This document shows positions 1 to 64,000 of a stretch of 64,000 nucleotides of DNA, one piece after another (within the stretch, counting starts at the first letter, position 1; every line of letters begins with the position of its first letter). The stretch spans positions 668 through 64,667 of the forward strand of contig CAJTZY010000006.1 of assembly GCA_910584085.1 (NCBI GenBank), written 5' to 3'. The notes beneath the pieces are model-generated. The model had not been told where the DNA came from. It saw only the letters and a list, made by a program, of their open reading frames with translations, and did not search any database. The position numbers were made by a program, and so were the translations under genes. The DNA is from an uncultured Bacilli bacterium (GTDB lineage Bacteria; Bacillota_I; Bacilli_A; RF39; UBA660).

Positions 1-2
1 TA

Positions 3-239
3 TATGAGGAAAAACCAGTTCCAATATATAGTTATAGAACTGTTCCAAAACAAGAAGTAAAAGAAGAAAAAGTATATGATTATGTCGATGAGGCAGTATA
101 TAGTGATATAACAAAATATAGATCTAGAACATGTACTACTACTTTAGGACAACCTGATTATAAATGGAGTTTAAGCAAAAATGATACTGATTTAATAAAT
201 AAGAAGTATAAATTAACAGGAAATGTAAAGGAAGTTTAA
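3..239 (+). CDS. 3' end of a CDS that begins upstream of the window (hypothetical protein)
   Basis: Frame 3 is open from the window edge to TAA at 237-239. A terminator hairpin follows. No family recognised. Confidence 0.4.
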   Translation, partial: YEEKPVPIYSYRTVPKQEVKEEKVYDYVDEAVYSDITKYRSRTCTTTLGQPDYKWSLSKNDTDLINKKYKLTGNVKEV

Positions 240-243
240 AAAA

Positions 244-266
244 AAGTGTTTTAAACACTTTTTTTA
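244..266 (+). terminator. Rho-independent terminator
   Basis: AAGTGTT/AACACTT stem (244-250 / 254-260) followed by a T-run. Confidence 0.6.
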
Positions 267-342
267 CTTGTTTTTGTTTGACAAAGAAATTTCAATGTGT
301 TACTATTATTATAGTAAAATAGAATACCATAGGAGGTGAACT

Positions 343-762
343 ATGAAAGAAACATATATATTTGATTATGTTAATGAAAATGAATTTAGAAAACTTGAAA
401 GATCAATAAAAAAATATAATATGTTGGCATATAAAAAATTATATTTTGAATATTATCCAGCTTTAAAAGAGGGAAATTTTTTAGGTAAACTTGTATCAAC
501 AAATAAATCTAATAATACTTCTACATATGAATTAAAATTACCTACAGATGCCATGTTTTCAAAAGTTCACGGAGATATAAAGTTATATTATATGGTATAT
601 CATAGTGAAAAAATAGTTATGCTAGATAAGTTTGAACCTATGGAAATATTAAATGAAGGTCATGCATCTGAGCTTGTTACATACAAGGGTGTAATGGTAT
701 CAAAACAACATTCTGAAAAAGATATGTTTAAAATTAATTTGCTTAATATGATACAAAAGTAA
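343..762 (+). CDS. hypothetical protein (139 aa)
   Basis: ORF-track ORF with a strong SD (ataGGAGGTGaact) 6 nt upstream of the ATG. No family recognised. Confidence 0.6.
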   Translation: MKETYIFDYVNENEFRKLERSIKKYNMLAYKKLYFEYYPALKEGNFLGKLVSTNKSNNTSTYELKLPTDAMFSKVHGDIKLYYMVYHSEKIVMLDKFEPMEILNEGHASELVTYKGVMVSKQHSEKDMFKINLLNMIQK

Positions 763-791
763 AAAATATAGAAATTATTCTCTATATTTTT

Positions 792-2093
792 TTATTTTAT
801 TAAAACTTGTTTATCTATATTTGAAATATGTTTAGAATTTTCCGCTAATTCACTCATAATTACTTTCATTTCGTTTTTATCACCAGATGCATGAACTATA
901 TAATGTTTGTTATTTAATTTTCCAAGATATATCATGACATGACCTGTTTCATATAATAGTGAAGGATAATTATTAGATATTATATTTATCTTTTCAATGT
1001 TGGATTTATTACTTAAAGATATAATTTTCCCAACACTACTATTTTGACTAGATGTATTTCTTGGAAAGGTAAATCCAAAAGTTTTATATACATTAGCAAC
1101 ATAGCTAGAGCAATCTACACCCTTGTCCATACCACCCCAGCTATAATTAATATTTTCATATTTGAATGATTGAATATATAAATTTCTTTTAGTATATGGA
1201 AGATATCCAATATGTACATTATCTTTAGATATACTTATTTCGTTCTTACCAACATATCCATTTTTATTTTTTATTGGAATAATTAAATTATACCCATTTT
1301 TTGAAGTATTTATAAAGGGAAGTTTAACACCCATATCAAGTATAGTGTTTTGAATCTCAAAGCTGGGTGTTGTGATGATACCAAAGTCTTTATTTTTTAC
1401 AAAAAAATTATAATCATCCTCACTTGCAAGTGCGATATCACTTGTTTTTACCCATCCAGCGTATGTAGTAGATAAAACAAAATCCCATTTCTTATCCTTA
1501 CTTTCATGTAAAATTAAAATAGGGGTATTTACATATAACTCACTTTCTTGTAGAACATCAAAATTATACGTATTTTTTTCTTCAAAAAAGTGGATATCAG
1601 TAGGAAATGATTTTAAATTGGTACGATGCACAATAATACCTTTTTGTATTGTATTTTTATCCATAATTGAATCAATACTTCTATTTTCTAAAATTATTTC
1701 AATTTCATTTAGACTAACTTCAACATTTCCATTATACTTTGGTAAATCTGGAATTTTATAATAATTTATATAACTTAATATATCTGATTTAGAAACATTT
1801 TTAATATTATCTAAGTCATACATAGTATTAGATTTTGCCATAATATTTTTATTATATTTCTCTATTTCATTAGTAGTAAGTAATATATCGTTTACATCTA
1901 GTTTTTCTATAAACGGAATAGAATTTTCTGGAATAATTTCCATATGTTCATCTTTAAATTCATCTTTAACTATAATATTATGTTTTTCATTAGAACAACC
2001 AGTATAAATTAAGGTAAGTAATATACCATAAATTATTAATTTTTTCAATATAATCACCAAGTTTAGTATATAATATAATAATTGCTTTTTCAA
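792..2093 (-). CDS. NlpC/P60 (C40) cell-wall peptidase lipoprotein with SH3-like middle region
   Basis: Lipobox LIYTGC near the N-terminus. C-terminal NlpC/P60 signature YSWGGMDKGVDCSSYVANVY ... GHVMIYLG (catalytic Cys and His). Confidence 0.8.
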   Translation of the reverse strand: MKKQLLYYILNLVIILKKLIIYGILLTLIYTGCSNEKHNIIVKDEFKDEHMEIIPENSIPFIEKLDVNDILLTTNEIEKYNKNIMAKSNTMYDLDNIKNVSKSDILSYINYYKIPDLPKYNGNVEVSLNEIEIILENRSIDSIMDKNTIQKGIIVHRTNLKSFPTDIHFFEEKNTYNFDVLQESELYVNTPILILHESKDKKWDFVLSTTYAGWVKTSDIALASEDDYNFFVKNKDFGIITTPSFEIQNTILDMGVKLPFINTSKNGYNLIIPIKNKNGYVGKNEISISKDNVHIGYLPYTKRNLYIQSFKYENINYSWGGMDKGVDCSSYVANVYKTFGFTFPRNTSSQNSSVGKIISLSNKSNIEKINIISNNYPSLLYETGHVMIYLGKLNNKHYIVHASGDKNEMKVIMSELAENSKHISNIDKQVLIK

Positions 2094-2202
2094 TAATAAC
2101 AGTTAGTCAAAAATCACCAAATTATTTAAATTAGATTAATTATAGATTAATTAATTTTTAAATGTTATAATATAACTGTAAAAATGGATTGGAGAATTAT
2201 TT

Positions 2203-2481
2203 ATGGATATAGTTTTTGAACTTATTTTTGAATTATTAATAGAAGGTGGAATTGAAATAAGCGCTAATAAAAAAGTAAATAAGTGGATTAGATATTTTAT
2301 AATATTTTTGCTTGTAGTACTTTTTTCTGCCGTGATATTTGGTTTATTATTTTTAGGTATACTTATTTTAAAAAAAAGTCTACTTGGTGGAATATTCATT
2401 ATAACTATTAGCGTTATGATGCTTGTTTTAAGTATAATTAAGTTTAAAAAAATATATTTAAGTAAAAATAATTTAAAATAG
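2203..2481 (+). CDS. small integral membrane protein
   Basis: 92-aa ORF with two long hydrophobic segments. The antisense ORF 2151-2399 looks like a shadow. Confidence 0.45.
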   Translation: MDIVFELIFELLIEGGIEISANKKVNKWIRYFIIFLLVVLFSAVIFGLLFLGILILKKSLLGGIFIITISVMMLVLSIIKFKKIYLSKNNLK

Positions 2482-2577
2482 TAAAATAGTATAATATAAG
2501 ATAAAGGTTATGTAGCCTAAGAAGCCATTGATAAAATTTTAATTTGAAATTAGAATTATTAGTGAAAGGAGTTTTTT

Positions 2578-3375
2578 ATGCAAGACAAAAAGAATTTTGG
2601 AAAATATATATCAGAAAAAAGAAAGGAATTAGGACTTACTCAAGAAGAACTTGCAAATAGATTATATGTAATTCCAACTACCGTTTCAAAGTGGGAAAGG
2701 GGTATTACATATCCAGATATAACTATGATTACAGATTTATGCAGAGAATTAAATATTTCTGAACATGAGTTTTTTATAGCATGCGATGATCTTGCTGTTA
2801 GTAGGGAAAAGATGGAAGCAAAAAGATATAGAAATATTATAAAGGTAATTAATTATTCTTTTTCTGTAAGTTATTTAATTGCTATTATAACTTGTTTTAT
2901 TTGTAATTTAGCAATAGATCGTAAATTATCATGGTTTTTTATAGTACTTATATCTATTTTAATTTCATTTTGTATGACTAATTTACCTATTTATATAAAA
3001 AGGGATAAATTTAAAATAGTAAAAATAATAGGATTAATTCATATACTAACTTATTTACTTTTATTTGCAATTAATTTGTTTGTAGGTGGTTCTTGGTTTA
3101 TCGAATCCGCTATAATAACTACTTTTGAATTTGGATTGCTATGGATAGGAATTATAATTTGTAATTTTACTAAAATAAATGTATCATTTAAAATTAGTAT
3201 TAGTTTTATATTGCCTGCTATATGTGCAGTTTTGACAAATCCTATTTGTTCTAAAGTATTAAATATACCAAATGAAAATGATGATATATATAATAGAATA
3301 ATTGCTTTAATATTTTTAATTATATCTATAATAATGCTCTTTAATGGAACTATCTCGAAAAAACATAAAAAATAA
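2578..3375 (+). CDS. XRE-family HTH regulator fused to a multi-pass membrane domain
   Basis: N-terminal Cro/CI-type HTH (ISEKRKELGLTQEELANRLYVIPTTVSKWERG) followed by about 5 hydrophobic helices. SD gaaAGGAGtttttt precedes the ATG. Confidence 0.7.
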   Translation: MQDKKNFGKYISEKRKELGLTQEELANRLYVIPTTVSKWERGITYPDITMITDLCRELNISEHEFFIACDDLAVSREKMEAKRYRNIIKVINYSFSVSYLIAIITCFICNLAIDRKLSWFFIVLISILISFCMTNLPIYIKRDKFKIVKIIGLIHILTYLLLFAINLFVGGSWFIESAIITTFEFGLLWIGIIICNFTKINVSFKISISFILPAICAVLTNPICSKVLNIPNENDDIYNRIIALIFLIISIIMLFNGTISKKHKK

Positions 3376-3471
3376 AATATAAAAACTACCTTCAATTTGA
3401 AAGTAGTTTTTTCATTATAATATATATATTTAGTATATAGTATAAATTTTCCTTACAATAAGTATGATTAA

Positions 3472-4710
3472 TTATTTATTTTGTTTTAATTTTTTTAAGG
3501 CTTTAAATCTTCCACCGATTTCTTCAGTTTGCTTATCAATAATTTCTAGATTAGAATGTATATTATCATAAGCATCGTCTAATAGGTTGATGTTATTTTT
3601 TATTAATTCCATTATATTTTCAAAGCTATATATGATTTCTTTTCTAGTAAATGCTTGTTTTATATCATCATATAGTAATTTTTCAAATAAATGATTGGGA
3701 TCTGCATTTGACTGCGTTATTAGAGTTGATAAAGGTTTAATATCAAAATTACCTTTTCCATTTATAATAGATGCAGTATTTTCATCTATGAGATTTAATA
3801 CAAATAGATTAGTTGGATCATAACAAAATAGCTTGTCATTTTCTTCAACTAAAGTAATGGAATGATTTCCAGTTTGATTAATCATTCTTTTGAAAATACA
3901 CATTATTATACTGGTAAAGACTTTACTAGAAATATTACTTTTTACATTCCTTTCAATTTCTGGTTTATAATCGCAACTAATTGCTTCCTTTTTTGTAGGC
4001 ACTTTACATGAAAGTATTGCTGACTTTTTATTATTGATGGTTAAGTAATTATGTAATAATTCTGAATATGATAAACATACACCTTTACCTTTTATTACAT
4101 CAAAGGAATACATACCTGGTAATAGCAATCTTTCTTGTAATTTATAACAGTGTGATTTACTTACAGAATAATAACCATTCCACAACATATATGTAAATAA
4201 ATGACATTGATCTAAGGAACTATTTATATTAAGCTCATCTGCTAATAATTTATAGTTTTTTAATATTTCATTATAACTAATTAAAGATTCCTTATATAAA
4301 TCCCGATATTCTTTTTCACTATTACATGTAGTATATAACATAAGTGCTTGAACCAATCCACAGTTATAATCTGATGCTTCAATAATTGAAAGAAGTTCCA
4401 AATTTTCATTGTTTTTTCCTTTTTCTAAATCTTCATTTTCGTAATTTCCATCTTTTCTTTCTTCAGAAATTGAAATAAGTCTATATAAATCCCTAAATGA
4501 GATATTATTATTTTCTTCTTTTTCGCTAAGTTCTTTCTTTAAATCGTCAACCCTTCTTAATTCAATAATTTTTCTATATGCTAATAAAACTTGTTGATTC
4601 TTATTTAAGCCTTCAAAGTCTTTTCTATAATTATTTGTTTTTTCATCTATCAATTTATATTTGCCACTTATTTTATTGTTTTCATCCTTCATATTTTTTA
4701 CCTCCTGCAA
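3472..4710 (-). CDS. hypothetical protein, possible transglutaminase/papain-like Cys-His-Asp fold
   Basis: 412-aa ORF. Ordered motifs KGKGVCLSYSELL (Cys), GNHSITLV (His), FCYDPTN (Asp). Assignment rests on motif pattern only. Confidence 0.45.
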   Translation of the reverse strand: MQEVKNMKDENNKISGKYKLIDEKTNNYRKDFEGLNKNQQVLLAYRKIIELRRVDDLKKELSEKEENNNISFRDLYRLISISEERKDGNYENEDLEKGKNNENLELLSIIEASDYNCGLVQALMLYTTCNSEKEYRDLYKESLISYNEILKNYKLLADELNINSSLDQCHLFTYMLWNGYYSVSKSHCYKLQERLLLPGMYSFDVIKGKGVCLSYSELLHNYLTINNKKSAILSCKVPTKKEAISCDYKPEIERNVKSNISSKVFTSIIMCIFKRMINQTGNHSITLVEENDKLFCYDPTNLFVLNLIDENTASIINGKGNFDIKPLSTLITQSNADPNHLFEKLLYDDIKQAFTRKEIIYSFENIMELIKNNINLLDDAYDNIHSNLEIIDKQTEEIGGRFKALKKLKQNK

Positions 4711-4866
4711 TATTACTTTGCTTGCTAATTAATAATGTATTTTATTATAACTTATTTTATTTAAAATGTAAATATTAATGATAAAACTAGTAGGGATGAA
4801 ATTTTTAAGCGATTGCCATAGTGATATTGACTTTTTTAGTAAAAATGATAAAATATACAGCAATTA

Positions 4867-5622
4867 ATGGGGGATTGTATGGATAAAATAAAAATTAATA
4901 GGAACAATAATGAAGGACAAATAGATTTAAAATATGATAGTGAGCAATATAATATTGAATATGTTAAAAAAGAAGAAAAAATGATATTTGTTGTAAAAAG
5001 ATTAATTGATGATCGAGTAGTAAAAATATTTGATGATAATATAGGTTTTATCTTTCAATATGATGAAGGTAAGAATAGTCATTTTTTTGTATCATGTTGT
5101 GTGGGATATGACAATGGAAATAGACAATATAAACTAAGACAATACATCGATTATTATCATCTTTGCGATGAATTAATTTTAAATGAGGAAATTAGTGTTA
5201 ACGCATTCTATCTCGACGATTTTAATATTGGATACGATTCATCCTTTATGTCTATAGTTCAAGGAAGTTCTAGCAATAGTACGCGATATGGATGTTTTAG
5301 ATTTGGTGATTCTACTAGTATGATGCCATATTTAACTTTTTCTTTGAATGACCTAGCGAACAATATCGATAAATTAAATTCTACAAATTTAAGATTTTTG
5401 GCAAGTGAATTATTTATAAAAGGAAGAAGTAAAATGTCAATCGATGAATTAAGAGAACAAATGAAGAATTTATTACTAACAACAAAGACAATTGGAAGTA
5501 TCGATATTAATAATTGCCTTTCCGAAAATAATCCAGAAAGTAGTAGATTGTGGACAGTCGATGAATTTGTTGAAAAATATCAACCTTCTAAAAAAGTGAA
5601 AAAAATTGGCTCTAAGCAATAA
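4867..5622 (+). CDS. hypothetical protein (251 aa; start may be ATG 4879)
   Basis: ORF-track ORF followed by a terminator. No family recognised. Confidence 0.5.
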   Translation: MGDCMDKIKINRNNNEGQIDLKYDSEQYNIEYVKKEEKMIFVVKRLIDDRVVKIFDDNIGFIFQYDEGKNSHFFVSCCVGYDNGNRQYKLRQYIDYYHLCDELILNEEISVNAFYLDDFNIGYDSSFMSIVQGSSSNSTRYGCFRFGDSTSMMPYLTFSLNDLANNIDKLNSTNLRFLASELFIKGRSKMSIDELREQMKNLLLTTKTIGSIDINNCLSENNPESSRLWTVDEFVEKYQPSKKVKKIGSKQ

Positions 5623-5634
5623 TAAAATATAAAA

Positions 5635-5665
5635 AATAATATCAGTTTTTAGATATTATTTTTTA
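5635..5665 (+). terminator. Rho-independent terminator
   Basis: AATAATATC/GATATTATT stem (5635-5643 / 5652-5660) running into a T-run. Confidence 0.6.
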
Positions 5666-5833
5666 TAGCAATTTTATAAATTGATGCAATTAGGCATAGC
5701 TTTTTTTACTACATACACTCAAATAACTTTTCTAAAGAATGAACTCTATTTTAAATAATGAAAAAAGTTCATAATATCAAATATTATGAACTTTATATAT
5801 AGTTAATCGCCAAAGTGCGACTTTTAACCTCAA

Positions 5834-5851
5834 TGGTGCCCGAGAGAGGGA
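5834..5851 (-). other. orphan tRNA 3'-end-like fragment (possible relic att site)
   Basis: + strand tggtgcccgagagaggga is the reverse complement of ...TCCCTCTCTCGGGCACCA (T-stem 3' half + acceptor + CCA). No upstream tRNA body is present. Confidence 0.3.
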
Positions 5852-5863
5852 AGTACAACAACT

Positions 5864-6496
5864 TTATTTCTTTATAGTATTATTATAAAAAACTGTAGTG
5901 TCATAATTGCAATGTGGGCCTAATTGCTGTAATGTTTCATCACTTATTAAACAATAATCCAATGGATTCCTTCCTTTTTCTCTATTATAAATTCCATATA
6001 TAACATCATAATGTTTTGGCAAGCCATCAATAGTTATTATATTCCATATGTGTTTAACCCTATTTCCGTTTTCTAGTTCTCTTGTTTCACCTCTTATTGA
6101 TGTAGACTCTATGCCTAATTTTGTGCATATATCATTTATAACAGGTACAATTCCAGCACATATAGTTTTCTTTAATAACAATGGAGCATATTTATCACTA
6201 ACTTTTATTCCCCAATTATTATATATCTCAATTATTTGACAAGTGACGCTGCCATCATTATTATAATCAAGATTATGCTCATAATTTATATTATTTACTA
6301 ACCAATTAAATATAAATATCATTTTTTCTTCTTGAGATAAATCTAATGGTATTATGGAAATTAATTCGTCCAATTGTTTGTGATATTCTTCATCTAATTT
6401 TTTGATAAATGCATTCCACTCATTTTCAAAAATTTCTTTTGAAACGATTTGTCCCAAACTATTATAATAAGTTCTATTTTTGATTATAAATCCCAT
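5864..6496 (-). CDS. transglutaminase-like cysteine peptidase-fold protein
   Basis: 210 aa. Ordered Cys (KKTICAGIVPV), His (VKHIWNIITIDG) and Asp (KHYDVIYG) motifs typical of the transglutaminase core. Confidence 0.55.
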   Translation of the reverse strand: MGFIIKNRTYYNSLGQIVSKEIFENEWNAFIKKLDEEYHKQLDELISIIPLDLSQEEKMIFIFNWLVNNINYEHNLDYNNDGSVTCQIIEIYNNWGIKVSDKYAPLLLKKTICAGIVPVINDICTKLGIESTSIRGETRELENGNRVKHIWNIITIDGLPKHYDVIYGIYNREKGRNPLDYCLISDETLQQLGPHCNYDTTVFYNNTIKK

Positions 6497-6567
6497 ATAA
6501 AATCTCCCTTATATTGTATATTGTTTTTGACAATATGCAAGTTTCCTTGGCATATTCATAATATCAT

Positions 6568-6595
6568 AAAAACGACTTTTTTGACAAGTCGTTTT
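6568..6595. terminator. palindromic hairpin, probable original terminator of the tRNA operon
   Basis: AAAACGACTT/AAGTCGTTTT 10-bp stem with A/T runs on both sides. It lies just beyond the attL tRNA fragment. Confidence 0.45.
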
Positions 6596-6632
6596 CTATT
6601 ATTACTCGAAAAGTTCGAGTTTCATATCAATC

Positions 6633-6650
6633 TGGTGCGAGTGAAGGGAC
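6633..6650. repeat. attL core (duplicated 3' end of tRNA-Leu)
   Basis: tggtgcgagtgaagggac is identical to 57025-57042, the 3' end of the intact tRNA-Leu gene. Confidence 0.8.
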
Positions 6651-6710
6651 ACTATTCTAATGTTTTAATTTTCCTTTTAAATAAAGGGTTAAACAGGCAT
6701 TAATAATTAC

Positions 6711-6737
6711 TTTGGTCTTACTTTTGGTCTTGTTTTT
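6711..6737. promoter_or_regulatory. paired TTTGGTCTT repeats, candidate integrase arm-type sites (left arm)
   Basis: tttggtctta-c-ttttggtcttgttttt. The same doublet occurs at 56881-56907, with 16 nt (ttttggtcttgttttt) identical. Confidence 0.55.
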
Positions 6738-6740
6738 AAT

Positions 6741-7838
6741 TTATATATTCAATTTATTTAATAATTTTTCTTGTGAATTTGGATAGAGGTGTGAATATGT
6801 ATCTAATGTTATTGAAATATTTTCGTGTCCTAAATATTCACTAATTACACTAATTGGAACATCTTTATCAATACACATACTAGCAAATGAATGTCTAAAA
6901 TCATGTATTCTGATTCTTTTTTGAATATTTGCTTTTTTAATGTTCTTATCGCAATGATTTTTAAGAGTTGTTAAAGCTATATTATCAAATATCCTTCCTT
7001 CATCTTTTAAATCCATTTTTTTGAATGTATCTTTTACAATGTTTAGCATTTGTATTTTTCTGTTTGATTTATCGGTTTTAGGATCTGTTTCTTCTATATC
7101 ATATTTTTTATAGCGAGGACTATAGGTTTTGTCTATATTAATGGTATTAGATTTAAAATCAATATCAGATTTAGTTAAAGCTAGTAATTCTCCACGCCTC
7201 ATACCAGTATAAAATAATATTGTAAAAAAATTACGATAATCTATATCATTTTCGTATTGAATAAAATTATCAAATTCGTCTTTTGTAAGAAAATTCATTT
7301 TTTTACTTTTCTTTCCCTTTGGTTCTTTAAAATTATTAACCTTTATTATTACATTTTCTCTTATTCCAAAAAAGGTACAACCATGTTTCAGTAAAGATGA
7401 AAATGTTGTATAAATTCTTTTTTTTGTATAAATTGATAACTGTAATTGATTAATTTTATCTTGCCATTTTAAGATATCATTTGGAGTAATTTGTCCAACG
7501 ATTTTATTTTCAAAGTAGGAAAGTATATAATTTTCAATATCATCCTTATATTTTAGATATGTTGATAACTTTATCATAGGCTTTTTATGATTTAAATATT
7601 TATCATAAAGTTCTTTCAATGTCATTTCTTCATATTCATTATATTTTTTATTTTTTAACATATTTTCTTCTTGATATGCTTTCCAATATCCATCTCTTCC
7701 AAGCCACTCCTTATTGTGTTTTGTTATTTGTTTTCTATTTCCTTTTTCATCTGTTATGTAAGTTCTTATATAATATCTTTTTTGCCCATTTATTTTTTCC
7801 TTTTCTTCATATACTGGCATATTGCCATCTCCTTTCAA
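6741..7838 (-). CDS. int: tyrosine recombinase / phage integrase
   Basis: C-terminal catalytic region RIHDFRHSFASMCI ... GHENISITLDTYSHL (HxxR ... Y). Lies directly inside attL. Confidence 0.9.
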   Translation of the reverse strand: MKGDGNMPVYEEKEKINGQKRYYIRTYITDEKGNRKQITKHNKEWLGRDGYWKAYQEENMLKNKKYNEYEEMTLKELYDKYLNHKKPMIKLSTYLKYKDDIENYILSYFENKIVGQITPNDILKWQDKINQLQLSIYTKKRIYTTFSSLLKHGCTFFGIRENVIIKVNNFKEPKGKKSKKMNFLTKDEFDNFIQYENDIDYRNFFTILFYTGMRRGELLALTKSDIDFKSNTINIDKTYSPRYKKYDIEETDPKTDKSNRKIQMLNIVKDTFKKMDLKDEGRIFDNIALTTLKNHCDKNIKKANIQKRIRIHDFRHSFASMCIDKDVPISVISEYLGHENISITLDTYSHLYPNSQEKLLNKLNI

Positions 7839-7893
7839 ATTAGTTCGCTATATTAACATTAATTTATTTTTTTGTCAAATTGTCGAACAAATG

Positions 7894-7922
7894 TTTACTT
7901 TTTGATAAAATAATTATATAAT
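7894..7922 (+). promoter_or_regulatory. candidate sigma-A promoter for the two mini-ORFs
   Basis: TTTACT, 17-nt spacer, TATAAT. Confidence 0.35.
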
Positions 7923-8001
7923 AAATATGCAAATAAATCAATGGAATTTTTTGGTAAATTTTTCCAATTGATATAAAAGTATTGGAAAGGGAAGTGGTGT
8001 T

Positions 8002-8082
8002 ATGTATAATTTAAGAGTAGTATGTTGTATGTTGTTAGTTGTATGTTGTAAATCTAGATTAAATAGGAGTATGGCAGTATGA
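8002..8082 (+). CDS. 26-aa hydrophobic Cys-rich peptide (MYNLRVVCCMLLVVCCKSRLNRSMAV)
   Basis: Not in the ORF track because it is under 60 aa. SD-like AAAGGGAAGTGGTG ends 3 nt before the ATG. The coding sequence is built from a gtatgttgt nucleotide repeat. Confidence 0.3.
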   Translation: MYNLRVVCCMLLVVCCKSRLNRSMAV

Positions 8083-8171
8083 TAGTAGAATTATACATGA
8101 TACTACAAAGAGATGGTTTGTATGATGCTTTTATAGAGTATTGTACAAAGAAAAAAGGCACTATTGATTAG
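8079..8171 (+). CDS. 30-aa peptide translationally coupled (ATGA) to the preceding mini-ORF
   Basis: MIVELYMILQRDGLYDAFIEYCTKKKGTID. Its 3' end overlaps the convergent gene 8161-8649. Confidence 0.25.
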   Translation: MIVELYMILQRDGLYDAFIEYCTKKKGTID

Positions 8172-8649
8172 TGTCTTTTGATTTACTAAATAGACTTCTT
8201 TGATAATTACATAAAGCATCATCATACAATTTTAATTTTAAAGCATCTGTTATTATAGATGGTGTTTCGTAAGAACAAAGAGTTTCGATTTTATAATCAT
8301 AATATTTATTTTTATCAAAAAATAATCTTATATGTGCATAGTAACCATTTTTACTAGTTTTCTTATATTCAATAATTTTATATTTTTTATCTACAATGTT
8401 TTCAGCATTATAAACCTTAACTATTTCATTATTTGTTATATTTCTATTATTGAATTTTTTATATTTTGTTTTTCTGTTTATTTTCATAATAGCATTGGAA
8501 ATACCAACAATTATAGAACAAATTATTTTTATTCCATCGACAATCAAATATATTGGTATAAAAATCATTGCAGCCATACAACCAGACATTTCATTCAAAT
8601 CCTTTTTTGTAATTCCAATTTGAGTATAAAATGTTCTGCCTTTAGCCAT
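8161..8649 (-). CDS. membrane-anchored protein co-transcribed with the repressor (candidate superinfection-exclusion/Abi function)
   Basis: 162 aa with an N-terminal TM segment (AAMIFIPIYLIVDGIKIICSIIVGI). Its start overlaps the repressor stop. Function inferred from position only. Confidence 0.5.
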   Translation of the reverse strand: MAKGRTFYTQIGITKKDLNEMSGCMAAMIFIPIYLIVDGIKIICSIIVGISNAIMKINRKTKYKKFNNRNITNNEIVKVYNAENIVDKKYKIIEYKKTSKNGYYAHIRLFFDKNKYYDYKIETLCSYETPSIITDALKLKLYDDALCNYQRSLFSKSKDTNQ

Positions 8650-8992
8650 TTTTCTTATTCTCCTTTAAAGTTTCCACAACCAACATTGCCCTTTTAAAAT
8701 CCTCAACATCAAAATCTTGCCCTGCAATACTAATTCCTGCTTCTTGACATGCTATTTTAAGACGCTCTATTTTATCTAGATCATCTTGATTAAATCCTAA
8801 TAGGTAATCTGTTGTTACATTGAAATATTGTGCTAATTTGGTTAAAATATCATAACTTGGTTGAGCTTTGCCAACTTCCCATGCTGACACTGTAGAAAAT
8901 GTAACACCTAACATATCTGCCAATTCTGGTTGAGTAATTTTTTTTTCTTTACGCAATTCACGTAATCTATCTCCAAACAGATGAATCACCAT
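8642..8992 (-). CDS. CI-like XRE-family phage repressor
   Basis: HTH LRELRKEKKITQPELADMLGVTFSTVSAWEVGK. Divergent from the Cro-like gene. Confidence 0.8.
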   Translation of the reverse strand: MVIHLFGDRLRELRKEKKITQPELADMLGVTFSTVSAWEVGKAQPSYDILTKLAQYFNVTTDYLLGFNQDDLDKIERLKIACQEAGISIAGQDFDVEDFKRAMLVVETLKENKKNG

Positions 8993-9129
8993 CCTTTTCA
9001 GTTTTTTATATATACTTTAGTATATATAAATTATATCATAAAACCATCAAAAAGTATTGACATTTGTCTTTAAAAATCAAATTTTTTTTGAATTTTAGTA
9101 TAAAACTAAAAAAAAAATGTAAAAAGTTA

Positions 9130-9158
9130 TTGACAACTCGAAAAATATTTGATATTAT
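9130..9158 (+). promoter_or_regulatory. strong sigma-A promoter (rightward, early)
   Basis: TTGACA, 17-nt spacer with TGn, TATTAT. Confidence 0.6.
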
Positions 9159-9216
9159 TATATCGTAAGGTAGCAAGAGAACTACTTTGCAAGTGATAAA
9201 GTGGTGCTGATAGCAC

Positions 9217-9259
9217 AAAAAAAGAGTTAAGTCGAACCTGAGAAATTTGAACTTAACCC
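9217..9259 (-). terminator. Rho-independent terminator of a short leftward transcript
   Basis: On the minus strand: GGGTTAAGT ... ACTTAACTC stem followed by T7. Confidence 0.55.
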
Positions 9260-9324
9260 AAACAAACAAGATGAGAAATTATTTTCTCGTGACATTTATC
9301 TTGATAAGTGATAAATCTCTTATT

Positions 9325-9353
9325 TTGACATTGATGTCGTTTGAAAATAAAAT
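9325..9353 (+). promoter_or_regulatory. second rightward sigma-A promoter
   Basis: TTGACA, 17-nt spacer, TAAAAT. Confidence 0.5.
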
Positions 9354-9379
9354 CTCCAAAATATGTAGGAGCAAATTGC

Positions 9380-9429
9380 TCACCACCTTTCTTTTTTGGA
9401 TTTCCCTTCAAAGAAAAGTGTGCTACACA
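9380..9429 (-). promoter_or_regulatory. TGTAGCAC/AAGGGAA hairpin element, copy G (minus strand)
   Basis: Minus strand reads TGTGTAGCACacttttctttgAAGGGAAAtccaaaaaagaaaGGTGGTGA. It is closely similar to copy E (49693-49730). Confidence 0.6.
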
Positions 9430-9455
9430 TACACCACTTATCACAGATGTATAAG

Positions 9456-9538
9456 AACACCTATGACAAGTAGTACATTAATTGTACTATAACACCTAGT
9501 AAAAGTCAATAATTTTTATGAAATTTGCGATAGGTGTT
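9456..9538. promoter_or_regulatory. operator-like repeats (AACACCTA x2 direct, x1 inverted; AGTACA-n5-TGTACT inverted repeat)
   Basis: aacacctat 9456-9464, aacacctag 9491-9499, ataggtgtt 9530-9538, and an inverted repeat at 9471-9487. They overlap the leftward promoter. Confidence 0.45.
9481..9509 (-). promoter_or_regulatory. leftward sigma-A promoter driving the short antisense transcript
   Basis: Minus strand TTGACT, 17-nt spacer, TACAAT. Confidence 0.5.
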
Positions 9539-9574
9539 TTCTTATACCCAAACTTAAAAGAAAGGAGAAGAAAA

Positions 9575-9850
9575 ATGAAACAACTGGATTGGCGTGCAAA
9601 AAAAATTCAGACAGTTGATAAAAGATTCGCTCAAGCATTAGGCAATCAATTAAGACTGATTCGTGAAAAAAGAAAATTATCAATAAGAGATGTTCAAAGG
9701 CGAACTGGATTTTCAAAAACGCTCATTGATTATTGGGAATTAGGACTTACTAGAATAAAACCTGAACAATTAGAAACGTTATGTCAATTATACAATATTT
9801 CAAATAATTTAGACGTAAAAGTACGATTGGGATTTTTACTGGAAGATTAG
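9575..9850 (+). CDS. Cro-like XRE-family HTH protein
   Basis: Start moved to ATG 9575 (SD AAAGGAG 7 nt upstream). HTH IREKRKLSIRDVQRRTGFSKTLIDYWELG. Confidence 0.7.
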   Translation: MKQLDWRAKKIQTVDKRFAQALGNQLRLIREKRKLSIRDVQRRTGFSKTLIDYWELGLTRIKPEQLETLCQLYNISNNLDVKVRLGFLLED

Positions 9851-9858
9851 GAGTAAAT

Positions 9859-10101
9859 ATGTGTGAAGAGGAAGAATATTTTTTTGAAAGTCTTGAAAAA
9901 TTAAGACGTCAAGAAGAATTTGAAGATTATTATGCAGATGTTATGCATGATGAAATGATGATAGAAAAGGAGCAAAAAATGAAAAGAGAAATTATTGATT
10001 TATCTACAACAAATATGACTTTGGAAGAGAGTATGCAACTAGAAAATTATATTTGGGAAGGTAATTATTTAATACCAGTCGAACTATTGGAAGGTGAATA
10101 A
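9859..10101 (+). CDS. hypothetical acidic phage protein
   Basis: ORF-track ORF in the co-directional early operon. Confidence 0.5.
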   Translation: MCEEEEYFFESLEKLRRQEEFEDYYADVMHDEMMIEKEQKMKREIIDLSTTNMTLEESMQLENYIWEGNYLIPVELLEGE

Positions 10102-10939
10102 AGTGAATGAAATACAGTTAATAGATTATGCTGAAAATTTAGTAGTTTTAGATAGAAACACAATTGAAAAATTATATCAACTAGACAATTGTGATGAATG
10201 CGTAACATTATATTTACTTTATTATAAATTAGCAAAGTGGCAAAAAACAGATACAGTAAAGGCTAATGATGAGTATATTAGAAAATGCTTAAAATGGGGC
10301 AGAAATAAAATTATTAGGGCTAAACAGACTTTAAAAACCAGTGGACTTATAGAAATAGTTCAAAAAAGAAAAAATAACAAAATTAATGGTTGGTATATAA
10401 AAGTTCACTATGTTGTTTCAAATCAAAAATTATCATCAATTCAGGTAAAGCAAGAAGTATCGTTTCAAGATGTATCAAATGGTACATGTACTGAACAGAC
10501 GACAATTGCTTTAAGAGAAAATATTAATTGCTTAAAGAATAAAATTAAATTGCTTAAAGAAGAAAATAATAAACTTAACAGTTTATTAAAAGAAAGTCAA
10601 AATGGTGAAAAATCAGATTTAGAAAAAATGGATACCTACAAAGAAATTGTAAAATACATGAATACAGTAAATGAGCATCCAAAATTTAACACTAAAATAC
10701 CATTTTCTTACAAGTCAAATTCAAAAGCAACACAAAAATTAATCAATGCCAGATTACGAGAAGGATACAACGTCGAAGAATTTAAAGATGTTATTTGGTG
10801 GGGATATAGAAAATTTGTAGAATTTGAATTTAAAACTCAAAATGGTGAATCTAGTTATAAATATTTTAGACCATCAACAATATTTTCACAAGAACATTTT
10901 GAGGAATATTTAAATGAATACAGAGCAAATACAATCTAA
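10094..10939 (+). CDS. phage replication initiation/organiser protein (DnaD-like N-terminus, conserved phage C-terminal domain)
   Basis: The C-terminus (IVKYMNTV ... LINARLREGYNVEEFKDVIWWGYRKF ... YFRPSTIFSQEHFEEYLNEY) matches the pattern of the DnaD/phage replisome-organiser C-terminal domain. Confidence 0.65.
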   Translation: MNKVNEIQLIDYAENLVVLDRNTIEKLYQLDNCDECVTLYLLYYKLAKWQKTDTVKANDEYIRKCLKWGRNKIIRAKQTLKTSGLIEIVQKRKNNKINGWYIKVHYVVSNQKLSSIQVKQEVSFQDVSNGTCTEQTTIALRENINCLKNKIKLLKEENNKLNSLLKESQNGEKSDLEKMDTYKEIVKYMNTVNEHPKFNTKIPFSYKSNSKATQKLINARLREGYNVEEFKDVIWWGYRKFVEFEFKTQNGESSYKYFRPSTIFSQEHFEEYLNEYRANTI

Positions 10940-12245
10940 TGTTGAATATCAAATATTTTCTTGTTTAATTATCAAAAATAGTTTATTTGATGAAATTAAT
11001 TTAGATGAAAAATATTTCAAATACAAAAAAATACTTAAATACTTTAAAAAATTATATGCAGAATATGGATACTTAGATGAAAATTTAATTACAACAAACA
11101 CATCAAATCCTGATAAAGCAGTTGATTTTATAATCAAATGCACTGAATATGAGGCAAGTGCTAAAAATATATTTGGTTATTATAAAAAATTAAAAAACGA
11201 TTATTACATAAACAAAATTAATGAGTTACATAATAATTTGAAACAAGGAAATATCGATTATAAAAATTACTGTGAAGAAATTTATATGTTATCTTGTGAT
11301 GATAATGATAATAGCAATTTATTAATGGCAAATGATATAAAAATTAACATAAATGTTGAAAGAGAATATACGAACATTCAAGAATTAGATTACTTGCTTA
11401 AAGGAATTGAGTATGGAAAATTAAGTTTATGGTCAGGTATTACTAATCATGGTAAAACTACATTAATGATTCAATTTGCTAAGGAATGTTTAAAACAACA
11501 TAAAAAAATATTTTATTTTAGTGGAGAACAAACATCTAGTGAATTTAAAAACTATCTTTATGTTGGAATGTGTACAAAAATTCAATTAGAATTTATTCAA
11601 GATAAACACAATTCAAAAATTTATGATACCAAACCCAGAGATGAAGTAATAAGGTACTTTGATAATATTTACCAAAATAAATTATTTATTTATGATAATG
11701 AATCTAATAACAATACAATCTCAAATATGATTAAAACAATGGAATATGCTTGGAAGCAAGGTGTAAGAATATTTTTTATAGATAATTTTATGCAACTTGA
11801 CAACAGTGAAAAACTAGAGGAACAAACAAGAATTGTTGAATTATTTAAAAGATTTGCTAGGGATAAAAATTGTATTGTGAATCTAGTAGCACATCCTAGA
11901 AAAACACAATTTATGAAATGCAGACTAACTATTTTTGATATAGCTGGTACGCAAAATATTGCAAACAAAAGTGCTAATATTTGTTCAATAATTAGAACTG
12001 ACATATTACCTAGTAGTGAATATGAAGAAATTGAAAAAGTCTTGTTTAAATCAGGATATAACATAGAAAAGTGTGATGGAATTGTTGAAGTAATAAAAAC
12101 AAAAGGCAACAATTGTAAAATGGTTGGGCTTGTTTATGATTTAGATACAAAAACATATAAAGAAGCACCAAAATTAACTGAAAATGAAAAACTATATTTA
12201 GAAAATAAATTTGATAAGAAGGGTGGCAAAACTTATGGAAGATAA
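10914..12245 (+). CDS. DnaB-like replicative helicase
   Basis: Walker A GITNHGKTTLM and Walker B-like IFFIDNFMQL. Follows the replication organiser. Confidence 0.75.
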   Translation: MNTEQIQSNVEYQIFSCLIIKNSLFDEINLDEKYFKYKKILKYFKKLYAEYGYLDENLITTNTSNPDKAVDFIIKCTEYEASAKNIFGYYKKLKNDYYINKINELHNNLKQGNIDYKNYCEEIYMLSCDDNDNSNLLMANDIKININVEREYTNIQELDYLLKGIEYGKLSLWSGITNHGKTTLMIQFAKECLKQHKKIFYFSGEQTSSEFKNYLYVGMCTKIQLEFIQDKHNSKIYDTKPRDEVIRYFDNIYQNKLFIYDNESNNNTISNMIKTMEYAWKQGVRIFFIDNFMQLDNSEKLEEQTRIVELFKRFARDKNCIVNLVAHPRKTQFMKCRLTIFDIAGTQNIANKSANICSIIRTDILPSSEYEEIEKVLFKSGYNIEKCDGIVEVIKTKGNNCKMVGLVYDLDTKTYKEAPKLTENEKLYLENKFDKKGGKTYGR

Positions 12246-12319
12246 TGATATGAAACCAATACAAGATGTCTTAGAAAAAGTTTTAAAAAATATATTATCT
12301 AAAGTAAAAGAGGTAAGAA

Positions 12320-12655
12320 ATGATTGAGCTAATTGATTTAACAAAATGGAAAAAGCAAAAAGAAATTATATTAGAACTTCATAGAGATTATGGCATAAAT
12401 ATAAATGCTCGTGAGTGGAGAAACGCAGTATCTAAATGGAACAAAAAATTTGCAGATCATGAAGTAGATTATTATATAACACATTCAAATTCAAAAGGTT
12501 TTAAAGCAACACAAGATTATAAAGAAGCATTAATCTCAATAAATGACTATAAAAAAAGAGCACTCAATATGTTAAAAAAAGCAAGTGAAAGTAGTAAAGC
12601 ATTTGGTGAAAATTTTAATTACCAAATAGATTTTGAAAAAGGAGAATTGAAATGA
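12320..12655 (+). CDS. hypothetical phage protein
   Basis: ORF-track ORF with SD AAAGAGG. Confidence 0.5.
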   Translation: MIELIDLTKWKKQKEIILELHRDYGININAREWRNAVSKWNKKFADHEVDYYITHSNSKGFKATQDYKEALISINDYKKRALNMLKKASESSKAFGENFNYQIDFEKGELK

Positions 12656-13023
12656 GAATTTTAGAAAGACTTAAAGATTGGTTTAAGGAAAAGAATAAAT
12701 TAGTCGATGAAAATATGAAAATTAGAAAAGGCAAATTTGATATAGAACAAAAATACAATCAAATGTTAGAAGATATGAATGAAATATCAGTTAAATACAC
12801 AAATTTATTAGAACAAAAAAGTGAACAATTTGATTTATATGTTAAATATCAAAATCAATGTTTTGAATTAACTGTAGAAAAGAAAGATTTAAAGAAACAA
12901 CTTGCAGAAACAAATGAAATGTGTAATTCGCTTACTGAATGTAATACAGATTTAACCAAACAAGTTGAAAAATTAGAACGTAAAATTAAGCGAATGGAAA
13001 AGAAAAATGAACAGTCAGCTTAG
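12652..13023 (+). CDS. coiled-coil phage protein
   Basis: Start overlaps the upstream stop. Lys/Glu-rich heptad-like sequence. Confidence 0.5.
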   Translation: MRILERLKDWFKEKNKLVDENMKIRKGKFDIEQKYNQMLEDMNEISVKYTNLLEQKSEQFDLYVKYQNQCFELTVEKKDLKKQLAETNEMCNSLTECNTDLTKQVEKLERKIKRMEKKNEQSA

Positions 13024-13184
13024 CGAGAATATTTAATATAGTTACAATTGGCTTATCAAAGAAATAATCAAAACCGATTTTGAACAAAAACAAAGTGGAC
13101 AAGTTCAATATGTAAAAATGAAGAAAATTGACTTATTAAAGTTAGTACAAAAATTTATAAAATTAAACGAGAAAGGTGAGTAAA

Positions 13185-13502
13185 GTGGACGAAAAGTTAT
13201 TAAAAATAATACAACATTATGGAATAATGCCACAACTTAAATATTTTCAAAGTGAAGTATTTGAACTAAATGAGGCTATTATAAATTACGAGCAAGATAA
13301 AGGCTTTAAAGAACTATTAGATATAAAAGTAATAGATAGTGATATATCTAAAAAGATACATATAGCAGAAGAAATTGCGGATATAGAAGTTATGTTGTTA
13401 CAGTTCAAAGAATTTTATTATATTGACGGAAATGATATTTTAAAAATAATGGAACAAAAAATAGATAGACAATTAAAAAGAATTGAAGATGAGGTGAAAT
13501 AG
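13185..13502 (+). CDS. MazG-like nucleotide pyrophosphohydrolase
   Basis: All-alpha MazG-type motifs (FQSEVFELNEAI ... AEEIADIEVMLLQF). GTG 13185 has better SD spacing than the track start at 13176. Confidence 0.55.
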   Translation: MDEKLLKIIQHYGIMPQLKYFQSEVFELNEAIINYEQDKGFKELLDIKVIDSDISKKIHIAEEIADIEVMLLQFKEFYYIDGNDILKIMEQKIDRQLKRIEDEVK

Positions 13503-14254
13503 TGGAAAAGAAAATAAGATGTTTAAAACCAGAAGAAATAGAAATTCGCGTGCAAACAATTACTGAAAAAGGTGCACAACTATTGCTTTACAAAGATAGT
13601 CGTTGTGATAAAAGAATACTTGATGAAACGTTTGGAATGACTGGTTGGAAAAATAGGTATGAAGAAATAAAGGGCAATCTATTTTGCATCATATCAATTT
13701 GGGATGAAGAAAACAAACAATGGGTTGATAAGTGCGATTGTGGTGTAGAAAGTTTTAGTGAGAAAGAAAAAGGTGAAGCAAGTGATGCGTTTAAAAGAGC
13801 AGGATTTAATGTTGGTATAGGTAGAGAGTTATATACAAGAATATTCTATTTTGCTAACGTTCCAACTAAAAAGAATGATAAAGGTAAATATGAATTAGAA
13901 AATAGATTTGAAAAATTTACAGTTGATGAAATTGAGACCAATGAAAATACAGAAAAGATAGAAAAAATTAAAATTGCTGATAGTAAAGGAAATGTTGTAT
14001 TTAGTCATGGATATGGCAAAACCAATGCAAAGGTAGAAACAAAAGATGCACAAAAAAAAGAGGACAAGCCTGTTGAAATGATGGAAGAGGGTCAATTACA
14101 AGCAATTAGAATCCTACTTGCTAAAGATGAAACATTAAAGCAAAAAGTATATACAAAATTTAAAGTTGAACATTCAGAGGAATTATTGAAAAAAATGACA
14201 AAAGCACAAGCAACATCACTTATAAAACAATTAAAACAAAAATTAGGTGAGTAG
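13502..14254 (+). CDS. Rad52/Sak-type single-strand annealing protein
   Basis: N-terminal half carries the Rad52-like signature ...KGEASDAFKRAGFNVGIGRELY. Confidence 0.6.
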   Translation: MEKKIRCLKPEEIEIRVQTITEKGAQLLLYKDSRCDKRILDETFGMTGWKNRYEEIKGNLFCIISIWDEENKQWVDKCDCGVESFSEKEKGEASDAFKRAGFNVGIGRELYTRIFYFANVPTKKNDKGKYELENRFEKFTVDEIETNENTEKIEKIKIADSKGNVVFSHGYGKTNAKVETKDAQKKEDKPVEMMEEGQLQAIRILLAKDETLKQKVYTKFKVEHSEELLKKMTKAQATSLIKQLKQKLGE

Positions 14255-14256
14255 GT

Positions 14257-14808
14257 ATGAAAATAGATATATATAATACAAGCCAAAAATATAACATCAT
14301 TTATGCAGATCCAGCTTGGAATTATAATGACAAGAGGACAGGTAAAAAAATATCAGGAGGAGCAATTAATCATTATAACACTATGAAAATTGATGATATT
14401 AAAAATTTGCCTATAAAAGAACTTGCGGATAACAATTGTATGTTGTTTATTTGGGTAACATTTCCAAATTTACAAGAAGGATTAGACGTAATAAGGGCTT
14501 GGGGATTTAAATATAAAACATTAGGTTTTAGTTGGATAAAAACAAATAAGAATAATGGTAAACCATTTTTTGGAATAGGCTATTATACAAAATCAAATTG
14601 TGAAGTATGTTTGATTGGCGTTAAAGGAAAGCCTATTAAAGTTAGCAATTATATATCTAGTGTAGTAATTGAACCGAGAGAAGAACATTCAAAAAAACCT
14701 GATTGTGTAAGAAATAAAATAGTTGAATTGTGTGGCAATGTTTCACGTATAGAATTATTTGCAAGACAGCAAGTAGAAGGTTGGGATTGTTGGGGTAATG
14801 AAGTATGA
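14257..14808 (+). CDS. MT-A70-family N6-adenine DNA methyltransferase (orphan)
   Basis: Catalytic DPPW-type motif IIYADPAWNY and downstream LFIWVT. No cognate endonuclease is evident. Confidence 0.8.
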   Translation: MKIDIYNTSQKYNIIYADPAWNYNDKRTGKKISGGAINHYNTMKIDDIKNLPIKELADNNCMLFIWVTFPNLQEGLDVIRAWGFKYKTLGFSWIKTNKNNGKPFFGIGYYTKSNCEVCLIGVKGKPIKVSNYISSVVIEPREEHSKKPDCVRNKIVELCGNVSRIELFARQQVEGWDCWGNEV

Positions 14809-15698
14809 AAATAACTAATTTGCACAATATGCCAGATATGTTATGTCGAGCTGTAGAACGTGAATATATCTATCGTGATAAAAGATATTCAATAACATCA
14901 CTATTAGAGCCACAAAGAATAATTGCTTTAAAAAGAAGATATAACGACCAAATAGAACAAGATATAACAGATTGCATTTTTATGTTGCTAGGCACAAAAA
15001 CTCATTTTGAATTAGAAAATATAGAATTAAAAGAAAATGAATTTGTAGAAGACCATTTAGAATATACATTTGAAAATGGATATACATTGTCAGGTATTAT
15101 AGACCATTATGATGATGAATACTTAGATGATTATAAAACTTGTAAAGCATATTCATTAATATTTAAAAGTGATTATGATAAGTGGAAAAAACAACTACAG
15201 ATGGGTTCGTATCTTGCTTATAAAAAAGATGGCAAGTGGAGAAAAAAAGGAAGGATAATTGCTTTAATAAAAGACTGGAGTAGACTAGATGCACAAACGA
15301 AAAGTGATTATCCAAAATATCCATGTGAAGTAATCAATTTTGATTTAGGAACACCTAAACAAGTAGAAAAAATGATATTAGAAAAGTTTGACGTTGTTAT
15401 TAAATTAGAACAAATGTCAGATGAAGAGTTGCCACTTTGTACAGCAGACGAAAGATTTAATAAAGGTACAACTTGGGCAGTAAAAAAGAAGAAAAATAAA
15501 AAAGCTTCTAAAGTTCATGATAGTGAAGAAGAAGCAAAAAAACATTTGGAAAATCTAGAAAAGGATTACCCAAATGAATATGAAATAGAAAAACGTGAAG
15601 GGCAGAATCTTAGATGCGAGTGTTATTGCAGTGTAAACAAGTTTTGTCCTTACTATCAACAACACTATGGAAATACGAATGGAGAAAAAAATGACTAG
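14805..15698 (+). CDS. PD-(D/E)XK (RecB/Cas4-like) exonuclease
   Basis: GIIDHYDD ... LDDYKTCK nuclease motifs and a C-terminal Cys cluster CECYCSVNKFCPYY. Confidence 0.65.
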   Translation: MKITNLHNMPDMLCRAVEREYIYRDKRYSITSLLEPQRIIALKRRYNDQIEQDITDCIFMLLGTKTHFELENIELKENEFVEDHLEYTFENGYTLSGIIDHYDDEYLDDYKTCKAYSLIFKSDYDKWKKQLQMGSYLAYKKDGKWRKKGRIIALIKDWSRLDAQTKSDYPKYPCEVINFDLGTPKQVEKMILEKFDVVIKLEQMSDEELPLCTADERFNKGTTWAVKKKKNKKASKVHDSEEEAKKHLENLEKDYPNEYEIEKREGQNLRCECYCSVNKFCPYYQQHYGNTNGEKND

Positions 15699-15936
15699 AG
15701 AAAAAGAATTAGAAAAAGTTAAAAACATAATTAAAGAAGAAATAGAAAATGCTGATTGTGGATTATATAATATTAGAAATTTAGTAGGCGATAGTATGTT
15801 TACTATATTTGATGGCGATTACTTTACATTAGATATTTGCTATAATTGGGGTTATTTTGAAATATTCGGAACGACAAAAGAAGAATTTATGGAACTTTAT
15901 AAATTTTACGATAGTTTAAGGATGTGGAATAAATGA
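15691..15936 (+). CDS. hypothetical phage protein
   Basis: Start set to ATG 15691, preceded by GGAGAAAAAA. Confidence 0.45.
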   Translation: MTREKELEKVKNIIKEEIENADCGLYNIRNLVGDSMFTIFDGDYFTLDICYNWGYFEIFGTTKEEFMELYKFYDSLRMWNK

Positions 15937-15991
15937 AAAAATATGAATTAAGTCTATCAAGAAATTATGTATCTACTTGGGGAATAGAAGA

Positions 15992-16603
15992 ATGCAAATA
16001 AAAAGAACAGTCTGTGATATTGGTTATTTGGGAGATGGACCTTTTATTGCTACTGATGGTAAAAAGGCAACTAAATGTTATGAAATGTGGAGAGGTATGT
16101 TGAGAAGATGTTATAAGCCACATTCACAAAAAGATAAGGAAAATTATAAAGATTGTTATGTATGTGATGAATGGCATAATTATCAAAATTTTGCTTTATG
16201 GTATTGTAAAAATAATTATCAATTTAATAATGAAACAATGGATTTAGATAAAGATTTGTTGATTAAAAATAATAAGATATATTCTCCACAAACATGTTTG
16301 ATTTTACCACATAATATAAATTCATTATTATGTAACAGTAAAGGTTCGAGAGGTAATTTGCCTGTAGGTGTTTCACAATTAAATAAGAATAGTTATACTG
16401 CACACTGTTCAACTAAATTTAAAAATTTAACAAGCAATGCAACTGGATATTTAGGACATTTTGATAATCCAAATGATGCTTTTAAAATGTATAAGAAATA
16501 TAAGGAAAAACTGATTAAATATATAGCAGACGAGTATAAAAATATTCTACCTGAAAAAGTATATAATGCTTTGTATAAATATGAAATAAATATAAATGAT
16601 TAG
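15992..16603 (+). CDS. homing-endonuclease-like protein with AP2-type DNA-binding domain
   Basis: Cys/His-rich N-half (CYKP ... CYVCDEWHNY). C-terminal PVGVSQ ... YTAHC ... GYLGHFDNPNDAFKMYKKYK resembles AP2/integrase-type DNA-binding domains of phage HNH-like genes. Confidence 0.5.
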   Translation: MQIKRTVCDIGYLGDGPFIATDGKKATKCYEMWRGMLRRCYKPHSQKDKENYKDCYVCDEWHNYQNFALWYCKNNYQFNNETMDLDKDLLIKNNKIYSPQTCLILPHNINSLLCNSKGSRGNLPVGVSQLNKNSYTAHCSTKFKNLTSNATGYLGHFDNPNDAFKMYKKYKEKLIKYIADEYKNILPEKVYNALYKYEININD

Positions 16604-16613
16604 AGGTGATTAA

Positions 16614-17417
16614 ATGAGATTTAAAGTAGGAGATTTGGTAAAAATAGTTAAACCAAATATAAAAGGAAAAAACGAGTTTGAAGGTGCAATAAGAAGAATT
16701 ATTAAAGAAGATTCATCAGTTAGTTGGATATTAGAAGATATCAAACAGTGGTGTTGGTATGAAAATGAACTTGAATTAGTAGAAGAATCAACTAAACCAA
16801 CTGAAATAAAAATAGATTCAAATGAGATAAAATTATCAGCAAAACCATTTAAAATAACAACAGATGGTTTGCATGCACAAAATACAGTAAATTTAGTAGA
16901 CCAATATGAACAATTTGTATTAGGAAAATTTAATAAGAAAGAAGGAAATAAAATGATAGAAAGTATGAATTTAATTGATTTATATGCTAGTAAGCATAAA
17001 GAAAGAATAGAAAAAGAAACAAAAGAGAAAGTAGAAGAATTAAGAAAAAATTGTGATGTTATTAATAAATATAATGAGTTAGTAGAACAATTTAAGAAAG
17101 ATTGTGAAGAATTATATTTATCACAATTTACAGAAGAAGAGAAAAATGAAATATTAACTAACCAAGATATTATTGATGATAGTGATATGCAATTAAGAAG
17201 AAATAGTGGATATTTATATAATTATGTAGTTAATAAAGATTTTAAATCAGCTGAATATTACGATACTATGAATGAAAGAAATAAAAAATTGGCTGAAATA
17301 GATGATTTAATAAAAACAGTAAAAGCACATATTGGTATTGCTAAAACGAAAGAAGAAGTAGAGGAAATACTAGACAGATATGGAATTATTAAAAAGGGAA
17401 AGTTGGTGACTAAATAA
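16614..17417 (+). CDS. hypothetical phage protein (coiled-coil C-terminal half)
   Basis: ORF-track ORF with SD AGAGGTGA. Confidence 0.5.
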   Translation: MRFKVGDLVKIVKPNIKGKNEFEGAIRRIIKEDSSVSWILEDIKQWCWYENELELVEESTKPTEIKIDSNEIKLSAKPFKITTDGLHAQNTVNLVDQYEQFVLGKFNKKEGNKMIESMNLIDLYASKHKERIEKETKEKVEELRKNCDVINKYNELVEQFKKDCEELYLSQFTEEEKNEILTNQDIIDDSDMQLRRNSGYLYNYVVNKDFKSAEYYDTMNERNKKLAEIDDLIKTVKAHIGIAKTKEEVEEILDRYGIIKKGKLVTK

Positions 17418-17722
17418 TGAACAATGATATATTTAGAGAAAAATTAAGTAAAGGGACTTTTACAGAAAAAGAATTATCACAATTATCATGGTGCGAAGTA
17501 GAAGCGGATGTTGAGATGATTACACAAGATGAAGGAGAACAGCATAGATGGACACAAGATGTATCAACAATATTTAAGTTTGAGGATAAGTATTATTGTT
17601 TAGACTGGGATAGGGGTTTAACAGAATGTCAAGAAAACAGTTATTATAATCAACCTTATGAAGTTGAAAAAGAAACTAAAATCATTGAAGTAATAAATTG
17701 GAAGAAGGTAAATAATGTATAA
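17417..17722 (+). CDS. hypothetical phage protein
   Basis: ATG overlaps the upstream TAA (TAATG). Confidence 0.5.
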   Translation: MNNDIFREKLSKGTFTEKELSQLSWCEVEADVEMITQDEGEQHRWTQDVSTIFKFEDKYYCLDWDRGLTECQENSYYNQPYEVEKETKIIEVINWKKVNNV

Positions 17723-18107
17723 CAAAGTTGTATTAGTAGGTCGCATTAGTACAGACTTAGAATTGAGAACAACTAATAATGGAAAATCATATTGCAGATT
17801 TAATTTAGCAGTAAATAGAACGAATGAAGGTACAGACTTTATTCCTGTAACTTTATGGGGAAAATCAGCAGAAAACACAGTAATGTATCAAAATAAAGGA
17901 AGTTTGATTTTAATTGATGGTTCTATATCTATGAGTAATTATACAGACCAAAATGGAAATAATAGAATATCATTTGAGGTTATGGCACAAAATGTACAAT
18001 TTTTAGGAAGTAAAAAAACAGAATCAACTGAAATAGAAGAAGAAAATCAATCTGATCCATATGAGGAAATTGGTGAAGAGGTTGATATAGATAACTTCTT
18101 AGATTAA
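17715..18107 (+). CDS. ssb: single-stranded DNA-binding protein
   Basis: OB-fold SSB N-terminus VVLVGRISTDLELRTTNNGKSYCRFNLAVNR ... FIPVTLWGK. Acidic C-terminal tail ...EEVDIDNFLD. Confidence 0.85.
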   Translation: MYNKVVLVGRISTDLELRTTNNGKSYCRFNLAVNRTNEGTDFIPVTLWGKSAENTVMYQNKGSLILIDGSISMSNYTDQNGNNRISFEVMAQNVQFLGSKKTESTEIEEENQSDPYEEIGEEVDIDNFLD

Positions 18108-18118
18108 AGAGGTCAATA

Positions 18119-18553
18119 ATGAAAGGGAAAAAAATTAACATTATTGATAATATAACAAAAGCAATATCTATTTTAAATCAAACAGATGAGTATTTGGATA
18201 GTCTATCAACTAGACTATCTGAATGTGATAAATTAGAAACTGATTATAGACACCTTATAGAATTTGAACCAGTTGAAAAGATTAATTTAAAGCAATTGTA
18301 TAAAGATATGCAGAATAATTTTGTTAATCGTAGAAACATAAAAAAAGATATGGATATTGGTAGAAATTTAACTACAAATATAGCAAAATTATGTAATATA
18401 GACAATAGACAATTTTTAATTCAAACACTAAAAAACGTAGAATCTAAAAATGATGGACTAGAATATACAAATAGAATCTTAAATGACAATCAAATAAAAA
18501 GAATAATAATAAAAAAACGTGATAGACCAAAGAAATTGAAAGAAGGGGCATAA
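18119..18553 (+). CDS. hypothetical phage protein
   Basis: ORF-track ORF. Basic C-terminus. Confidence 0.45.
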   Translation: MKGKKINIIDNITKAISILNQTDEYLDSLSTRLSECDKLETDYRHLIEFEPVEKINLKQLYKDMQNNFVNRRNIKKDMDIGRNLTTNIAKLCNIDNRQFLIQTLKNVESKNDGLEYTNRILNDNQIKRIIIKKRDRPKKLKEGA

Positions 18554-18554
18554 T

Positions 18555-18878
18555 ATGGATTGTATACCATATATAAATGATTTAAATATTGAAATAAATA
18601 TATTAAAAGATGTTAAGGCAAATGGTAAATGTGATATAGATGAAATAAATAAGCAAATTGAAGAAAAGGAGAATTTAATTAATAAATGCAAAGAAAATTT
18701 ATCTAAATTATCAGTTAATAGTATTGAATATAGATTATATTTAAAAATTTTAAATGGTGTAAAACCAAGTAGAGCAGTGGAAGAAATTGCAAATGAAAAC
18801 TATTTGAAGGACATTACACCAGCAACTCCGAGTAAGATTTGGGAAAAATATTATAAAAAAATTAAAAAAATTACATAA
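18555..18878 (+). CDS. possible late-gene transcriptional regulator (small sigma-region-4/ArpU-like HTH); tentative
   Basis: 107 aa. C-terminal HTH-like segment IEYRLYLKILNGVKPSRAVEEIANENYL. It is the last gene of the early/replication block and is followed immediately by the 20-nt GGGAGT motif. Confidence 0.3.
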   Translation: MDCIPYINDLNIEINILKDVKANGKCDIDEINKQIEEKENLINKCKENLSKLSVNSIEYRLYLKILNGVKPSRAVEEIANENYLKDITPATPSKIWEKYYKKIKKIT

Positions 18879-18880
18879 AT

Positions 18881-18900
18881 GGGAGTGAAAAGGGAGTAAA
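18881..18900 (+). repeat. 20-nt motif GGGAGTGAAAAGGGAGTAAA, copy 1
   Basis: Perfectly identical to 27781-27800. Internally a tandem GGGAGTRAA. Confidence 0.8.
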
Positions 18901-19010
18901 TTCCTTGATACAATATAATCGTGATAGCAATATCACTGTAACATTATGTTACATCCTTTCTATGGTCAGGAAGCATTTTTTGAATCTCCTTTCATGCTTC
19001 CTCCTTATAT

Positions 19011-19087
19011 TGCTACTGGGTGAAACGGATAATCACGACAGACTCATAATCTGTAAATAACGAGTTCGACTCTCGTAGGAGCAACCA
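19011..19087 (+). tRNA. phage tRNA with anticodon CAU (elongator Met or lysidine-dependent Ile2)
   Basis: Hand-folded cloverleaf: acceptor TGCTACT/AGGAGCA (one A-G mismatch), D arm GTGA-aacggataa-TCAC, anticodon arm ACAGA-CTCATAA-TCTGT, T arm ACGAG-TTCGACT-CTCGT, encoded CCA. Confidence 0.8.
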
Positions 19088-20953
19088 AAATAATGTTCTT
19101 TGGCAAATTGATAATTGAACTATATGACAAACTATAACGCAATATAGTATAGATATTATCTTGTTCTTATTACCTTTGAGAGCGATTTTAAAGGGGATTG
19201 AGTGCATTTTGTTGGAAACAGCGAAATGGTAACCTACAAAGTAGGGAAAAAGATAATAGTGGTTTATTGTAGAGTTTTATAAAATACAGAACTAATCGTT
19301 GACAATCATAACCACCTATGGTAAATAGGGCGATAACTTATTAGTAGTACTTTGTGTGGTTACAAAGAGTGAAAATAAGAATACCAATAAGTCAATTATG
19401 CAGTTGATACCTAGTGATAGGAGTATAAGATTAGAAACTGGTACAAGTAGCACAAACTTGCATAAAAAAAGCAAATTTGTAAATGAAAGATATAATGGTA
19501 TATTTGAATTTAACATCTAAAGTGTGTGAAAGTTGTTGGTAAAGAATCCAATGTAGTTTTAGGTTTATTGGAAATGATGGACTATAGTCTTTGAGCTATA
19601 GTATCCTGCATTTTTGATAAGCCAGGTATTAGAGGAAATGGGGTCGCAACCTATCAGGACTAATACTTGCTAGTGATTGAATAATAAATGGCTATAGTAA
19701 ATTAGTGTGAGAAACACCAATTATCAATTTGTCAAAGGGCATTATATGTCCTTTACCTCCAAATAATAAAGCACTATCTTTAGTAGGTAGTGTACTGAAT
19801 AATATGCATGAAACAGACTACAGTGTGAGCAATCGTAGGTGTGAGCATAGTAGCCAATGGGAACGGTTATTATTTAGTACAGTATCTATTAAGATACAAG
19901 ATACATAAATAGTCGTAGGAGTTTTAGCGTATTAAATTACGGTTTAGAAAGCCTTTACATACATATTTAATGTATTCACATAAGATGTGTCTTAATGTAA
20001 GAAAAACTAAGACGTAAGGTTGATGACCTTTGTATTAATGGATTGCAACGTAAACAGTCAGCTATATTCTAGAGATAGTGGTTGTAGTCTTGGGATTGCG
20101 GTCGGTGGAAATCCGATATGATGGGGGTCGGTATTCCCAGCCTAGCTTCGGCGACCTATAAGGTTAAACACAAAATAGAAAGCACCCATAGCCTAATACA
20201 AAAAATAGGCAGATACCATATCATCTTTATAGGTGATATAGAGCAATAAATAAAAATGGTGAGAATTACAAGGGAGAAAGCCACCTCTCTACCGTATTGT
20301 TATACAGTGGTGTTTAGCATGGAAAGTATAACGAGTAAAGTAATCAAATTTATTGTTCTATATTGTCTATAAGACAATGAAATGCGAGGATGACTACTCG
20401 GAATTGATTAGACGTTGTCTTTTCAATTTGTTGTTCAAGAACTTTCTATTTATCTTGGCTAGGGCAAGCTTACGAACAAAGTAGATGCGAAATGAGTTAA
20501 AGATCTTGTCAGTAGAGAATAACTGTCAGTATTTGCTACTAATAGCAAAAGCCCATTTAATAATTAATTAAAAGTTGAAAGTATCTTTTATCAAAACAAT
20601 AACGTATGGCGCTATTGTCGACTATAAGCCCCCAACGTGAGTTAGATATAAAAACATAGTCTATCGGTGCGTTTTCGCAAGCGAGTTTAATATGTCCGTA
20701 TGACGTGAGGAATAAAAGTGGTGAGTTATTCCAAGATAACCCAAATAAAAAAACTCGTAGATATTGTTCTCGTGAACGAACAGAGATTCACGTTGGTTAT
20801 GACAAACATACGCTGAGCTATCAGTAGTAATTCTAAGTAAGTTGTCGTAATGGGCAACCACGGTTATTGCTTAGAGAAATAGTGGAACGTCTAACAGTGT
20901 CTATGGGTTAGGCAAAGTCCGATTGAGTAAGGTAGGTTTTCAATTGGTTTAAT
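19088..20953 (+). ncRNA. ~1.87-kb unknown, probably highly structured non-coding RNA region (candidate giant ornate RNA, GOLLD/ROOL-like context)
   Basis: No + strand ORF of 60 aa or more. G+C is clearly elevated: hand counts give 26/60 at 19801 and 33/60 at 20101, against 15/60 at coding line 30001. It contains numerous local helices and is bracketed by tRNA or tRNA-like genes and an intrinsic terminator. The strand is inferred from the flanking tRNAs and terminator. Confidence 0.5.
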
Positions 20954-21059
20954 CGGTAAGTAGCAAAGTGAAAATGCTTGCATCAAAGGGTGTAGAGAAA
21001 GGTAATATCCGTCGGGAATAACCTCATACGTTAGGTTCAATTCCTAACCTTGCCGACCA
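20954..21059 (+). ncRNA. aberrant tRNA-like element 1
   Basis: Canonical 3' half (GTTAGG-TTCAATT-CCTAAC, acceptor CTTGCCG, A, CCA) pairs with CGGTAAG at the 5' end, and a D-arm-like hairpin is present. About 47 nt replace a normal anticodon/variable region, so no clean cloverleaf forms. Confidence 0.35.
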
Positions 21060-21064
21060 AATAT

Positions 21065-21162
21065 GGGGCGTGTAGCTTAATGGGAAAAGCTTGTGTCGTA
21101 ATAACTGGGACATGACACTTAATCGGCAGTTGATATTGGTTCGAGTCCAATCATATGCCCCT
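21065..21162 (+). ncRNA. aberrant tRNA-like element 2
   Basis: GGGGCGT-GT-AGCT-taatgggaaa-AGCT D arm and a canonical T arm ATTGG-TTCGAGT-CCAAT. However, the GTGTC ... GACAC stem encloses 16 nt, there is a long variable hairpin, and 3 extra nt precede the acceptor 3' strand ATGCCCC. Confidence 0.35.
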
Positions 21163-21182
21163 AATCAATTTGAATTTATGAA

Positions 21183-21209
21183 GGGAGAATAATATAATTC
21201 TCTCTTTTT
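21183..21209 (+). terminator. Rho-independent terminator closing the RNA locus
   Basis: GGGAGAAT/ATTCTCTC stem with a 6-nt loop and T5. Confidence 0.6.
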
Positions 21210-21229
21210 ATATAGAAAGAAGTGATAAA

Positions 21230-21721
21230 ATGATTTTGTCAATAGATCCTGGAAACATAGAAAGCGCTTATTGCGTTATAGATGATAGCACATACAAGCC
21301 AATAGAATTCGCAAAAATCAATAATGATGATTTAATTGTAAAAATGATAACAATAATAAAAAAATATGATATTTACACTTTAGTTATAGAAATGGTTGCA
21401 AGTTATGGAATGGCAGTAGGTAAAACAGTTTTTGATACTTGTGTATGGATAGGTAGATTTTATGAACAAGCAATAAAATATATGGGTAGTATTGAATTTA
21501 TATATAGAAAAGATGAAAAAATAAATTTATGTAACTCAATGAAAGCAAAAGATAGTAATATTAGGCAAGCTTTAATAGATAGATTTGGGGAAGTTGGAAC
21601 TAAAAATAATCAGGGATGGTTTTATGGTTTTAAGGCTGATATTTGGGCAAGTTATGCTGTAGGAGTTACTTACTTAGACAAAATAAAGAGTGGAAGTGAC
21701 AAAAATGTCGTATATAAGTAG
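21230..21721 (+). CDS. RuvC-like Holliday-junction resolvase
   Basis: MILSIDPG (catalytic Asp), LVIEMV, FKADIW acidic motifs. The size (163 aa) is typical of phage RuvC-like resolvases. Confidence 0.65.
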   Translation: MILSIDPGNIESAYCVIDDSTYKPIEFAKINNDDLIVKMITIIKKYDIYTLVIEMVASYGMAVGKTVFDTCVWIGRFYEQAIKYMGSIEFIYRKDEKINLCNSMKAKDSNIRQALIDRFGEVGTKNNQGWFYGFKADIWASYAVGVTYLDKIKSGSDKNVVYK

Positions 21722-21944
21722 ATATGATACTAAATTTTTAACATTTATGAATAGGAAATATCAAAAATACAATGTAAATTTTGAATTTTTTGATGATTAC
21801 ATTTTATGGCTATATTACGATTATTTTGGGGAAAATGAAGAACTGTATTATAAACAATTAGAAAAAGATTTATGGAAATATGTAGAGTTTCAAAGTGGAA
21901 AAGAACGAGATAAGAGAGATAGGGTGGATATAAATGAAAGCTAA
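21705..21944 (+). CDS. hypothetical phage protein
   Basis: Start set to ATG 21705 (SD GGAAGTGA). The track start is GTG 21690. Confidence 0.45.
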   Translation: MSYISRYDTKFLTFMNRKYQKYNVNFEFFDDYILWLYYDYFGENEELYYKQLEKDLWKYVEFQSGKERDKRDRVDINES

Positions 21945-22608
21945 TTTAGAAGAGTCAAAATTGAAAAAACAAAGAAAGTTTAATGAAAACAGAGAAAAAG
22001 TTTTGCAGGAAAAAGAAAATCTTGTAAAAAAAATACAGGAAGAGTATAAGGATATGTTATTACCAACCTTAAAAGAAAAAACAAATGAAATAACAAATTT
22101 ACTTGTAGAAAAATTAAAGGCACGTGGAGATAAAGTAAACTCAATTGAAATATTATCGGTTATAGCAAAAAGAAGCCTAGTTGATGTTGTTAAAGGAAAT
22201 GCAAATTCCTATACACCACAAGAGATTATGATAGCATTTAATCTTTATATTCAAATGATAGACAAAATACAAGAATATAGAAATTTTCCTCCAACTGTTG
22301 AAAGTTTTTGTTTATTTTTGGGAATAAGTAGGTCAACTTATAACAATTGGTTGGTAGATTCAGATAGAAAAGATGCTATGGATTATGTACATTCTTATTT
22401 ATTAGGTGTATTAGCAAATGGTGGTTTAACAGGTGAAACAAAAGAAATATCAAGTATGTTTTTACAAAAGACAATGGGTAAGACAGAATTACAACAACCA
22501 ATTCAACATGAAGTAACAGTCAAAACTGATATTGACGCAATACAAAATCAATTAAGTGCATTAAAAAGAGATAATATTATAGAGGGAGAATTTGAAGAGA
22601 ATGAATAA
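21934..22608 (+). CDS. terS: terminase small subunit
   Basis: Central HTH-like PPTVESFCLFLGISRSTYNNW and the following ...SSMFLQKTMGK pattern are typical of Firmicute phage TerS. Size is 224 aa. Confidence 0.6.
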   Translation: MKANLEESKLKKQRKFNENREKVLQEKENLVKKIQEEYKDMLLPTLKEKTNEITNLLVEKLKARGDKVNSIEILSVIAKRSLVDVVKGNANSYTPQEIMIAFNLYIQMIDKIQEYRNFPPTVESFCLFLGISRSTYNNWLVDSDRKDAMDYVHSYLLGVLANGGLTGETKEISSMFLQKTMGKTELQQPIQHEVTVKTDIDAIQNQLSALKRDNIIEGEFEENE

Positions 22609-22771
22609 AGAAACTGGAAAAGGTATTAAATTTGAAAGAATAAGAAGAGTTACAGGTTATTTAAGTGGAGATGTATCAAGATTTAACAATGGAAAAAGGG
22701 CAGAGGAAAAAGATAGAGTAAAACATAATGGAATAAATGAAGTAAATAAAGAGGTAAAAGAAAGTGAGTAA
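22601..22771 (+). CDS. 56-aa stand-alone NrdD-type glycyl-radical domain protein
   Basis: Not in the ORF track. MNKETGKGIKFERIRRVTGYLSGDVSRFNNGKRAEEKDRVKHNGINEVNKEVKESE contains RVxGYL ... NxGKxxExxxRxxH, the C-terminal glycyl-radical signature of class III ribonucleotide reductase. Start overlaps the terS stop (ATGAATAA). Confidence 0.55.
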   Translation: MNKETGKGIKFERIRRVTGYLSGDVSRFNNGKRAEEKDRVKHNGINEVNKEVKESE

Positions 22772-22970
22772 AGTAGTAGGAGTTACAATAGGAACAAAAT
22801 CACCACATACAAAAGATAAAATATACTATTATACAACGGAAAAAGATTTGAAAAAAGGCGATGTAGTAGATATCAAAGTAGATACAGGTGGAACGCCAAG
22901 TGCAACAGTAGTAATACAAGATAGTCATAAAAAGTTCGATAGGGAATTAAAAAAATTAGATATTAAATAA
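22764..22970 (+). CDS. hypothetical phage protein (68 aa)
   Basis: GTG start overlapping the upstream stop. Confidence 0.4.
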   Translation: MSKVVGVTIGTKSPHTKDKIYYYTTEKDLKKGDVVDIKVDTGGTPSATVVIQDSHKKFDRELKKLDIK

Positions 22971-22980
22971 TATAAAACCG

Positions 22981-23009
22981 GAAAAAGTTTTGGGTTAGAA
23001 AAAGTTTTG
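22981..23009. repeat. direct repeat GAAAAAGTTTTG x2
   Basis: 22981-22992 and 22998-23009, at the left border of the reverse-oriented cassette. Confidence 0.6.
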
Positions 23010-23375
23010 CAATCTTTTATATATAATAGAGGTATATTATTTGCATATCTTTTTATTATATTGAATATTATAATTAGTCTTTAATAAACCGCTTTATTAG
23101 CTTAATAAAATATAAAATAATATAAATATACTATAAAATAAAACAAGCCTAAAAACGGCTTAAAATTGCAAATAAAAGGGTATTGTTTTTTATTAAAATA
23201 TAGTATATAATATAATTGCTTTTTGAAATTTGCTTGGATAAATCAAAAAAGATAAAAGCAATATAGAATTATGCCTAGTTAAATAAATAATCTATGTTAT
23301 TTTTTGAATGGTAAGCAACTGGGTATAATGAGTTATATTTGTATATCATTTTATGATATACCTCAAACAACACAT

Positions 23376-23400
23376 GAGGCTTAAATGCCTCGTTTTTTTT
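23376..23400 (+). terminator. Rho-independent terminator ending the terS transcription unit
   Basis: GAGGC-ttaaat-GCCTC followed by T8. Confidence 0.65.
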
Positions 23401-23489
23401 GTATATAAAAACTTTGCTATTTATTTTTTTTAGCAAAGTCACATAACCCACACCACATAGCAAGAGCTATTATAATTATAATTGCCATA

Positions 23490-24275
23490 TTATGCCTCCT
23501 TTTTAAGATTATCTAATATAATTTTATAATCTTTTGTATTGTATTTTTCATAACATTTTTTTAAATCTTTTTTAAATGTCTCTCTTGGAAATCTAGTTTT
23601 TAATACTGCTTTGTTTTGCCCTATATTTTCATTTATCATTTTTTCTAATGTATTTATAAAATTTTCTTTACTTGATTTGTCTGTTCTAGGTTTTCCAATT
23701 TGTTTCCCTTGAAGTCTTGCTTTTTCAATTCCCGCTTTTGTACTTCTAGAAACTTCCTCTATTTTTTTACATGCAACATAGTTTATAGCATTAAATACAA
23801 TATCACGTAAGAATTTGTATTCTAGTGTAATTGTTTCTTGTTTTTCGTTTGGAAATTTAGCACTTAGCATTTCATTATCTAAAATTATAACATTTATATT
23901 TTTTTCAGTTAGAAATTGCCATTCTTTTTTTGTATTATCCCAGTTTCTACCTAATCTACTTAATTCACTAACGATTAAATAGTCATTATTTTGTAGTAAG
24001 TCGTGTACTTCTTCGTATTGCTTACGATTTAGTTTTTTTCCTGTATATTTATCGCAATATATATAATCAATACATATTGTAATATTTTTATTTTTTGCCC
24101 ACTTATAAAGTTCTAATATTTGACGGCCAAAGTCTTGACATTCAGTACTAACACGGATGTATACATATAAATGACATTTATAATTATTATAAAATATGTC
24201 ATCAATTGTAAATACATCATTTAAACTCTCTTTATTTATAAAATTTATTATTTCTTGCTTATAATCTTTATTCAT
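23490..24275 (-). CDS. small serine recombinase (resolvase/invertase family)
   Basis: Catalytic motif LYVYIRVSTECQDFGRQ (nucleophile Ser) and LIVSELSRLGRN. Basic HTH-like C-terminal region. Confidence 0.8.
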   Translation of the reverse strand: MNKDYKQEIINFINKESLNDVFTIDDIFYNNYKCHLYVYIRVSTECQDFGRQILELYKWAKNKNITICIDYIYCDKYTGKKLNRKQYEEVHDLLQNNDYLIVSELSRLGRNWDNTKKEWQFLTEKNINVIILDNEMLSAKFPNEKQETITLEYKFLRDIVFNAINYVACKKIEEVSRSTKAGIEKARLQGKQIGKPRTDKSSKENFINTLEKMINENIGQNKAVLKTRFPRETFKKDLKKCYEKYNTKDYKIILDNLKKEA

Positions 24276-24672
24276 TTTCTACCATCTCCTTAAATTCATC
24301 AAGTGAATAATTTTCACGATCTAAATCATAAAAATATGTATAGTTTATTTCCTCTTTTAGATATTCAATGATTTTATCTAATACTTTTTCATTTACTTTA
24401 TAAATGACTTTATCTTTCTTTAAGTCATATTCTTCAATATCATATTTAAAATTAGAATATAAACTTTTAAAATTGTTATATGGTATATATTCTAATATAG
24501 TGCCATCTAGGCTTATTATTGTATTTGAATAACCATTTTCCCAATCTTGAACAGACATTCCATTGTTTTCATCAAATTGGCTTTCATATTCATTTATAGC
24601 ATTTTGTATTATTTCTTCTATTAATCTTTCAATTTTATTAATTTTATTTATCATTTTTGTATCTTTATCCAT
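24268..24672 (-). CDS. hypothetical acidic protein
   Basis: ORF-track ORF. Its stop overlaps the recombinase start. Confidence 0.5.
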   Translation of the reverse strand: MDKDTKMINKINKIERLIEEIIQNAINEYESQFDENNGMSVQDWENGYSNTIISLDGTILEYIPYNNFKSLYSNFKYDIEEYDLKKDKVIYKVNEKVLDKIIEYLKEEINYTYFYDLDRENYSLDEFKEMVENE

Positions 24673-24673
24673 T

Positions 24674-24826
24674 TTATAATATCTCCATTTTATTTAAACC
24701 ATTTCTATTTTTAAAATTTTCTATAGTATTTTTACATTCAATTTTATAACATAAATCTATTTTATCAAATAAATAATCTAGTAGTACAATTAAATCATTT
24801 GCATTTATTTTAACATATTTATTCAT
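24674..24826 (-). CDS. hypothetical 50-aa protein
   Basis: Not in the track. MNKYVKINANDLIVLLDYLFDKIDLCYKIECKNTIENFKNRNGLNKMEIL exactly fills the gap between two coupled genes. Confidence 0.4.
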   Translation of the reverse strand: MNKYVKINANDLIVLLDYLFDKIDLCYKIECKNTIENFKNRNGLNKMEIL

Positions 24827-25070
24827 ATTTTTTTAACACCTCCGTTTTTTCATTTTTTAAATATTCTATTATTTCATCAATTATTTTTTCACATTCTATA
24901 GGTCTCTCATCTTCGATAAGTAACTCTTCATATGCTATACTCTCTAAATAGTCCCAATCTTTATACTTTTTACTTTTGTGATGTGGTTTATTTCTATATA
25001 GTATATTATAAAAATCTTCTAATGAATAATTTTCTTTTAATTTATCCCAGTTTATCATTATTCTACGCAC
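24819..25070 (-). CDS. hypothetical protein
   Basis: ORF-track ORF in the minus-strand operon. Confidence 0.45.
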   Translation of the reverse strand: MRRIMINWDKLKENYSLEDFYNILYRNKPHHKSKKYKDWDYLESIAYEELLIEDERPIECEKIIDEIIEYLKNEKTEVLKKYE

Positions 25071-25294
25071 TCCTTTAATAAATCTAAAATAAATTCTTTT
25101 CTTTCTTTTATATAGTCTTCAATACTTTCTACTAATGATTTTTTATTATTATCATAAGTAACATAATCATTATAAATATATCTAATATTTCGCATATAGA
25201 TATCAAGCAAGATATCTTTATCATGTAAGAATTTTTTCTCTAATATCATTGATAAATAGAATTGTACCTCGTAAATATAACTATTATTAATCAT
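25058..25294 (-). CDS. hypothetical protein
   Basis: ORF-track ORF in the minus-strand operon. Confidence 0.45.
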   Translation of the reverse strand: MINNSYIYEVQFYLSMILEKKFLHDKDILLDIYMRNIRYIYNDYVTYDNNKKSLVESIEDYIKERKEFILDLLKECVE

Positions 25295-25306
25295 TTTTAA
25301 TACCTC

Positions 25307-25588
25307 CTAATTATAACTCATTTTACTTTGTATATCACTGTTTAAAGCAATTAAAGTATTGTTTGTAATTTCTATTCCTCTTGTTTCAACACCGATTTTT
25401 TGTCCTTTAAAATATAAATACCAAGTAATTTTATCAAAACTTTTAGCATAATAATAATCTGCGTCATCATATGGTCTAGGTTTATACATTTTATAACGTG
25501 GTATTTTACCATTATATACGTCTTGATACCAACTATATTTTTCATTTTCTTCTTTTAATAAATCTTGTATTTTATAACCATTTTTCAT
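25307..25588 (-). CDS. hypothetical protein (93 aa)
   Basis: Start trimmed to ATG 25588 (SD GGGAG) to remove the overlap with the upstream gene. Confidence 0.45.
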   Translation of the reverse strand: MKNGYKIQDLLKEENEKYSWYQDVYNGKIPRYKMYKPRPYDDADYYYAKSFDKITWYLYFKGQKIGVETRGIEITNNTLIALNSDIQSKMSYN

Positions 25589-25592
25589 ACTA

Positions 25593-25997
25593 TTAACACT
25601 CCCATTCAGTCCAATAGCTGTCGCCATTTCCATTGTCATACATTTCCAAATATTCTTCTTGTGTATAATGTTTATGTAAGCATTCATCACTACAATAGTA
25701 TTCTTCGCCATTTTCTATACAATAGCCTTGTGTCATTTCTTTGTGACATTCTGAACAAGTTCTTGTTTCTTTTTCTTCTTTATTTACTATATCTTTGTTA
25801 TCCCAATAATCTATTGTATAACCCATGCCATTGTCATAATTAATACATACAATAGTATCATCTTTTAAGTCTTTTAAATCTTCTTTTACTTCTTCTTCAA
25901 AGTCACTATCAATATTAACTGCGTTATTTTTCCAATAATCTAATATATCTTTTTTTGTTCCGAGCAATAATTCACCATTATCATAAATATTATTCAT
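25593..25997 (-). CDS. hypothetical protein with C-terminal CxxC...CxxxC zinc-ribbon-like motif
   Basis: ...RTCSECHKEMTQGYCIENGEEYYCSDECLHKHY... Confidence 0.45.
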   Translation of the reverse strand: MNNIYDNGELLLGTKKDILDYWKNNAVNIDSDFEEEVKEDLKDLKDDTIVCINYDNGMGYTIDYWDNKDIVNKEEKETRTCSECHKEMTQGYCIENGEEYYCSDECLHKHYTQEEYLEMYDNGNGDSYWTEWEC

Positions 25998-26235
25998 ATA
26001 TTACACCTCTTTCTAATAATTCATTTAATAATAAATCAATTATTTTATTTTGTTTTGTTCTTGTTGGTCGTTCGATTCTATTTATAATTTTAAAGTAATT
26101 GTCATAATAGGCTGTTAATTTTTCAATCCACCAAGTCGCACCACAATGCGATAATTTAATATCATAAGTTATTTTTAAATTGTGATTATTATCTTCTAAT
26201 ACCTCTATAATTTTTACTTGTTCTACTTTATCCAT
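25990..26235 (-). CDS. hypothetical protein
   Basis: ORF-track ORF in the minus-strand operon. Confidence 0.45.
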   Translation of the reverse strand: MDKVEQVKIIEVLEDNNHNLKITYDIKLSHCGATWWIEKLTAYYDNYFKIINRIERPTRTKQNKIIDLLLNELLERGVIYE

Positions 26236-26246
26236 TTTTACACCTC

Positions 26247-26792
26247 TTATCTATTAGCCCAATATCCCATACAATAGATATTTTTATTGTATTTCTTGAA
26301 ATATTTTTTTAATCTTTCTATATAATTGTTTATAAATTCGTCACATATTTTGTTATATTCTTGTATCTCTTCATTTGTCATATATCTTCTAAAATAGTTC
26401 TTTTTATTGTTATATTCTAAATCTTGTAGATAGTCAGTATAATAGTTTGTACTTAATACTGGCGATACTTGTACGTCACTTGTACAATAATGTTTTATAA
26501 AATATGGTTGTGTTTGTTCGTTATATTCATCTATTTTGTGATATTCACTAGTATAATTCATTTCATTATAATTTAAGAATAATTCTTCGGTCAATTTTGG
26601 TATTTCGTATTCATCATCGAAATATAAAGTTTTTGTTATACTAGGTTTGTTTTTAAAACTTAACACAAGTCCATCATTTGTTTTATAATATGTATATGTT
26701 TTTAAGTACCATTCAATCATATTTGGGCTTTCTTGCTCATTTTCTAACATCGATTTTACTTCTTCTAATTCCATTTTTTTCATATTTTTCAT
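26247..26792 (-). CDS. hypothetical Tyr/Asn/Glu-rich protein
   Basis: ORF-track ORF, first large gene of the minus-strand operon. Confidence 0.5.
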   Translation of the reverse strand: MKNMKKMELEEVKSMLENEQESPNMIEWYLKTYTYYKTNDGLVLSFKNKPSITKTLYFDDEYEIPKLTEELFLNYNEMNYTSEYHKIDEYNEQTQPYFIKHYCTSDVQVSPVLSTNYYTDYLQDLEYNNKKNYFRRYMTNEEIQEYNKICDEFINNYIERLKKYFKKYNKNIYCMGYWANR

Positions 26793-26887
26793 TTCCTCCC
26801 ATTATGTCATACTTGACATTTTTTAAAATTAAATATATAATGAGAGACAAGGAAAGGGAAACCTTTTCTTATATACAACTATTCTTA

Positions 26888-27088
26888 TTAAAAGAAGTAG
26901 TTATATATTAGTTTTTTTATTTGAGTTATCTTATGAGTTTCGCGACTGGAGATAACTCTTTTTATTTTTTCTATTAACTTTCTAAAATCTTTATTGAATT
27001 TATAAACAAATAATAACCATATTAACCATAATATTAATACTTGCATTAATGTTTCTAGTATTGACCATATTATTACCATTTCGATCAA
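26888..27088 (-). CDS. small membrane protein
   Basis: 66 aa. N-terminal hydrophobic segment IIWSILETLMQVLILWLIWLLFV. Confidence 0.4.
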   Translation of the reverse strand: MIEMVIIWSILETLMQVLILWLIWLLFVYKFNKDFRKLIEKIKRVISSRETHKITQIKKLIYNYFF

Positions 27089-27374
27089 CTCCTTTTTTTG
27101 TAGGTTTTCCCATTTCCTTATCTCTATATATTATTATACTCTTTTTTTTAAAAAAGTCAATACTTTTTAATAATTTTATCCTAAAAAATGCATTATTTTA
27201 TAAGGTAAATACTATGTATATTAATGTCTTAAAAATGTATATATTTATATTGCCATATTATTATATATTTTATTATTTATTTGCTATATTTTGATTGTTA
27301 TTTTATTGATTGATATATTTATATTATTTATTATAATATGGCTTATATATGATATATATAGTATTATCATTAGC

Positions 27375-27408
27375 ATATTATATTGGTATATTATATTGAT
27401 ATATTGAT
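27375..27408. repeat. tandem 13-mers ATATTATATTGRT (2.6 copies) within a ~700-bp gene-free, extremely AT-rich spacer
   Basis: atattatattggt / atattatattgat / atattgat. Surrounding sequence 27100-27560 is almost pure A/T with many short repeats. Confidence 0.6.
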
Positions 27409-27780
27409 TATATATTTATTTATTATTATTGCTTATTATTTATTTAAGAAATTAACAAAAGATAGTCTTTATATGCAAAACAAAATATATTATTATTTAA
27501 CACTATATTATTATAATTTTATAGTGTTTTTTATTATGCCATTATATAATTAAATAATTAATATTATATATTGAATTAACCTTTATTTTATAACAATTTT
27601 ACTATGTATGTTAACGGTCGTTTGCATACTTGACACCACCCCAACCCTATATTTTTAAAGGCATATAGGGGTGTTTTTACCTCTAAAAATCTATAAAAAA
27701 TAATAAAAGGACTATATAAATAAGCATAATTCATAAATAATCAAGCGAAAATGATTATTTTTTTATTTTGTTGTTAAAAG

Positions 27781-27800
27781 GGGAGTGAAAAGGGAGTAAA
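27781..27800 (+). repeat. 20-nt motif GGGAGTGAAAAGGGAGTAAA, copy 2
   Basis: Identical to 18881-18900. Preceded by AAAAGG, which makes a third AAAAGGG unit. Lies about 220 nt upstream of the first gene of the long rightward array. Confidence 0.8.
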
Positions 27801-28021
27801 CATAGTGATATTATACAAATAAGATGAAAACTAACATATTTATAGTAATCAAGCGGATATACAGAAATAGAGGACTAAACTCTAATAAAAAGTATATTTA
27901 GACCTTATAAAACAAAAGCAAACTAAAGATATACTGAGGGTTCAAAAATGAGCCAAAAGTGCCAAAATAGGGTTCATTTGGCGACAAGGATTTAACAAAA
28001 TAGAAAGGAAATATTCAAATA

Positions 28022-28345
28022 ATGGAGAAAGAAAAGTTAGACATACGATTTAGCAAACATGTAGAAAGAATTTTTGGAATTAAACTAACTAAATATGGCA
28101 AGTACAAAATACATAAATGGATAATTGATGAATTTGGCAGTATATATATGGCAAACAAAACATTAGACAATGATAGTTCAAGATTAGAATTTATTAGTGA
28201 CATGCTAAAACAAGAAAATTTAAAATTAGATGATATTTCAGATATAACTGAATTGTTACAAAACATAAAAAAAGAATTAAGAAAATTTAAACATAAATCT
28301 AAATATTGCCCATATTGTGGGAAAGAATTATCAAAAGAGGTGTGA
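28022..28345 (+). CDS. hypothetical protein with C-terminal zinc-ribbon motif (CPYCGKEL)
   Basis: First ORF of the rightward array. Confidence 0.5.
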   Translation: MEKEKLDIRFSKHVERIFGIKLTKYGKYKIHKWIIDEFGSIYMANKTLDNDSSRLEFISDMLKQENLKLDDISDITELLQNIKKELRKFKHKSKYCPYCGKELSKEV

Positions 28346-28346
28346 T

Positions 28347-28472
28347 ATGTTAAAAAAAATAGAAATAACGTTTTTAGGAATATTGATATTATTAATAATA
28401 TTCTTTGGATTAGGAATCGGTTTTGATAGATATGTATTAAATAATTGTGGATGTGAGGTACAAGATAAATGA
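28347..28472 (+). CDS. 41-aa membrane peptide
   Basis: Not in the track. MLKKIEITFLGILILLIIFFGLGIGFDRYVLNNCGCEVQDK. ATGA coupling to the next ORF. Confidence 0.35.
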   Translation: MLKKIEITFLGILILLIIFFGLGIGFDRYVLNNCGCEVQDK

Positions 28473-28666
28473 GATTATTTATAACGATAATGAAATACAT
28501 TTGCTTAAGTATATTAATATTTAATACATTATTCTTCGTATATTGTATATATGAAGGCAGAATTTTAACTATTATAACAAGTATAGTTAATGAATTTACA
28601 TTATATATTCAAACGATGATTTGGAATGACTTTTATGGATTAGAAAGTAGTGATATGCTGTGTTAA
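28469..28666 (+). CDS. small membrane protein
   Basis: ORF-track ORF, hydrophobic. Confidence 0.4.
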   Translation: MRLFITIMKYICLSILIFNTLFFVYCIYEGRILTIITSIVNEFTLYIQTMIWNDFYGLESSDMLC

Positions 28667-28950
28667 CATTACCAACAAAGAAAAAATGGTTTGATATGAT
28701 TAAATCTGGAGAAAAGAAAGAAGAATATAGAGAAATCAAACCTTATTACGATAGTAGATTTAAATATTATCTTGGCGGCTGGGAAATAGGTTTATTAGAT
28801 ATTAAATTTAGAAATGGATATTCAAAAAATAACCCATCAATAAAATGCAAAGTGGATATATCAAAAGGATATGGCAAACCAGAATGGGGAGCAGAACCAG
28901 GTAAATTATATTATGTTCTGAAAATATTAAGTGTAGAAGAGGTGAAATAA
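28660..28950 (+). CDS. ASCH-domain protein
   Basis: KKKWFDMIKSGEKKEEYREIKPYY matches the ASCH beta-barrel N-terminal signature. Confidence 0.55.
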   Translation: MLTLPTKKKWFDMIKSGEKKEEYREIKPYYDSRFKYYLGGWEIGLLDIKFRNGYSKNNPSIKCKVDISKGYGKPEWGAEPGKLYYVLKILSVEEVK

Positions 28951-29276
28951 TGAAAATATTAGGAATTGATGTAATTGAACCTATACCAAAACAAATAACA
29001 ATATATGAATGTCCGTATTGCACTAAAAAGTTTACGAATAAACATAGCTATTATAATCATATTTCAAAAAAATGGTGTTACAACTATGATATTAATTTTT
29101 ACAGGAAAAAAGCAGAATATGAAGCAAATAAAATTACAGAAGAAGAATACTACTTATGGCTTTTTGAAAATGATTGCTTAGATTATTTAGGATTTGATTA
29201 TGAAAAATTAGAGCAACTGAAAAATAAATTATCAAAACAATTATTTGAGAAAATAGAAAGGTTATACAATGAGTGA
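28950..29276 (+). CDS. C2H2 zinc-finger protein
   Basis: YECPYCTKKFTNKHSYYNH. Confidence 0.5.
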   Translation: MKILGIDVIEPIPKQITIYECPYCTKKFTNKHSYYNHISKKWCYNYDINFYRKKAEYEANKITEEEYYLWLFENDCLDYLGFDYEKLEQLKNKLSKQLFEKIERLYNE

Positions 29277-29694
29277 AATAATAGTTAAAAGTGTTAACTT
29301 ACAACAAGATAAAGTTGATAGATTAAATAATACAATTGAGATGAGAGATAACACTATAAAATATCAGCAAGACCAATATTTAAAATTATTAAGGAAATTA
29401 GATAATAAGGATCCGTTTGGGTTAAATAATTTACTATTTACTTATGATGAAATTATTGAAATTTTAAGAAAACAATATCATCCTTTAAAAGAATATATTG
29501 AAAGATGGTTTGGTACTTATCAAGATTTTATAGATAATGATGGATTATATTTTAGTGAAGATGGTATAGAAGTTGAAAAAGGTGATTATTGGTTAGTTAA
29601 TATAAAAACTGATTACGCTTGTAGACTTAAAAGCAAGGATAAATTAAATAGAAAAATATATGAACTAGAAAAAGATGGTGAATTAGATGATTAA
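29269..29694 (+). CDS. hypothetical protein
   Basis: Coupled ORF in the array; start overlaps the upstream stop. Confidence 0.45.
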   Translation: MSEIIVKSVNLQQDKVDRLNNTIEMRDNTIKYQQDQYLKLLRKLDNKDPFGLNNLLFTYDEIIEILRKQYHPLKEYIERWFGTYQDFIDNDGLYFSEDGIEVEKGDYWLVNIKTDYACRLKSKDKLNRKIYELEKDGELDD

Positions 29695-29956
29695 AGTAAG
29701 AGTTATGAACGAATATCAAATTGATGCATTATTAACAAGTGATATAGAAATAAATTATGATAATTTCTATAAAGATGATTTAGTATCAATGTTAAAAGTA
29801 TGTAGAGATAGATATAGAAAAAAAGACAGAGAAACAACCAATTTAAAACAAGCACTAAATGAAATAAAAGAAATTATACAACATTCAAAAGGCATGGGCT
29901 TTCAAAAAGAAAAAGATATTTTACAAATAATAGATAAAGTAGGAGATGAGAAATAA
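29687..29956 (+). CDS. hypothetical protein
   Basis: Coupled ORF in the array. Confidence 0.45.
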   Translation: MIKVRVMNEYQIDALLTSDIEINYDNFYKDDLVSMLKVCRDRYRKKDRETTNLKQALNEIKEIIQHSKGMGFQKEKDILQIIDKVGDEK

Positions 29957-30243
29957 TGACTAAAAAAGATTATATAAAAGCAGTAGATGACTTATTAAAT
30001 GGCTATGATGCTTATTACTTTATAAACAAGTATGATGATTTAGAAAATAACACACATAAAAATCAATTTGAATTATTAATTAATTTATTAAAAGATGATG
30101 AAATATCGATGAGAGCAATTAATTGGATAAAAAATTGTTATGATTGTTATTATAAAAGTAAATTTGAAAATGATGAAGAAAGTCCTTTTGCTTATTTAAA
30201 AAGTTCAATAAACAAAGTAGGAGGTAGTGAAAATGAAAAATAA
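29956..30243 (+). CDS. hypothetical protein
   Basis: Coupled ORF in the array (TAATG junction). Confidence 0.45.
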   Translation: MTKKDYIKAVDDLLNGYDAYYFINKYDDLENNTHKNQFELLINLLKDDEISMRAINWIKNCYDCYYKSKFENDEESPFAYLKSSINKVGGSENEK

Positions 30244-30646
30244 TCATTGTGATGGAAACGAGTTCGATTTTTTAATAGGAAAATCAATTATAAAAGTAGA
30301 AGAAAAAAGAGGAAGTTATAATACAGATTTATTTATTTTAACTTGTAATGATAATACAGTAATTGAAGTTGAAACAAATAATGGCTGTGGTGGATGCGGA
30401 AATGGTTGGTCCAGTTTTGATGATTTGAAAAAATTAGAGAATAATCATAATGTAATTACAAATATTAAGTGTGAATACAACAACAAATGGTGTGAAGATT
30501 ATAGCTTTAAATTATTTATTTACTATCAAGATGATATGCTAACACTTGAAGGTGATGATGGTTATGGAAACGGATATTATGGCGGTGGGTTCTATGTAAC
30601 TATTAAAAATGTTAGTGAATTAGAAAAGAGAGATAAAGATGAGTAA
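30233..30646 (+). CDS. hypothetical Cys/Gly-rich protein
   Basis: Start set to ATG 30233, 8 nt after AGGAGG. Contains NNGCGGCGNGW. Confidence 0.45.
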   Translation: MKNNHCDGNEFDFLIGKSIIKVEEKRGSYNTDLFILTCNDNTVIEVETNNGCGGCGNGWSSFDDLKKLENNHNVITNIKCEYNNKWCEDYSFKLFIYYQDDMLTLEGDDGYGNGYYGGGFYVTIKNVSELEKRDKDE

Positions 30647-30986
30647 AATAAATTTAAATGATAAATTTAGTGACATAATTATTAAATTATCAGAAGGAAA
30701 TCCAGGAGCAATGACAACATTATTTGAAATTATGAAAGTTAAAAAAAATGAAGAAATTTCATGTATTAGTACATTTTTAGTGATTGATACTATGGAATTA
30801 TATGGTAGTCATTTATATATGCTATGGAATGATTGCTGTAATAGAGATATAAATGAAACTTTAAATGTAATTAATAATTATCAATTAGGAAAAATTACTA
30901 ATATTGATATAAATGAAAGAATAAAAAATGTTGGATATGGTAAGTCATTTGCTGATTTATTAGAAAAGAGTGAAAGTAATGAATAA
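30639..30986 (+). CDS. hypothetical protein
   Basis: Coupled ORF in the array. Confidence 0.45.
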   Translation: MSKINLNDKFSDIIIKLSEGNPGAMTTLFEIMKVKKNEEISCISTFLVIDTMELYGSHLYMLWNDCCNRDINETLNVINNYQLGKITNIDINERIKNVGYGKSFADLLEKSESNE

Positions 30987-31167
30987 AGATGAACTACTAA
31001 AAATATTTGATTGGCTAGAAGAAAATGCTAATAAAAATAAATTACTATATTTTAAATTATTAGATAATAATCAAATAGGAGCGTATTTTAAAACAGACAA
31101 TCATCATTTTGCAGATTTTTATATAAGACCAATTTTACAGATAATTAGAGGTGATAAAGATGAGTGA
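30979..31167 (+). CDS. hypothetical protein
   Basis: Coupled ORF. ATG 30979 is preferred over the track GTG 30970. Confidence 0.4.
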   Translation: MNKDELLKIFDWLEENANKNKLLYFKLLDNNQIGAYFKTDNHHFADFYIRPILQIIRGDKDE

Positions 31168-31471
31168 AGAAATTGATATAAAAAACAAAATTGCTTATGT
31201 AGATAAGTATATAGCAGAAAATAATTGTGATGATTTAGTAGTAAAATATTTTGTTGATATTTTGAATTACATTTGTGAACTAGAAAATAAATTTTCTAAA
31301 CAAAGAAATCTATATAAGGAAACACAAGCAGATACTATTAATTTACAACAAAAAATTGCTGATTCTATTAATTTTTTAGATTTATTTATATCAGATGATA
31401 ATTTAAGTAAATATGATACATTAAAAATTTTGATGCACCAAAAGAAAATTTTAAAAGGAGAAGATAAATGA
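31160..31471 (+). CDS. hypothetical protein
   Basis: Coupled ORF. ATG 31160 follows AGAGGTGA. Confidence 0.45.
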   Translation: MSEEIDIKNKIAYVDKYIAENNCDDLVVKYFVDILNYICELENKFSKQRNLYKETQADTINLQQKIADSINFLDLFISDDNLSKYDTLKILMHQKKILKGEDK

Positions 31472-31713
31472 ATAAGTTAAAAATTAAAAAAATCGAAAAA
31501 TTGGGTAAATACTTATATATTTATATCAAAATACCATATTTTATTGGTTTTAAAAAAATATCTAAACAGTTAGCAAAGTATGAAGACAACGAGGCTTCTC
31601 TACATACATATATTGATATAAAAAGTAAATATGCAATACTTACTTATGTATTAAGGAATAAAGAAGATATATTGCCTTATGTTAATAACAGAAAGGTTGT
31701 AGAAGATGAATAA
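31468..31713 (+). CDS. hypothetical protein
   Basis: Coupled ORF (ATGA junction). Confidence 0.4.
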   Translation: MNKLKIKKIEKLGKYLYIYIKIPYFIGFKKISKQLAKYEDNEASLHTYIDIKSKYAILTYVLRNKEDILPYVNNRKVVEDE

Positions 31714-32071
31714 AATAGAAATACTAAGTTTATCTTATGGTAATTATGTAGCATTAGAAGATTATGAAAAAATACAACAAGAAAATAAATCATTAAGACA
31801 AGAAATAAAAATACATTCTAAAAAATCAAATGGTAGATATAAAGCAATTAAAATTTTAGAAAATCACATTAGAAAACTTAATCTAGAATGCCAAAAATAT
31901 TTTGATTTATTAATGAATAGAGATGAAGTTATTGATAAACTTATTGTAAATTGGAATTTTTTAGAAAAATATCTTGATGAAAACAAAATGGTATTAAATA
32001 ATCCTAGTATTTTTCAATTTTATTTAATACGAAAAGAAATCTTACAAAAATATAAAGGAGTAGATGATTAA
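31706..32071 (+). CDS. hypothetical coiled-coil protein
   Basis: Coupled ORF in the array. Confidence 0.45.
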   Translation: MNKIEILSLSYGNYVALEDYEKIQQENKSLRQEIKIHSKKSNGRYKAIKILENHIRKLNLECQKYFDLLMNRDEVIDKLIVNWNFLEKYLDENKMVLNNPSIFQFYLIRKEILQKYKGVDD

Positions 32072-32326
32072 ATGAGTGCTAAAGAGATGTTTGAGGAATT
32101 AGATTTTACTTTAATTAAAAATAATGAAATGATTTTAGAATATGAAAATCCTTATAATGAAACTATCTATTTTGATAAAAACGAAAAATATTATTCGTCT
32201 TATTGTCGTAATAATGAACACGATTTTGATGTTTATGCTGATGAAGCAATAATAATTAATATGAAATTACATAAAGCAATAAATAAACAAATAGAAGAAT
32301 TGGGATGGTTAAATGATAACAATTGA
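32072..32326 (+). CDS. hypothetical protein
   Basis: Coupled ORF (TAAATG junction). Confidence 0.45.
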   Translation: MSAKEMFEELDFTLIKNNEMILEYENPYNETIYFDKNEKYYSSYCRNNEHDFDVYADEAIIINMKLHKAINKQIEELGWLNDNN

Positions 32327-32501
32327 GACAAAAGAAACTGATGGAGCAGAATTAAAAATTTCTAAAGGAACACCACATATAACAATTTTATTAGGCATTG
32401 AAATGTTAATAGAGTCATTGATACAAGATAGTAGTGCCAATTTGAATATAGATGATATATTATTTGATTTGAAAAGAATATATGAAAGAGATAATAAATG
32501 A
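32313..32501 (+). CDS. hypothetical protein
   Basis: Coupled ORF in the array. Confidence 0.4.
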   Translation: MITIETKETDGAELKISKGTPHITILLGIEMLIESLIQDSSANLNIDDILFDLKRIYERDNK

Positions 32502-33001
32502 ATGAGGATTTATACGTTGTAAATAGTGATGGTGTTATAGTTGATACTATAGAATCAAATATAGGCTATGCTAAATTGTCAAGTGGAGATAGAGTATTAA
32601 GAAAAGGTACTATTCAATATTTATCAGATACAAAAGATATTAAGTATAGTTTTGCTAAAGTAAATACATTAGCTTGGAAAGAAATAGCACCTAAATACCC
32701 AATATTAAATATTTTGATACACTATATTGGTTATATGGATGGAATATTAACTTATAGAAATGGCAAAAATGTTCAAATGAAAGATATACCTAAATTATGC
32801 AATGTAAGTGAATCTACAACAAAGAGACAATTGTCTATGCTTGTTAAAGAAGATATAATCCATAAAATCAAGGATAATAAAACAACATATTTAAAATTTA
32901 ATCCATATATTGCTATGGTCGGCAAAAAAATAAATATTGAACTATACAACGAATTTAAAATGTCACAATGGCAAAATAAGATAGAGGTGTTTGAAAAATG
33001 A
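32498..33001 (+). CDS. winged-helix DNA-binding protein (RepL/MarR-like; tentative)
   Basis: wHTH-like segment MKDIPKLCNVSESTTKRQLSMLVKEDIIHKI. Size and layout resemble Firmicute RepL-type replication proteins, but this rests on pattern only. Confidence 0.3.
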   Translation: MNEDLYVVNSDGVIVDTIESNIGYAKLSSGDRVLRKGTIQYLSDTKDIKYSFAKVNTLAWKEIAPKYPILNILIHYIGYMDGILTYRNGKNVQMKDIPKLCNVSESTTKRQLSMLVKEDIIHKIKDNKTTYLKFNPYIAMVGKKINIELYNEFKMSQWQNKIEVFEK

Positions 33002-33204
33002 ATGACAAGATACAAGAAAATTTAAGACCTTTATATAATTGCTATGCTCAATATAAAATGTTATTCGATTATTATCAAGATAATAAATCAATGCGTTCAA
33101 AAGAAGAAATACAAGAGCGAATTGAATATTTAAAGAAAAATTCAAAGATAACACAACGTACAGAATTGGAAACATTGTTATGGATACTTAGTGAGGTGGA
33201 ATAA
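32998..33204 (+). CDS. hypothetical protein
   Basis: Coupled ORF in the array. Confidence 0.4.
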   Translation: MNDKIQENLRPLYNCYAQYKMLFDYYQDNKSMRSKEEIQERIEYLKKNSKITQRTELETLLWILSEVE

Positions 33205-33426
33205 ATGACTAAATTATCAATAAAACAAAAACAAACAATGGAAGCAATAGCATATTTCATAAATACAAATGGCTATCCACCAACAACAAAAGAACTATCT
33301 AAAATATTAAATACATCACCTAGTGCAGTATTTAAAAAACTAATGATATTAGAAGAAAAAGGTTATATAAAAACATCGATTGGAAAAGCAAGATCTATTG
33401 TTGTAATGAAAGGGTGGGAAGAATGA
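33205..33426 (+). CDS. LexA N-terminal-type winged-helix protein (DNA-binding domain only)
   Basis: LSIKQKQTMEAIAYFINTNGYPPTTKELSKILNTSPSAVFKKLMILEEKGYI matches the LexA DNA-binding domain. No peptidase domain is present. Confidence 0.6.
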   Translation: MTKLSIKQKQTMEAIAYFINTNGYPPTTKELSKILNTSPSAVFKKLMILEEKGYIKTSIGKARSIVVMKGWEE

Positions 33427-33635
33427 AACATAGAACATTACAAGAGTATAAAAAAGAAGTGTTTGATGAACTTACGGAAGAAAAGAAATTACAAGCAATG
33501 TATGATATGAGTAAACAATTATGTGATATTAGTGAATATATAAATAATCAAATAAATAAAAAGCGAGATCATCAGTATTCAGCTGGTTGGCAAATATTAT
33601 GGAAAATTAAAAAAATGCTAGGTGAAGAAGAATGA
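33423..33635 (+). CDS. hypothetical protein
   Basis: ATGA-coupled. ATG 33423 is preferred over the track GTG 33414. Confidence 0.4.
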   Translation: MKHRTLQEYKKEVFDELTEEKKLQAMYDMSKQLCDISEYINNQINKKRDHQYSAGWQILWKIKKMLGEEE

Positions 33636-34039
33636 AACAAAAAATAAAGCAGAGAATAATTAATTATGTTCAATCTAACTATGAATTATTAGATAAAAGC
33701 AAATTTATAAAAGGTAAGACATATTTAAATCATAGATGCCATTTGAATGCTGTTCAGGAAGCATATGATAATTCATCTAAAGTTTATTTAGTTGTATGTA
33801 TAGGTAATGATGAAGTGATTGTTCACTTTATAAATCAAGATTCAAAAGGAAATTATATTGATAATACATTAGGCTGGTATGGTAAAGAATTATATGATTA
33901 TTTCTTAATCAGGGAAGTTAACGAAAGTGAATATCATAAGATATGGAATTTATTAATTAATACTAAAAAAGCACTAATAAATACAAATTCTACTTGGCTG
34001 GAAAGAAAACTTAAATTTATTAAGGAAGATGATATTTAA
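33632..34039 (+). CDS. hypothetical protein
   Basis: Coupled ORF in the array. Confidence 0.45.
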   Translation: MKQKIKQRIINYVQSNYELLDKSKFIKGKTYLNHRCHLNAVQEAYDNSSKVYLVVCIGNDEVIVHFINQDSKGNYIDNTLGWYGKELYDYFLIREVNESEYHKIWNLLINTKKALINTNSTWLERKLKFIKEDDI

Positions 34040-34338
34040 TGCTTAATGTATCAGAATATATCCAACTCATTTTAAAAAAGAAAAAATGGACAAGCACCCG
34101 ATTGTGCCAAGAATTAAACAAAATAGAAGAACAACTAGGCGAATCCAGAACAACTGTACAAAATATATCTAATTATTTTCATGGGCAATGGAGTTTTCGA
34201 CCAAAAGTACTTGTTAAATATGAAAAGGCATTAGACTTGCCACAAAATACACTTGTATCAATGGTTGCTCCACCAAGCAGTAAAGAAGGGCAAAAAGAAT
34301 TGAAAGAAATAATGAAAAAAGTAGGTGAAATTAAATGA
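34039..34338 (+). CDS. HTH (XRE-like) protein
   Basis: LKKKKWTSTRLCQELNKIEEQLGESRTTVQNISNYFHG. Confidence 0.45.
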   Translation: MLNVSEYIQLILKKKKWTSTRLCQELNKIEEQLGESRTTVQNISNYFHGQWSFRPKVLVKYEKALDLPQNTLVSMVAPPSSKEGQKELKEIMKKVGEIK

Positions 34339-34502
34339 ATGGTTGGTTTTTAGCAATGATTATTATAAATGTTTTAAATATAGGAATTGCACTAGCAAAA
34401 CATGGTGAAACAAAAACGGAAGAATATAATGTATTTACTCAATTATTAGGTTCAGCAATAGGCTTAACAATTATTTATATGGCAATAAAGACAGGATTTT
34501 AA
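34335..34502 (+). CDS. 55-aa two-TM membrane peptide
   Basis: Not in the track. MNGWFLAMIIINVLNIGIALAKHG ... LLGSAIGLTIIYMAIKTGF. ATGA-coupled. Confidence 0.4.
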   Translation: MNGWFLAMIIINVLNIGIALAKHGETKTEEYNVFTQLLGSAIGLTIIYMAIKTGF

Positions 34503-34514
34503 GGAGGTAATTAA

Positions 34515-34721
34515 ATGAAAGACGTATTTGGAGCAATAGGAATAATTATTTTATCTATATTAGTAGTTTTACTATTAATTTCACTATCTAGTCTTATATT
34601 TTGGGGCTTAGGTAACTTTATTATATGGGTATTCAAAATTAATTATACGTGGACTATATGGCATGGTTTAGTATGTGCATTAGTATTTATATTATTGAAA
34701 GAGATATTTAATAGAAAGTAG
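34515..34721 (+). CDS. small two-TM membrane protein
   Basis: SD AGGAGG precedes the ATG. Hydrophobic. Confidence 0.5.
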   Translation: MKDVFGAIGIIILSILVVLLLISLSSLIFWGLGNFIIWVFKINYTWTIWHGLVCALVFILLKEIFNRK

Positions 34722-34728
34722 GTATTGT

Positions 34729-35079
34729 ATGAAGAAAATTATATTTGGAATAATAACTTGTTTAATTATAATATCTTGTACTGGTTGTATAGGGTATATG
34801 AATGAACAAACAAAAGAATGTGTAGTAAAAGATAAATGGATTAAAAGACCTAGTGGTAGTAATGATGAACTATATTTGATAAATTGTGGTGGTATAACAT
34901 ATAAAGTTTCAGACTTGTTATTTAAAGGTAAATTTAATAGTGCTGATATTTATGGTAATTTAGAAATTGGTAAAAAGTATAAAATAACTACTACTGGTTA
35001 TCGTTGGGGGTATTTTAGTGAATATCAAAATATAAATGATTATGAATTATTAGAGGAAGAGGTAAGAGAAAATGAATAA
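34729..35079 (+). CDS. putative lipoprotein
   Basis: Signal peptide with lipobox-like IIISCTGC. Confidence 0.5.
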   Translation: MKKIIFGIITCLIIISCTGCIGYMNEQTKECVVKDKWIKRPSGSNDELYLINCGGITYKVSDLLFKGKFNSADIYGNLEIGKKYKITTTGYRWGYFSEYQNINDYELLEEEVRENE

Positions 35080-35503
35080 TATATTAATATTTAGCCAAGA
35101 TGGACTAAGTGTATATCCATCAATGATAGGAATAGGACATAGACAAGAAATGCAAATAATTGGCGATAAAATAAAAGAGCAATTGAAAAAAAAGAATATG
35201 TCAGTAGAAGAGTTAATTGTTATTATAGGAAATAGTTATAGAAAAAATATTGAAAGAATACTTGAAAACCAAGAAATACCAACTCCAAAACTTATTGAAA
35301 GGTTAGAAAAAGCATTTGATGTTGAAAAGGACTTCTTTAAAGACAAGGAAACTTCAAATCTAGTATGTGTTCAAGGTGGTATTGTTATAGGTAAATATGA
35401 TACCAATGCAAGAGCAGAAGAAGTTAAAAATGAATTACAAAATAAGCAAAAAGAGGCACATCTAAATAACAAACAAGTTATTTATGAGATGCCAGAAAAA
35501 TAA
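35072..35503 (+). CDS. HTH-containing protein
   Basis: IKEQLKKKNMSVEELIVIIGNSYRKNIERILENQ resembles an XRE HTH. Confidence 0.4.
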   Translation: MNNILIFSQDGLSVYPSMIGIGHRQEMQIIGDKIKEQLKKKNMSVEELIVIIGNSYRKNIERILENQEIPTPKLIERLEKAFDVEKDFFKDKETSNLVCVQGGIVIGKYDTNARAEEVKNELQNKQKEAHLNNKQVIYEMPEK

Positions 35504-35521
35504 AGAAAGAAGGAATGAAAA

Positions 35522-35821
35522 ATGATAGTAAAAGCTTGCTATAAAGATAAAGATTTTGATTATTTTACAGATAAGGAAAATGGATTAGAAAGACACTATG
35601 GAGATATATTCGAGTGTTCTGATGATTTAGCGAATGAAAGAATCAAAAACAAATTTGTTAAGAAAGCAACAAAAGAGGAAGAAAAAGAATATTATGCTAA
35701 TCAAACAACAGTTGATGATGATATTCCAGTATCAACTGAACAAGAAGAACAACAAATGATTGATGACATAAATAATAATTGTACAGATGAATTAGAACAA
35801 TCAAATGGTGGTGAAGAATAG
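35522..35821 (+). CDS. hypothetical acidic protein
   Basis: ORF-track ORF with SD GAAGGAATGAAAA. Confidence 0.45.
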   Translation: MIVKACYKDKDFDYFTDKENGLERHYGDIFECSDDLANERIKNKFVKKATKEEEKEYYANQTTVDDDIPVSTEQEEQQMIDDINNNCTDELEQSNGGEE

Positions 35822-36690
35822 TGGGATCAATTATATTTAGTTTAATTTTAGTAGTAATAGTTGCTATATGTTTAGGAATAGGAAAAGCACCTGAGGATAG
35901 TGATTGGACTATGACTTGGAAATTTAGAAAAAGAATGATTTGGAGTCTATTGTGCCTATCAATTATACTATTTGGATGCTTTGCAACAATTAAAACAGGT
36001 GAAATTGGAATTAAAACTAGATTTGGTAAAATAGTAAATAGTACCAAAAATGAAGGAATCGTTTTTAAAAGTCCATTTGATAAAGTAGAGAAAATTAATA
36101 TTAAAGTACAAAAATATGAAAACAAAGATGTATTATCAACCTCTACAAAAGATATGCAAATAGTAAATAACATTAAAGTATCTATTAATTATCAAATTGA
36201 CGGAAACAAAGTAGTTGATTTATATAAAAGAGTAGGAACAGGTTATAAAGAAACGGTATTAGAACCAGCTATTCAGGAAACGATTAAAGGTGTTATTTCA
36301 AAATACACATCGGAGGAATTAGTTACAAAAAGAAGTGAGATTTCGCTTGATATAAATAATACACTAGATGAAAGAATTAAAACATATGGTATAAACAGTG
36401 TATCAGTAGCAATTAACAATTTTGATTTTAGTGAGGCGTACAATCAAGCCATCGAACAAAAAGCAGTATCTGAACAAAATGTATTAACAGCACAACAAGA
36501 ATTAGAAAAGGCTAAAGTCGAGGCAGAAAAGAAAGTAGTTGAAGCAGAGGCTACTAATAAAGCTAATGAATTATTAAAACAAAATGTTACTGATGAGGTA
36601 TTAGCAAAACAATTTATCGAAAAATGGAATGGTCAATTGCCAACCACTTATGCTGGTGATGACATATTAAAAATGTTTAATTTAAAATAA
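35821..36690 (+). CDS. SPFH/band-7 (prohibitin-like) membrane protein
   Basis: N-terminal TM, then an SPFH core (GEIGIKTRFGKIV ... TKDMQIVNNIKVSINYQI ... VLEPAIQETIKGVISKYTSEELVTKR ... INNFDFSEAYNQAIEQK) and a coiled-coil tail. Confidence 0.8.
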   Translation: MGSIIFSLILVVIVAICLGIGKAPEDSDWTMTWKFRKRMIWSLLCLSIILFGCFATIKTGEIGIKTRFGKIVNSTKNEGIVFKSPFDKVEKINIKVQKYENKDVLSTSTKDMQIVNNIKVSINYQIDGNKVVDLYKRVGTGYKETVLEPAIQETIKGVISKYTSEELVTKRSEISLDINNTLDERIKTYGINSVSVAINNFDFSEAYNQAIEQKAVSEQNVLTAQQELEKAKVEAEKKVVEAEATNKANELLKQNVTDEVLAKQFIEKWNGQLPTTYAGDDILKMFNLK

Positions 36691-36701
36691 AAATGTAAAA
36701 G

Positions 36702-36734
36702 TGTAGCACTCTCTTAAGGGAAATAGAGAGAGTG
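36702..36734 (+). promoter_or_regulatory. TGTAGCAC/AAGGGAA hairpin element, copy A (upstream of terL)
   Basis: TGTAGCACTCTCTtaAGGGAAAtAGAGAGAGTG. The 8-9-bp stem has a 3' arm that covers the SD, 5 nt before ATG 36740. Confidence 0.65.
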
Positions 36735-36739
36735 ATAAA

Positions 36740-38497
36740 ATGAGTTTAAAAATAGGCGAAAAGATAGAAATCAAAAAGCCACAAGAAAAAACGACCACTA
36801 TGTCACAGACTTTCTTTGATATAGTGGCTGTTTTAAAAAGTAATAAAGTTAGAGAAACGGATAAATTACAATGGTGTCAAAGTCTACTTGCAATATTAGA
36901 AAATTATTACAAAGAAAATGAACTAAAGTCAGTACAAAATGCTAAGAAGTATGCAATACCTGTGCTATATACTTTAACGGAGAAGAGTAGCATGGAAAAC
37001 ATGGCTCTCTTTTTTGATTATTATAAAAAAACATACTGTTTTTGTGCTAGAAGAGATTTTGAATGTTTTGTAGACTATATTGAATGGAATCAACCAAAGA
37101 AAGTATTAGCTAATCGCAGACAAGTATTAAAACCATACGTAGATGCTCTAAATAGAATAGCATTTGATGATAAATTACAATATATTATTGTTTCATATGC
37201 ACCCAGTATGGGTAAGAGTTACCTTGCAACATTATTTACAGCATGGGGATATGGTTTAAGTATAAATAATTCAGTAATCAGAATGTCATACTCTGACGAA
37301 CTCGTACTTGGTTTTAGTAGAACAGTAAAGGGTATTATATCAAGCCCTGAATTTGCGGAAATATTTCCTCTGTTTAAGTTGTATAATGGTAAACCGTTTG
37401 AAGTAGAAAGGGAATCAGACTGGAAAATAAAAAATGCCAATGTCCCTAAATCAAATCATATAGCACGTACCCGTAGTGGTTCTACTACTGGAGAAAGAGC
37501 CTCATTTGCAATTATATTTGACGATATGACAAAGGGAGCAGAGGAGGCTAATAGTGAGAGTATCCATAATGGAATATATGATAAATGGCTTACTGAATGG
37601 TGGAATAGACGTGATGGTCAAAAATGTAAATTTATATTTGTTGGAACTCAATGGACACCAGAAGATATATTGAATAGGGTTATAGAAGATAGAAACAAAG
37701 TATCGCCATTACAAGAAACGGATAATCCGTATGTTATGGAAAGTGAAGATAAATCAACTATAGTTATTCGTGTACCAATGTTAGATAAAGAACATAAAAC
37801 GACATGTCCCGAAGTATACCCACAAGAAATAGCAGAACAAATAGAACAAAATACAGATCCATTTCTATTTAGTTGCGTTTACCAACAAGATCCAATAGCA
37901 CTCACAGGGAGAGAATTAGCTTGGGAATGTTTACAAACATATATAGAACCACCAGAAGATTTAGAGTCATATTGTATGGCTGCTATCGACACTAAACGAA
38001 GAGGTAAAGATAATCTTAATATGTTTATATGTAAACCTGATGGGCATGGTAAACACTATTTATGGGATGCAATATTTACAAAAGAGCCTATGGATAAGTT
38101 ATATGATAAAATAATCGAAAAAATTATATTGCATCATATTACAACCTTAGTTATAGAAAACAATATTGATTTTTCATTAAAAACTTTATTAGAGGATAGA
38201 TTAAAGTTGAGAGGGATTTATTGGTGTAAAATTATAGAACATTATAATACACCTAAAAAAGAGAAAAGAATTATGGATATGTTGTGGCAAATACAAACAT
38301 TAATTATTTTCAAAGATAAATCTATTGTTAAACCAAATACTGATATAGGTAGGCTTATGGAAAATATTACAAAGTATTCATTTGATAAACCAAATGCTTT
38401 TGATGATGGACCTGATGGAAGTGCTTTATACGCTAGTGAAATAATAATGGGTAAGTCTGTATTACCAAAAGCGAAAGCTTGTCGTAGATTATTTTAG
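36740..38497 (+). CDS. terL: terminase large subunit
   Basis: 585 aa. Walker A-like SYAPSMGKSY and Walker B-like AIIFDDM, followed by a nuclease-sized C-terminal domain. Precedes the portal gene. Confidence 0.85.
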   Translation: MSLKIGEKIEIKKPQEKTTTMSQTFFDIVAVLKSNKVRETDKLQWCQSLLAILENYYKENELKSVQNAKKYAIPVLYTLTEKSSMENMALFFDYYKKTYCFCARRDFECFVDYIEWNQPKKVLANRRQVLKPYVDALNRIAFDDKLQYIIVSYAPSMGKSYLATLFTAWGYGLSINNSVIRMSYSDELVLGFSRTVKGIISSPEFAEIFPLFKLYNGKPFEVERESDWKIKNANVPKSNHIARTRSGSTTGERASFAIIFDDMTKGAEEANSESIHNGIYDKWLTEWWNRRDGQKCKFIFVGTQWTPEDILNRVIEDRNKVSPLQETDNPYVMESEDKSTIVIRVPMLDKEHKTTCPEVYPQEIAEQIEQNTDPFLFSCVYQQDPIALTGRELAWECLQTYIEPPEDLESYCMAAIDTKRRGKDNLNMFICKPDGHGKHYLWDAIFTKEPMDKLYDKIIEKIILHHITTLVIENNIDFSLKTLLEDRLKLRGIYWCKIIEHYNTPKKEKRIMDMLWQIQTLIIFKDKSIVKPNTDIGRLMENITKYSFDKPNAFDDGPDGSALYASEIIMGKSVLPKAKACRRLF

Positions 38498-38520
38498 ATA
38501 CTTATTAAGTATCTTTTTTT
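38496..38520 (+). terminator. Rho-independent terminator immediately after terL
   Basis: AGATACTT-att-AAGTATCT followed by T7. The stem starts inside the TAG stop codon. Confidence 0.6.
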
Positions 38521-38592
38521 GTGCAAAAAGGTGAATATTTGTTCTCCTTTTATACCTCAAACCTACCAATATTTCCATATATAGGATATAAA

Positions 38593-38640
38593 TGTAGCCG
38601 AAGGACAAGTTTTTTCCCTTAATAGTCCTTCAGTGCTACA
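38593..38640 (-). promoter_or_regulatory. TGTAGCAC/AAGGGAA element, copy F (consensus on the minus strand)
   Basis: Minus strand: TGTAGCACTgaaggactattAAGGGAAAAAacttgtccttcggctaca. The + strand therefore carries TGTAGCcGAAGGAC ... GTCCTTCaGTGCTACA with loop UUUUUCCCUU. Confidence 0.6.
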
Positions 38641-38726
38641 CGGGAGCATAACCGTAGAATTTATTTTATTGTTGTGTTCCCACATTTTATATTTTGGGAA
38701 TACCAAAGTATGAAAAGTGGTGAAAT

Positions 38727-40301
38727 ATGAAAAACGAAGAAGTAAAACCAACTGAAACAACAGTTGAAAATAATACAAATGCACAATTACCTACTAAAGA
38801 ACCTTATGCACCAAAATATGATGATACAAGGTTATATGGTAGAAAAATAATATATGCAGATTATGAGCCAGAAAATATGAATGCAGAAACAATAACAAAA
38901 ATATTAACTGATGTCTTTAGCATTCATTTGCAAAATTCAAGGGAAATAGATTATTTAGAAAAATATTATAAAGGATTTCAACCAATATTAAACAAAATAA
39001 AAGAAGTACGACCAACTATTAACAACAAAGTAGTTGAAAATAACGCTTATTTCTTAGTTGAGTTTAAAAAATCATTTGTATTTGGTAAACCAATTCAATA
39101 TGTGCAACGTGGAGATGTTGCAAATAAAGAGGTTGGAGCATTAAATAGTTATATGCTAGCAGAGGATAAATATCCTAAAGATACAGAACTAGCAGAAGAT
39201 TTATATATTGCTGGGATTGGACATAGATTAGTTCTTCCAGATATAAATGAAGATAGCCCATTTAGTATAGAAAATTTAGATAGCAAAACTACATTTATTG
39301 TTTATTCTAGTAGTTTACCACATAAAAAATTATTTGGTTGTACTTATACTAGAGGGATTAAAGATATAACAATAAAAGGTAGTATTTATACAAACAATGC
39401 TTTTTATAAATTTACAAGTGGAAGTCCATATAGTGCCTTTGATGTTCAATTTGTTAAATGGCACGTTTTAGGAGATATCCCAATATTTGAATACTTTTTA
39501 CATAAAAAAAGATTAGGAATTATCGAAGTCGTACTAGATTTGCTAAATGACATAAATAGAGTAACTTCTAATGAATTAGATGGGTTGGAACAATATGTAC
39601 AAAGTTTACTTGTATTTATAAATCAAGATATTGACAAAGAAGAATTAGAAAAAATGCTTGAAATGAATGCAGTAAAATTATGGTCTCCTGACCCTGGCAG
39701 AAATGCAGATTTAAAACTAATATCTAATGAAATAAATCATGCAAATACAAAAATCATGCACGATAAGTTATTTAACATGGCTTTAAATATTGTAGGAATA
39801 CCTAAAAATAGTGATAAAGCAAGTGGAGGAGATACAGGACAAGCTAGATATTTAGGTGAAGGTTGGACAATGGCAGATGCAAGAGCAGATGGCGATGAAA
39901 TGGAATTTAAACGTTGTTCTAAGCCTGAACTAAAAATGATACTTAGAATATGTAGACTTGCTCCAAATAGTGAAATAAATACATTAACACTTAAAGATAT
40001 AGACCAAAAATTCACTAGAAATAAATCAGATAATTTCTTAGTTAAATCACAAGGAATGATGAATCAAATTCAAAGTGGTGTATCACCTGATGTTGCAATG
40101 ACAACAAGTGGTTTATATAGTGATCCAAATGAAACATTTAATAAATCAATGGAGTTCTATGGTGGTATAGATAATTGGATTAAATTATTCGTTGGACAAG
40201 CACAAAAACAATTAAATGAAAAGAATAGCGATGGAAGTCCTAACAAGGCGACATCTGCCTCAAAAGATGAGTCTGGAGAGGTTAATAAACAAAAAAGTTA
40301 G
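38727..40301 (+). CDS. portal protein
   Basis: 524 aa, immediately after terL. Size and position are typical of SPP1-type portals. Confidence 0.75.
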   Translation: MKNEEVKPTETTVENNTNAQLPTKEPYAPKYDDTRLYGRKIIYADYEPENMNAETITKILTDVFSIHLQNSREIDYLEKYYKGFQPILNKIKEVRPTINNKVVENNAYFLVEFKKSFVFGKPIQYVQRGDVANKEVGALNSYMLAEDKYPKDTELAEDLYIAGIGHRLVLPDINEDSPFSIENLDSKTTFIVYSSSLPHKKLFGCTYTRGIKDITIKGSIYTNNAFYKFTSGSPYSAFDVQFVKWHVLGDIPIFEYFLHKKRLGIIEVVLDLLNDINRVTSNELDGLEQYVQSLLVFINQDIDKEELEKMLEMNAVKLWSPDPGRNADLKLISNEINHANTKIMHDKLFNMALNIVGIPKNSDKASGGDTGQARYLGEGWTMADARADGDEMEFKRCSKPELKMILRICRLAPNSEINTLTLKDIDQKFTRNKSDNFLVKSQGMMNQIQSGVSPDVAMTTSGLYSDPNETFNKSMEFYGGIDNWIKLFVGQAQKQLNEKNSDGSPNKATSASKDESGEVNKQKS

Positions 40302-40497
40302 AGGATAGAAAGACATTGACTATCGAGGCATGACGATGCTTAAGTGTAGGGAAACCGATTAGATGTGGGAAGTGATGCCCCACCTAACTTTATAGGGTTC
40401 ATAGGGTACGGGACTATGATTAAATACGCTCGAATATCTATTTAAAGATGTGTATTGGTAGCCCAGCCAAAGAAACTTTAGAAGCCTTTGGTCTTAT

Positions 40498-40573
40498 GCT
40501 GAAATAGCTCAATTGGTAGAGCAATTGTTTTGTAAGCAATAGGTTGTGAGTTCAAGTCTTACTTTCAGCACCA
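40498..40573 (+). tRNA. phage tRNA-Thr (anticodon UGU)
   Basis: GCTGAAA-TA-GCTC-aattggta-GAGC-A-ATTGT-TTTGTAA-GCAAT-aggtt-GTGAG-TTCAAGT-CTTAC-TTTCAGC-A-CCA. Confidence 0.85.
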
Positions 40574-40574
40574 T

Positions 40575-40667
40575 GTACGGTTACCCAAGTTTGGCTGAAG
40601 GGGACGATTTACTAAATCGTTAGGGTCCTGAGGGACCGCAAAGGTTCGAATCCTTTACCGTACGCCA
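40575..40667 (+). tRNA. phage type-II tRNA, Ser-like, anticodon ACU (A34)
   Basis: GTACGGT-TA-CCC ... GGG-G-ACGAT-TTACTAA-ATCGT, long variable arm GGTCC-tgag-GGACC, T arm AAAGG-TTCGAAT-CCTTT, acceptor ACCGTAC, discriminator G, CCA. Confidence 0.7.
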
Positions 40668-40898
40668 CAAATTTGATTATAGCTACCTTAATGGTAGTGT
40701 ACTGATGAAATGCATAAATATAGGTGCGACTCCTACGAAGGGTTAGAAGCCCTGCGATTTGTTAGAGTAACGAATTTCATTGGTACAGTGCTATTAAACT
40801 AGCATAAATTTGCTCTGTATACCGAGCATAATGGGTATACCACACTACTGTAGAGACGTGGCTACTATAAAAACGTAATGTGTGGGGAAGGTAATTAT

Positions 40899-41528
40899 AT
40901 GAATGAAATGATTGAAAATGTATTAAGTAATGAAGCTTATACAACAAATGAAGAAAGAGTAGAAGCTATTAAACAAGGTTTAGCGACTTTAGTTATTCCA
41001 AAAGATAAATACAATGATTTATCAACAAAACTAAAGAATACTGAAACAAGTTTAAGTACATTACAAACAGAATATGATGATTTCAAAAAATCCAAAATGA
41101 CAGAGGATGAATTAAGAGAATCTGAAAGAAAAGACTTAGAAGCAAAGCAAAAAAATATTGCTTTAAAAGAAAGTGAGTATGCAGTAAGAGATTTATTTAC
41201 AAATGCTAATATTTCAAAAGAAAAATACGAAAAAATATTAAGCAAAGTGGTAACATCTGATAAAGATAAATCTGTAGAAATTGCACAAACATTTATTGAA
41301 TTGTTAAGTGAAACTGCAGATGAAACAAAAAAGCAAACTGTAACAGATTTATTAAATGATACTCCAAAGCCTACTGTAAGCACTCCAAATAGTGGAACAG
41401 TAAGTAATTTAGATTCTTATAAAGCAAAATATGATGAAGCTGTCAAAAATGGAGATTTCTTAGCACAAACTCAATATATGAGATTAATGCAAGAAGAACA
41501 AATGAAACAAAATAAACCAAATGTTTAA
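40899..41528 (+). CDS. capsid scaffolding protein
   Basis: Lys/Glu-rich coiled-coil protein between the portal and major capsid genes. ATG 40899 (SD GGAAGG) is preferred over the track start 40878. Confidence 0.6.
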   Translation: MNEMIENVLSNEAYTTNEERVEAIKQGLATLVIPKDKYNDLSTKLKNTETSLSTLQTEYDDFKKSKMTEDELRESERKDLEAKQKNIALKESEYAVRDLFTNANISKEKYEKILSKVVTSDKDKSVEIAQTFIELLSETADETKKQTVTDLLNDTPKPTVSTPNSGTVSNLDSYKAKYDEAVKNGDFLAQTQYMRLMQEEQMKQNKPNV

Positions 41529-41534
41529 ATGAAA

Positions 41535-41577
41535 TGTAGCACTCATTAAAAGGGAATAGAAAAATTTTAATGAGGTG
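41535..41577 (+). promoter_or_regulatory. TGTAGCAC/AAGGGAA hairpin element, copy B (upstream of major capsid gene)
   Basis: TGTAGCACTCATTAAAAgggaatagaaaaaTTTTAATGAGgTG. 12-bp stem with one bulged G. The 3' arm contains the SD GAGGTG. Confidence 0.65.
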
Positions 41578-41582
41578 ATAGT

Positions 41583-42629
41583 ATGAATGGAACTGAAACA
41601 GTTCAAAGTTTTAACACATTAAATTATGCTGGATTGTTATATACAAAATCAAATAAGAAAACTCCTTTCTTAAATATGATTTCAGGACACAGAAAATATA
41701 CAAATTCAGTAGAATTTATTACAGGACAATTTTATGAAAATGAAGATGCAGAAATACCAGCAATTAGTGAAACAGCATCATTAACAGCACCAACTGCGTC
41801 ATTCGTAACAAGAAGTCAAAAAACTAATGTTACACAAATCTTTATGGAATCAGTAGCTATTAGTTATGCAAAACAATCTAATATGGGAACATTAAGTGGC
41901 GTAAATATTGCTGGACAAGTTGCAAATCCACAAAATGAATTAGATTTCCAAGTTGCAAGAAAAATGGAAACATTATCAAGAAGTATTGAAAAAACATTTA
42001 TTCAAGGAACTTATAATAAAGCAACATCTGATTCAACAGTTAACAAGACAAGAGGTATGAACGAAGCAATTACTACTAATGTTATTTCAGCAGAAAGTGG
42101 TAGTGGTGCTAGTAAGGTTAATAAACCACTTGATATTTGGTTAATCAATGATGCACAACAAGCAATCTATGATAATCAAGGTGATATTAGTAATTTATAT
42201 TTATGGACTAATACAGTTGGTTTAAATCAATTAAATGCAGATGCCTTAAAATGGGGTATGAAAATGGGAGAACCATATATGAGTTCATACGGTGTACAAG
42301 TATATGATGTAATCTTACCATTAGGTGTAGTACACGTTGCATTAGGTGAATTTATTCCAAGTGGAACAGCATTCTTATTCAATTTTGATGTAATTGGACC
42401 AGTAGAACAACCAGTACCAGGTAAAGGTAATTTCTTCTTAGAAGAATTAGCTAAACAAGGTGCAGGAACTAAATATCAATTATTTGGACAAATTGGATTA
42501 GACCACGGTCCAGAATGGATGCACGCTAAAATCACAGGATTAAAAACTACATTTGATAAACCAGAAGCAGTTAAGGATGTAAAAGTTGTTAATGCTAGTG
42601 ATTTAAAAGCAACAGCACCAAGTGCTTAA
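41583..42629 (+). CDS. major capsid protein
   Basis: 348 aa, directly after the scaffold gene. Assignment by position and size. Confidence 0.7.
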   Translation: MNGTETVQSFNTLNYAGLLYTKSNKKTPFLNMISGHRKYTNSVEFITGQFYENEDAEIPAISETASLTAPTASFVTRSQKTNVTQIFMESVAISYAKQSNMGTLSGVNIAGQVANPQNELDFQVARKMETLSRSIEKTFIQGTYNKATSDSTVNKTRGMNEAITTNVISAESGSGASKVNKPLDIWLINDAQQAIYDNQGDISNLYLWTNTVGLNQLNADALKWGMKMGEPYMSSYGVQVYDVILPLGVVHVALGEFIPSGTAFLFNFDVIGPVEQPVPGKGNFFLEELAKQGAGTKYQLFGQIGLDHGPEWMHAKITGLKTTFDKPEAVKDVKVVNASDLKATAPSA

Positions 42630-42660
42630 TAAAATCTTTTTAAAGTAAGGAAGTGTATTT

Positions 42661-43002
42661 ATGAGTCAAAAAGACCAACTATTAAAAATGCGACTAGAAA
42701 TCTTAGGCGATGTAGCTGATGACACAAAAGATGAAGTGTTTAAAATAAAACTAGATGACGCAGAAGTTGTGGCTCTAAATACACTTTATCCTTATGATTA
42801 TGAACAAAAAGAATTAGACAAAACAAACAAACGATTAATGAATTGGCAAGCAAGATGTGCAATAGAACTGTATAAGAAAATGGGAACTACTAATGTTAAA
42901 TCATATTGTGAGGATAGTTTTTCTGTTACTTATATGACAGGTTTAATATCATCATCACTTATGAATGAATTAAGACCACCAAAGGCAGGCATTCCTAAAT
43001 GA
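42661..43002 (+). CDS. head-tail connector/adaptor protein (putative)
   Basis: Position after the capsid gene. N-terminal LLKMRLEILGDVADDTKDEV resembles gp6-like connector proteins. Confidence 0.5.
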   Translation: MSQKDQLLKMRLEILGDVADDTKDEVFKIKLDDAEVVALNTLYPYDYEQKELDKTNKRLMNWQARCAIELYKKMGTTNVKSYCEDSFSVTYMTGLISSSLMNELRPPKAGIPK

Positions 43003-43376
43003 TAACTGAAATAAATGCAGATCCAAGTAATTGGAAAAAAGATGTCTATATAGCAAGCAAAAAAGAAGTTACTTTAGATGATGAAGGCAACGAAATTGTT
43101 ATATATGACAAACCAAGAAAATTTAGATTCAATTATCAATCAATCAGTTCTAATTCAAATATTGCCGAATTTGGAGAAAACTCCAAAATGATGAAAAAAG
43201 CAGTTATTCCTATATCATATCAAGGACAATTTAAAGAATTTGATGTGGCTTATCTTGACGGTGCAACACCAGAAGGAGAAGAGAATTATGGAGATAATGC
43301 AAACTATAGATTATTACCACCAAGAGATGGTAATTCAGTTATAATTATATATTTTGAAAGACTTACAGGAAAGTAG
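42999..43376 (+). CDS. head closure protein (putative)
   Basis: Assigned by synteny only. Confidence 0.4.
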   Translation: MITEINADPSNWKKDVYIASKKEVTLDDEGNEIVIYDKPRKFRFNYQSISSNSNIAEFGENSKMMKKAVIPISYQGQFKEFDVAYLDGATPEGEENYGDNANYRLLPPRDGNSVIIIYFERLTGK

Positions 43377-43383
43377 GTGCGAT

Positions 43384-43590
43384 ATGTACGAATTTACAAA
43401 TGGAATAGTAGTATTTGATGAAAAAACAAGAGATAGATATATTGAGGCAGGATATAGACTTATTGAGAAAAAAATAGAAACAAAATCTCAAGAACACCCT
43501 GTTGAAATCAACGAGGAGTTAAATGAAAACACTTTTAACAATGGAACTATCAAAAGACAGTCTAAAAAATACAATAAACTATCTAAATAA
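43384..43590 (+). CDS. hypothetical phage protein
   Basis: ATG 43384 after AGGTG. Overlaps the next gene by 68 nt, so one of the two starts is uncertain. Confidence 0.35.
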   Translation: MYEFTNGIVVFDEKTRDRYIEAGYRLIEKKIETKSQEHPVEINEELNENTFNNGTIKRQSKKYNKLSK

Positions 43591-44032
43591 GTTCAAAAGT
43601 GCTTATGAAAAAGGCATAGATAATGCTGTGCTTCATGCAACAGAAATAATGTATGAAAAAGTAAAGCAATATTGCTATGAGGCAGGTATTACTGAACATA
43701 CCAATAATATTTATATGGAGTATGATTATAATACCAAAACTGGTAAAGTTGGTACATCTGATATGGTACTTATCTTTAATGAGATGGGGACAGGTATTAC
43801 TGGTGCTAATAATCCACATCCTAATCCATCACCAAATTTCCAATCATGGAAATATGATGTAAATGAACATGGTGAAAAAGGTTGGTATTATCCAAAAGAA
43901 GATGGTACTTATGGTTGGACTAAAGGTTTACCTAGTAGGCATATGTTCTATGATGCCTTCAATGATATTAAAGATGAAATTGGAGATATTGTAGAAGTTG
44001 AATTGCGAAAGACAGTAGGTGATTTATATTGA
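43523..44032 (+). CDS. neck/tail-joining protein (HK97 gp10-like, putative)
   Basis: SD GAGGAG. Assigned by synteny. Confidence 0.4.
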   Translation: MKTLLTMELSKDSLKNTINYLNKFKSAYEKGIDNAVLHATEIMYEKVKQYCYEAGITEHTNNIYMEYDYNTKTGKVGTSDMVLIFNEMGTGITGANNPHPNPSPNFQSWKYDVNEHGEKGWYYPKEDGTYGWTKGLPSRHMFYDAFNDIKDEIGDIVEVELRKTVGDLY

Positions 44033-44472
44033 TAGTAGAAAATTTATTTGATACAAAGTTCTATCCAGAACAAAAACAATATGTTGAAACTAAATCAATA
44101 TATAAACCACATGTAACAAAAGCAATGCCACAGAACAGTAAAGACTTCCCAATAGTACCAACAAAATTATTGCCTGTAAAAAATCAATATGGCAATTTGA
44201 GTTATGGTGAAGAAAGATATTCATTTGGTATTGAGATTAATGTATATGCACAAGACGATACTATCAATGGCAAAAAAGTATCTAAAAGGACTATTTGTAA
44301 TGAAATAACAAGCCATGTAGTTGATTATTACAAGACTAATTATAGAGTTACTGTTAAGACAACTTTAGATGCTCCAAATGTAGACAGTAATGTACATAGA
44401 AATATTATAAGAATAACTGGTGTCTTAGACACAAAATATGGATTAGATAACTTGGTTATTTATCCAAATTAA
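44029..44472 (+). CDS. tail completion/terminator protein (putative)
   Basis: Assigned by synteny only. Confidence 0.35.
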   Translation: MIVENLFDTKFYPEQKQYVETKSIYKPHVTKAMPQNSKDFPIVPTKLLPVKNQYGNLSYGEERYSFGIEINVYAQDDTINGKKVSKRTICNEITSHVVDYYKTNYRVTVKTTLDAPNVDSNVHRNIIRITGVLDTKYGLDNLVIYPN

Positions 44473-44477
44473 AATGA

Positions 44478-44521
44478 TGTAGCACTTCAAATATAAAGGG
44501 GAAAAATTTATATGAGAGGTG
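44478..44521 (+). promoter_or_regulatory. TGTAGCAC/AAGGGAA hairpin element, copy C (upstream of major tail gene)
   Basis: TGTAGCACTTCAAATATAAAggggaaaaATTTATATGAGAGGTG. 6 bp plus 7 bp around a 2-nt internal mismatch. The 3' arm ends in the SD GAGGTG. Confidence 0.6.
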
Positions 44522-44528
44522 AAAGAAA

Positions 44529-44990
44529 ATGAACGAAACAGATGCAAAAGGATTACTAGATTTAGGCGTTGAAATACGTATCAAAAATCATGGAGAAGCA
44601 AAATATCCAAAAGAACCATTAGCAGGCGTAACATCAATACCAGCTACTGGACAAGCAGGTGGAACTATAGATGTAACAACATTTAGTGACCCTGTAAAAG
44701 TATATATTCCAGATAGACCAGATACTGGAGATATGGATTATGAATATATTTATACATTAATAAAATATAACGCAGTTAAAGCATATTGCGATAACACAGC
44801 AAAAGATATATTAATTAAATATCCAGAAGGTGATGGTGCTGAATATACAGGTATTTGTCAAACATGGAGAAATGAAAAATCTGTTGGTAGTGATGCATTA
44901 AAAGCTACATTACATACAGTGCCAAGTACATTAATTGTTGATAAAACAAAAGATGAAGTATCAGCATTAATATCAACAACAGCTGAATAA
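44529..44990 (+). CDS. major tail (tube) protein
   Basis: 153 aa, upstream of the chaperone pair and tape measure. Confidence 0.55.
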   Translation: MNETDAKGLLDLGVEIRIKNHGEAKYPKEPLAGVTSIPATGQAGGTIDVTTFSDPVKVYIPDRPDTGDMDYEYIYTLIKYNAVKAYCDNTAKDILIKYPEGDGAEYTGICQTWRNEKSVGSDALKATLHTVPSTLIVDKTKDEVSALISTTAE

Positions 44991-45009
44991 AAGAAAGTAG
45001 GGAAAATAA

Positions 45010-45345
45010 ATGAGAAAATTAAAATTAAAAATCAATGATAAAGATTATACTCTAGAAATGAATAGGGATACAATTAAATGGCTAGAAAATTATGATTTTT
45101 CCTTAGAAGAATTTATAAAGAAGCCAGTAACATATTATGATTTGCTATGGACTAGTTTATTTTTGGTAAATCATCAAGATGTAAATCCAAATTTAGCAAT
45201 GAAGTTGATGGAAACCTATGGTGAAAACCATAAAGTTGCTAAAGTTATTAATTTTGCTATAGAAGAATACAAAACTTTTATGAATGCCCTATCCGATATA
45301 AACTCAGAGAAGAGCGACGAGGAACTAGAGATAATCGAAGCATAG
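45010..45345 (+). CDS. tail assembly chaperone (G-like)
   Basis: Position immediately upstream of the tape measure gene. Confidence 0.55.
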   Translation: MRKLKLKINDKDYTLEMNRDTIKWLENYDFSLEEFIKKPVTYYDLLWTSLFLVNHQDVNPNLAMKLMETYGENHKVAKVINFAIEEYKTFMNALSDINSEKSDEELEIIEA

Positions 45346-45395
45346 ATGAAGAACAAGGCAAAAAATATAAGAACTTAACAGATTGGTTTTATGAT

Positions 45396-45776
45396 TTGTT
45401 GCCTATGGCGATAACATACGGTATGTCTGTGAAAGAGTTTTGGGAAGATGACCCTAACTTATTCTGGGCATACCGTTTTTCTTATTATGAACGATTAAAA
45501 ACGCAACAAGAAATATTTAATAATAATGCATGGCTTCAAGGAGCATATTTTCATGAAGCAGTTTCTGTAGCATTATGCAATGCTTTTAGTAAAACAAAAG
45601 TAGAATACTCAAAGCATCCTTATGGATTTAATGAAAATAAGGCTATTACAGAGGAAGAAAAGCAAAAAGTAGTGCAATCATATGCTAGTGAAATAAAAGC
45701 TCGTATATCGCAAGTAAATGCTATCAGGAATGGGGCAGAACAACAAGTAGTAATAAAAGGAAAAAGTAGAGTGTAG
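45396..45776 (+). CDS. second tail-chaperone ORF (T-like)
   Basis: Its reading frame (-1 relative to 45010-45345) is open from 45252. The mode of expression is unresolved. Confidence 0.4.
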   Translation: MLPMAITYGMSVKEFWEDDPNLFWAYRFSYYERLKTQQEIFNNNAWLQGAYFHEAVSVALCNAFSKTKVEYSKHPYGFNENKAITEEEKQKVVQSYASEIKARISQVNAIRNGAEQQVVIKGKSRV

Positions 45777-45816
45777 CACTTACCTAAAAGGGAAAATTTA
45801 CCAATAAAGGTAGGTG
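45772..45816 (+). promoter_or_regulatory. TGTAGCAC/AAGGGAA hairpin element, copy D (upstream of tape measure gene)
   Basis: TGTAGCACTTACCTaaaagggaaaatttaccaataaAGGTAGGTG. 9-bp stem with one G-U pair. The TAG inside the motif is the stop codon of the upstream ORF. Confidence 0.6.
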
Positions 45817-45822
45817 AAATAA

Positions 45823-48800
45823 ATGAATGAACAAACAATAGAAATGCAGATACGTGCTAAAGCACAAGAAGCATTACAAAGTTTAAATAAATTAACAAGT
45901 CAATTAACAGGTGTTGAAAAGAAAATTGATGGTGTCAAAACAACAATCGACAAAGTATCGACAACTAAAGCAAGAAATGAAATGAATAGTTTAAATAGTT
46001 CCATCGAAAAAGCATCAAAAAGTATGGAAAAATTTAAAAATTTATTCACGTTTGTTGGTGCTAAAAGATTAACAAAAACAGCATTAGGTTGGATGAATGA
46101 AGCAATAGATTATACAGAACAATTAAACTTATTTAATGTAGTATTTAAAAATATAGAAAAAAATGGTACCACAATGTATTCTAATCTTGGAAAAGAAGCA
46201 GTAAAATATCAAAATAAACTAAACGAAGCATTTGGTACAAATAAAACTCAATCATTATATACACAAGCAATTTATCAATCAATGGCTGAAAATCAAGGTA
46301 TTAGTGATTATTATTCAAAAATCATGTCTGAAACAATGACCAATTTTACGTATGATTTAGCATCTTTATATAATAAAAGTGATAAAACAACAGCAGAAGC
46401 CTTAAGAGCAAGCGTCTTTGCTGGAATGACAAAACCTGCTAGAAATTACGGTTTGGATGTTACACAACAATCAATGCAGCCAATATTAACAGAATTAGGC
46501 ATAGATAAACAAGTAAAAGAATTATCTCAAGGTGAGAAAATGATATTGAGATATATTACTGTATTAAAACAAGGACAGGTTGCTATGGCGGACTTTGCAT
46601 CTACCGTTGAATCTCCTTCAAACCAATTAAAAATATTTAGACAACAATTAGTAGAGGCTAAAGTAGCAATGTCATCATTATTTATAGGTGGACTAGCTAA
46701 TATATTACCATATGCAAACGCATTCTTAATGGTAGTAAAAGAAGTATCAAAAGCAATAGCTGATATGTTTGGTATCAAATTGGTTGACTACAACAGTGGT
46801 ATTGCAAGTCAAGAAGATGCCTTTGTCGATTTAGGTGACAGTGTAGATGATGCAATAGGTAAAGTAAAAGAACTAAAAAGACAAACACTTGGATTTGATG
46901 AAATTCACAATATTAATGAAAACAAGGATAGTGGAAGTGGGACAAGCATATCAGGTGGAATAGACCAACGATTATTAGATGCAATTAAAGGCTATGACAA
47001 TGGTATGGATAAAGTAAGAATGAAAGCTACAGAAATAAGAGATAGAATTATGGAATGGCTAGGTTTTACAAAAGAAATAGACCCATTAACGGGTGAAATT
47101 GGATTTAAATATCAAGGCATGAAAACAACATTAAAAAATGTTTGGACAAGTTTTAAAAATTTGAATACACAAGGAAAGATATTAGTCGGATTAGGATTAG
47201 TAACTGGTGCATTAAAATTATGGAATGCTGGTAAGAAACTAACTACGGTATTAGGAAGTACTGGTTTAGTTAAAGTTATTAAAAATTTAATTACTCCATT
47301 TAAAAACTTAACAGAGTATACAAGAGTTTATACATCAATAACAGGAACTTTAAAAGATGGCATAATTGGTGGAATAGATGCTTGGAGAAAGCAAAGCGGA
47401 ATAATATCAGAAACTACGGGTAAATTTACTGGATGGACAAGTATAGTAAATGGTGGAAAAATTGCTCTTGAAGGGCTTGTTACAGCAGGATTAGGTTTAT
47501 ATACAGTACATGAATCAATGAAAAATTTATCAACAGAGGGATTTAATCTTGCAAATGCACTTGGCTTAGTTGGTGGTAGTATAACAACTATAGCAAGTGG
47601 TGTACAAATAGGTGCTATATTTGGACCGTGGGGTGCAGCCATAGGTGGTGCGGTAGGTGCTGTAGCAGATTTGATTAGTATATTGGATGGGTATGAAACA
47701 CAATCAGAAAAAACAAGAAATGAAATAAATAAAACTATTGATAAAACAAAAGCATATTCAGAATCCTTGATAGAACAACACAATAATATTGATGAAGAAT
47801 TACAAAAACAAACAGCATTATCAAATGCACATCAAAATTTATTAAATGAATTGCAAGAAATAACAGATGCTAATGGGAGAATTAAGGTTGGATATGAAGA
47901 ACGAGCAAGTTTTATTGTTACAACATTAAATAATGCATATGGAACTGAGATTAAAATAGTAGATAACGTTATTCAAAAATATGATGAACAAATATCAAAA
48001 ATAAAAAGTTTAATAGATGAAAAAAAGAAAGAACTTTATTTGTCTAAAGCAGAGGAATCATACAATTTGGCAATTGAGAAAAGAGCAGAAACATATGAAA
48101 ATTTAAAAGAAGCAAATGATGCTTATTTAAAATCTTTGAAAGCTCAAACTGATATGGAAGAAAAGTATAGAAAGCAATGGGAAAAAATACCTAGTTTAAT
48201 AAAATCGTGGTATGGTTCATTTGAAAGATATCTTGATAAAGAGTCAAAAGCGGTAAATGATGATTATTATAAACTTGTAGAAACAGCTAACAAAGCGAAG
48301 ATAAATCTGGATGAAGCAACATCTGCATATGATTCAAATACAAAAGCAATAATGAATTATAATGGATTATTATCTGCAGATACAGAGGAAAATTCAGAAC
48401 TTATCAATTACTATATGAATGAAATTGATAAAAGATATAATGAATCTGAAAATAATATAAAAGATACTTATTCAAAACAATTAGAAGATGCCAAAGAATA
48501 TTATGAATCAGTTATTAGAATATCAGGTGAAAGTGAATCCTCAATGAGCGAAACAACACGTGCTGAAGCAGAGTCAAGATATAATTCAGTAATTTCAGCT
48601 TTAAAAAATGAACTTAATTATATTAATGGAACTACAGACGAAACAGCACAAGCTTGGTATACATTATCCAAATCAAGTAAAGATAAGTTTTTAGAGAATT
48701 TTAATCAATTACCAGAAGATATACAACAACAAGTAATAGATAAGATGTATTCTAAAGGATATTCAATAAGTCAAGAATTACAAAATGGTATAAATGCTAA

Positions 48801-49227
48801 AATACCAACAATAAAGTTTAATATAGATACAAGTAGTTTATCAAGTTTCTTAAAAACTGGTTTTAACCAACAACTTAGTTGGTTAGGGATAAATACTAAA
48901 GCGAATGGCGGTGTATTCTCAAATGGTTCATGGAAAAATATCCCACAATATGCAAATGGTGGGATTCCATCACACGGTTCAATGTTTGTTGCAGGCGAAC
49001 ATGGTGCTGAAATAGTAGGACATATTAATGGCAAAACGGAAGTATTAAACCAATCACAAATAGCAAATGCAATTTATAATGCTATAGTAAGTGCAATGAG
49101 TCAGTATAGTGGACAAACTAGTGAAATTGATGTCCATGTACATACTGATGAAGGAACAGTAATCGATAGAATTGAACAAAGGACAAAGCAAACTGGGCAA
49201 TTTCCATTTACTATTCCAACATATTAA
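45823..49227 (+). CDS. tail tape measure protein
   Basis: 1134 aa. Long coiled-coil regions plus a Gly-rich hydrophobic stretch GAIFGPWGAAIGGAVGAVADL. Confidence 0.85.
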   Translation: MNEQTIEMQIRAKAQEALQSLNKLTSQLTGVEKKIDGVKTTIDKVSTTKARNEMNSLNSSIEKASKSMEKFKNLFTFVGAKRLTKTALGWMNEAIDYTEQLNLFNVVFKNIEKNGTTMYSNLGKEAVKYQNKLNEAFGTNKTQSLYTQAIYQSMAENQGISDYYSKIMSETMTNFTYDLASLYNKSDKTTAEALRASVFAGMTKPARNYGLDVTQQSMQPILTELGIDKQVKELSQGEKMILRYITVLKQGQVAMADFASTVESPSNQLKIFRQQLVEAKVAMSSLFIGGLANILPYANAFLMVVKEVSKAIADMFGIKLVDYNSGIASQEDAFVDLGDSVDDAIGKVKELKRQTLGFDEIHNINENKDSGSGTSISGGIDQRLLDAIKGYDNGMDKVRMKATEIRDRIMEWLGFTKEIDPLTGEIGFKYQGMKTTLKNVWTSFKNLNTQGKILVGLGLVTGALKLWNAGKKLTTVLGSTGLVKVIKNLITPFKNLTEYTRVYTSITGTLKDGIIGGIDAWRKQSGIISETTGKFTGWTSIVNGGKIALEGLVTAGLGLYTVHESMKNLSTEGFNLANALGLVGGSITTIASGVQIGAIFGPWGAAIGGAVGAVADLISILDGYETQSEKTRNEINKTIDKTKAYSESLIEQHNNIDEELQKQTALSNAHQNLLNELQEITDANGRIKVGYEERASFIVTTLNNAYGTEIKIVDNVIQKYDEQISKIKSLIDEKKKELYLSKAEESYNLAIEKRAETYENLKEANDAYLKSLKAQTDMEEKYRKQWEKIPSLIKSWYGSFERYLDKESKAVNDDYYKLVETANKAKINLDEATSAYDSNTKAIMNYNGLLSADTEENSELINYYMNEIDKRYNESENNIKDTYSKQLEDAKEYYESVIRISGESESSMSETTRAEAESRYNSVISALKNELNYINGTTDETAQAWYTLSKSSKDKFLENFNQLPEDIQQQVIDKMYSKGYSISQELQNGINAKIPTIKFNIDTSSLSSFLKTGFNQQLSWLGINTKANGGVFSNGSWKNIPQYANGGIPSHGSMFVAGEHGAEIVGHINGKTEVLNQSQIANAIYNAIVSAMSQYSGQTSEIDVHVHTDEGTVIDRIEQRTKQTGQFPFTIPTY

Positions 49228-49230
49228 AAT

Positions 49231-49650
49231 TTAATTATTGTTTTGTAATTCTTTACAATTCCAATTATTAGCTTCCAATTCTGCAATTTTATCATAATAA
49301 TTATAATTTGGTTTTAAATTTTTGTACCCTATATCAACAGTAGTATTACTTCTATGAACAGAACATTCAACACCATCAATAACATTATTACACTTTTCCT
49401 TTTGTATAGATTCCTTTTCTATAGCATCTGATAAAGAATCGTAAGTATTTGAAAGTAGTGAAAAATCCTCAATAATATTATAGTTATCATCATAATAAAA
49501 TTCCCAAATTATTAATTTATTAGTTGAACTAATAGAACAAGATGTATATTTATTTGTTATTTTTCCCTCTTCTTCTTTTTCTTTTCTATTTTCACATCCA
49601 CATAAGCATAAACAACATAATCCAATTAATAAAATTTTCTTCATAAACAA
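49231..49650 (-). CDS. lipoprotein encoded antisense within the tail module (moron)
   Basis: Signal peptide and lipobox MFMKKILLIGLCCLCLCGC. It is the only minus-strand gene between 27.8 and 56.9 kb. Confidence 0.65.
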   Translation of the reverse strand: MFMKKILLIGLCCLCLCGCENRKEKEEEGKITNKYTSCSISSTNKLIIWEFYYDDNYNIIEDFSLLSNTYDSLSDAIEKESIQKEKCNNVIDGVECSVHRSNTTVDIGYKNLKPNYNYYDKIAELEANNWNCKELQNNN

Positions 49651-49692
49651 TCTCCTTATCTACTTAAAGTATATCAAAAAATATAAAAAATG

Positions 49693-49730
49693 TGTAGCAC
49701 TTTCTTTCAAAGGGAAATTGAAAGATGGTG
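49693..49730 (+). promoter_or_regulatory. TGTAGCAC/AAGGGAA hairpin element, copy E (upstream of distal tail gene)
   Basis: TGTAGCACTTTCTTTCAAagggaaaTTGAAAGATGGTG. 13 positions with one mismatch and one G-U pair. The 3' arm holds the SD GGTG. Confidence 0.65.
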
Positions 49731-49735
49731 AAGTT

Positions 49736-50179
49736 ATGATAAAAGAATTTACCAATAATGGATATAGATATGTATTAGCAGGTCCTGTTCTTACTGTATC
49801 TAAAGTCAAATTAAATGGAGTAGATATATCAAAATATCTGTCAAATCAAACAAAAATATCATGGTATGATGTATCAAAAAATAGTGGTCGTGATGTAACT
49901 AATGCAGATGGTACTATGGTTTTAAATGTAATTAATACTAAGTGGCGAATTGATTTAGTAAGTAGACCATTAACAGAAGATGAACAAGTAGATTTTTATG
50001 CAGAAATAATAAAAGCACCAACACTTGGAATAGATTTTAAAAATCCATTTACTAAACAATGGCAACATATCGATTGTTATCGTGGCGATAGAGTTGCACA
50101 AGCAATGTTACCTTATGTTACACCAGATGGACTTGTAGAATTATATAATCCAGCTTCACAAGCAGTAATAGAATTGTAG
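49736..50179 (+). CDS. distal tail protein (putative)
   Basis: Follows the tape measure gene. ATG 49736 is preferred over the track TTG 49718. Confidence 0.5.
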   Translation: MIKEFTNNGYRYVLAGPVLTVSKVKLNGVDISKYLSNQTKISWYDVSKNSGRDVTNADGTMVLNVINTKWRIDLVSRPLTEDEQVDFYAEIIKAPTLGIDFKNPFTKQWQHIDCYRGDRVAQAMLPYVTPDGLVELYNPASQAVIEL

Positions 50180-50187
50180 GTGAAGTT

Positions 50188-53100
50188 ATGGCAAGTAATA
50201 ATTTTATAAATGAATGTAAAAATAGATCAAATGGTAACAGATTAGGAAAAATCATAGTAGATGGTGTAAATACACCAATTACTAATTCTGATAATTTACA
50301 AAAGATAAGCATTGATAGTGGATGTTATGTAGATGGAAATATAATTGGTTCAGTATATGCCAAATGTTTAAAAGCAAATTTTATAACAAGCATAGATAAT
50401 TTATCAAATAAATCTATACAAGCTCAAATTGGTGTAAAATATGCCAATTTAAGCACAGAATACATCAACATGGGCAAATATACTATTGAACGTCCAAATA
50501 ACGAAATAACGGCAAATATGAGTCAAATAACGGCATATGATGATTTATATACAAATTTAGATAAACCTTATGTATGTGGTATAGATTATTTTAGTGGGGA
50601 TAAGACTGTAAGTGATTTGTATGTAGATGTATGTAACCAATTAGGATTAACACCAAAAACAACAACATTCATAAATAGCAATATTCCAATATCAAATAAT
50701 CCATTTACTAATGGTGAGAAAAATAGAACGGTATTACAAACAGTTGCCAAAGTATCATGTTCATTTATTGATATAGATGTTGATAACAATAAGATTGATT
50801 TATGTTGGTTAAGTTCAACTTTAAATTATACATTTAAAAAAAATGATTATGTAAGTGTGGAAGGTGGACAAGTAGTATGTGGTCCAATTAATTGCTTAAT
50901 AATTAAAAATAGTGTAATTGATGATGAAAATGTAACCGTTAAAGATGATGCAAGTATAACTCAAAATGGTGAAAATTCAATAATAATTAGTGAAGATTAT
51001 ATATTACATAATGCAGAATTAAGAAATCAAGCAAAAACAGCAATATGGAATAGAGTTAAAGGAATGAAATATGTAGATTGTAAATTGACTACATATTATG
51101 GTAAACCATTTTTAAAACTAGGAAATAAAATAAGAATTTATACAAGTGAAACAGAATATTTTGATACATATGTATTAAAACATAATTTTACTTATGATGG
51201 TTCTTCTACAAGCATTATTGAAAGCCCAGCATTAACAAAACAAGAGATAAAAACAAAACAAAATGTAGGACTTAAAGAAAAACTATATAAGACACAAATA
51301 GATATCGATAAGCAAAATAAAAAAATAGAAGCCTTAGTAAGTGAAGTAGATGAAAATAGTGAAAGCATAGCCAATTTAGAAATGAAATCAGATGAAATAA
51401 GTGCAGAAGTATCAAATAAAGCCGATTTATCAACAAATAGTGAGTCTAATAATGCAGTATTAAATTTTGAAAATATAAATGAATCAGAACCAATAGCAAT
51501 TACAATAAGACCAATAAATGAAGATATTACTTATTTATATCCAGCAGATGATTTATATCCATCAGATACTTTGTATATAAAAAATAGAACATTACGATTT
51601 ACTAATATTACGACTAAAGAAATATTTGATTATGAATTACCTGATGATTTACTTTATTATGATGAAAATAATTATGATGAATTTATCTTAGAAAATGGTA
51701 AATGCTATATCAATAAAAAAGTAGAACACACATCAAAAAATGGTGTAAATAAATTAGCAATAATACCCAGAAAAATAGAGTGTGAATATCCTAATATTGA
51801 GCTTACAACAGGTAATTATAAAGTGGAATTGCTTGGGTATAGTAAAGGTTATATTTATTGCAAAATGATGATTGTAAATGAATATACAAAAAAATTTGCT
51901 ACTAAGGTTGAATTAAGTGAATCAATAAGAATTGCTAAAGGCGAAATTGATTTATCGGTTAATAAAAAAATTGAGGGTGTAAATGAAACTATTCAGGAGC
52001 AATCAAATACTATAAATCAGAGAATAACAGATAATGAGAATACAATTACTTTAGCTGTAAAAAATATCGAAACTACTGTTAAAACTATAGTACCTTATTA
52101 TTCAATATCCACATCGAATACAACTGCTCCAACAAACGGATGGAGTGAAACAGTTCCAATAAGAAATACAAGTCAATTTATATGGAGAAAAGATTTGATT
52201 ACATATCAAAGTGGCATGACAGAATATACCATACCATATATGGTTACTGGTGATAAGGGTGATACTGGGCCTCAAGGTGTTAAAGGTGATAATGGAACTA
52301 ATGGTGCAAAAGGTGACAAAGGTGACAAAGGAGACACAGGAGCAACTGGAACAGGAGTAGATAATATAACACCAGAATATTATTTATCTACATCTAATAC
52401 TAGCCAAGTTGGAGGCTCATGGGGTACGGCAATTCCAGCATATGTAAAGGATAAATATTTATGGACTAGAAATAAGATAGTTTATAAAAATCCTGTATCT
52501 ACAACATATACTACTCCGATTTTAGATAAAACCTTTGATATTGAAGCAAAACTTGAATTAAAAATTGGTAAAAATGATAATGACCAAATTGTTTCAATGA
52601 TTAATGCTAGTGCAAATGAAATAAGTTTAAAAAGTAATAGATTAACTATTGAATCAACTAATTTTAAATTGACAAAGGAAGGTGTTATTACAGCAACAGC
52701 GGGAACTATAGGCGGTTTTACTATAGGTAAAGATGAATTGTATTCAAAACATGTTGGAACATATACATTTAAGCAAGCAGATTTAACAAAACTTCAAAAT
52801 TATTTTATGGGTAGTGGAACATTAACTGATTCCGAAAAAGCTTTATATGATGTTAATGGAGATGGCAAAGTCGATAATGTTGATTATATAAGGATAAGAA
52901 AGGCAATAAACAGTGGAAATCCAACAATGAATGGAACAGTAGAATTAAGTAGTAAAAACATGTATTCTATGTTGAGAATTAAAGATAATAATGAAAAGAT
53001 TGTCGTTGATATAGGAATAAATGGTGTTGAAGTGGATGAAAGAATAACTGCAAATTTCATATCATCTAAGGATGAAATAACTACTAAAGGCTTACGCTCC

Positions 53101-53523
53101 GAAAATGGAGATGTTTTAGTAGGTATTGATTCTGCAGGTAAAAACTTAATTCAGTTAAACAGTTCTAATGGAAATGTAAAATGTATTTCATTAACTCAGA
53201 CATCTTTAGAATCACAAAAGAAAAATTTTGAAAAGTTTACTAATGCTCTTGAAGAAGTAGAAAAAACTGATATATATAAATATCATTTAAAGCATGAAAA
53301 TGACACTGATAAAAAACATTTAGGTTTTGTAATAGGAGAAAATTACAATTATTCTAAAGAAATAACTTCAACTGATATAGAAGGTAATGATATTGGTGTA
53401 GATACATATTCAATGGTTAGTTTATGTTTACAAGCAATCAAAGAATTAAATGCTAAGGTAAAAAAGTTAGAAAGTGAAATAGAAATTTTTAAGAAAGGTG
53501 ATAAAAATGGCGACAAAAATTAA
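50188..53523 (+). CDS. tail-associated/tail fibre protein with collagen-like repeats and C-terminal S74-type intramolecular chaperone domain
   Basis: 1111 aa. GDKGDTGPQGVKGDNGTNGAKGDKGDKGDTGATGTG (Gly-X-Y repeats). DVNGDGKVDNVDYIRIRKAI (Ca-binding/dockerin-like loop). C-terminal HLGFVIGENY ... VDTYSMVSLCLQAIKELNAKVKKLE is typical of auto-cleaving fibre chaperone domains. Confidence 0.75.
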   Translation: MASNNFINECKNRSNGNRLGKIIVDGVNTPITNSDNLQKISIDSGCYVDGNIIGSVYAKCLKANFITSIDNLSNKSIQAQIGVKYANLSTEYINMGKYTIERPNNEITANMSQITAYDDLYTNLDKPYVCGIDYFSGDKTVSDLYVDVCNQLGLTPKTTTFINSNIPISNNPFTNGEKNRTVLQTVAKVSCSFIDIDVDNNKIDLCWLSSTLNYTFKKNDYVSVEGGQVVCGPINCLIIKNSVIDDENVTVKDDASITQNGENSIIISEDYILHNAELRNQAKTAIWNRVKGMKYVDCKLTTYYGKPFLKLGNKIRIYTSETEYFDTYVLKHNFTYDGSSTSIIESPALTKQEIKTKQNVGLKEKLYKTQIDIDKQNKKIEALVSEVDENSESIANLEMKSDEISAEVSNKADLSTNSESNNAVLNFENINESEPIAITIRPINEDITYLYPADDLYPSDTLYIKNRTLRFTNITTKEIFDYELPDDLLYYDENNYDEFILENGKCYINKKVEHTSKNGVNKLAIIPRKIECEYPNIELTTGNYKVELLGYSKGYIYCKMMIVNEYTKKFATKVELSESIRIAKGEIDLSVNKKIEGVNETIQEQSNTINQRITDNENTITLAVKNIETTVKTIVPYYSISTSNTTAPTNGWSETVPIRNTSQFIWRKDLITYQSGMTEYTIPYMVTGDKGDTGPQGVKGDNGTNGAKGDKGDKGDTGATGTGVDNITPEYYLSTSNTSQVGGSWGTAIPAYVKDKYLWTRNKIVYKNPVSTTYTTPILDKTFDIEAKLELKIGKNDNDQIVSMINASANEISLKSNRLTIESTNFKLTKEGVITATAGTIGGFTIGKDELYSKHVGTYTFKQADLTKLQNYFMGSGTLTDSEKALYDVNGDGKVDNVDYIRIRKAINSGNPTMNGTVELSSKNMYSMLRIKDNNEKIVVDIGINGVEVDERITANFISSKDEITTKGLRSENGDVLVGIDSAGKNLIQLNSSNGNVKCISLTQTSLESQKKNFEKFTNALEEVEKTDIYKYHLKHENDTDKKHLGFVIGENYNYSKEITSTDIEGNDIGVDTYSMVSLCLQAIKELNAKVKKLESEIEIFKKGDKNGDKN

Positions 53524-53692
53524 AACAGTAAATCTTGATAAAATAACATTTAAAAATTTACCAGATAAGACAACACCGATTAACGCAACAAATATGAATA
53601 AAATTCAAGAGAATACTCAAAAAGCAATTACAGAATCAATATTAACGGATGATGAGATATTCAATGCACTATTTGAAGAAGTGCAAAATTAA
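53507..53692 (+). CDS. small tail-fibre-associated protein
   Basis: ATG 53507 after AAAGGTGA. MATKIKTVNLDKITFKNLPDKTTPINATNMNKIQ resembles fibre N-terminal segments. Confidence 0.45.
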   Translation: MATKIKTVNLDKITFKNLPDKTTPINATNMNKIQENTQKAITESILTDDEIFNALFEEVQN

Positions 53693-53738
53693 AGAAAGGA
53701 ATGAAAAAAATGATAGAAAAAAATAAAAAAATATATAT

Positions 53739-53746
53739 GGGGGGGG
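53739..53746. repeat. G8 homopolymer
   Basis: atatatatGGGGGGGGtatg. Very unusual in this ~25-30% G+C context. Confidence 0.9.
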
Positions 53747-53841
53747 TATGCTTTATTTAAATTTAAAACATACTCAACTTCAAAAAACTTCCAAAGATTG
53801 GAGGTTAAATGTTAGATTAAATTTAAACGAGGTGGTCAGCA

Positions 53842-54210
53842 ATGACTAAGGTAGTTAAATTTAAGAACGATGTTTGTTTAGATAGCAAAGCAATATGCCA
53901 CGACGATAATGGAACATTGTTAAATAGTATTATTTATAGAGAAAATTTTCTTTTAAGAGATAATGCTCAAACGACATTTAAATTAAAAGATAAAGGAGTG
54001 TATTTATTTATAAATTCACATTTTTACAATCGAAGTTTAATTTTAATAACATTTCTTTATGAAACTGTTAGAGCAGATGTGATTTATAAAAGTATTGACA
54101 ATGCAGTTCCGGAAATAACATATAATTCAGAAACTAAAACAGTAAATTTCAAATCTCTTTCACAGTGTAGGGGATATTTATTCAAAATTGGCAACATTTC
54201 TTGTGGATAA
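53842..54210 (+). CDS. fibre-region paralogue 1 (hypothetical)
   Basis: The N-terminus VVKFKNDVCLDSKAICHDDNGTLLNSI is shared in pattern with the next two ORFs. Confidence 0.5.
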   Translation: MTKVVKFKNDVCLDSKAICHDDNGTLLNSIIYRENFLLRDNAQTTFKLKDKGVYLFINSHFYNRSLILITFLYETVRADVIYKSIDNAVPEITYNSETKTVNFKSLSQCRGYLFKIGNISCG

Positions 54211-54244
54211 TCTAAATAAGCAAAAAAATCTAACATAGAAAAAA

Positions 54245-54619
54245 ATGAGTAATTTTAAATTAAAAAATGGTAATTATATTGATGCAACTGGGATTAAATA
54301 TAATAATAATATATTAAGCGATGTATTAAAAAATACAACTAATTTATTTAGTAAAACTAAAACATCAGCAACTGGGACTATAGAATTTAATATTAAAGAA
54401 ATGGGAACATCAGGAAGAACTATTTACTTTTACATGATTATGAGTATAACTGGTTCTATTATTGCTGGTTTAGCAGCAATAAATAATGGTAATTTGTTTA
54501 ATCATCCAATTGTTGGAAATGTTAATATAGAATATACAAATAATAGTATATTAAAATTTAGTGGCGTTGGTATATGGCCAGCAATTACACTAATAGGTGG
54601 AAATGAAATAATTAGTTAA
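54245..54619 (+). CDS. fibre-region paralogue 2 (hypothetical)
   Basis: N-terminus MSNFKLKNGNYIDATGIKYNNNILSDVL. Confidence 0.5.
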   Translation: MSNFKLKNGNYIDATGIKYNNNILSDVLKNTTNLFSKTKTSATGTIEFNIKEMGTSGRTIYFYMIMSITGSIIAGLAAINNGNLFNHPIVGNVNIEYTNNSILKFSGVGIWPAITLIGGNEIIS

Positions 54620-54659
54620 ATTTATCAATATAATTATCATAAAAAATAAAGCAAAATTT

Positions 54660-55115
54660 ATGGCAAATTATAAATTAAAAAATAATAAAAAAATAGATAG
54701 TTCGGCAATAATTCATAATAATGAAAATTTAAATAATATTTTAAATGGTGAAACACATTATTATACATCACTTAGTAATAGTTTTTTCGATTTCAATAGT
54801 GAAATTGTAGAATATGTTGCTAGTTGCTCAATTGATATTTACGGGAGAGCAATTAAAATAAATTCAATGATTAAATTAAAAGAGAATTATTTTAATACAA
54901 CTACAAGCGGAAATGTTACTTTATTGACATTTAAACGATTTAATCCTCCAAGAAACACATTTTTTACCAATGAATTAGGAATAAGTGTGGCTCAATTTGG
55001 ATTAAAGAATAGTAGATATTCCTATTATAATCAAAATGACAAAAAAATTTATTTTCAGAAAGGAACTGCAAGTGATGGATATTATTTATTATTGAATTTT
55101 ATGTATATTGCATAA
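54660..55115 (+). CDS. fibre-region paralogue 3 (hypothetical)
   Basis: N-terminus MANYKLKNNKKIDSSAIIHNNENLNNIL. Confidence 0.5.
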   Translation: MANYKLKNNKKIDSSAIIHNNENLNNILNGETHYYTSLSNSFFDFNSEIVEYVASCSIDIYGRAIKINSMIKLKENYFNTTTSGNVTLLTFKRFNPPRNTFFTNELGISVAQFGLKNSRYSYYNQNDKKIYFQKGTASDGYYLLLNFMYIA

Positions 55116-55134
55116 TAATTAAGAATTATGTTTT

Positions 55135-55141
55135 GGGGGGG
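55135..55141. repeat. G7 homopolymer inside a hairpin loop
   Basis: ATGTTTTGggggggagtagggtaCAAAACAT (8-bp stem, 55128-55158). Confidence 0.85.
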
Positions 55142-55182
55142 AGTAGGGTACAAAACATAAAATAAAAAAAGTAGGTGAAAAA

Positions 55183-55467
55183 ATGGAAGAAAAATATATA
55201 ATTCAAATGAAAGAAACAGATGATAGATCTAAATCTAATACAAAAAGATTAGATGAGCATGATAGAGAAATAGATGAATTAAAAAAAACTTATTCTATAA
55301 TGGAAAAAATGGATTATAGGATGGGTAAAGTAGAAAATGCAGTAGAGAGAATAGACAATAAATTAGATAGTACGGATAAAGTAAAAGGCATGAAATGGGA
55401 CAAGTTCATAGACTATATATTTTATGCTATTCTTGCGTTTGCATTAATAAAATTAGGATTGAAATAG
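55183..55467 (+). CDS. XhlA-like lysis-associated membrane protein
   Basis: Coiled-coil N-terminus and a C-terminal TM segment (FIDYIFYAILAFALIKLG). Precedes the holin and endolysin. Confidence 0.5.
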   Translation: MEEKYIIQMKETDDRSKSNTKRLDEHDREIDELKKTYSIMEKMDYRMGKVENAVERIDNKLDSTDKVKGMKWDKFIDYIFYAILAFALIKLGLK

Positions 55468-55479
55468 AGGTGATGATAA

Positions 55480-55653
55480 ATGAAAAAAGCATGGACAGAT
55501 TTAAAATCATTTATAACAGTGGTAGTAATGTTCTTGTTTGCTTACTGCATAATAAGACAAATACCAATAGATGAAACATTAAAAAGTGTATTAGCAACTG
55601 TAGTAGGCTTCTTTTTGGGAGCAAAATCAGTTAAAAATAAGGAAGGTGAATAA
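55480..55653 (+). CDS. holin (57 aa, two TM)
   Basis: Not in the track. MKKAWTDLKSFITVVVMFLFAYCIIRQIPIDETLKSVLATVVGFFLGAKSVKNKEGE, with SD AGAGGTGA. Confidence 0.55.
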   Translation: MKKAWTDLKSFITVVVMFLFAYCIIRQIPIDETLKSVLATVVGFFLGAKSVKNKEGE

Positions 55654-55655
55654 AA

Positions 55656-55952
55656 ATGAATGATAGTTATAAATTTGAAGTTATATGTAAAAATTTGGTA
55701 ATAGATTATTTTAATAACAATGTAGAAAAAACTGATAATAAGAAAATTAATATAAAGGATGTCTATGTTGTTTGGATGTGTAAAACATTAAAAAATAGTA
55801 AGGCATTATTAAGTACAACAGTTAGCGATGGTATGTATTATGAAATCACTTATAATGGGGAAAAAGATGAAATTTATTTTGATGCATATAAAAAATGGGA
55901 AAATGTAGTAATTCCAAAAGAAAAATTTAATGATGTAGTGGAGAGTGAATAA
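55656..55952 (+). CDS. hypothetical protein in the lysis cassette
   Basis: ORF-track ORF with SD GGAAGGTGA. Confidence 0.45.
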   Translation: MNDSYKFEVICKNLVIDYFNNNVEKTDNKKINIKDVYVVWMCKTLKNSKALLSTTVSDGMYYEITYNGEKDEIYFDAYKKWENVVIPKEKFNDVVESE

Positions 55953-56637
55953 AATGACTTATGTAGAATTTAAAAATAAATATAATGGTAAAAGGGTTGA
56001 CTACGATGGCTCATATGGTTCACAATGTTGGGATTTAGCTCAATTCTATTTTACAGAAGTTTTAGGATTACCAGCAAGTGTATTATCTGGTTGTGGCTTA
56101 GTATCAAATATGCTTTATGGAGAAAAAAGAAAACAACTAGATAAATACTTTGATGAGGTTAAAACTACTGAAATGGTACAAGGTGATGTTTGTATTTGGG
56201 AATATGGCCATATAGCTATATTTGATAATTGGGATGGTAAGCAATGTTATTATTTCTCACAAAATCCTAATCCATCAAAAGTAATGCCATTAACTGGTAA
56301 TGGACTACATGCTTTCAGATTAAAAGGCAGTAAACCAATTTCTGAACAGCAAAGTGATACACAAAGTGAGCCACAATCTAAGAAAAGATACCTAAATTTA
56401 AAGCCTAGTGTGTCTTCTTGGAAAGTTTATAAGACTAACAAGTATTTTATACCAACTAAGGCAAGTGACGTTAGAGCTAGATTAAATCCACAAAAATTCA
56501 ACGGTCTTTCATATGAGATACTTGAGGATTACGGTAACTACCATTTTAAAATTAAAACTGATATGTTTGGATATGTCTATATATCAGGAAATATTGAAAA
56601 ATATGATTGTACTATTACCGATAAACCTTTATATTAA
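55945..56637 (+). CDS. endolysin: N-terminal CHAP domain, C-terminal SH3-like binding domain
   Basis: CHAP Cys (YGSQCWDLAQFYF) and His (WEYGHIAIFDNW). A Gln/Ser linker is followed by a ~80-aa C-terminal domain. Confidence 0.8.
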   Translation: MNKMTYVEFKNKYNGKRVDYDGSYGSQCWDLAQFYFTEVLGLPASVLSGCGLVSNMLYGEKRKQLDKYFDEVKTTEMVQGDVCIWEYGHIAIFDNWDGKQCYYFSQNPNPSKVMPLTGNGLHAFRLKGSKPISEQQSDTQSEPQSKKRYLNLKPSVSSWKVYKTNKYFIPTKASDVRARLNPQKFNGLSYEILEDYGNYHFKIKTDMFGYVYISGNIEKYDCTITDKPLY

Positions 56638-56642
56638 AATTA

Positions 56643-56669
56643 CTAGGACAAGCTCCTAGTTCTTTTTTT
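56643..56669 (+). terminator. Rho-independent terminator of the late operon
   Basis: CTAGGA-caagc-TCCTAG followed by a T-run. Confidence 0.7.
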
Positions 56670-56678
56670 GTGCTCAAT

Positions 56679-56706
56679 TTGACAAATGTTTTATTTGTGG
56701 TATTAT
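56679..56706 (+). promoter_or_regulatory. sigma-A promoter of the right-end moron
   Basis: TTGACA, 16-nt spacer with TGn, TATTAT. Confidence 0.55.
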
Positions 56707-56729
56707 ATACAACCAACGAGGGGGATAAT

Positions 56730-56876
56730 ATGAAAAATAAGATTGAAAAGAAAGTTAGAAATTTAACACATCAATTAGAATATATTGAAAGGGTATATCC
56801 AAAAAGTAGTACTATCCATAAATTAAAATGTAAAATTTATTATTATAATAAAAAATTATCTAGTCTTTGTGACTAG
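56730..56876 (+). CDS. 48-aa basic protein (right-end moron)
   Basis: SD GAGGGGGA precedes ATG 56730. It has its own promoter and its own terminator hairpin (56860-56883). Confidence 0.5.
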   Translation: MKNKIEKKVRNLTHQLEYIERVYPKSSTIHKLKCKIYYYNKKLSSLCD

Positions 56877-56880
56877 ATTT

Positions 56881-56907
56881 TTTGGTCTTGTTTTTGGTCT
56901 TGTTTTT
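56881..56907. promoter_or_regulatory. paired TTTGGTCTTG repeats, candidate integrase arm-type sites (right arm)
   Basis: tttggtcttg-tt-tttggtcttgttttt. Counterpart of 6711-6737. Confidence 0.55.
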
Positions 56908-56979
56908 GTCCAACATATCACTTATTTTAATAAATATTCATAGTACAAAATAAGTTAAATATAGTACATAAGGCCTTTA

Positions 56980-57012
56980 AAATAAAAGAAAAACCTTATA
57001 TTTCAAAGGTTT
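56980..57012 (-). terminator. terminator downstream of tRNA-Leu (supplied by the prophage side of attR)
   Basis: Minus strand AAACCTT-tgaaatat-AAGGTTT followed by a T-rich run. Confidence 0.5.
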
Positions 57013-57024
57013 GTTAATTTTATA

Positions 57025-57042
57025 TGGTGCGAGTGAAGGGAC
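57025..57042. repeat. attR core (3' end of the intact tRNA-Leu)
   Basis: Identical to 6633-6650. Confidence 0.8.
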
Positions 57043-57109
57043 TTGAACCCCCATGCCTTGCGGCGCTAGATCCTAAGTCTAGTGCGTCTGCCAATTTCGC
57101 CACACTCGC
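57025..57109 (-). tRNA. tRNA-Leu (anticodon UAG)
   Basis: The reverse complement folds as a type-II tRNA: GCGAGTG ... anticodon arm CTAGA-CTTAGGA-TCTAG, long variable arm, T loop TTCAAGT, CACTCGC-A-CCA. Confidence 0.9.
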
Positions 57110-57118
57110 AAATAAAAA

Positions 57119-57195
57119 TGGTGGATCTTGTAGGACTCGAACCTACGACCGCCCGGTTATGAGCCGGATGCTCTAACCAACTGAGCTAAAGATCC
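57119..57195 (-). tRNA. tRNA with anticodon CAU, Ile2 (lysidine)-like
   Basis: The reverse complement is GGATCTTTAGCTCAGTTGGTTAGAGCATCCGGCTCATAACCGGGCGGTCGTAGGTTCGAGTCCTACAAGATCCACCA. From memory it closely resembles Bacillus tRNA-Ile(CAU). Met cannot be excluded. Confidence 0.85.
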
Positions 57196-57361
57196 ATCAG
57201 ACTTAATTAATATATCATATATTTTTACAAGTTGCAATACTTTTTTTAAAAAAAGTTAGAGCATCCGCCAAAAAAAAGTAAAAGAATGTGAAGAAATAGT
57301 AAAATAATTTACGTAACTACAATATATTATTCTAATAAAAATAAAAAATTCTTATATTTTT

Positions 57362-57390
57362 TTGCACTTTCAGAATAATTATGTTATAAT
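57362..57390 (+). promoter_or_regulatory. sigma-A promoter
   Basis: TTGCAC, 17-nt spacer with TGn, TATAAT. Confidence 0.55.
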
Positions 57391-57419
57391 TGAATAGAAA
57401 AAAATAAGGAGTGGAAAAT

Positions 57420-58619
57420 ATGGAATGTAAAAAATGCGGAGCAAATATATCAGATGATTCAAAATTTTGTGAATTTTGTGGAGAGGCTGTTAATACATTA
57501 GTTAGTAATGAAATGTCTCAAAACGATGAGCAAATGGTAACTAATAATACCTTAAACGAACCAATTCAACCGACAGATGAAACACAGCAAATTCAAGTTG
57601 AAAGTATAGAGCAACCAACTAATAATAATGGGGTTGCAGATCAAAATATTAGTGTGGGGATTCAACCTGCAATGAATACTAATTCATCATCAAAAAATAA
57701 TAAAAAGGGAAATAAATTAATATTTATTGTTTTAGGAATAGTTTTAGCTACGGTTGCAGCAGGATTAGTACTTATTTCAATGAATAAGTCTTCAAATAAC
57801 TCTATAGCAGTTTTGGAAAAAGCAATTGGTAATTTTGGAAAAAATGCAAAGGAAAGCGGAACAATAAATGCAAGCGTATCAGTAAGTAGTAAGTCTTCAG
57901 ATAGTATCAATCTATCAGCAACTGTTATGTATTCACAAAATGGAGATAATTACGATTTAAATTTCAAATTAAATAAATCATTATTAACTGATGAAATAAA
58001 TTTATATACTAGAGCTAATAAAGATAATATTAGTTTATATGTTAATTCTAAAGTAGTAGATATGCTAGGGTTTACTGAGTCAAATTTAGATAAATGGTTA
58101 ACATATTCTATAAATTTAGAAGAATTTATAGGTGATGAGGAAATCGAAGCAACAGAGAATATTAATTTTAAAAATATTTTGGACAGTAAACACCTTAAAT
58201 TTGTTGATAATAAAAATAATAGACATTATAAATTAATTATAGATGTAGAACTTTTGGAAAAAATAAAAAATAATGCATCACTTGATGATGAAGATAAACA
58301 AGAAATTGAAACTTTAATTGAAGAATTTAAAAATATAAATAATGGAAGTTACGAATTAGATTTTTACATTAATAATAATGATGAACTTGTAAAATTTGAA
58401 ATGGATTTAACAAAAATAATAGATGATGATGATATTGAAAGTGCGATAATAAGTATAGAATTTTCTGATTTTAATAAAACTGTAGTAACAATTCCAGAAA
58501 AAGCTTTAAGTTCTAGTATGGATATTGAAAAGTATATAACAGATTATTCAACTTTTGATGATGATCTTGACTGGGACATTGATGATGATTTTGATTTAGA
58601 TGATATTGATAACATATAA
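57420..58619 (+). CDS. zinc-ribbon membrane-anchored protein
   Basis: N-terminal CKKCGANISDDSKFCEFCG, one TM segment (LIFIVLGIVLATVAAGLVLI), and an acidic C-terminus. ATG 57420 follows AAGGAG. Confidence 0.6.
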   Translation: MECKKCGANISDDSKFCEFCGEAVNTLVSNEMSQNDEQMVTNNTLNEPIQPTDETQQIQVESIEQPTNNNGVADQNISVGIQPAMNTNSSSKNNKKGNKLIFIVLGIVLATVAAGLVLISMNKSSNNSIAVLEKAIGNFGKNAKESGTINASVSVSSKSSDSINLSATVMYSQNGDNYDLNFKLNKSLLTDEINLYTRANKDNISLYVNSKVVDMLGFTESNLDKWLTYSINLEEFIGDEEIEATENINFKNILDSKHLKFVDNKNNRHYKLIIDVELLEKIKNNASLDDEDKQEIETLIEEFKNINNGSYELDFYINNNDELVKFEMDLTKIIDDDDIESAIISIEFSDFNKTVVTIPEKALSSSMDIEKYITDYSTFDDDLDWDIDDDFDLDDIDNI

Positions 58620-58713
58620 TATTTAGAAAATAATATTACAAAAAGTAGTTTTACTACTTTTTTTGTGCATTTTTAGCTAGCGTTTTCATATATTAAAATG
58701 AGGAGGGAATAGT

Positions 58714-59244
58714 ATGTCTTTATATAAAGAGATAGTTACCAAGGCTGTTATTGGTAAAGGTAAAAAATATTTTAAAGATAACTACAGTATTGAAGTAGAA
58801 AATGTTCCTACAACTATATTGGGATGTTGGGTAATAAACCATAAATTTAAAGGTTACAAGACTAGTGAAAAAATAGGTGTAAGTGGGTCATATGATGTTA
58901 ATATATGGTATTCATATGATAATGACTCAAAAACAACTGTTGTAAATAAAAATATATCATATAATGATTTATTCAATGTTAAATTAAAAGAAAACTCAGA
59001 TTTATCAAGTGATACAGATATAATAGTAAGAACATTAAAACAACCTAATTGCTCTGGAGTTAATATAAATAATAAAAGTATAATATTTGATATAGAAAAG
59101 GAATTAGGTGTAGAAGTAGTAGGAGAAACAAAGGTAAAAATAGCAATAGAAGAGGATGAAGAACCATGGGAAGAAATTGATGATGAGTTAACTGAAAAAG
59201 ATATAGAAGAAATAGATAATGTTAAAGATGATTTTATAAAATAG
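58714..59244 (+). CDS. cotE: outer spore coat morphogenetic protein CotE
   Basis: YKEIVTKAVIGKGKK ... ILGCWVINHKF ... VNIWYSY ... LKQPNC ... VVGETKVKI and an acidic tail match B. subtilis CotE as recalled. Confidence 0.75.
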   Translation: MSLYKEIVTKAVIGKGKKYFKDNYSIEVENVPTTILGCWVINHKFKGYKTSEKIGVSGSYDVNIWYSYDNDSKTTVVNKNISYNDLFNVKLKENSDLSSDTDIIVRTLKQPNCSGVNINNKSIIFDIEKELGVEVVGETKVKIAIEEDEEPWEEIDDELTEKDIEEIDNVKDDFIK

Positions 59245-59298
59245 TACTACTGTACTTTTTTATTTTATTTACTGCATATTTAAGTTAACCTAAAAGGG

Positions 59299-59327
59299 TT
59301 GACAAAATAAAAATAATTTGTTAATAT
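59299..59327 (+). promoter_or_regulatory. sigma-A promoter of rpsP
   Basis: TTGACA, 17-nt spacer, TAATAT. Confidence 0.5.
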
Positions 59328-59351
59328 TGTTATTATGAATGGAGGGATAAT

Positions 59352-59645
59352 ATGGCAGTTAAAATGAGATTAAAAAGAATGGGAGCTAAGAAGAGACCTT
59401 TCTATCGTATAGTTGTTGCAGATTCTAGATTTCCAAGAGATGGAAGATTTATAGAAGAAATTGGATATTATAATCCTATTGAAACTCCTGCAGTTGTAGA
59501 AGTTAATAAAGAATTAGCTATAAAATGGTTAAAAGATGGAGCAACTCCAACAGATACAGTTAGAGATATTTTAAGTAAACAAGGGATTTTAAAAGAATTT
59601 CATGAAGAAAAAATATCTAAAAAGACTACTAAGGCTGGTAAATAA
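59352..59645 (+). CDS. rpsP: 30S ribosomal protein S16
   Basis: [42 protein letters not shown]. Confidence 0.95.
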
Positions 59646-59647
59646 TT

Positions 59648-59890
59648 ATGGAATTAGTTAGTTTAACAGAATTTTTAGTAAAGCAATTATTACCTAATAT
59701 CGATAATATAAATGTTGAAAAAATAGACTCATATAGTGATATAGTTATTAGAGTTTTAGTTCCAAATGAATGTATGAGTAGCATTATTGGAAAAGGTGGA
59801 AACATTGCAAACTCAATTCGCACTGTTGTACAGGCTGCAGCTTATAATAGAAAATTAGGTAGAGTAAGAATTAATATTGATTCATTATGA
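59648..59890 (+). CDS. KH-domain RNA-binding protein (YlqC-like)
   Basis: GxxG loop IIGKGGNIANSIR. Conserved position after rpsP. Confidence 0.75.
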   Translation: MELVSLTEFLVKQLLPNIDNINVEKIDSYSDIVIRVLVPNECMSSIIGKGGNIANSIRTVVQAAAYNRKLGRVRINIDSL

Positions 59891-59972
59891 TTGGAGTAAT
59901 CCAATTTTTTTTCTTTTATTTATTGTATTAAATTGATATATATATTATAATATATTATAGGATGTGATATAG

Positions 59973-60773
59973 ATGAAACAAAGAGTAATAAGCGCAGTCG
60001 TAGCATTTTTAATATTTATACCTATTTTTATTGTTGGTGGAATTACTTTTAATGTAGCTTTTTATATTTTAACCATTTTAGGTTTAAGGGAATTTATGAA
60101 AGTTAGAGAAAAGGAAAAGAAAATTCCCGATTTTATAAGGCTAATTTCATATTTAGTTATATCAATTTTATATTTTGAAAATATGATAAATTTAAATTTA
60201 GATTTTAATATAAACTATAAACTAGTTTCGGGGCTATTTTTAATTTTATTACTTCCCGTTGTTTTATATCATGATGAAAAGGTATATAATGTAAAAGATG
60301 CATTTTATATGCTTGGTGGAGTATTATTTTTAGGATGCTCTATGTCATTATTTGCTATATATAGAAATGTTAGCTTAGAATTAATTATATTTTTATTCTT
60401 AATAACTATAATAACAGATTCATACGCATACTTTATTGGTAGATTAATAGGTAAAAATAAATTAATAGAAGAGATATCTCCCAATAAAACATGGGAGGGT
60501 ACTATAGGCGGAAGTATTGTTTGTACTTTTGTTTGTACTGTATATTATTTGACAGTAATAAATTCTAATATATCAATATATGAGATTTCAATTATAGTAT
60601 TATTTTTAAGTTTGATTGGACAGTTTGGAGATTTATTTTTCTCTGCAATAAAAAGAAAATATAAAGTAAAAGATTTTTCAAATATTATGCCGGGGCATGG
60701 TGGAGTACTTGATAGACTTGATAGTATAATATTTGTTTTACTTGCATTTACTTTTTTCATAAATTTATTATAA
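59973..60773 (+). CDS. cdsA: phosphatidate cytidylyltransferase
   Basis: Multi-pass membrane protein with the SPNKTWEG ... GHGGVLDRLDS signature. Confidence 0.85.
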   Translation: MKQRVISAVVAFLIFIPIFIVGGITFNVAFYILTILGLREFMKVREKEKKIPDFIRLISYLVISILYFENMINLNLDFNINYKLVSGLFLILLLPVVLYHDEKVYNVKDAFYMLGGVLFLGCSMSLFAIYRNVSLELIIFLFLITIITDSYAYFIGRLIGKNKLIEEISPNKTWEGTIGGSIVCTFVCTVYYLTVINSNISIYEISIIVLFLSLIGQFGDLFFSAIKRKYKVKDFSNIMPGHGGVLDRLDSIIFVLLAFTFFINLL

Positions 60774-60784
60774 AGGGTGATTAA

Positions 60785-62047
60785 ATGACAATTATATATT
60801 TTATTTTAATATTAAGTATTACGGTATTTATACATGAATTGGGACATTTTATGTTTGCTAAAAAATTTGGTGTTTATGTTTATGAATTTTCAATAGGTAT
60901 GGGACCAAAACTTTTTAAATTCAATAGAAAGAATGATGAAACAGATTATTGCATACGACTTTTACCTATAGGTGGTTTTGTTCAAATGGCTGGCGAAGAA
61001 GTAGAAGTAGATGAAAAAATTCCAGTGGAAAAAAGATTACAATCGAAGCCTGCATTCCAAAGATTTATGATTATGGTAGCTGGAGTTATGATGAATTTTT
61101 TACTTGCTATTGTTTTATTCTTTCTTATAGGATTATTTAATAATGTTTCACTAAATAATGTATATGTTCAAAATAGCTCTATTGATGGTTTAAATAACAA
61201 TGATAAAATAGTTGCTATAAATGGTAATTTTGTAAACAATTATGATAAATTAGCACTAGAAATGACTATTGCTGGAGATAAGGAATTCACTATGACCGTA
61301 AAAACAGAAAATGGTGATAAAAAAGATGTTAAGGTATTACCAATAGGCGTTGGTAAATCAAATTTATTATATGAAAAAGATTATGGATTTTCAGTAGAAG
61401 ATTTAAGTATAACAGAGACAAATTTACAGGAACTTAGCGTTGGAGATAAAATAGTAGGTATTAATGGCAAAAAAATTATTACTTATCTAGAACTATTGAA
61501 TGAATTAAAAATAGTAGGTAATAATAACTTTACATTAACAGTTATTGATAAAGGTAATATAGAAAAATCTGTTAGTATATTTCCGAAAGATATTAAAGAA
61601 GATGAACTTTTAGGTTATAGTTATGGATTTTATATATCAGGAAAATCAGAAAAAGGATTCTTTGCCGCAATTAAATATGCATTTGGTAAATTCTTTAGTA
61701 CTATTGAACAGATGATATTTACAGTATTTTATTTAATAACAGGCAAAATTAGTTTGAGTATGCTATCTGGTCCTGTTGGAATATTTAATGCTGTTAGTGT
61801 ATACTCAAGTTATGGTTTTACAAGCTTAATTTCATTATTATGTTTAATATGTATAAATGTAGGATTTATAAATATATTGCCACTTCCGGCATTTGATGGA
61901 GGGCATGTATTATTTATTATAATAGAAAAAATAAAGGGCAGTAAGGTTGATCCAAAAGTAGAAAACACAATTCATAATGTTGGATTTATCTTACTTATGC
62001 TTTTAATGGTATTAGTAACTTATAACGATATAATTAGATTATTTTAG
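60785..62047 (+). CDS. rseP: RIP (site-2) zinc metalloprotease RseP/RasP
   Basis: HELGH motif, PDZ region, and NILPLPAFDGGH motif. Confidence 0.9.
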   Translation: MTIIYFILILSITVFIHELGHFMFAKKFGVYVYEFSIGMGPKLFKFNRKNDETDYCIRLLPIGGFVQMAGEEVEVDEKIPVEKRLQSKPAFQRFMIMVAGVMMNFLLAIVLFFLIGLFNNVSLNNVYVQNSSIDGLNNNDKIVAINGNFVNNYDKLALEMTIAGDKEFTMTVKTENGDKKDVKVLPIGVGKSNLLYEKDYGFSVEDLSITETNLQELSVGDKIVGINGKKIITYLELLNELKIVGNNNFTLTVIDKGNIEKSVSIFPKDIKEDELLGYSYGFYISGKSEKGFFAAIKYAFGKFFSTIEQMIFTVFYLITGKISLSMLSGPVGIFNAVSVYSSYGFTSLISLLCLICINVGFINILPLPAFDGGHVLFIIIEKIKGSKVDPKVENTIHNVGFILLMLLMVLVTYNDIIRLF

Positions 62048-62049
62048 GA

Positions 62050-62958
62050 GTGTTAGAAATGTTGAAATTGGAAAATGTAACTAAATATTATGGTGATTTT
62101 AAGGCAGTAGATAATTTATCTTTCGAAGTTAATGAAGGTGAAATTTTTGGACTTTTAGGTATTAATGGGGCAGGAAAAACTACCACATTTAGAATGATTA
62201 TGGGACTTCTTGATAAGACAAGTGGTAGTATTACATTAAATGGTAAAAATATAGACTATTCTGTGACAGATAATATTGGATTTTTAACAGAGGAGAGAAG
62301 TTTACTTACTAAACTTACAGTAAGAGAACAGGCAATATATTTTGGGTCATTAAAGGGTATGAAAAATGACAAAATATTAGAAAGACTTGATTATTTATTA
62401 AATAAATTTGGTATAAATGAATATAAAGATAAAAAAATAAAAGAATTATCTAAAGGTAATCAACAGAAAATACAGTTTATAACTGCTATATTAAATGAAC
62501 CAAAATTATTAATATTGGATGAACCTTTTTCAGGCCTTGATCCATTCAATATTGAATTATTTAAAGAGGAAATATTAAATCTTTCAAAAAAAGGAAGTAT
62601 GATAATATTTTCATCACATAGAATGGATCATGTGGAATTATTTTGTAAAAAATTAGTAATTCTTGTTAATGGAAAAACTGTTTTAGAGGGAAATATTAAG
62701 GATATAAAAGAAAGTTATCAAAAGAAAAATATTGTTTTAAAAGGCGATATTGATTTAGAAAAGTTAAAAAGTATAAAAGGTGTGGAAAAATTAGTAGAGA
62801 AATCAGATGAGTATGAAATTACAATATCGTCTAAAGATGTTGTAGGTGATGTTTTTAAATTTATTTCTAAATGTAAAAATATTACTAAATTTGTTGTTGA
62901 AGAACCAAGTTTAAATGAAATATTCATTTCCAAGGTAGGTGAGTCTTATGAAAAATAA
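62050..62958 (+). CDS. ABC transporter ATP-binding protein (ABC-2/NatA-like)
   Basis: Walker A GINGAGKTT, signature LSKGNQQK, Walker B LLILDEP. Confidence 0.9.
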   Translation: MLEMLKLENVTKYYGDFKAVDNLSFEVNEGEIFGLLGINGAGKTTTFRMIMGLLDKTSGSITLNGKNIDYSVTDNIGFLTEERSLLTKLTVREQAIYFGSLKGMKNDKILERLDYLLNKFGINEYKDKKIKELSKGNQQKIQFITAILNEPKLLILDEPFSGLDPFNIELFKEEILNLSKKGSMIIFSSHRMDHVELFCKKLVILVNGKTVLEGNIKDIKESYQKKNIVLKGDIDLEKLKSIKGVEKLVEKSDEYEITISSKDVVGDVFKFISKCKNITKFVVEEPSLNEIFISKVGESYEK

Positions 62959-64000
62959 ACTAAAATTTTTAGTTAATACAAGTTTAAAAAAGAAAATTAA
63001 ATCCAAATGGTTTTTAGTAGCCAATTTAATAATTGCTGTAATAATTATAGCAGTTATAAATATTGATAGCATTATAACTCTATTTGGAGGGGACTTTAAT
63101 AAAAAAGATAAAATATATATGTTAGATGAAACTAATGAAATATATGAAAATTTTAAGCAAAATTTAGGTTATTATGAAACCACTTTATATGGTGAGGAAA
63201 ATGAATCATATGAAGTTATTTTAGAAAATAAATCATTAGATGATTTAAAAAAAATTATAAGTGAAGATGAAAAAGACTCAATAATTATACAGGTTTACTA
63301 TAACAAAGATAATAGACTTAGTTCAAAATTAATCTCATTATCTACTATGGATACATATGATTATCAGTTAATTAGCAATGCATTAATGACGACTACAAGT
63401 ATGTATACTTTAAATTCTATAGGATTATCTGAAGAACAATACAATAAAATTATAAATGGTGTAGAAGTTGAAAGAGAAATATTAGATGAAAACATAACTA
63501 GTGAAGATGAAGACACAGGGATGATTATGACTACAGTTTTTCCAGTTCTTATATTACCATTTTTCATGTTAACGATATTCTTAGTTCAATTTATAGGTAG
63601 TGAAGTAAATGATGAAAAATCCACTAAAAGTATGGAAATTATTATTTCTAACGTATCACCAAAAATTCATTTTGCGGCTAAGATAATTGCCAATAATTTA
63701 TTTATATTCGCACAAGTTGTTTTAATAGTAATGTATGCCGTTATGGGATTTGGAATAAGAAAAGTAGTTGGTGGAGATTCTATTATTAATGGAATTGGTA
63801 GTGAGGTTGGAAATATTTTAAAAACTTTAATGTCAGGTGCATTATCGGATAAGTTTATTTTTGTATTAATATTTACTATTGTTCTTATGCTGCTTACTTT
63901 TATTGCCTATTCATTGGTTGCAGGGATTCTTGCATCAATGACTACAAATGCTGAAGATTATCAACAAGTACAAGTACCTATAATGATAACATTACTTTTA
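62948..64000 (+). CDS. ABC-2 family permease (5' part; runs off the window)
   Basis: Open frame from ATG 62948 to the window end, overlapping the ATPase stop. Contains EVNDEKSTKSMEIIISNVSP and TM segments. Confidence 0.75.
   Translation, partial: MKNKLKFLVNTSLKKKIKSKWFLVANLIIAVIIIAVINIDSIITLFGGDFNKKDKIYMLDETNEIYENFKQNLGYYETTLYGEENESYEVILENKSLDDLKKIISEDEKDSIIIQVYYNKDNRLSSKLISLSTMDTYDYQLISNALMTTTSMYTLNSIGLSEEQYNKIINGVEVEREILDENITSEDEDTGMIMTTVFPVLILPFFMLTIFLVQFIGSEVNDEKSTKSMEIIISNVSPKIHFAAKIIANNLFIFAQVVLIVMYAVMGFGIRKVVGGDSIINGIGSEVGNILKTLMSGALSDKFIFVLIFTIVLMLLTFIAYSLVAGILASMTTNAEDYQQVQVPIMITLLL

Follow-up and report, generated by a model that had tools for sequence, protein, structure and literature searches.

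In the temperate coliphages 186 (promoters pR and pL) and P2 (Pe and Pc), the lytic promoter and an opposing promoter stand face to face, with start points 35-62 nt apart, and interfere with each other. Cis-antisense RNAs are a further component of phage immunity regions: the sar RNA of P22 immI, the OOP RNA of lambda and the c4 RNA of P1 and P7 are noncoding transcripts of ~70-80 nt that cover the ribosome site or the coding end of their target. The prgQ/prgX locus of plasmid pCF10 of Enterococcus faecalis is a conjugation switch with a secreted signalling peptide, and its arrangement forms a bistable switch. In the TF-smORF modules, which are located away from the cI-cro region, the small proteins have 52-61 aa and depend on an activator (Silpe, Duddy and Bassler, 2023; PMC10432266).

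Organization of the repressor–Cro-like spacer

The prophage analyzed here is carried by a 1.58-Mb, AT-rich genome of an uncultured Bacilli bacterium, from which a window of 64,000 nt (the whole stretch of DNA that was analyzed) was taken. In the window sequence, the spacer between the repressor gene and the Cro-like gene spans 582 bp. It was compared among ten related phage lineages, eight of which were aligned, while two metagenomic ones (L193 and L194) were added from a search of 1.84 billion representatives. When the sequence was read directly, every feature listed in a first-pass annotation of this DNA was found at the place assigned to it. The comparison shows that the predicted promoters, 5' stem-loop, terminator and small ORF are conserved, with strand-specific and coding-specific signatures. 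On balance, it seems rather likely that the spacer consists of two nested control layers, namely a divergent switch and an antisense small gene. The following features were distinguished:

8642-8992, minus strand: repressor gene (116 aa; N-terminal HTH_3, short C-terminal domain, no S24 peptidase domain)
9006-9040, minus strand: repressor promoter region, with extended -10 TGATATAAT at 9038-9030
9130-9158, plus strand: P_R, predicted early rightward promoter (TTGACA-17-TATTAT, 11/12, with extended-10 TG; TTGACA-14-TGATATTAT)
9165-9190, plus strand: H1, predicted hairpin at the 5' end of the early leader RNA (plus strand, -9.8 kcal/mol; minus strand, -4.6 kcal/mol)
9193-9216, plus strand: left arm of an inverted repeat, GTGATAAAGTGGTG (partner arm 9433-9445), and small hairpin GTGCTGATAGCAC
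9217-9259, minus strand: predicted leftward intrinsic terminator (hairpin 9259-9224, then U7 at 9223-9217)
9268-9292, minus strand: hairpin H4 (25 nt; overlaps the last codons and stop of the small ORF; folds on both strands)
9279-9374, minus strand: small gene (TTG 9374-9372; 31 codons, MLLHILEILFSNDINVKIRDLSLIKINVTRK; stop TAA 9281-9279)
9325-9353, plus strand: second rightward promoter-like match (TTGACA-17-TAAAAT, 11/12)
9364-9431, minus strand: copy G of the late-gene leader element (box, two hairpins, SD and closing helix)
9433-9474, minus strand: SL1, predicted 18-bp 5' stem-loop of the leftward mRNA, containing repeat O1
9457-9546, no strand assigned: repeats of the AACACCTA type around P_left (O1 9457-9466; O2 9491-9500, in the promoter spacer; O3 9531-9540, inverted)
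9481-9509, minus strand: P_left, predicted leftward promoter (TTGACT-17-TACAAT, 10/12; predicted start ~9474)
9575-9850, plus strand: Cro-like gene, the first early gene (HTH protein, 91 aa; SD AAAGGAGAAG at 9561-9570)

As in 186 and P2, two promoters (P_R and P_left) face each other, and an early protein of the Cro/Apl/Cox type would be expected to shut the opposing one. Unlike in those phages, the predicted starts are ~310 nt apart and interference is presumed; the leftward transcript would stop at a terminator and encode a 31-aa protein instead of the repressor, which has its own extended -10 promoter (9038-9030), placed back to back with P_R. The predicted leftward transcript resembles the sar, OOP and c4 RNAs in being short, in having its own promoter and terminator and in its complementarity to an early/immunity transcript. 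It differs from them in its length (~258 nt), in encoding a conserved protein and in its overlap with the leader (9217-9474), which ends ~100 nt short of the Cro-like SD (9561-9570). The locus also resembles pCF10 prgQ/prgX, where promoters separated by a few hundred nt likewise converge, one transcript carries a small peptide ORF and then a terminator, and the antisense transcript overlaps it completely, but the present locus is a phage switch, its peptide has no signal sequence and there is no homology. Like the TF-smORF modules, it places an XRE-type regulator beside a counter-oriented, unannotated small ORF without homologues, in a position to act on the lysis-lysogeny decision; unlike in these modules, the ORF has 31 aa and is embedded in the early leader, its promoter has the look of a constitutive but repressible one, a hairpin of the late-gene type masks its ribosome site, and its antirepressor role is only putative (PMC10432266).

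Searches of the region returned little. Rfam (8900-9700, with E values up to 10 allowed) gave nothing, BLAST against GenBank phages gave no useful match, and BLAST against the 60 nearest genomes gave AT-rich noise only. An exact 18-mer scan of species-representative genomes found chance matches only, and a metagenome scan found only further copies of a single near-identical type. Neither the small protein nor the remaining spacer ORFs matched Pfam or PHROGs.

Repressor, early promoter and operators

The repressor matches Pfam HTH_3 (1.7e-18) and PHROG families of transcriptional regulators/repressors. A palindrome (TTATATATAC-N-GTATATATAA, 9006-9029) lies between the -10 of its promoter and its start, and the promoter block (9006-9040) is invariant or nearly so in all lineages, despite their differing repressor HTH types. 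With P_R placed back to back with this promoter, the segment ~9006-9160 would constitute an ordinary divergent switch. The predicted P_R transcript starts at ~9164-9166, and from ~9165 it would cross a leader of ~410 nt before reaching the Cro-like ATG at 9575.

The claim of a long early leader driven by a strong promoter at 9130 extends to the related phages, in which both are kept. The sequence TTGAC(A/T)-14-TGnTAT(T/C)AT lies at a constant distance from hairpin H1 in eight lineages (in L140, the variant TTGACT-14-TGGTATATT occupies the same place), and the hexamers and their distance to H1 are kept in nine sequence variants, each of which has a different spacer. Promoter matches of at least 11/12 number 13 on both strands of the 64-kb window, versus 7.1 +/- 2.1 in shuffles, and two of them within 200 bp are therefore unusual; a 10/12 match, with 94 in the window, is not unusual by itself. 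The second match of this pair, at 9325-9353, had likewise been annotated as a promoter. Both matches are present at 11/12, but only that at 9130 is conserved: the second reads TTGATA..TAGTAA in the L130 type, is absent elsewhere and overlaps codons N-V-K of the small ORF, and is probably fortuitous. A separate rightward promoter just ahead of the Cro-like gene (ATGACA-16-TACTAT, 9463-9490) is unlikely as well, because its -10 is TACTAC in most lineages.

Three repressor HTH types pair with three sets of repeats flanking P_R. Type A, VR(K/R)SS(I/V)SNWET with AGTAAAAAAATGAAC repeats, is found in L140, L162, L161 and L163; type B, STVSAWEVGKAQP with a AAAAATATTTGATAT spacer, in the window and L164; and other HTH types in L130, L160 and L165. 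In the relatives, the HTH part of the repressor is swapped together with the repeats flanking P_R (the helix-3 type co-varies), and the differences between L130 and L140 and between L160 and L162 are module swaps that end exactly at the transcript start. This co-variation supports the identification of 9130-9158 as the repressor-controlled early promoter and of the flanking repeats as its operators. The first-pass annotation had pointed to the AACACCTA repeats as operator-like; they are present, but the operators that co-vary with the repressor sit at the 9130 promoter instead. The location of the repressor-specific operators matters for predicting immunity groups among these prophages.

The Cro-like protein (Pfam HTH_31, HTH_19 and HTH_3), which shares the helix-3 motif S(K/R)xx(I/L/V)(D/N)x(W/F/Y)ELG, does not co-vary with the repressor/operator module and is identical in L130 and L140 despite their different repressor HTH. 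The leader (9160-9575) is ~80% identical to that of the L130 type, whereas the two repressors are only ~55% identical (the latter value read by eye).

The predicted leftward transcription unit

The leftward unit (9217-9509) would comprise, in order, P_left, SL1, copy G, the 31-codon ORF (9374-9282), the stop-codon hairpin and the terminator. Its existence as an internal promoter-terminator unit antisense to the leader, predicted earlier from the window, gains weight from the comparison, in which it is conserved with compensatory changes and strand-specific G-U pairs. The leftward promoter at 9509-9481, a sigma-A-type one close to consensus, is present, and its hexamers are conserved among the eight aligned lineages: TTGAC(T/A) and TACAAT are kept in these and in L193, with spacers that differ in sequence and are 17 nt long (18 nt in L193), and the -10 of L194 is TATATT. 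All 18 pairs of SL1 are predicted in the fold, with many exchanges of G-U for G-C or A-U, and its leftward form (-14 to -25 kcal/mol) is more stable than the rightward one (-3 to -13 kcal/mol) in 8/8 lineages.

The terminator proposed at 9259-9217 is likewise borne out, with the hairpin and U7 present and compensatory changes in related lineages. The hairpin (-10.9 kcal/mol in the minus-strand fold) consists of a 10-bp stem and an inner helix; compensatory changes affect six of 11 pairs, one G-U pair exists only on the leftward strand, a T-run follows the hairpin in every lineage and the leftward fold is the more stable in 8/8. A simple terminator scan (loop of 3-8 nt, stem without bulges) did not call it because of its bulge and loop size. 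The predicted leftward RNA, ~258 nt in the window and 253-278 nt in seven lineages, is complementary along its full length (9217-9474) to the early leader.

Constraint on the rightward strand is also apparent. The rightward orientation of H1 is favored in 6/8 lineages, and the rightward strand is the better fit for H1, H4 and single-base variants. The H4 segment folds in most lineages and is weak or unpaired in L130, L163 and L165. The minimum-energy fold of the plus strand joins the arms 9193-9206 and 9433-9445; this helix is conserved, with weak covariation in which changes are one-sided only. Both strands probably carry structure, so that the constraints acting on each are not fully separable.

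A palindrome, GTAGTAC-N7-GTACTAT (9470-9490), covers the -10 and +1 of P_left. The repeats around this promoter are conserved in all lineages. O1 and O3 extend to an inverted repeat of 16-19 bp, which pairs equally well on either strand and in which the flanks of the arms change in concert; it could equally represent binding sites for protein or a helix within the early leader RNA. Identification of the palindrome as a LexA box was rejected, as it is of a different type from the host boxes; the gene for the host LexA is preceded by Cheo-type boxes (CGAACATTTATTCG, TGAACAAATGTTTG).

The 31-residue small gene

The 31-aa ORF with a TTG start had been dismissed as weak, and this assessment is contradicted by its conservation, its coding-type substitutions and an SD 5 nt before the start. 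No other ORF is conserved throughout the eight aligned lineages, and this one is also found in L193 and L194, so that the frame is open in all ten. Substitutions are fewest at codon position 2, more frequent at position 1 and most frequent at position 3, and most lineage pairs have dN/dS values below 0.5. This pattern agrees with the minus frame but not with the plus frame, which looks open and synonymously biased because its wobble positions are shared with the real minus frame. Residues F10, D20, L23 and K25 are invariant in both alignments, and replacements are conservative. Of the eight aligned lineages, seven have an SD 3-6 nt ahead of ATG, TTG or ATA, as do L193 and L194. The start is UUG or AUA in most lineages (ATA occupies its position in L130, L193 and L194), and a frameshift in L163 shortens the protein to 25 aa.

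On this comparative evidence, the ORF is a real, conserved protein-coding gene. The leftward RNA, which had been interpreted as an antisense RNA, is indeed fully antisense to the leader in its predicted extent, but it also codes for the conserved 31-aa protein and would accordingly be a small mRNA and not solely an antisense RNA. The 63-aa ORF with a GTG start (9253-9444, minus strand) that had been listed beside it is present in the window but is not conserved across lineages and was rejected as a gene; an 80/81-aa plus-strand ORF was rejected on the same grounds.

A six-frame HMM search with the small protein gave strong matches (6e-12 or better) in only seven of 401 genomes, all phage-bearing. 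In databases, the gene appears solely as 58-aa calls in which leader and ORF are fused. In the peptide, a hydrophobic helix of nine residues precedes an amphipathic beta-hairpin; the net charge is ~+2 and there is no signal sequence; an AF2 model shows the helix and beta-hairpin with moderate confidence (pLDDT 67). A likeness to the IGD motif of CsrA was noted and is backed by no profile search.

Copy G and the late-gene leader element

The region preceding the small gene had been described as a seventh copy of the late-gene leader element, and copy G is a genuine one, with box, loop and SD matched exactly. Its box (TGTGTAGCAC, 9429-9420) agrees with the consensus 5' box of the late-gene leaders, (R)TGTAGCAC, and is identical to that of the leader at about 49691. 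Its hairpin has a loop (AAGGGAAA, 9408-9401) of the (A)AGGGAA(A) type and a stem, CAC-UUUUCUUU/AAAGAAAG-GUG, which pairs the CAC of the box with the GUG of the SD. The SD (GGTGGTGA, 9387-9380), located in the 3' arm of the hairpin, is of the GGTGA type that stands 4-6 nt ahead of the start of a real gene; here, 5 nt separate it from TTG 9374. The late-gene leaders (36701, 41534, 44477, 45771 and ~49692) share with copy G the box, the CAC/GUG-based hairpin, the GGGAA loop and the GGTGA SD 4-6 nt before the start, and the leader at ~49692 is nearly identical to it. Unlike them, copy G belongs to the immunity region, where it is encoded on the opposite strand and heads a 31-codon gene; its start codon is held in a second hairpin (GAGCAATTTGCTC, 9381-9369), and it has an extra closing helix, TGTAG/CTACA, which is absent from the late leaders and common to the inverted terL-portal copy.

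The fold of copy G is predicted at -17.8 kcal/mol (z -4.0) on the minus and -9.6 kcal/mol on the plus strand. The pattern GTAGCAC-N3-16-GGGAA occurs seven times in the 1.58-Mb genome, always inside the prophage, versus 0 for a reversed-pattern control, and the stems differ in all seven element copies. The architecture of copy G is the same in L163 and L164, takes a variant form in L130, L160, L162, L193 and L194, and is absent in L161 and L165, which mask the ribosome site of the small gene without the shared box; in the predicted folds, every lineage, even where the box is missing, has the SD or start codon of this gene paired.

The first-pass annotation suggested a common trans-acting factor that could tie late-gene translation to the immunity decision, and this idea remains plausible. 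Since L161 and L165 lack the late-type box, such coupling would not be a fixed property of the locus. A Pfam scan of the ten genes ahead of the late region found no known RNA-binding protein.

Proposed mechanism and significance

Because P_R and P_left are convergent, the leftward unit would be expected to damp the Cro-like gene and the early operon, both by polymerase collision and by sense-antisense pairing, and could serve as a second lock on lysogeny. We infer that the protein acting at the sites conserved around P_left is the Cro-like one and not the repressor, and that it most likely shuts this promoter once early transcription wins. The masked SD and the weak starts (UUG or AUA in most lineages) would keep translation of the small protein low, and in this phage unmasking would be brought about by whatever opens the identical hairpins before the virion genes. 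Our preferred guess is that the small 31-aa protein would modulate the switch through an action on either the repressor or the Cro-like protein.

More tentatively, and with a good deal of doubt, one may propose that a single RNA device, the TGTAGCAC-box hairpin burying a ribosome site, gates both the virion genes and the 31-residue switch protein. If so, the factor that unmasks late translation would also free a small protein acting on the repressor/Cro decision; candidates for this factor are a protein, the early leader and the complementary terL-portal RNA, and the effect could be an irreversible commitment, as from a small antirepressor. Alternatively, the leader could act in the lysogen as a decoy soaking up the unmasking RNA. 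Either would mean that RNA links the immunity switch directly to late-gene translation; to our knowledge, no such connection has been described previously.

Temperate-phage switches of uncultured gut Bacilli are, as far as we know, essentially unstudied. The predicted layout departs from that of a textbook switch in that (i) the first early gene lies behind a structured leader of ~410 nt, (ii) hidden on the strand opposite this leader is a conserved gene of 31 aa that is unannotated and has a promoter and a terminator of its own, and (iii) the small gene and the virion genes have a common translational mask. If the transcripts exist as predicted, the locus would offer a compact case of convergent transcription combined with antisense pairing and a small protein, a new small-protein family that is missed or mis-called by standard annotation, and a handle on whether a common factor opens the hairpin element.

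Alternative explanations

The small ORF and the counter-oriented gene of the Cro-like HTH protein may instead form an induction module of the kind found in Vibrio and Aeromonas phages, in which the factor controls the promoter of the small gene and the small protein inactivates the master repressor, giving lysis without repressor cleavage. The layout, an XRE-type HTH gene adjoining a counter-oriented small ORF without homologues or domains, with repeated sites in the promoter between them, matches that described by Silpe et al. (2023; PMC10432266), and some non-proteolytic route of induction is to be expected of a repressor without an S24 peptidase domain. We nevertheless regard this explanation as unlikely: P_left is near consensus with a 17-nt spacer, and the sites lie in this spacer and over the -10 and +1, so that the promoter looks repressed and not activator-dependent; furthermore, the protein has 31 aa as against the published 52-61 aa (PMC10432266), and its variants show no correspondence with the repressor's C-terminal type. 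A module similar to type I toxin-antitoxin systems, with the mRNA of a small toxic peptide and the early leader as its antisense RNA, would account for the masked SD, the 5' stem-loop, the complete antisense overlap and the prophage setting. Moreover, L164 and L194 carry in the same slot, behind the same leader, a second leftward gene for a hydrophobic, toxin-like peptide of the membrane type, 31 aa long and with polar ends, MDIT(L/I)HFE..DCI..SLI(R/K)TY.TR. The conserved 31-aa protein itself, however, is not of the membrane type, and the only predicted antisense transcript is the early leader from the repressor-controlled P_R, as opposed to a small RNA that is dedicated to this role and separately terminated; this leader would not be made in the lysogen, where an antitoxin is required, and the unit is fixed inside the switch in all ten lineages. 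A toxin-antitoxin function is consequently very improbable.

Much the same low probability is assigned to a purely noncoding antisense regulator whose ORF is kept only by constraint on RNA structure. Such a view accommodates ATA at the start position in three lineages, the shortened ORF in one, and the predicted transcription in the other direction with structure on both strands. The codon-position pattern (2 < 1 < 3), the conservative replacements and several invariant columns, a frame open in ten lineages of an AT-rich genome and a proper SD distance in most of them all speak for a coding function, and no conserved helix is predicted in the coding part. Finally, copy G might act on the plus strand as an anti-leader within the early leader RNA, pairing with the hairpins of the late-gene leaders so as to open or block their ribosome sites, with the leftward ORF being incidental. 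Plus-strand G is strongly complementary to all late leaders, best at 49691 (-47 kcal/mol, z -8.9), where its pairing is stronger than any by the terL-portal copy, with which it also has the closing helix TGTAG/CTACA in common, to the exclusion of the late leaders. This complementarity, however, follows from G being itself a leader copy; the G hairpin is more stable on the minus than on the plus strand (-17.8 versus -9.6 kcal/mol), the leader fold is better leftward in 6/8 lineages, and G, unlike the terL-portal copy, has an SD, a properly spaced start codon and a conserved ORF. We consider an anti-leader role for G improbable. The anti-leader and small-gene readings of copy G are mutually compatible.

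Genetic organization of the immunity region and comparison set

The switch lies in an approximately 50-kb prophage within the window; the host is an uncultured gut bacterium with a 1.58-Mb genome (roughly 25% GC). The repressor and Cro-like genes are separated by a 582-bp spacer, and the following features are referred to below:

8642-8992, minus: HTH repressor, transcribed leftward from the spacer; a 162-aa ORF and then the integrase lie beyond
9130-9158, plus: rightward promoter match, read here as P_R
9429-9380, minus: copy G, seventh copy of the RBS-masking leader element of the late genes
9374, minus: TTG start of the small ORF (31 codons)
9457-9466, 9491-9500 and 9531-9540: AACACC-type repeats O1, O2 and O3 (inverted)
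9509-9481, minus: predicted leftward promoter (P_left)
9575-9850, plus: Cro-like HTH protein; replication genes lie beyond

Every element that the first-pass annotation had listed in this region was found in its place on inspection of the sequence. Rfam gave no matches within the spacer, and BLAST against known phages and the nearest 60 genomes returned nothing useful. Related phages were recovered from IMG/VR by a pattern scan for the late-gene element, and further IMG/VR and metagenomic relatives, retrieved with an 18-20-mer from the spacer, were all of one near-identical type (L130 type). Applied to 401 genomes of the host's order, a pattern scan revealed six more prophages with several copies of the element, carrying diverged homologues of the whole spacer (68-89% identity over parts; BLAST of 9120-9580). 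Two short metagenomic contigs came in addition from searching 1.84 billion representative proteins with a profile. The comparison set comprises ten lineages in all, eight of which were aligned; relatives carrying the spacer are designated L130, L140, L160-L165, L193 and L194.

The early promoter and the repressor operators

Both rightward promoter matches (9130-9158 and 9325-9353) score 11/12; the whole window contains 13 matches of at least 11/12 on both strands, vs. 7.1 ± 2.1 in shuffles. A TTGAC(A/T)-14-TGnTAT(T/C)AT promoter is placed at a fixed distance 5' of the leader hairpin in 8 of the 9 sequence variants examined, while the L140 variant has a differing -10 (TGGTATATT) at the same position; the promoter spacer sequences vary. 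The repeats around this promoter group according to the recognition helix of the repressor: (i) helix VR(K/R)SS(I/V)SNWET occurs with AGTAAAAAAATGAAC repeats, two direct upstream and one inverted in the spacer (L140, L162, L161 and L163), and (ii) helix STVSAWEVGKAQP occurs with an AAAAATATTTGATAT spacer (window and L164). Moreover, L130/L140 and L160/L162 are near-identical pairs apart from the joint exchange of the repressor N-terminal half and the operator region, and the right-hand boundary of both swaps is the predicted early transcript start, leaving the leader and the Cro-like gene unaltered. On the strength of this grouping and these joint swaps, we take 9130-9158 to be P_R, the early promoter under repressor control, which diverges from the extended -10 promoter of the repressor gene itself (9038-9030). 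Such mosaic swaps of HTH plus operators help to define immunity groups. L130 and L140 encode one and the same Cro-like protein, which therefore does not share the operators of the repressor. A palindrome, TTATATATAC-N-GTATATATAA (9006-9029), separates the -10 of the repressor promoter from the start codon of that gene and varies little or not at all across all lineages, regardless of repressor type; it is a candidate site of the Cro-like protein or else an mRNA hairpin.

Between ~9165 and the start codon of the Cro-like gene, the window shares ~80% identity with the L130 type, whereas the two repressors, compared by eye, are only ~55% identical. The match at 9325, proposed as a second rightward promoter, is present in the window but has degraded to TTGATA..TAGTAA in the L130 type, and the other lineages lack it. 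Another rightward match (9463-9490) is unlikely to serve as a promoter nearer the Cro-like gene, its -10 being TACTAC in most lineages, and no conserved rightward promoter nearer that gene was found among the lineages compared. Because of this and the conservation of the leader, the proposed ~410-nt leader appears real as far as sequence can tell.

The predicted leftward transcription unit

Taken alone, P_left is unremarkable (10/12). Its TTGAC(T/A)-17-TACAAT is kept in all eight aligned lineages with varying spacers; in L193 the hexamers are unchanged but stand 18 nt apart, and the -10 of L194 is TATATT. The 5' stem-loop of the predicted RNA (SL1; 18 pairs) folds at -14 to -25 kcal/mol leftward vs. 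-3 to -13 kcal/mol rightward (8/8 lineages), and its pairs show many exchanges among G-U, G-C and A-U. A hairpin over the stop codon of the small ORF is also kept, although weak or unpaired in L130, L163 and L165. The automated scan called no terminator at the leftward site. Nevertheless, minus-strand 9259-9224 is predicted to fold (-10.9 kcal/mol) as a stem of 10 bp plus an inner helix, and seven U come immediately after it; compensatory changes affect 6 of 11 pairs, and a T-run follows the stem in every lineage. The predicted leftward RNA is 258 nt long in the window (9474 to 9217) and 253-278 nt in seven lineages. The proposed promoter-terminator unit is thus borne out as far as comparison alone allows. 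Its description as an antisense RNA is only partly adequate: the unit is complementary to the leader, but it would also be a small mRNA for a conserved protein.

A conserved 31-aa gene

Among all spacer ORFs on either strand, the 31-codon one alone is present in every lineage. Its start codon is TTG (window, L160, L162, L161 and L165), ATG (L163 and L164) or ATA (L130, L193 and L194), a rare start codon, and is located 3-6 nt past a GGTGA-type SD except in L165. Pairwise substitutions are lowest at codon position 2 and highest at position 3 (e.g., 5/2/13 and 4/1/9), and most pairs have a dN/dS of <0.5, dS being saturated in many cases. The wobble positions of the overlapping plus-strand frame coincide with those of the small ORF, which is why that frame looks open and synonymous-biased; it was rejected as a gene, since three lineages interrupt it and its amino acid sequence lacks conservation. 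The small ORF, previously described as weak, is open in every lineage, shows coding-type substitutions and in most cases has an SD at its start, and its substitution pattern indicates that it is a gene.

The consensus of the protein is MLxxILELLFKNxINIKIGDISLIKINxxRE, with F10, D20, L23 and K25 invariant in both protein alignments; a one-base deletion in L163 cuts it to 25 aa. AlphaFold2 (eight-sequence alignment) predicts a helix (2-11) and a beta-hairpin (14-19/23-28) with pLDDT 67. Pfam and PHROGs gave no matches. In a six-frame profile search, strong E-values were restricted to the seven phage-bearing genomes of the 401. The sole database entries, P0001 (L194) and P0002 (L193), are 58-aa calls fusing the translated leader hairpin to the 31-aa ORF; thus, standard annotation misses or mis-calls this family.

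L164 (G349:C7) carries at ~1730-1830 a tandem second small ORF, in frame past the first stop and without its own start codon or SD, and which represents a duplication in decay or else an extension reached by read-through. A second small gene with the same TGTAGCAC leader occupies this leftward slot in L164 (~1890-2090) and L194 (220-440). Its 31-aa product, MDIT(L/I)HFE(G/N)L(L/I)DCI..SLI(R/K)TY(N/S)TR(D/K), is hydrophobic with polar ends and resembles a type I toxin or a holin; in L164 this gene possesses its own terminator.

Predicted masking of the ribosome site by copy G

The genome has seven copies of the late-gene element, all of them within the prophage, vs. none of a reversed-pattern control. 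As had been proposed, copy G matches it exactly: box, CAC/GUG-based hairpin, loop AAGGGAAA, and GGTGGTGA five nt 5' of the start. Its predicted folding energy is -17.8 kcal/mol (z -4.0) for the minus strand and -9.6 kcal/mol for the plus strand. The same element is found in L163 and L164, and variants in L130, L193, L160, L162 and L194. The SD or start codon of the small gene is predicted to be paired in every lineage; since L161 and L165 achieve this with unrelated hairpins, masking is, by these predictions, universal, while the late-gene element is often, but not invariably, used for it.

Strong pairing with the late leaders is predicted for the plus-strand complement of G (best for the leader at 49691, -47 kcal/mol, z -8.9), and an inverted copy of the element between terL and portal pairs with them as well. 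The early leader RNA might conceivably act through the G complement as an anti-leader. In contrast to the terL-portal copy, however, G has both an SD and a start codon, as well as a conserved ORF, which argues against this reading. In the region 38500-38720 (minus), a weak leftward match to a promoter (TTCATA-17-TATAAA) lies upstream of the terL-portal copy, and a 29-aa ORF lies downstream in the window; relatives lack that ORF and any SD, and this copy therefore differs in kind from copy G.

Sites around P_left and a proposed model of the switch

The AACACC repeats and a palindrome, GTAGTAC-N7-GTACTAT, are conserved in all lineages. O1 and O3 extend to a 16-19 bp inverted repeat, whose flanks vary in concert. 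The Cro-like protein, which has a semi-conserved recognition helix, may bind these features; alternatively, they may form a long early-leader helix just 5' of the Cro-like ribosome site, and the pairing of the inverted repeat is equal on either strand. An assignment as host LexA boxes was rejected by comparison with the latter.

P_R and P_left are convergent, with ~310 nt between their predicted start points and full complementarity of the two predicted RNAs. This arrangement is most economically read as a second lock on lysogeny. In the lysogen, P_R would be repressed and P_left free, and stray early transcripts would encounter opposing polymerases and antisense RNA ahead of the Cro-like gene; upon loss of the repressor, the stronger P_R would win, Cro-like protein would build up and P_left would be shut off. 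The masked SD and weak start codon would keep output of the small protein low, and in the window phage it would be produced when late-type hairpins are opened. The nearest functional precedent is the TF-smORF induction modules (PMC10432266). By analogy, the small protein may be an antirepressor, a role that fits the lack of a cleavage domain in the repressor but not the repressible look of P_left.

Other prophage-encoded features

A 73-aa ORF (33205-33426, plus) consists of a LexA DNA-binding domain (PF01726, 9.9e-15) without the cleavage/dimerisation domain and could be an uncleavable LexA mimic; the full host LexA is encoded on contig C14. An SPFH/Band 7 domain protein (35821-36690, plus; PF01145, 2.2e-31) directly precedes the terL leader, a position where the small terminase subunit is usually expected. 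Two matches at the Rfam gathering level, to ROOL RNA (19096-19736; 172.7 bits) and skipping-rope RNA (40294-40391; 43.1 bits), lie in the prophage adjoining phage tRNA genes.

Follow-up and report, generated by a model that had tools for sequence, protein, structure and literature searches.

A candidate phage island of separate noncoding RNAs carrying tRNA-Met, ROOL, and a recurrent cassette motif

In this study, we explored a gap of about 2.35 kb (18879-21229, running from just after the stop at 18878 to just before the ATG at 21230) in a 64,000-nt window, the whole stretch of DNA that was analyzed and to which all coordinates refer. Our findings support, with a probability of roughly 0.7, a model where the gap is a phage noncoding RNA island: a row of separate, independently folding + strand RNA genes, processed from one precursor that we infer. 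Directly in hand are the identities of ROOL and tRNA-Met, the mosaic make-up of the island, and the covariation and sense-strand constraint of the cassette. We read the gap as several RNAs, not one, because ROOL closes itself and the downstream blocks come and go independently in 37 related islands. The initial annotation had suggested a single giant RNA of 1.87 kb running from the tRNA to two tRNA-like elements; the bold idea of a new class of giant RNA fails, and of the three options then offered a tandem arrangement comes closest. What is new is more modest than first proposed and consists of a cassette motif that recurs, a structured ~320-nt domain, and unusual tRNA-like RNAs. The island is composed as follows.

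18882-18920, +: island start with candidate promoter; extended -10 TGATACAAT at 18906-18914
18921-19010, +: conserved leader; hairpins 18921-18936, 18937-18953, and 18968-19002; two CU-rich boxes
19011-19087, +: tRNA-Met(CAU); ARAGORN; Rfam tRNA model 50.5 bits (cut-off 29)
19090-19745, +: ROOL RNA; Rfam RF03087 match 19096-19736 plus extended closing helix
19764-19910, +: cassette copy 1; model R1 60.3 bits, E about 1e-8; fold z = -5.2; P1 hairpin 19772-19792; P2 14-bp stem 19791-19804 / 19868-19881; P3 hairpin 19882-19897
19805-19867, +: hypervariable insert of cassette copy 1
19921-20240, +: multi-helix domain of ~320 nt, including the G+C-rich core 20090-20160
20218-20377, +: cassette copy 2 (inverted repeat I2); fold z = -3.8; architecture as copy 1, sequence diverged; P1 20218-20239; P2 12 bp 20240-20251 / 20348-20359; insert 20252-20347; P3 20363-20377
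20378-20445, +: block B, short and conserved, common to L121 and L122, where it lies directly 3' of cassette P3
20437-20775, +: block C, a patchwork of small conserved hairpins (e.g. 20526-20549)
20758-20952, +: block D, 5' part; hairpin 20772-20792 and others; common to L113 and L118
20953-21059, +: tRNA-like element; 8-bp acceptor-like stem 20953-20960 / 21049-21056; T-arm 21031-21047; encoded CCA 21057-21059
21066-21161, +: tRNA-Leu(UAA)-like RNA; long variable arm; a 16-nt loop replaces the 7-nt anticodon loop
21180-21213, +: terminator-like hairpin (21180-21207) and U-run

A Protein-Free RNA Locus

The largest + strand ORFs within 18879-21229 have 59, 54, and 51 aa, in agreement with the reported absence of any of 60 aa or more; the three antisense ORFs also reported (64-66 aa) all lie on the - strand, and one of them (19013-19207) overlaps the tRNA. 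The proposed switch in base composition is likewise seen, G+C being 0.31-0.42 over 18750-21300 against 0.20-0.29 in the flanking genes. From 19737 to 21229 each of the six frames contains 22-45 stops, and six-frame scans with Pfam and PHROGs gave zero matches at E<=1; a decayed protein gene, which the initial annotation had named as a competing explanation, was rejected on these empty scans, with no protein-family signal in any frame. A CRISPR-like or tandem-repeat array was also rejected, only chance two-copy repeats being present in the gap. Folding energy in 150-nt windows gave z values mostly negative within the gap and about zero or positive in the flanking genes, and folding the entire ~1.3 kb to minimum energy was uninformative. 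Taken with the ROOL and tRNA described below, these ORF, composition, and protein-scan results bear out the view of a phage-associated RNA locus that encodes no protein. The example helices singled out earlier are real. That at 19581-19602 belongs to ROOL and that at 20362-20378 forms P3 of cassette 2; those near 20532-20549 and 20771-20792 correspond to the covarying hairpin 20526-20549 and to a covarying helix starting at 20772, and the G+C-rich core 20090-20160 falls in helices that covary against the relative L111.

ROOL, a large RNA of bacteria and phages, has, to our knowledge, no known function. In the window, 19090-19745 is a full-length ROOL RNA. The RF03087 match (172.7 bits, cut-off 99.1, E = 6e-37) covers model positions 1-574 of 574, and the closing helix, 19090-19117 / 19718-19745, is a 28-nt inverted repeat with 89% complementarity, its outer helix being paired in the Infernal alignment. 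Upstream lies the canonical tRNA(CAU) already recognized at 19011-19087, called here by ARAGORN and by the Rfam tRNA model, and ending 9 nt before the Rfam ROOL match begins at 19096; in relatives the equivalent place is taken by tRNA-Met and/or tRNA-Gln. The spacing is constant: it measures 9-13 nt here and in each of the six relatives with both RNAs mapped. Among the Rfam models that the initial annotation had listed, only ROOL scored above its cut-off: GOLLD, group I and II introns, RNase P, and tmRNA models had nothing at E<=10 over 18700-21400, even under permissive filters, and ARAGORN called no tmRNA. Of the two RNA classes suggested from the context, ROOL is present in full directly after tRNA-Met in a phage setting, and GOLLD is absent. 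The published context of ROOL is phage or prophage, beside a tRNA (PMC5737381; PMC12286853), and the RNA forms RNA-only nanocages in vitro, with a solved cryo-EM structure (PMC12286853).

Mosaic Make-Up of the Island

We found 37 distinct syntenic islands in gut phages, including IMG/VR viral contigs, and MAGs, each following a homologue of the 107-aa protein encoded at 18555-18878. They have tRNAs in common; the leader was found by nhmmer in nearly all, the island tail (window 21118-21222) is kept in most, and ROOL occupies the equivalent position in 25 and is missing from the other 12. Among them, blocks A, B, C, D, and E combine differently, independently of ROOL and of each other. No relative spans the whole interval, the best colinear one, L111, covering only 19039-20240. 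The flanking genes include SSB, a Holliday junction resolvase, and the terminase small subunit, the island lying between the replication genes and the latter two; the genes 3' of the island vary among relatives. Other searches reached loci of a different make-up. A ROOL sequence pattern recovered seven viral loci, with ROOLs alone and without the downstream blocks; 79 IMG/VR loci reached through the resolvase gene were nonsyntenic, with ROOL in two, elsewhere on the contig, and the downstream blocks in none. When both halves were compared with 50,697 GenBank phages by sensitive-mode blastn, nothing matched, and exact-protein look-ups returned only one near-identical Logan contig. For the 144-aa upstream protein no relatives were found; the 107-aa protein had no match in Pfam, PHROGs, or PDB sequences, and its single-sequence AlphaFold model (pLDDT 74) has a nonsignificant similarity to small phage sigma-like proteins.

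The compensatory base changes anticipated in the initial annotation were found in the cassette, the ~320-nt domain, and the tRNA-Leu-like RNA. Colinear homologues of 19921-20240 occur only in L111 and L128, one homologous lineage; in this comparison of two lineages only, RNAalifold gives 83 pairs, 13 of them changed on both sides, where slid controls give 0-1, and 98.4% of cells are paired. The domain has no Rfam match, and an 18-nt probe from it gave two chance matches in IMG/VR, with no extended homology. Further downstream, block C gave 17 profile matches in other islands, to differing sub-parts and with a patchy alignment; its hairpin 20526-20549 covaries (UUUGCUA/UAGCAAA, UUUACUA/UAGUAAA, UUUCAUA/UAUGAAA). 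The block D alignment is also patchy, and its first hairpin carries two compensatory changes.

Both tRNA-like elements proposed at the 3' end, here 20953-21059 and 21066-21161, are recovered, the former by folding and the latter by the Rfam tRNA model below its cut-off. The minimum-energy fold of 20953-21059 has the layout of acceptor-like stem, T-arm, and CCA (z = -3.1), and its 3' end CGACCAAATATG is kept in L113, L117, and L118; the Rfam tRNA model makes no call there, and ARAGORN a weak one, only at ps80. As a canonical tRNA, 21066-21161 fails, with its 16-nt loop and a score of 26.2 bits (cut-off 29), and ARAGORN reports it only at ps90 and not by default. Nonetheless, nine distinct homologues conserve the loop GUAAUAACUGGGAAAU, the anticodon stem (GUGUC/GACAC vs. 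GUAUC/GAUAC) and the T stem covary, several homologues encode ACCA, and L095 and L129 hold the odd form alongside a normal tRNA-Leu.

At the 5' end, the leader folds with z = -5.0 and its first hairpin covaries (GTGATA/TATCAC, GCAATA/TATTGC, GTAGTA/TACTAC). The CU-rich boxes, 18954-18960 and 18986-18993, resemble the anti-Shine-Dalgarno sequence; almost every related leader has (C)CTCCTTT(C) boxes, and some contain the 16S 3'-end sequence AUCACCUCCUUUC. The 20-nt opening motif GGGAGTGAAAAGGGAGTAAA is indeed present at 18882-18901 but only loosely conserved in relatives: across 29 distinct leaders it is the TTGATAnnnTATAAT block that is conserved, and not the GGGAG repeat (18882-18901). The promoter-like match at the island start (GTGAAA-18-TACAAT, with TG upstream) is a guess, because such matches across the region are as many in shuffles. 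The intrinsic terminator said to close the unit is present as an 11-bp hairpin (21180-21207, -11.9 kcal/mol, z = -2.95) followed by UUUUUAU; a strict consensus scan, whose criteria it falls below, does not list it. No other promoter-like site or terminator-like hairpin is listed between the two. A promoter-like site at 21170-21198 overlaps the terminator.

The Cassette Motif

The cassette is a structured RNA motif under sense-strand constraint, with compensatory changes. In 25 islands we found 30 units, holding 25 unrelated inserts of 46-130 nt. Under a three-helix alignment 91.6% of cells are paired, against 31-55% in slid controls, and nine pairs are changed on both sides, a level reached by 0 of 500 shuffles. 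The sense strand shows 39 G·U and 0 A·C, against 11 and 31 at the same sites in antisense. Covariance model R1 gives 49 matches in 0.47 Mb of islands against 1 in 0.91 Mb of other phage loci; it detects a further copy in the window at 40673-40812, after another tRNA pair, and leaves cassette 2 (20218-20377) undetected. The latter is tied to the family by its insert (window 20245-20353), homologous to that of a canonical cassette in L123, and its P1 covaries against L111 (helix 13). Across IMG/VR, the cassette is present in 41 contigs, at many unrelated intergenic sites. It is unmatched in Rfam 15, and a search at E<=1 on L115, an island with three cassettes, gave nothing at the cassettes. Inserts are swapped between scaffolds, and one insert family bears the T-arm GGTTCGATTCC. 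The three-helix drawing stays provisional because the near-palindromic cassette fits a single extended hairpin almost equally (91.9% paired in the alignment, and the minimum-energy fold of the window copy). Within P1, columns 15/80, which the long palindrome would pair, have 13 unpaired cells, against three for columns 15/25.

Model and Alternative Explanations

We suggest that the island is transcribed as one tRNA-punctuated precursor. The island is ordered as follows: promoter and leader, tRNA-Met, ROOL, cassette 1, the ~320-nt domain, cassette 2, small hairpin blocks, a CCA-ending tRNA-like element, the tRNA-Leu-like RNA whose anticodon loop is enlarged, and the terminator. By analogy with an rRNA/tRNA operon, one transcript cut into separate stable RNAs is the most likely outcome. 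The tRNAs would be excised by RNase P and tRNA 3'-end enzymes, and this excision would set the ROOL 5' end, 9-13 nt downstream of the tRNA. The long stems that close ROOL (28 nt) and the cassettes (12-14 bp or more) may serve as processing or insulating stalks, each presenting one variable RNA domain; conserved cassette arms acting as recombination points would explain insert swapping between phages.

Could the gap instead be one ornate RNA of ~1.9-2.2 kb acting as a unit, whether as a new RNA class or as a ROOL variant greatly extended at the 3' end? There is one apparent transcription unit, folding z is negative throughout, and long-range complementarity crosses the blocks (e.g. 20600-20622 / 21011-21033 and 19772-19783 / 20069-20080); yet ROOL covers its full 574-position model and has its own closing helix, relatives show ROOL without blocks, blocks without ROOL, and reshuffled blocks, and none is colinear beyond the 19039-20240 shared with L111, so that we hold this reading to be highly improbable. 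Equally improbable is nonfunctional filler left by a decayed tRNA array or protein gene: the islands do lie in tRNA arrays, two tRNAs look defective, and one cassette insert family bears a T-arm, but no tRNA-model match at E<=10 occurs in 19737-21060, the six frames have no protein-family match, the 16-nt loop is kept in nine sequences, and compensatory changes run through the cassette, the ~320-nt domain, and the tRNA-Leu-like RNA. Scarcely better placed is a long structured 5' leader regulating the downstream resolvase and packaging genes by attenuation or antitermination. A location with the replication genes on one side and the resolvase and terminase small subunit on the other would suit such a role, as would the weak, nonsignificant sigma-like similarity of the upstream 107-aa protein and the promoter-like site overlapping the terminator; the bona fide tRNAs and ROOL, however, are stand-alone RNAs elsewhere, the downstream genes differ among relatives, and numerous other gene contexts harbor the cassette.

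The alternative that deserves most attention concerns the cassettes, which might be miniature mobile DNA elements (MITE/REPIN-like) or recombination scars, their arms serving a DNA enzyme and the RNA fold being incidental. The left half is approximately the reverse complement of the right, with R1 matching both strands; copies sit at many unrelated intergenic sites (the 41 IMG/VR contigs, and two sites in the window), and inserts are exchanged between scaffolds. On the other hand, the G·U/A·C asymmetry, reversed in antisense, argues for RNA pairing, unlike a DNA palindrome; the internal compensatory changes of P1 break the long-palindrome pairing, as the counts at columns 15/80 and 15/25 show; and copies are nearly always co-oriented with the flanking genes. 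We thus regard an incidental fold as unlikely, and mobility and RNA function could be compatible.

The locus places ROOL in a conserved modular RNA island with nameable, comparable parts: the common leader and its anti-Shine-Dalgarno-like boxes, the tRNA set at a constant distance upstream of ROOL, the recurrent cassette with swappable domains, and an odd, conserved tRNA-Leu look-alike. Related phages with or without ROOL are therefore natural controls for what ROOL adds, and the cassette offers a concrete candidate motif, with a working covariance model, for searches of phage genomes. More speculatively, and against the odds as we judge them, the cassette may be an undescribed class of phage RNA, a "display stalk" for interchangeable domains of 46-130 nt, which together with the tRNA-Leu-like RNA, the 16S-mimic leader boxes, and ROOL would make up a toolkit directed at host translation or tRNA-targeting defense. 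On that reading some displayed domains would be tRNA-like, and many gut phages would carry the cassette, in ROOL/tRNA islands and at other intergenic sites.

Comparison with Known Systems

The locus resembles known ROOLs in matching the whole model, in a prophage, directly 3' of a tRNA, yet ROOL explains just ~650 of the 2350 nt here; published descriptions (PMC5737381; PMC12286853; PMC12990946) mention nearby tRNAs and leave the cassette, the ~320-nt domain, and the conserved leader unmentioned. With GOLLD (RF01998) it shares a phage setting and tRNA arrays, tRNAs being sometimes embedded in that RNA (PMC12286853; PMC12990946), but 18700-21400 has no match to the model, and the downstream sequence is modular rather than a single conserved 3' domain. 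Like a class II tRNA-Leu(UAA), a normal version of which stands at the equivalent place in relatives, the element at 21066-21161 combines an acceptor stem of 7 bp with a D-arm, a long variable arm, and a T-arm; it departs from it in the conserved 16-nt loop and the score under the Rfam tRNA cut-off. The cassette recalls MITE/REPIN elements in its near-palindromic arms, short variable core, and many intergenic copies, whereas its pairing constraint is strand specific (G·U tolerated, A·C not) and its flanking hairpins covary internally. Overall, the island is laid out like phage tRNA arrays and rRNA/tRNA operons, with RNA genes in a row on one strand, one promoter-like site, and interspersed tRNAs. 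It differs from rRNA/tRNA operons in having no rRNA and in that its processing enzymes and cleavage sites are proposed by analogy only; as in those operons, its structured RNAs are enclosed by long stems formed from their own flanks.

Protein-Free Interval and Flanking Genes

In the interval from the stop codon at 18878 to the ATG at 21230, the longest + strand ORFs are of 59, 54, and 51 aa, none reaching 60 aa, and the ORFs of 64-66 aa are all antisense, one of them overlapping a tRNA, just as the initial annotation had described. The shift in base composition reported there is also real (G+C 0.31-0.42 in the gap vs. 0.20-0.29 in the flanking genes). A decayed protein-coding gene is not supported: each of the six frames of 19737-21229 carries 22-45 stops, and searches of Pfam and PHROGs found no family for any of them at E<=1. 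In 150-nt windows, folding z-scores fall mostly below zero in the gap, and in neighbouring genes they lie around zero or above it. Since ORFs, G+C, stop codons, family searches, and folding z-scores agree, the protein-free observation is confirmed. The flanking phage genes are:

flank of the island, SSB
21230-21718, Holliday junction resolvase, the gene previously termed "RuvC-like"
21934-22605, terminase small subunit

Known RNA Families

Two known families were identified directly, the first matching the canonical tRNA(CAU) already recognized by eye:

19011-19087, + strand, tRNA-Met(CAU), ARAGORN and Rfam in agreement
19096-19736, + strand, full-length ROOL RNA (RF03087), Rfam 172.7 bits vs. 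a gathering score of 99.1, model positions 1-574

ROOL is closed by a 28-nt inverted repeat (19090-19117/19718-19745). Of the other families that had been put forward, GOLLD, group I and II introns, RNase P, and tmRNA gave no match in a permissive Rfam scan (E<=10, 18700-21400), whose sole extra match was a sub-threshold tRNA (21068-21159, 26.2 bits). After Rfam and ARAGORN, approximately 1.4 kb (19746-21160) is left without any family. In two related loci, L082 and L087, ROOL is clear by nhmmer (E about 1e-47) and absent from the Rfam gathering-threshold listing, probably owing to speed filters, so an empty scan at that threshold does not prove that a family is absent.

Mosaic Organization among Relatives

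GenBank phages provided no relatives of the island, and loci retrieved via the resolvase gene were not syntenic with it. Syntenic relatives were reached via the terminase small subunit and via the 107-aa protein encoded upstream (18555-18878; alignment A1), each showing a homologue of this protein followed by a long ORF-free gap. Removal of duplicates left 37 distinct islands, 206-1979 nt long; their sources are IMG/VR contigs, gut metagenomes, and MAGs that carry the label Bacilli, Tenericutes, or Clostridia. Compensatory changes, which the initial annotation had proposed to look for among homologues, were found in the cassette described below and in 19921-20240. A leader, one or two tRNAs (Met and/or Gln), and a 3' tail are common to all islands. 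ROOL follows the tRNA in 25 of 37, at a spacing that stays at 9-13 nt in the window and the six relatives mapped for both, and is missing in 12; ordinary tRNA-Leu(UAA) and tRNA-Ile(UAU) lie near the 3' end in most relatives. The downstream sequence splits into blocks, each with its own distribution:

19039-20240, colinear in L111 and L128 only
20245-20353, recurs in L123
20361-20445, recurs in L121 and L122
20437-20775, 17 partial matches
20758-21066, recurs in L113, L117, and L118
21054-21229, recurs in many islands

This modularity is observed directly. A single conserved 1.9-kb RNA was also considered; none of the 37 islands is colinear with the whole interval, and that possibility is therefore ruled out. 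Of the giant RNA or new class initially proposed, the real RNA locus and the right family context stand; the large RNA itself proves to be ordinary ROOL and does not represent a new giant class.

A Recurrent Cassette with Variable Inserts

An iterated profile of 19750-20060 detected a cassette (30 units in 25 islands), often repeated two or three times per island. It comprises a hairpin, P1 (consensus CACUAUCU-CUAGU-AGGUAGUG), a 12-14-bp stem, P2 (UACUGAUGAUAU / AUAUCAUCAGUA), with a variable insert inside, and a second hairpin, P3 (GUAUCU-AUUAA-AGAUAC). The 25 different inserts (46-130 nt) belong to unrelated families, one with a tRNA T-arm. In a 53-nt insert family (L091 4617-4732; same unit in L098, L110, and L126), a perfect T-arm, AUAGGUUCGAUUCCUAU, is stacked on P2, so that the complete unit looks like a tRNA minihelix with an extended acceptor stem.

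Structural constraint on the cassette is directly visible in alignment A2 (26 distinct scaffolds, each insert reduced to 4 nt at either end): 91.6% of cells are paired (31-55% in slid controls), nine pairs have changes on both sides, and the observed values were reached by 0 of 500 shuffles. P2 alone is 98.3% paired, with 6 of 12 pairs compensatory. The cassette is near-palindromic, so the covariance model built from A2 (R1) also scores the opposite strand. Pairing sites nonetheless hold 39 G·U and 0 A·C on the sense strand, 11 G·U and 31 A·C on the antisense; the sense tally over A2 is 73 G·U to 0 A·C. Such strand specificity in pairing is what selection on an RNA made from the tRNA/ROOL strand leaves behind. 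The alternative is one long hairpin, which the window copy adopts at minimum energy and which pairs nearly as well overall (91.9%). However, P1 has compensatory changes of its own that disrupt this long hairpin (columns 15/80 have 13 unpaired cells, columns 15/25 have 3). The three-helix form is the likelier of the two.

R1 matches number 49 in 0.47 Mb of islands versus 1 in 0.91 Mb of unrelated phage loci. That sole match among 86 otherwise unrelated loci (L001 12263-12357, - strand, 37.7 bits) may be a genuine distant copy. Exact copies of the cassette's 3' half are present in 41 IMG/VR contigs, nearly always between genes and in the same orientation as these, and R1 supports the cassette in about 15 of 36 contigs searched (E<0.001); Rfam 15 has no match at cassette sites. 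In the window, R1 finds two copies, the second in another small RNA island of the same prophage (40294-40812), directly after another tRNA pair:

19764-19910, cassette copy 1, 60.3 bits
40294-40391, skipping-rope RNA, Rfam 43.1 bits (cut-off 36.7)
40498-40573, tRNA-Thr
40575-40667, 93-nt tRNA called Ser, anticodon ACU
40673-40812, second cassette copy, 36.9 bits

Other Elements of the Island

Cassette architecture recurs with different sequence at 20218-20377 (P1 of 9 bp, P2 of 12 bp around 96 nt, P3 of 5 bp with loop UAUAA), where R1 gives no match; its insert is homologous to that of a canonical cassette in L123. Aligned with L111 and L128, 19921-20240 folds in RNAalifold into 83 pairs in 13 helices, with 13 pairs changed on both sides (0-1 in slid controls) and 98.4% of cells paired, good evidence from alignment for a structured domain of about 320 nt in two lineages only; a probe for further homologues found none. 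Blocks C (20437-20775) and D (5' part, 20758-20952) align patchily, with individual hairpins covarying. The two aberrant tRNA-like elements and the closing terminator noted at the outset are recovered at the 3' end:

20953-21059, acceptor-like stem, T-arm, and CCA, predicted fold
21066-21161, class II tRNA-Leu-like RNA, 16-nt loop GUAAUAACUGGGAAAU conserved in 9 distinct sequences
21180-21207, 11-bp hairpin followed by a U-run, predicted fold

In the tRNA-Leu-like family, the anticodon stem and the T stem both covary, ACCA is encoded by several homologues, and in L095 and L129 it sits beside a normal tRNA-Leu. A further class II tRNA-like element (L118 4905-5287, L117 5310-5567; D-arm GGCGGAAUAGGUAGACGC, T-arm, acceptor stem GAGUAG/CUACUC) contains an interrupting insert, roughly 100 nt long, and receives no ARAGORN call.

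Leader and Upstream Protein

The leader (18921-19010) forms three hairpins (folding z = -5.0), the first covarying. Nearly all leaders (L089-L142) contain a pair of (C)CUCCUUU(C) boxes spaced about 27 nt, and nine contain AUCACCUCCUUUC, which is the 3' end of Firmicute 16S rRNA (anti-Shine-Dalgarno sequence). In the window (18954-18993), the first box is degenerate; hairpin 18968-19002 holds the second in its loop. A 51-aa ORF (18905-19060), with a TTG start about 9 nt after a Shine-Dalgarno-like AAGGGAG, runs through the leader into tRNA-Met; it is probably spurious, because the leader alignment has non-triplet indels and covarying hairpins.

The 107-aa protein lies directly upstream of every island and has no match in Pfam, PHROGs, or PDB sequences. 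Its single-sequence AlphaFold model is all-helical (pLDDT 74), with small phage sigma-like proteins as best, non-significant fold matches; the protein may serve the island or the late genes as a transcription factor. Just upstream of the resolvase gene, overlapping the terminator hairpin, a promoter-like TTGAAT-17-TATAAT (21170-21198, 10/12 matches) might restart transcription of the packaging genes.

Proposed Processing Model and Comparison with Known Systems

The island has one promoter-like site at its start and one terminator-like hairpin at its end, with none listed between. This single pair, the interspersed tRNAs, and the long stems around ROOL and each insert suggest that the island is processed as a precursor. 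RNase P and tRNA 3'-end enzymes would cut at the tRNAs, and RNase III possibly at the stalks. What is new is the recurrent cassette with swappable inserts, the domain of about 320 nt seen in two lineages, the unusual yet conserved RNA resembling tRNA-Leu, and the conserved layout of the island. With its phage setting and a tRNA directly upstream, ROOL here shares the published context of this RNA (PMC5737381, PMC12286853, PMC12990946). In its interspersed tRNAs and in the long stems enclosing ROOL and each insert, the island resembles an rRNA/tRNA operon, and would be processed from one precursor as such an operon is.

Follow-up and report, generated by a model that had tools for sequence, protein, structure and literature searches.

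The ArpU, LtrC and Alt types of protein are late-operon activators of Gram-positive temperate phages. PhoB/OmpR-type promoters carry the tandem repeats of the pho box, with an 11-bp periodicity, in place of a -35 element. Accessory regions of the lambdoid phages include the nin region and the Q-to-lysis region, which carries stx and tRNAs, and in phage P1 Cre-loxP is found close to pac. In staphylococcal phages the late-operon activator is RinA (PMC3152322).

Genome annotation and prophage detection take it for granted that terS lies beside terL, a rule that fails in the widespread gut-phage clade described here; without knowledge of the split, terS would be missed or the prophage cut in two. 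The window that was analysed (64,000 nt of a contig from an uncultured Bacilli bacterium) holds one prophage at about 6633-57042 (50.4 kb; Table 1), the attL 18-mer recurring exactly at 57025, and the clade consists of uncultured temperate phages, siphovirus-like, whose hosts are gut Bacilli with small genomes. This single prophage encloses both the TerS-like gene, which ends at 22608, and TerL, which starts at 36740, and the gap of 14.1 kb agrees with the ~14 kb reported in an earlier note on this DNA.

Table 1. Coordinates of features within the 64,000-nt window
Feature	Position	Strand	Remarks
attL core	6633-6650	.	TGGTGCGAGTGAAGGGAC; adjoins tyrosine integrase
Tyrosine integrase	6741-7838	-	phrog_1, 6e-71
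107-aa protein, unnamed family	18555-18878	+	last gene before P1
P1	18881-18914	+	tandem 11-bp repeat GGGAGTGAAAA/GGGAGTAAA, 5 nt, extended -10 TGATACAAT; heads TerS unit
RusA-like Holliday-junction resolvase	21230-21721	+	phrog_1770, 5e-26
84-aa protein	21690-21944	+	always directly 5' of TerS-like gene, overlapping it
P22-gp3-like small terminase homologue, 224 aa	21934-22608	+	Pfam, PHROG, fold, nr and tblastn lines
NrdD C-terminal glycyl-radical mini-protein	22601-22771	+	coupled to terS stop codon
Terminator closing TerS unit	23374-23400	+	23374-23393, then T run
Leftward operon, ~11 small genes	23275-27088	-	mostly unique to this phage
Small serine recombinase, Sin/Bin3-like resolvase family, 261 aa	23490-24275	-	last long gene of leftward operon
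Conserved DNA element, ~100 bp	27610-27705	.	ACGnnCGT palindrome, ACCCnAACCCTAT, TTACyyyC, AAAAG
P2	27781-27814	+	same 20-nt tandem repeat as P1, 5 nt, extended -10 TGATATTAT; heads TerL unit
Variable cargo array, 16 small coupled ORFs	28022-32501	+	
Conserved backbone, five genes	32498-35503	+	42-58 of 65 TerL loci, always colinear
Backbone wHTH, 167 aa	32498-33001	+	
Backbone 68-aa gene	32998-33204	+	
Backbone LexA-type wHTH	33205-33426	+	PF01726, 1e-14
Backbone 99-aa gene	34039-34338	+	
Backbone XRE-HTH, 143 aa	35072-35503	+	
99-aa ORF and SPFH/Band-7 protein	35522-36690	+	inserted between XRE gene and TerL
Large terminase (TerL)	36740-38497	+	phrog_38, 8e-50
Portal	38727-40301		profile match
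attR core	57025-57042	.	3' end of tRNA-Leu(tag)

Every readable relative showed the same gene order, its gap measuring 5.8-14 kb; these relatives include 12/12 near-complete IMG/VR genomes (at least 90% complete), 14 MAG loci and 8 further contigs. A TerS-like gene was present in all 12 near-complete relatives, five of which, with lengths of 44.5-49.5 kb, bear direct terminal repeats. To the left the common order is an 84-aa gene, the TerS-like gene and a convergent serine recombinase closing a leftward operon; to the right it is a divergent intergenic region, and a rightward unit whose last members are five small, conserved genes for DNA-binding proteins, followed by TerL. Core genes were colinear in 65/65 TerL loci, the split order was kept even at 32-40% identity of the TerS-like protein, and no relative with adjacent terS and terL or with an empty site was seen down to 32% TerS identity. 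Judged by gene order, the split is an inherited, ancestral genome plan and not a recent insertion or a disrupted terS-terL cassette. The earlier note had read the gap as accessory DNA inserted between normally adjacent genes, which is not supported, as part of the interval is conserved backbone. What the note itself had named as counting against its reading was half borne out, because related phages share the gene order as an ancestral arrangement. Its view of the interval as a place where variable small genes gather, most of them matching nothing recognisable, was supported, 347 ORF families being found in 38 loci with 223 seen once and just 5 in >20 loci.

A recent accessory insertion, or a tandem in which an integrase-to-TerS satellite, equipped with a small terminase of its own, adjoins a helper prophage, is extremely improbable. 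In SaPI-like satellites an integrase and replication genes are accompanied by a terS near the right end, and the left part here (integrase to TerS) is ~16 kb long; however, a single att pair encloses the whole 50.4 kb, the right part is without integrase or replication genes (the prophage has one integrase, and replication genes are confined to its left arm), both parts occur together in the complete relatives that bear terminal repeats (44.5-49.5 kb), and the order is kept in all relatives. A PICI/SaPI-like satellite beside its helper was also rejected, there being no att sites of its own round a 10-16 kb unit.

We put at about 0.7 the probability of an inherited split plan with two units under a twin P1/P2 design and one shared regulator. 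Virion and packaging genes would be shared out between two rightward transcription units. Of these, unit A would run from P1 (18881) through a tRNA/ROOL island and the RusA-like, 84-aa, gp3-like TerS and NrdD mini genes to a stop at 23374-23400, and unit B from P2 (27781) through a variable small-gene slot and the five conserved DNA-binding genes into TerL, the portal and later genes, with the leftward operon ending in the small serine recombinase placed between them. One protein, for which the 107-aa product is the best candidate, would switch P1 and P2 together, and terS and terL would be coordinated across the gap.

The identification of 21934-22608 as a TerS, first made in the earlier note, is suggested by several weak or sub-threshold lines that agree. 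The 224-aa protein matched PHROG 606 'terminase small subunit' at 1.4e-7 and Pfam GP3_package (PF16677) with 23.1 bits, under the 29.4 cut-off. Its predicted model (pLDDT 70) had the P22 small terminase 3p9a as best PDB fold match, with a probability of 0.9 and TM 0.47 but E 0.5, and the top fold matches in BFVD were nearly all small terminases, from E 2.5e-4. A relative in nr that is 62% identical is named 'DNA-packaging protein small subunit', and weak tblastn matches land on annotated terS genes. The likeness to P22 gp3 (PF16677; 3p9a) lies in the helical core, residues 93-204, which gives the best profile and fold matches, whereas an N-terminal extension of 90 residues, for the most part a single long helix in the model, the score under the Pfam cut-off and a position 14 kb from terL instead of adjacent to it set the 224-aa protein apart. 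It would be the working TerS. Alternatively the working small terminase would be one of the conserved small DNA-binding proteins encoded next to TerL, likeliest the 143-aa XRE-HTH (35072-35503), which would make terS and terL effectively adjacent. Many small terminases have an N-terminal HTH, the XRE gene is present in 55/65 TerL loci and lies ≤60 nt from the TerL match in nine relatives (closest 12 nt; 2 nt between the two ORFs in L033), and the sub-threshold gp3 match of the 224-aa protein points the same way. However, the confident model of the 143-aa protein (pLDDT 92) is a C-protein/SinR-type HTH in a small alpha/beta domain whose fold matches are all transcription regulators, with no terminase among them, the 167-aa and 99-aa backbone proteins bear no likeness to TerS, and the gp3-like gene occurs throughout the clade, with six independent weak lines favouring the 224-aa protein. 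We consider this assignment improbable and retain the 224-aa protein.

P1 and P2 are 8.9 kb apart, and their exact 20-mer has 2 copies in the window against 0 expected. The common design is a tandem 11-bp direct repeat over the -35 region, 5 nt and an extended -10 TGATAnnnT, and the spacing from repeat to TGATA is constant across relatives. Matching pairs were found at the same two syntenic places in loci L001-L010, L073, L074, L076, L077, L081 and L082, and further ones in L084-L086, L090, L091 and L093-L097. There are >13 different repeat sequences among these pairs, the repeat differing between phages and matching within each phage. Since the repeat is phage-specific yet identical at P1 and P2, one sequence-specific protein most likely switches the TerS and TerL units together. 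The sites would be promoters or operators and their factor an activator or a repressor, and a third repeat copy, in the early switch region of L084, would suit a repressor no less than an activator. The earlier note had asked how expression is coordinated across the gap; the twin sites are a concrete candidate answer and, as covarying operators, a testable model for keeping two distant packaging genes in step. They resemble PhoB/OmpR-type promoters in that direct repeats in tandem, with a period of 11 bp, stand where a -35 would be, upstream of a -10, a likeness of promoter geometry only, with no response-regulator-like protein identified.

The best candidate for an operator-specific regulator of P1 and P2 is the 107-aa product, for which no Pfam, PHROG or PDB match and no DNA-binding domain recognisable by sequence was found. 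Covariation with the operator half-site was seen for a hypervariable six-residue segment of this protein (ATPSKI in the window), picked after inspecting the data (Mantel r 0.36, p 2e-4; partial Mantel r 0.35, p 2e-4), compared with r 0.11, p 0.08 for the remainder of the protein. The segment is encoded ~50 nt from P1, and physical linkage could therefore give part of the covariation signal. The covariation of segment and repeat probably accounts for the co-regulation of the two packaging genes. By Pfam and PHROG the protein is not a RinA/ArpU-type member, and it may work like these late activators. As with the RinA type, it is a small phage protein whose gene closes the early/replication region, with a putative binding site at the promoter driving terminase and virion genes; unlike them, it would have two target promoters, those of terS and terL 8.9 kb apart, its tandem 11-bp direct repeat replaces the -35 element and exists in >13 specificity variants, and it matches no known regulator family. 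Tentatively, the 107-aa protein may found an undescribed phage regulator family in which the six-residue stretch reads the 11-bp operator, with >13 co-diversified specificity classes and a private two-lock late regulon. If that is true, terS and terL stand behind separate operator copies and packaging would therefore be switched on only by the phage's own regulator, an arrangement that would insulate co-resident relatives and could limit satellite hijacking. The twin operators thus point to a possible new regulator family with many natural specificities that could serve as orthogonal switches.

The rightward unit up to TerL contains ~28 overlapping or abutting ORFs (28022-36690). For 15/16 cargo ORFs no homologue was found in any related locus, and the matches of the cargo were only to unnamed PHROG or DUF families. 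Variable genes also interrupt the backbone at 33414-34039 and 34335-35079, and the pair formed by a 99-aa ORF and the SPFH protein (35821-36690; PF01145, 2e-31) occurs in just 10-11 of 38 loci. For TerL itself, identity to its counterparts in cultured phages stays below 27%. Between P2 and TerL (28022-36740 scanned) the + strand showed no terminator-like site. Several details of the earlier note were recovered here, namely the dense array of coupled rightward small ORFs and, within it, the LexA-type wHTH, the XRE HTH (35072-35503) and the SPFH protein. Others were lost: there was no Pfam ASCH match among 20 forward-array ORFs (five of 51-81 aa left out), the supposed C2H2 zinc finger matched with 22 bits, under the 27-bit threshold, and the defence genes it had envisaged were not seen, PADLOC 2.0 giving no defence family at E <0.001 for the ten largest unassigned interval proteins and one chance-level REase_II match (0.0017). 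An integron-like cassette array was rejected, as the ORFs overlap or abut and there are no repeats between genes. The region is like the lambdoid moron regions in having variable small genes and tRNAs at the early/late boundary, 3' of a RusA-type gene, but its place is between the two terminase genes, and its layout is fixed and two-way, including a conserved recombinase and a cluster of five DNA-binding genes. Just 3' of P2, the fixed cargo slot is a defined place to seek new host-takeover or counter-defence genes, in phages that infect poorly studied small-genome Bacilli.

Between the units, the leftward operon has a near-consensus sigma-70-type promoter match at 27160-27133, and its recombinase matched PF00239 (1.6e-20, 74 bits, cut-off 23.3), with a YIRVST catalytic motif at residues 38-43 that includes the nucleophilic serine, and Sin and Bin3 as closest solved structures. 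The earlier note was right in placing a serine recombinase in a reverse operon and wrong in the gene, which is 23490-24275 on the minus strand and not the 181-aa ORF 26247-26792; the AT-rich spacer it described is borne out (GC 0.20 at 27.1-28.0 kb). The conserved ~100-bp element, present in single copy in each of 33 loci, is 110-175 nt upstream of P2 and has no conserved RNA fold in the aligned loci. It is the only candidate for a cognate res or inversion site of the recombinase, no convincing inverted repeats being seen, nor any flipped copies in 34 loci. Inversion of the leftward operon, as a cassette, by the recombinase is very improbable: the recombinase does match PHROG 125 'DNA invertase' and AT-rich imperfect inverted repeats (73% complementary) occur at 23105-23155 and 27289-27339, but these are low-complexity and at chance-expected level, the recombinase has one orientation in 34/34 loci, and an invertible segment was also not found in the tail-fibre region. 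It is rather unlikely that the interval was a separate mobile element with a serine recombinase that landed between terS and terL in the clade ancestor and was domesticated, P2 being a late-promoter copy restoring terL expression. The recombinase is always at the left edge of the interval, directly beside the TerS unit, the ~100-bp element with its ACGnnCGT palindrome, a possible recombination site, lies between the divergent units, and two copies of one promoter are the expected leftover of a terL rescue; weighing against this, adjacent genes or an empty site were absent from relatives even at 32% TerS identity, no repeats were seen flanking the interval and the five genes by TerL are conserved as much as TerL itself. 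Such an ancestry concerns origin and does not conflict with the inherited two-unit plan. The arrangement is like that of Cre-loxP near pac in phage P1 in having a site-specific recombinase, with a candidate site, not more than a few kb from the packaging-recognition gene, although here the enzyme is of the serine and not the tyrosine type, and its activity and its site are putative.

The order in the P1-headed unit is tRNA-Met, ROOL RNA, RusA-like, 84 aa, TerS-like, NrdD-mini and 68 aa. RusA and TerS could also be driven on their own, from a sigma-70-like site at 21170-21198, which would count against shared control from P1. The terminator closing the unit, reported at 23376-23400 in the earlier note, was found again on the + strand, and a minus-strand terminator-like site at 23162-23144 faces it. 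The NrdD-like mini-gene, likewise confirmed, matched PF13597 (positions 532-562) at 7e-8, and its product keeps 75-87% identity in those relatives where the TerS-like protein has just 36-68%.

The window has a G+C content of ~25% and contains a single prophage, for which exact copies of an 18-nt att repeat give a length of ~50.4 kb. The left arm also encodes a DnaD-like initiator, a DnaB-like helicase, a Rad52-like protein, an MT-A70 methylase, an exonuclease, an HNH nuclease and SSB. Replication genes are confined to the left arm and virion genes to the right arm, so the TerS-like gene and TerL belong to one phage.

Features of the prophage and of the interval between the TerS-like gene and TerL
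Feature	Position	Strand	Remarks
att repeat, 18 nt, TGGTGCGAGTGAAGGGAC	6633-6650		just outside integrase; exact copy at 57025-57042 is the 3' end of tRNA-Leu
Tyrosine integrase	6741-7838	-	phrog_1, 6e-71
XRE repressor	8642-8992		left arm
Cro-like HTH	9518-9850		left arm
107-aa protein	18555-18878		gene ends at P1; conserved in clade
P1 repeat	18881		putative promoter
TerS-like gene	21934-22608	+	224 aa
Terminator and T run	23374-23393		opposed by a minus-strand terminator-like site
Leftward operon	23275-27088	-	
Serine recombinase, 261 aa			Sin/Bin3 type; last long gene of leftward operon
Near-consensus sigma-70-type promoter match	27160-27133		leftward operon
P2 repeat	27781		putative promoter
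TerL	36740-38497		right arm
Portal gene	38727-40301		right arm; further genes follow

The wide separation of terS and terL pointed out in the earlier note is real. Its suggestion that ~14 kb of accessory DNA had been inserted was wrong, as the relatives share the gene order and terS was not found adjacent to terL in any of them. The gene order was the same in all of 14 loci from metagenome-assembled genomes of uncultured Bacilli and Clostridia (guts of mouse, rabbit, human, goat and yak) and in eight further contigs obtained through exact-protein look-ups, even at 32-40% identity of the TerS-like protein. Searches of IMG/VR found the TerS-like gene in 10 loci and TerL in 62, with 10-14 kb between the two on the nine contigs common to both searches. 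A profile search of 20 records detected the TerS-like gene in 12/12 with a completeness of at least 90%, of which five have terminal repeats (44.5-49.5 kb). Gaps in the profile-searched records were 8.5-14 kb and the shortest gap seen was 5.8 kb (L079, a related locus). The genes preceding TerL were colinear in 65/65 loci and the serine recombinase had the same orientation in 34/34. Judged from gene order across these relatives, the separation is ancestral. A near-identity DNA search in cultured phages gave no matches and the identity of TerL to any cultured phage was at most 26%. No published description of this layout was found in the literature searched; it can be regarded as a variation on types of phage organisation and of late-gene control that are already known, with no close cultured phage.

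The TerS-like protein matched PHROG 606 'terminase small subunit' (1.4e-7) and gave 23.1 bits with Pfam GP3_package, under the cut-off of 29.4. Its AlphaFold model (pLDDT 70) had the P22 small terminase 3p9a as best PDB fold match, with a probability of 0.9 but an E of 0.5, and the top matches among predicted viral structures (from E 2.5e-4) were, almost without exception, small terminases or packaging proteins of the gp3 type. One source names a relative with 62% identity 'DNA-packaging protein small subunit' and tblastn matches, though chance-level, land on annotated packaging genes. A PDB profile search with the family gave nothing significant, and a search of cultured phages with the protein gave no matches. 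Individually the matches are weak and all of them agree; the gene is probably (roughly 0.8) a gp3-type TerS homologue, and we infer a small-terminase function. A true TerS adjoining TerL would instead most likely be the 143-aa XRE-HTH protein, whose gene occupies the classical terS position, is separated from the TerL match by no more than 60 nt in nine relatives and in L033 is 2 nt from the TerL ORF. This is improbable, since its confident model (pLDDT 92) and profile matches were all to Cro, C-protein or SinR-type regulators; of the other conserved proteins encoded upstream of TerL, the 167-aa one resembles a GntR/MarR-type wHTH and the 99-aa one had no matches. PDB profile searches with the families of the 143-aa, 167-aa, 99-aa and 107-aa proteins gave no terminase likeness, the first two yielding HTH regulators only and the other two nothing significant.

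Last in the TerS unit are an NrdD mini-gene and a 68-aa ORF, followed by a terminator. The mini-gene (22601-22771) encodes a 56-aa NrdD C-terminal glycyl-radical protein with an RVTGYL motif. In relatives that share only 36-68% identity in the TerS-like protein, this mini-protein remains 75-87% identical and is therefore under strong constraint; it is similar to spare-part glycyl-radical proteins such as GrcA/YfiD. An AT-rich divergent region lies between the leftward operon and the rightward unit. Searches near the recombinase and across the tail region for inverted repeats yielded only chance-level AT-rich pairs, and inversion of the operon is unlikely. The operon also includes a 66-aa protein (26888-27088, minus strand) with a single hydrophobic helix and a basic tail, homologues of which start the operon in several relatives. 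Facing its gene is a perfect TTGACA-17-TATAAT promoter (26813-26841, plus strand), from which a structured antisense RNA of ~120 nt (z -4.1) is predicted to overlap the 3' end of the gene and to end in a hairpin and T run near 26921-26965. It is possible that 26813-27088 constitutes a type I toxin-antitoxin pair.

The rightward unit contains 16 small coupled ORFs (28022-32501) essentially without homologues in relatives, and a backbone present in nearly all relatives that comprises, in order, the 167-aa wHTH, a 68-aa protein, a LexA-type wHTH, the 99-aa protein and the 143-aa XRE-HTH. Between the XRE gene and TerL the window has two additional genes, a 99-aa ORF and one for an SPFH protein, that occur in only 10-11 of 38 loci. 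Naive ORF calling over the interval in 38 loci gave 907 ORFs, some of them spurious, in 347 families, 223 of which were seen once and only five in more than 20 loci; these counts point to a constant scaffold with fast-turning cargo. The variability proposed in the earlier note is thus borne out by the 223/347 families seen once, but a functional reading of the cargo, such as its hint of defence or anti-defence genes, is unsupported. PADLOC found no defence match among the ten largest unassigned interval proteins. The cargo slot after P2 in one relative (L093, 16383-17727) holds two sigma-70-like genes, with region 2 and region 4 matches, and a Dam-family gene (PF05869), which illustrates the breadth of cargo differences.

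The question of how expression is coordinated across the gap now has a specific, if putative, answer in a pair of repeats. The window has two, and only two, perfect copies of the 20-mer GGGAGTGAAAAGGGAGTAAA, against zero expected by chance. Each copy consists of an 11-bp direct repeat in tandem and has TGATAnnnT, an extended -10, 5 nt after it, which would place the repeat at roughly -40 to -21. P1 begins 2 nt past the stop codon of the last early gene and is followed by a tRNA/ROOL island, RusA, an 84-aa gene and the TerS unit; downstream of P2 is the unit running into TerL. Both sites are at the same two places in relatives, and the repeat varies between phages and matches at P1 and P2 within each. 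Examples of the repeat half-site are GCCAGT, GTCAGT, GATAGT, GTGTAGT, TTAGAGT, CGGAGT, GTTCAGT, TTGTGCT, CACAGT, GTAAGT, ACCAGT and CTATAGT. The P1 and P2 repeats were the same in all loci readable at both places, about 27 (L001-L010, L073, L074, L076, L077, L081, L082, L084-L086, L090, L091 and L093-L097, a set that includes some near-identical phages) together with the window. Such joint change of sites 8-9 kb apart is hard to explain other than by a shared sequence-specific factor. The GATAGT repeat was common to two distant phages. The distance from P2 to the downstream 167-aa gene is 220-430 nt in many relatives; in the window this slot is filled by the 16 cargo ORFs.

The candidate for this factor is the 107-aa protein, which matched no Pfam, PHROG or PDB family. 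A hypervariable six-residue stretch near its C-terminus (ATPSKI in the window), chosen after viewing the data, covaried with the half-site (Mantel r 0.36, p 2e-4; 21 phages, some closely related) and did so in a partial Mantel test (r 0.35, p 2e-4); the remainder of the protein showed no covariation (r 0.11, p 0.08; 21 phages). The stretch is encoded ~50 nt from P1 and linkage may contribute to the covariation. Operator types forecast from the stretch before new loci were examined (GTGTAGT from NGTTQI, GTTCAGT from FTERAI and TTAGAGT from SSTxxx) were as forecast, and TD and VD stretches accompany related C-rich half-sites. Five conserved TerL-adjacent genes were also considered as determinants of operator type; none tracked it (TAC versus GTC phages).

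L084 has a third copy of its tandem operator, at 311-330, where the early switch between lysis and lysogeny is located. This is a hint of action by the same factor at the early switch as well, and the factor could accordingly be a repressor instead of an activator. An operator-like tandem repeat with TGATA spacing also occurs inside the tail module of L017 (20064) and L028 (17918), downstream of a homologue of the window gene 45396-45776, where it may provide that phage with a third promoter. Upstream of P2 a ~100-bp element (27610-27705) is conserved at the nucleotide level in 33 related loci. It contains an ACGnnCGT palindrome, ACCCnAACCCTAT, TTACyyyC and AAAAG, showed no conserved RNA structure or fold, and could act as a site for the recombinase or for packaging, or as a platform for a regulator.

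The RNA island (19011-21200) before RusA and TerS has no protein genes and is also present in relatives, at a length of ~3 kb. In the window it contains tRNA-Met and a ROOL RNA (172.7 bits), together with a tRNA-like match below threshold (21068-21159); Rfam gave nothing new for 19600-21300. As the putative P1 precedes the island, RusA and TerS, ROOL would be co-transcribed with the small terminase. A sigma-70-like match, TTGAAT-17-TATAAT (21170-21198), just upstream of the RusA-like gene could provide a second, independent start for the RusA-TerS genes. The stretch separating the portal gene from the virion-module gene that follows it (40294-40667) carries further RNAs: a skipping-rope RNA (43 bits), tRNA-Thr(tgt) and a long-arm tRNA with anticodon ACT. 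A lone minus-strand ORF of 139 aa (49231-49650) is located between a 1134-aa ORF (45823-49227) and the next presumed tail-region ORF, and GC skew falls to zero around it.
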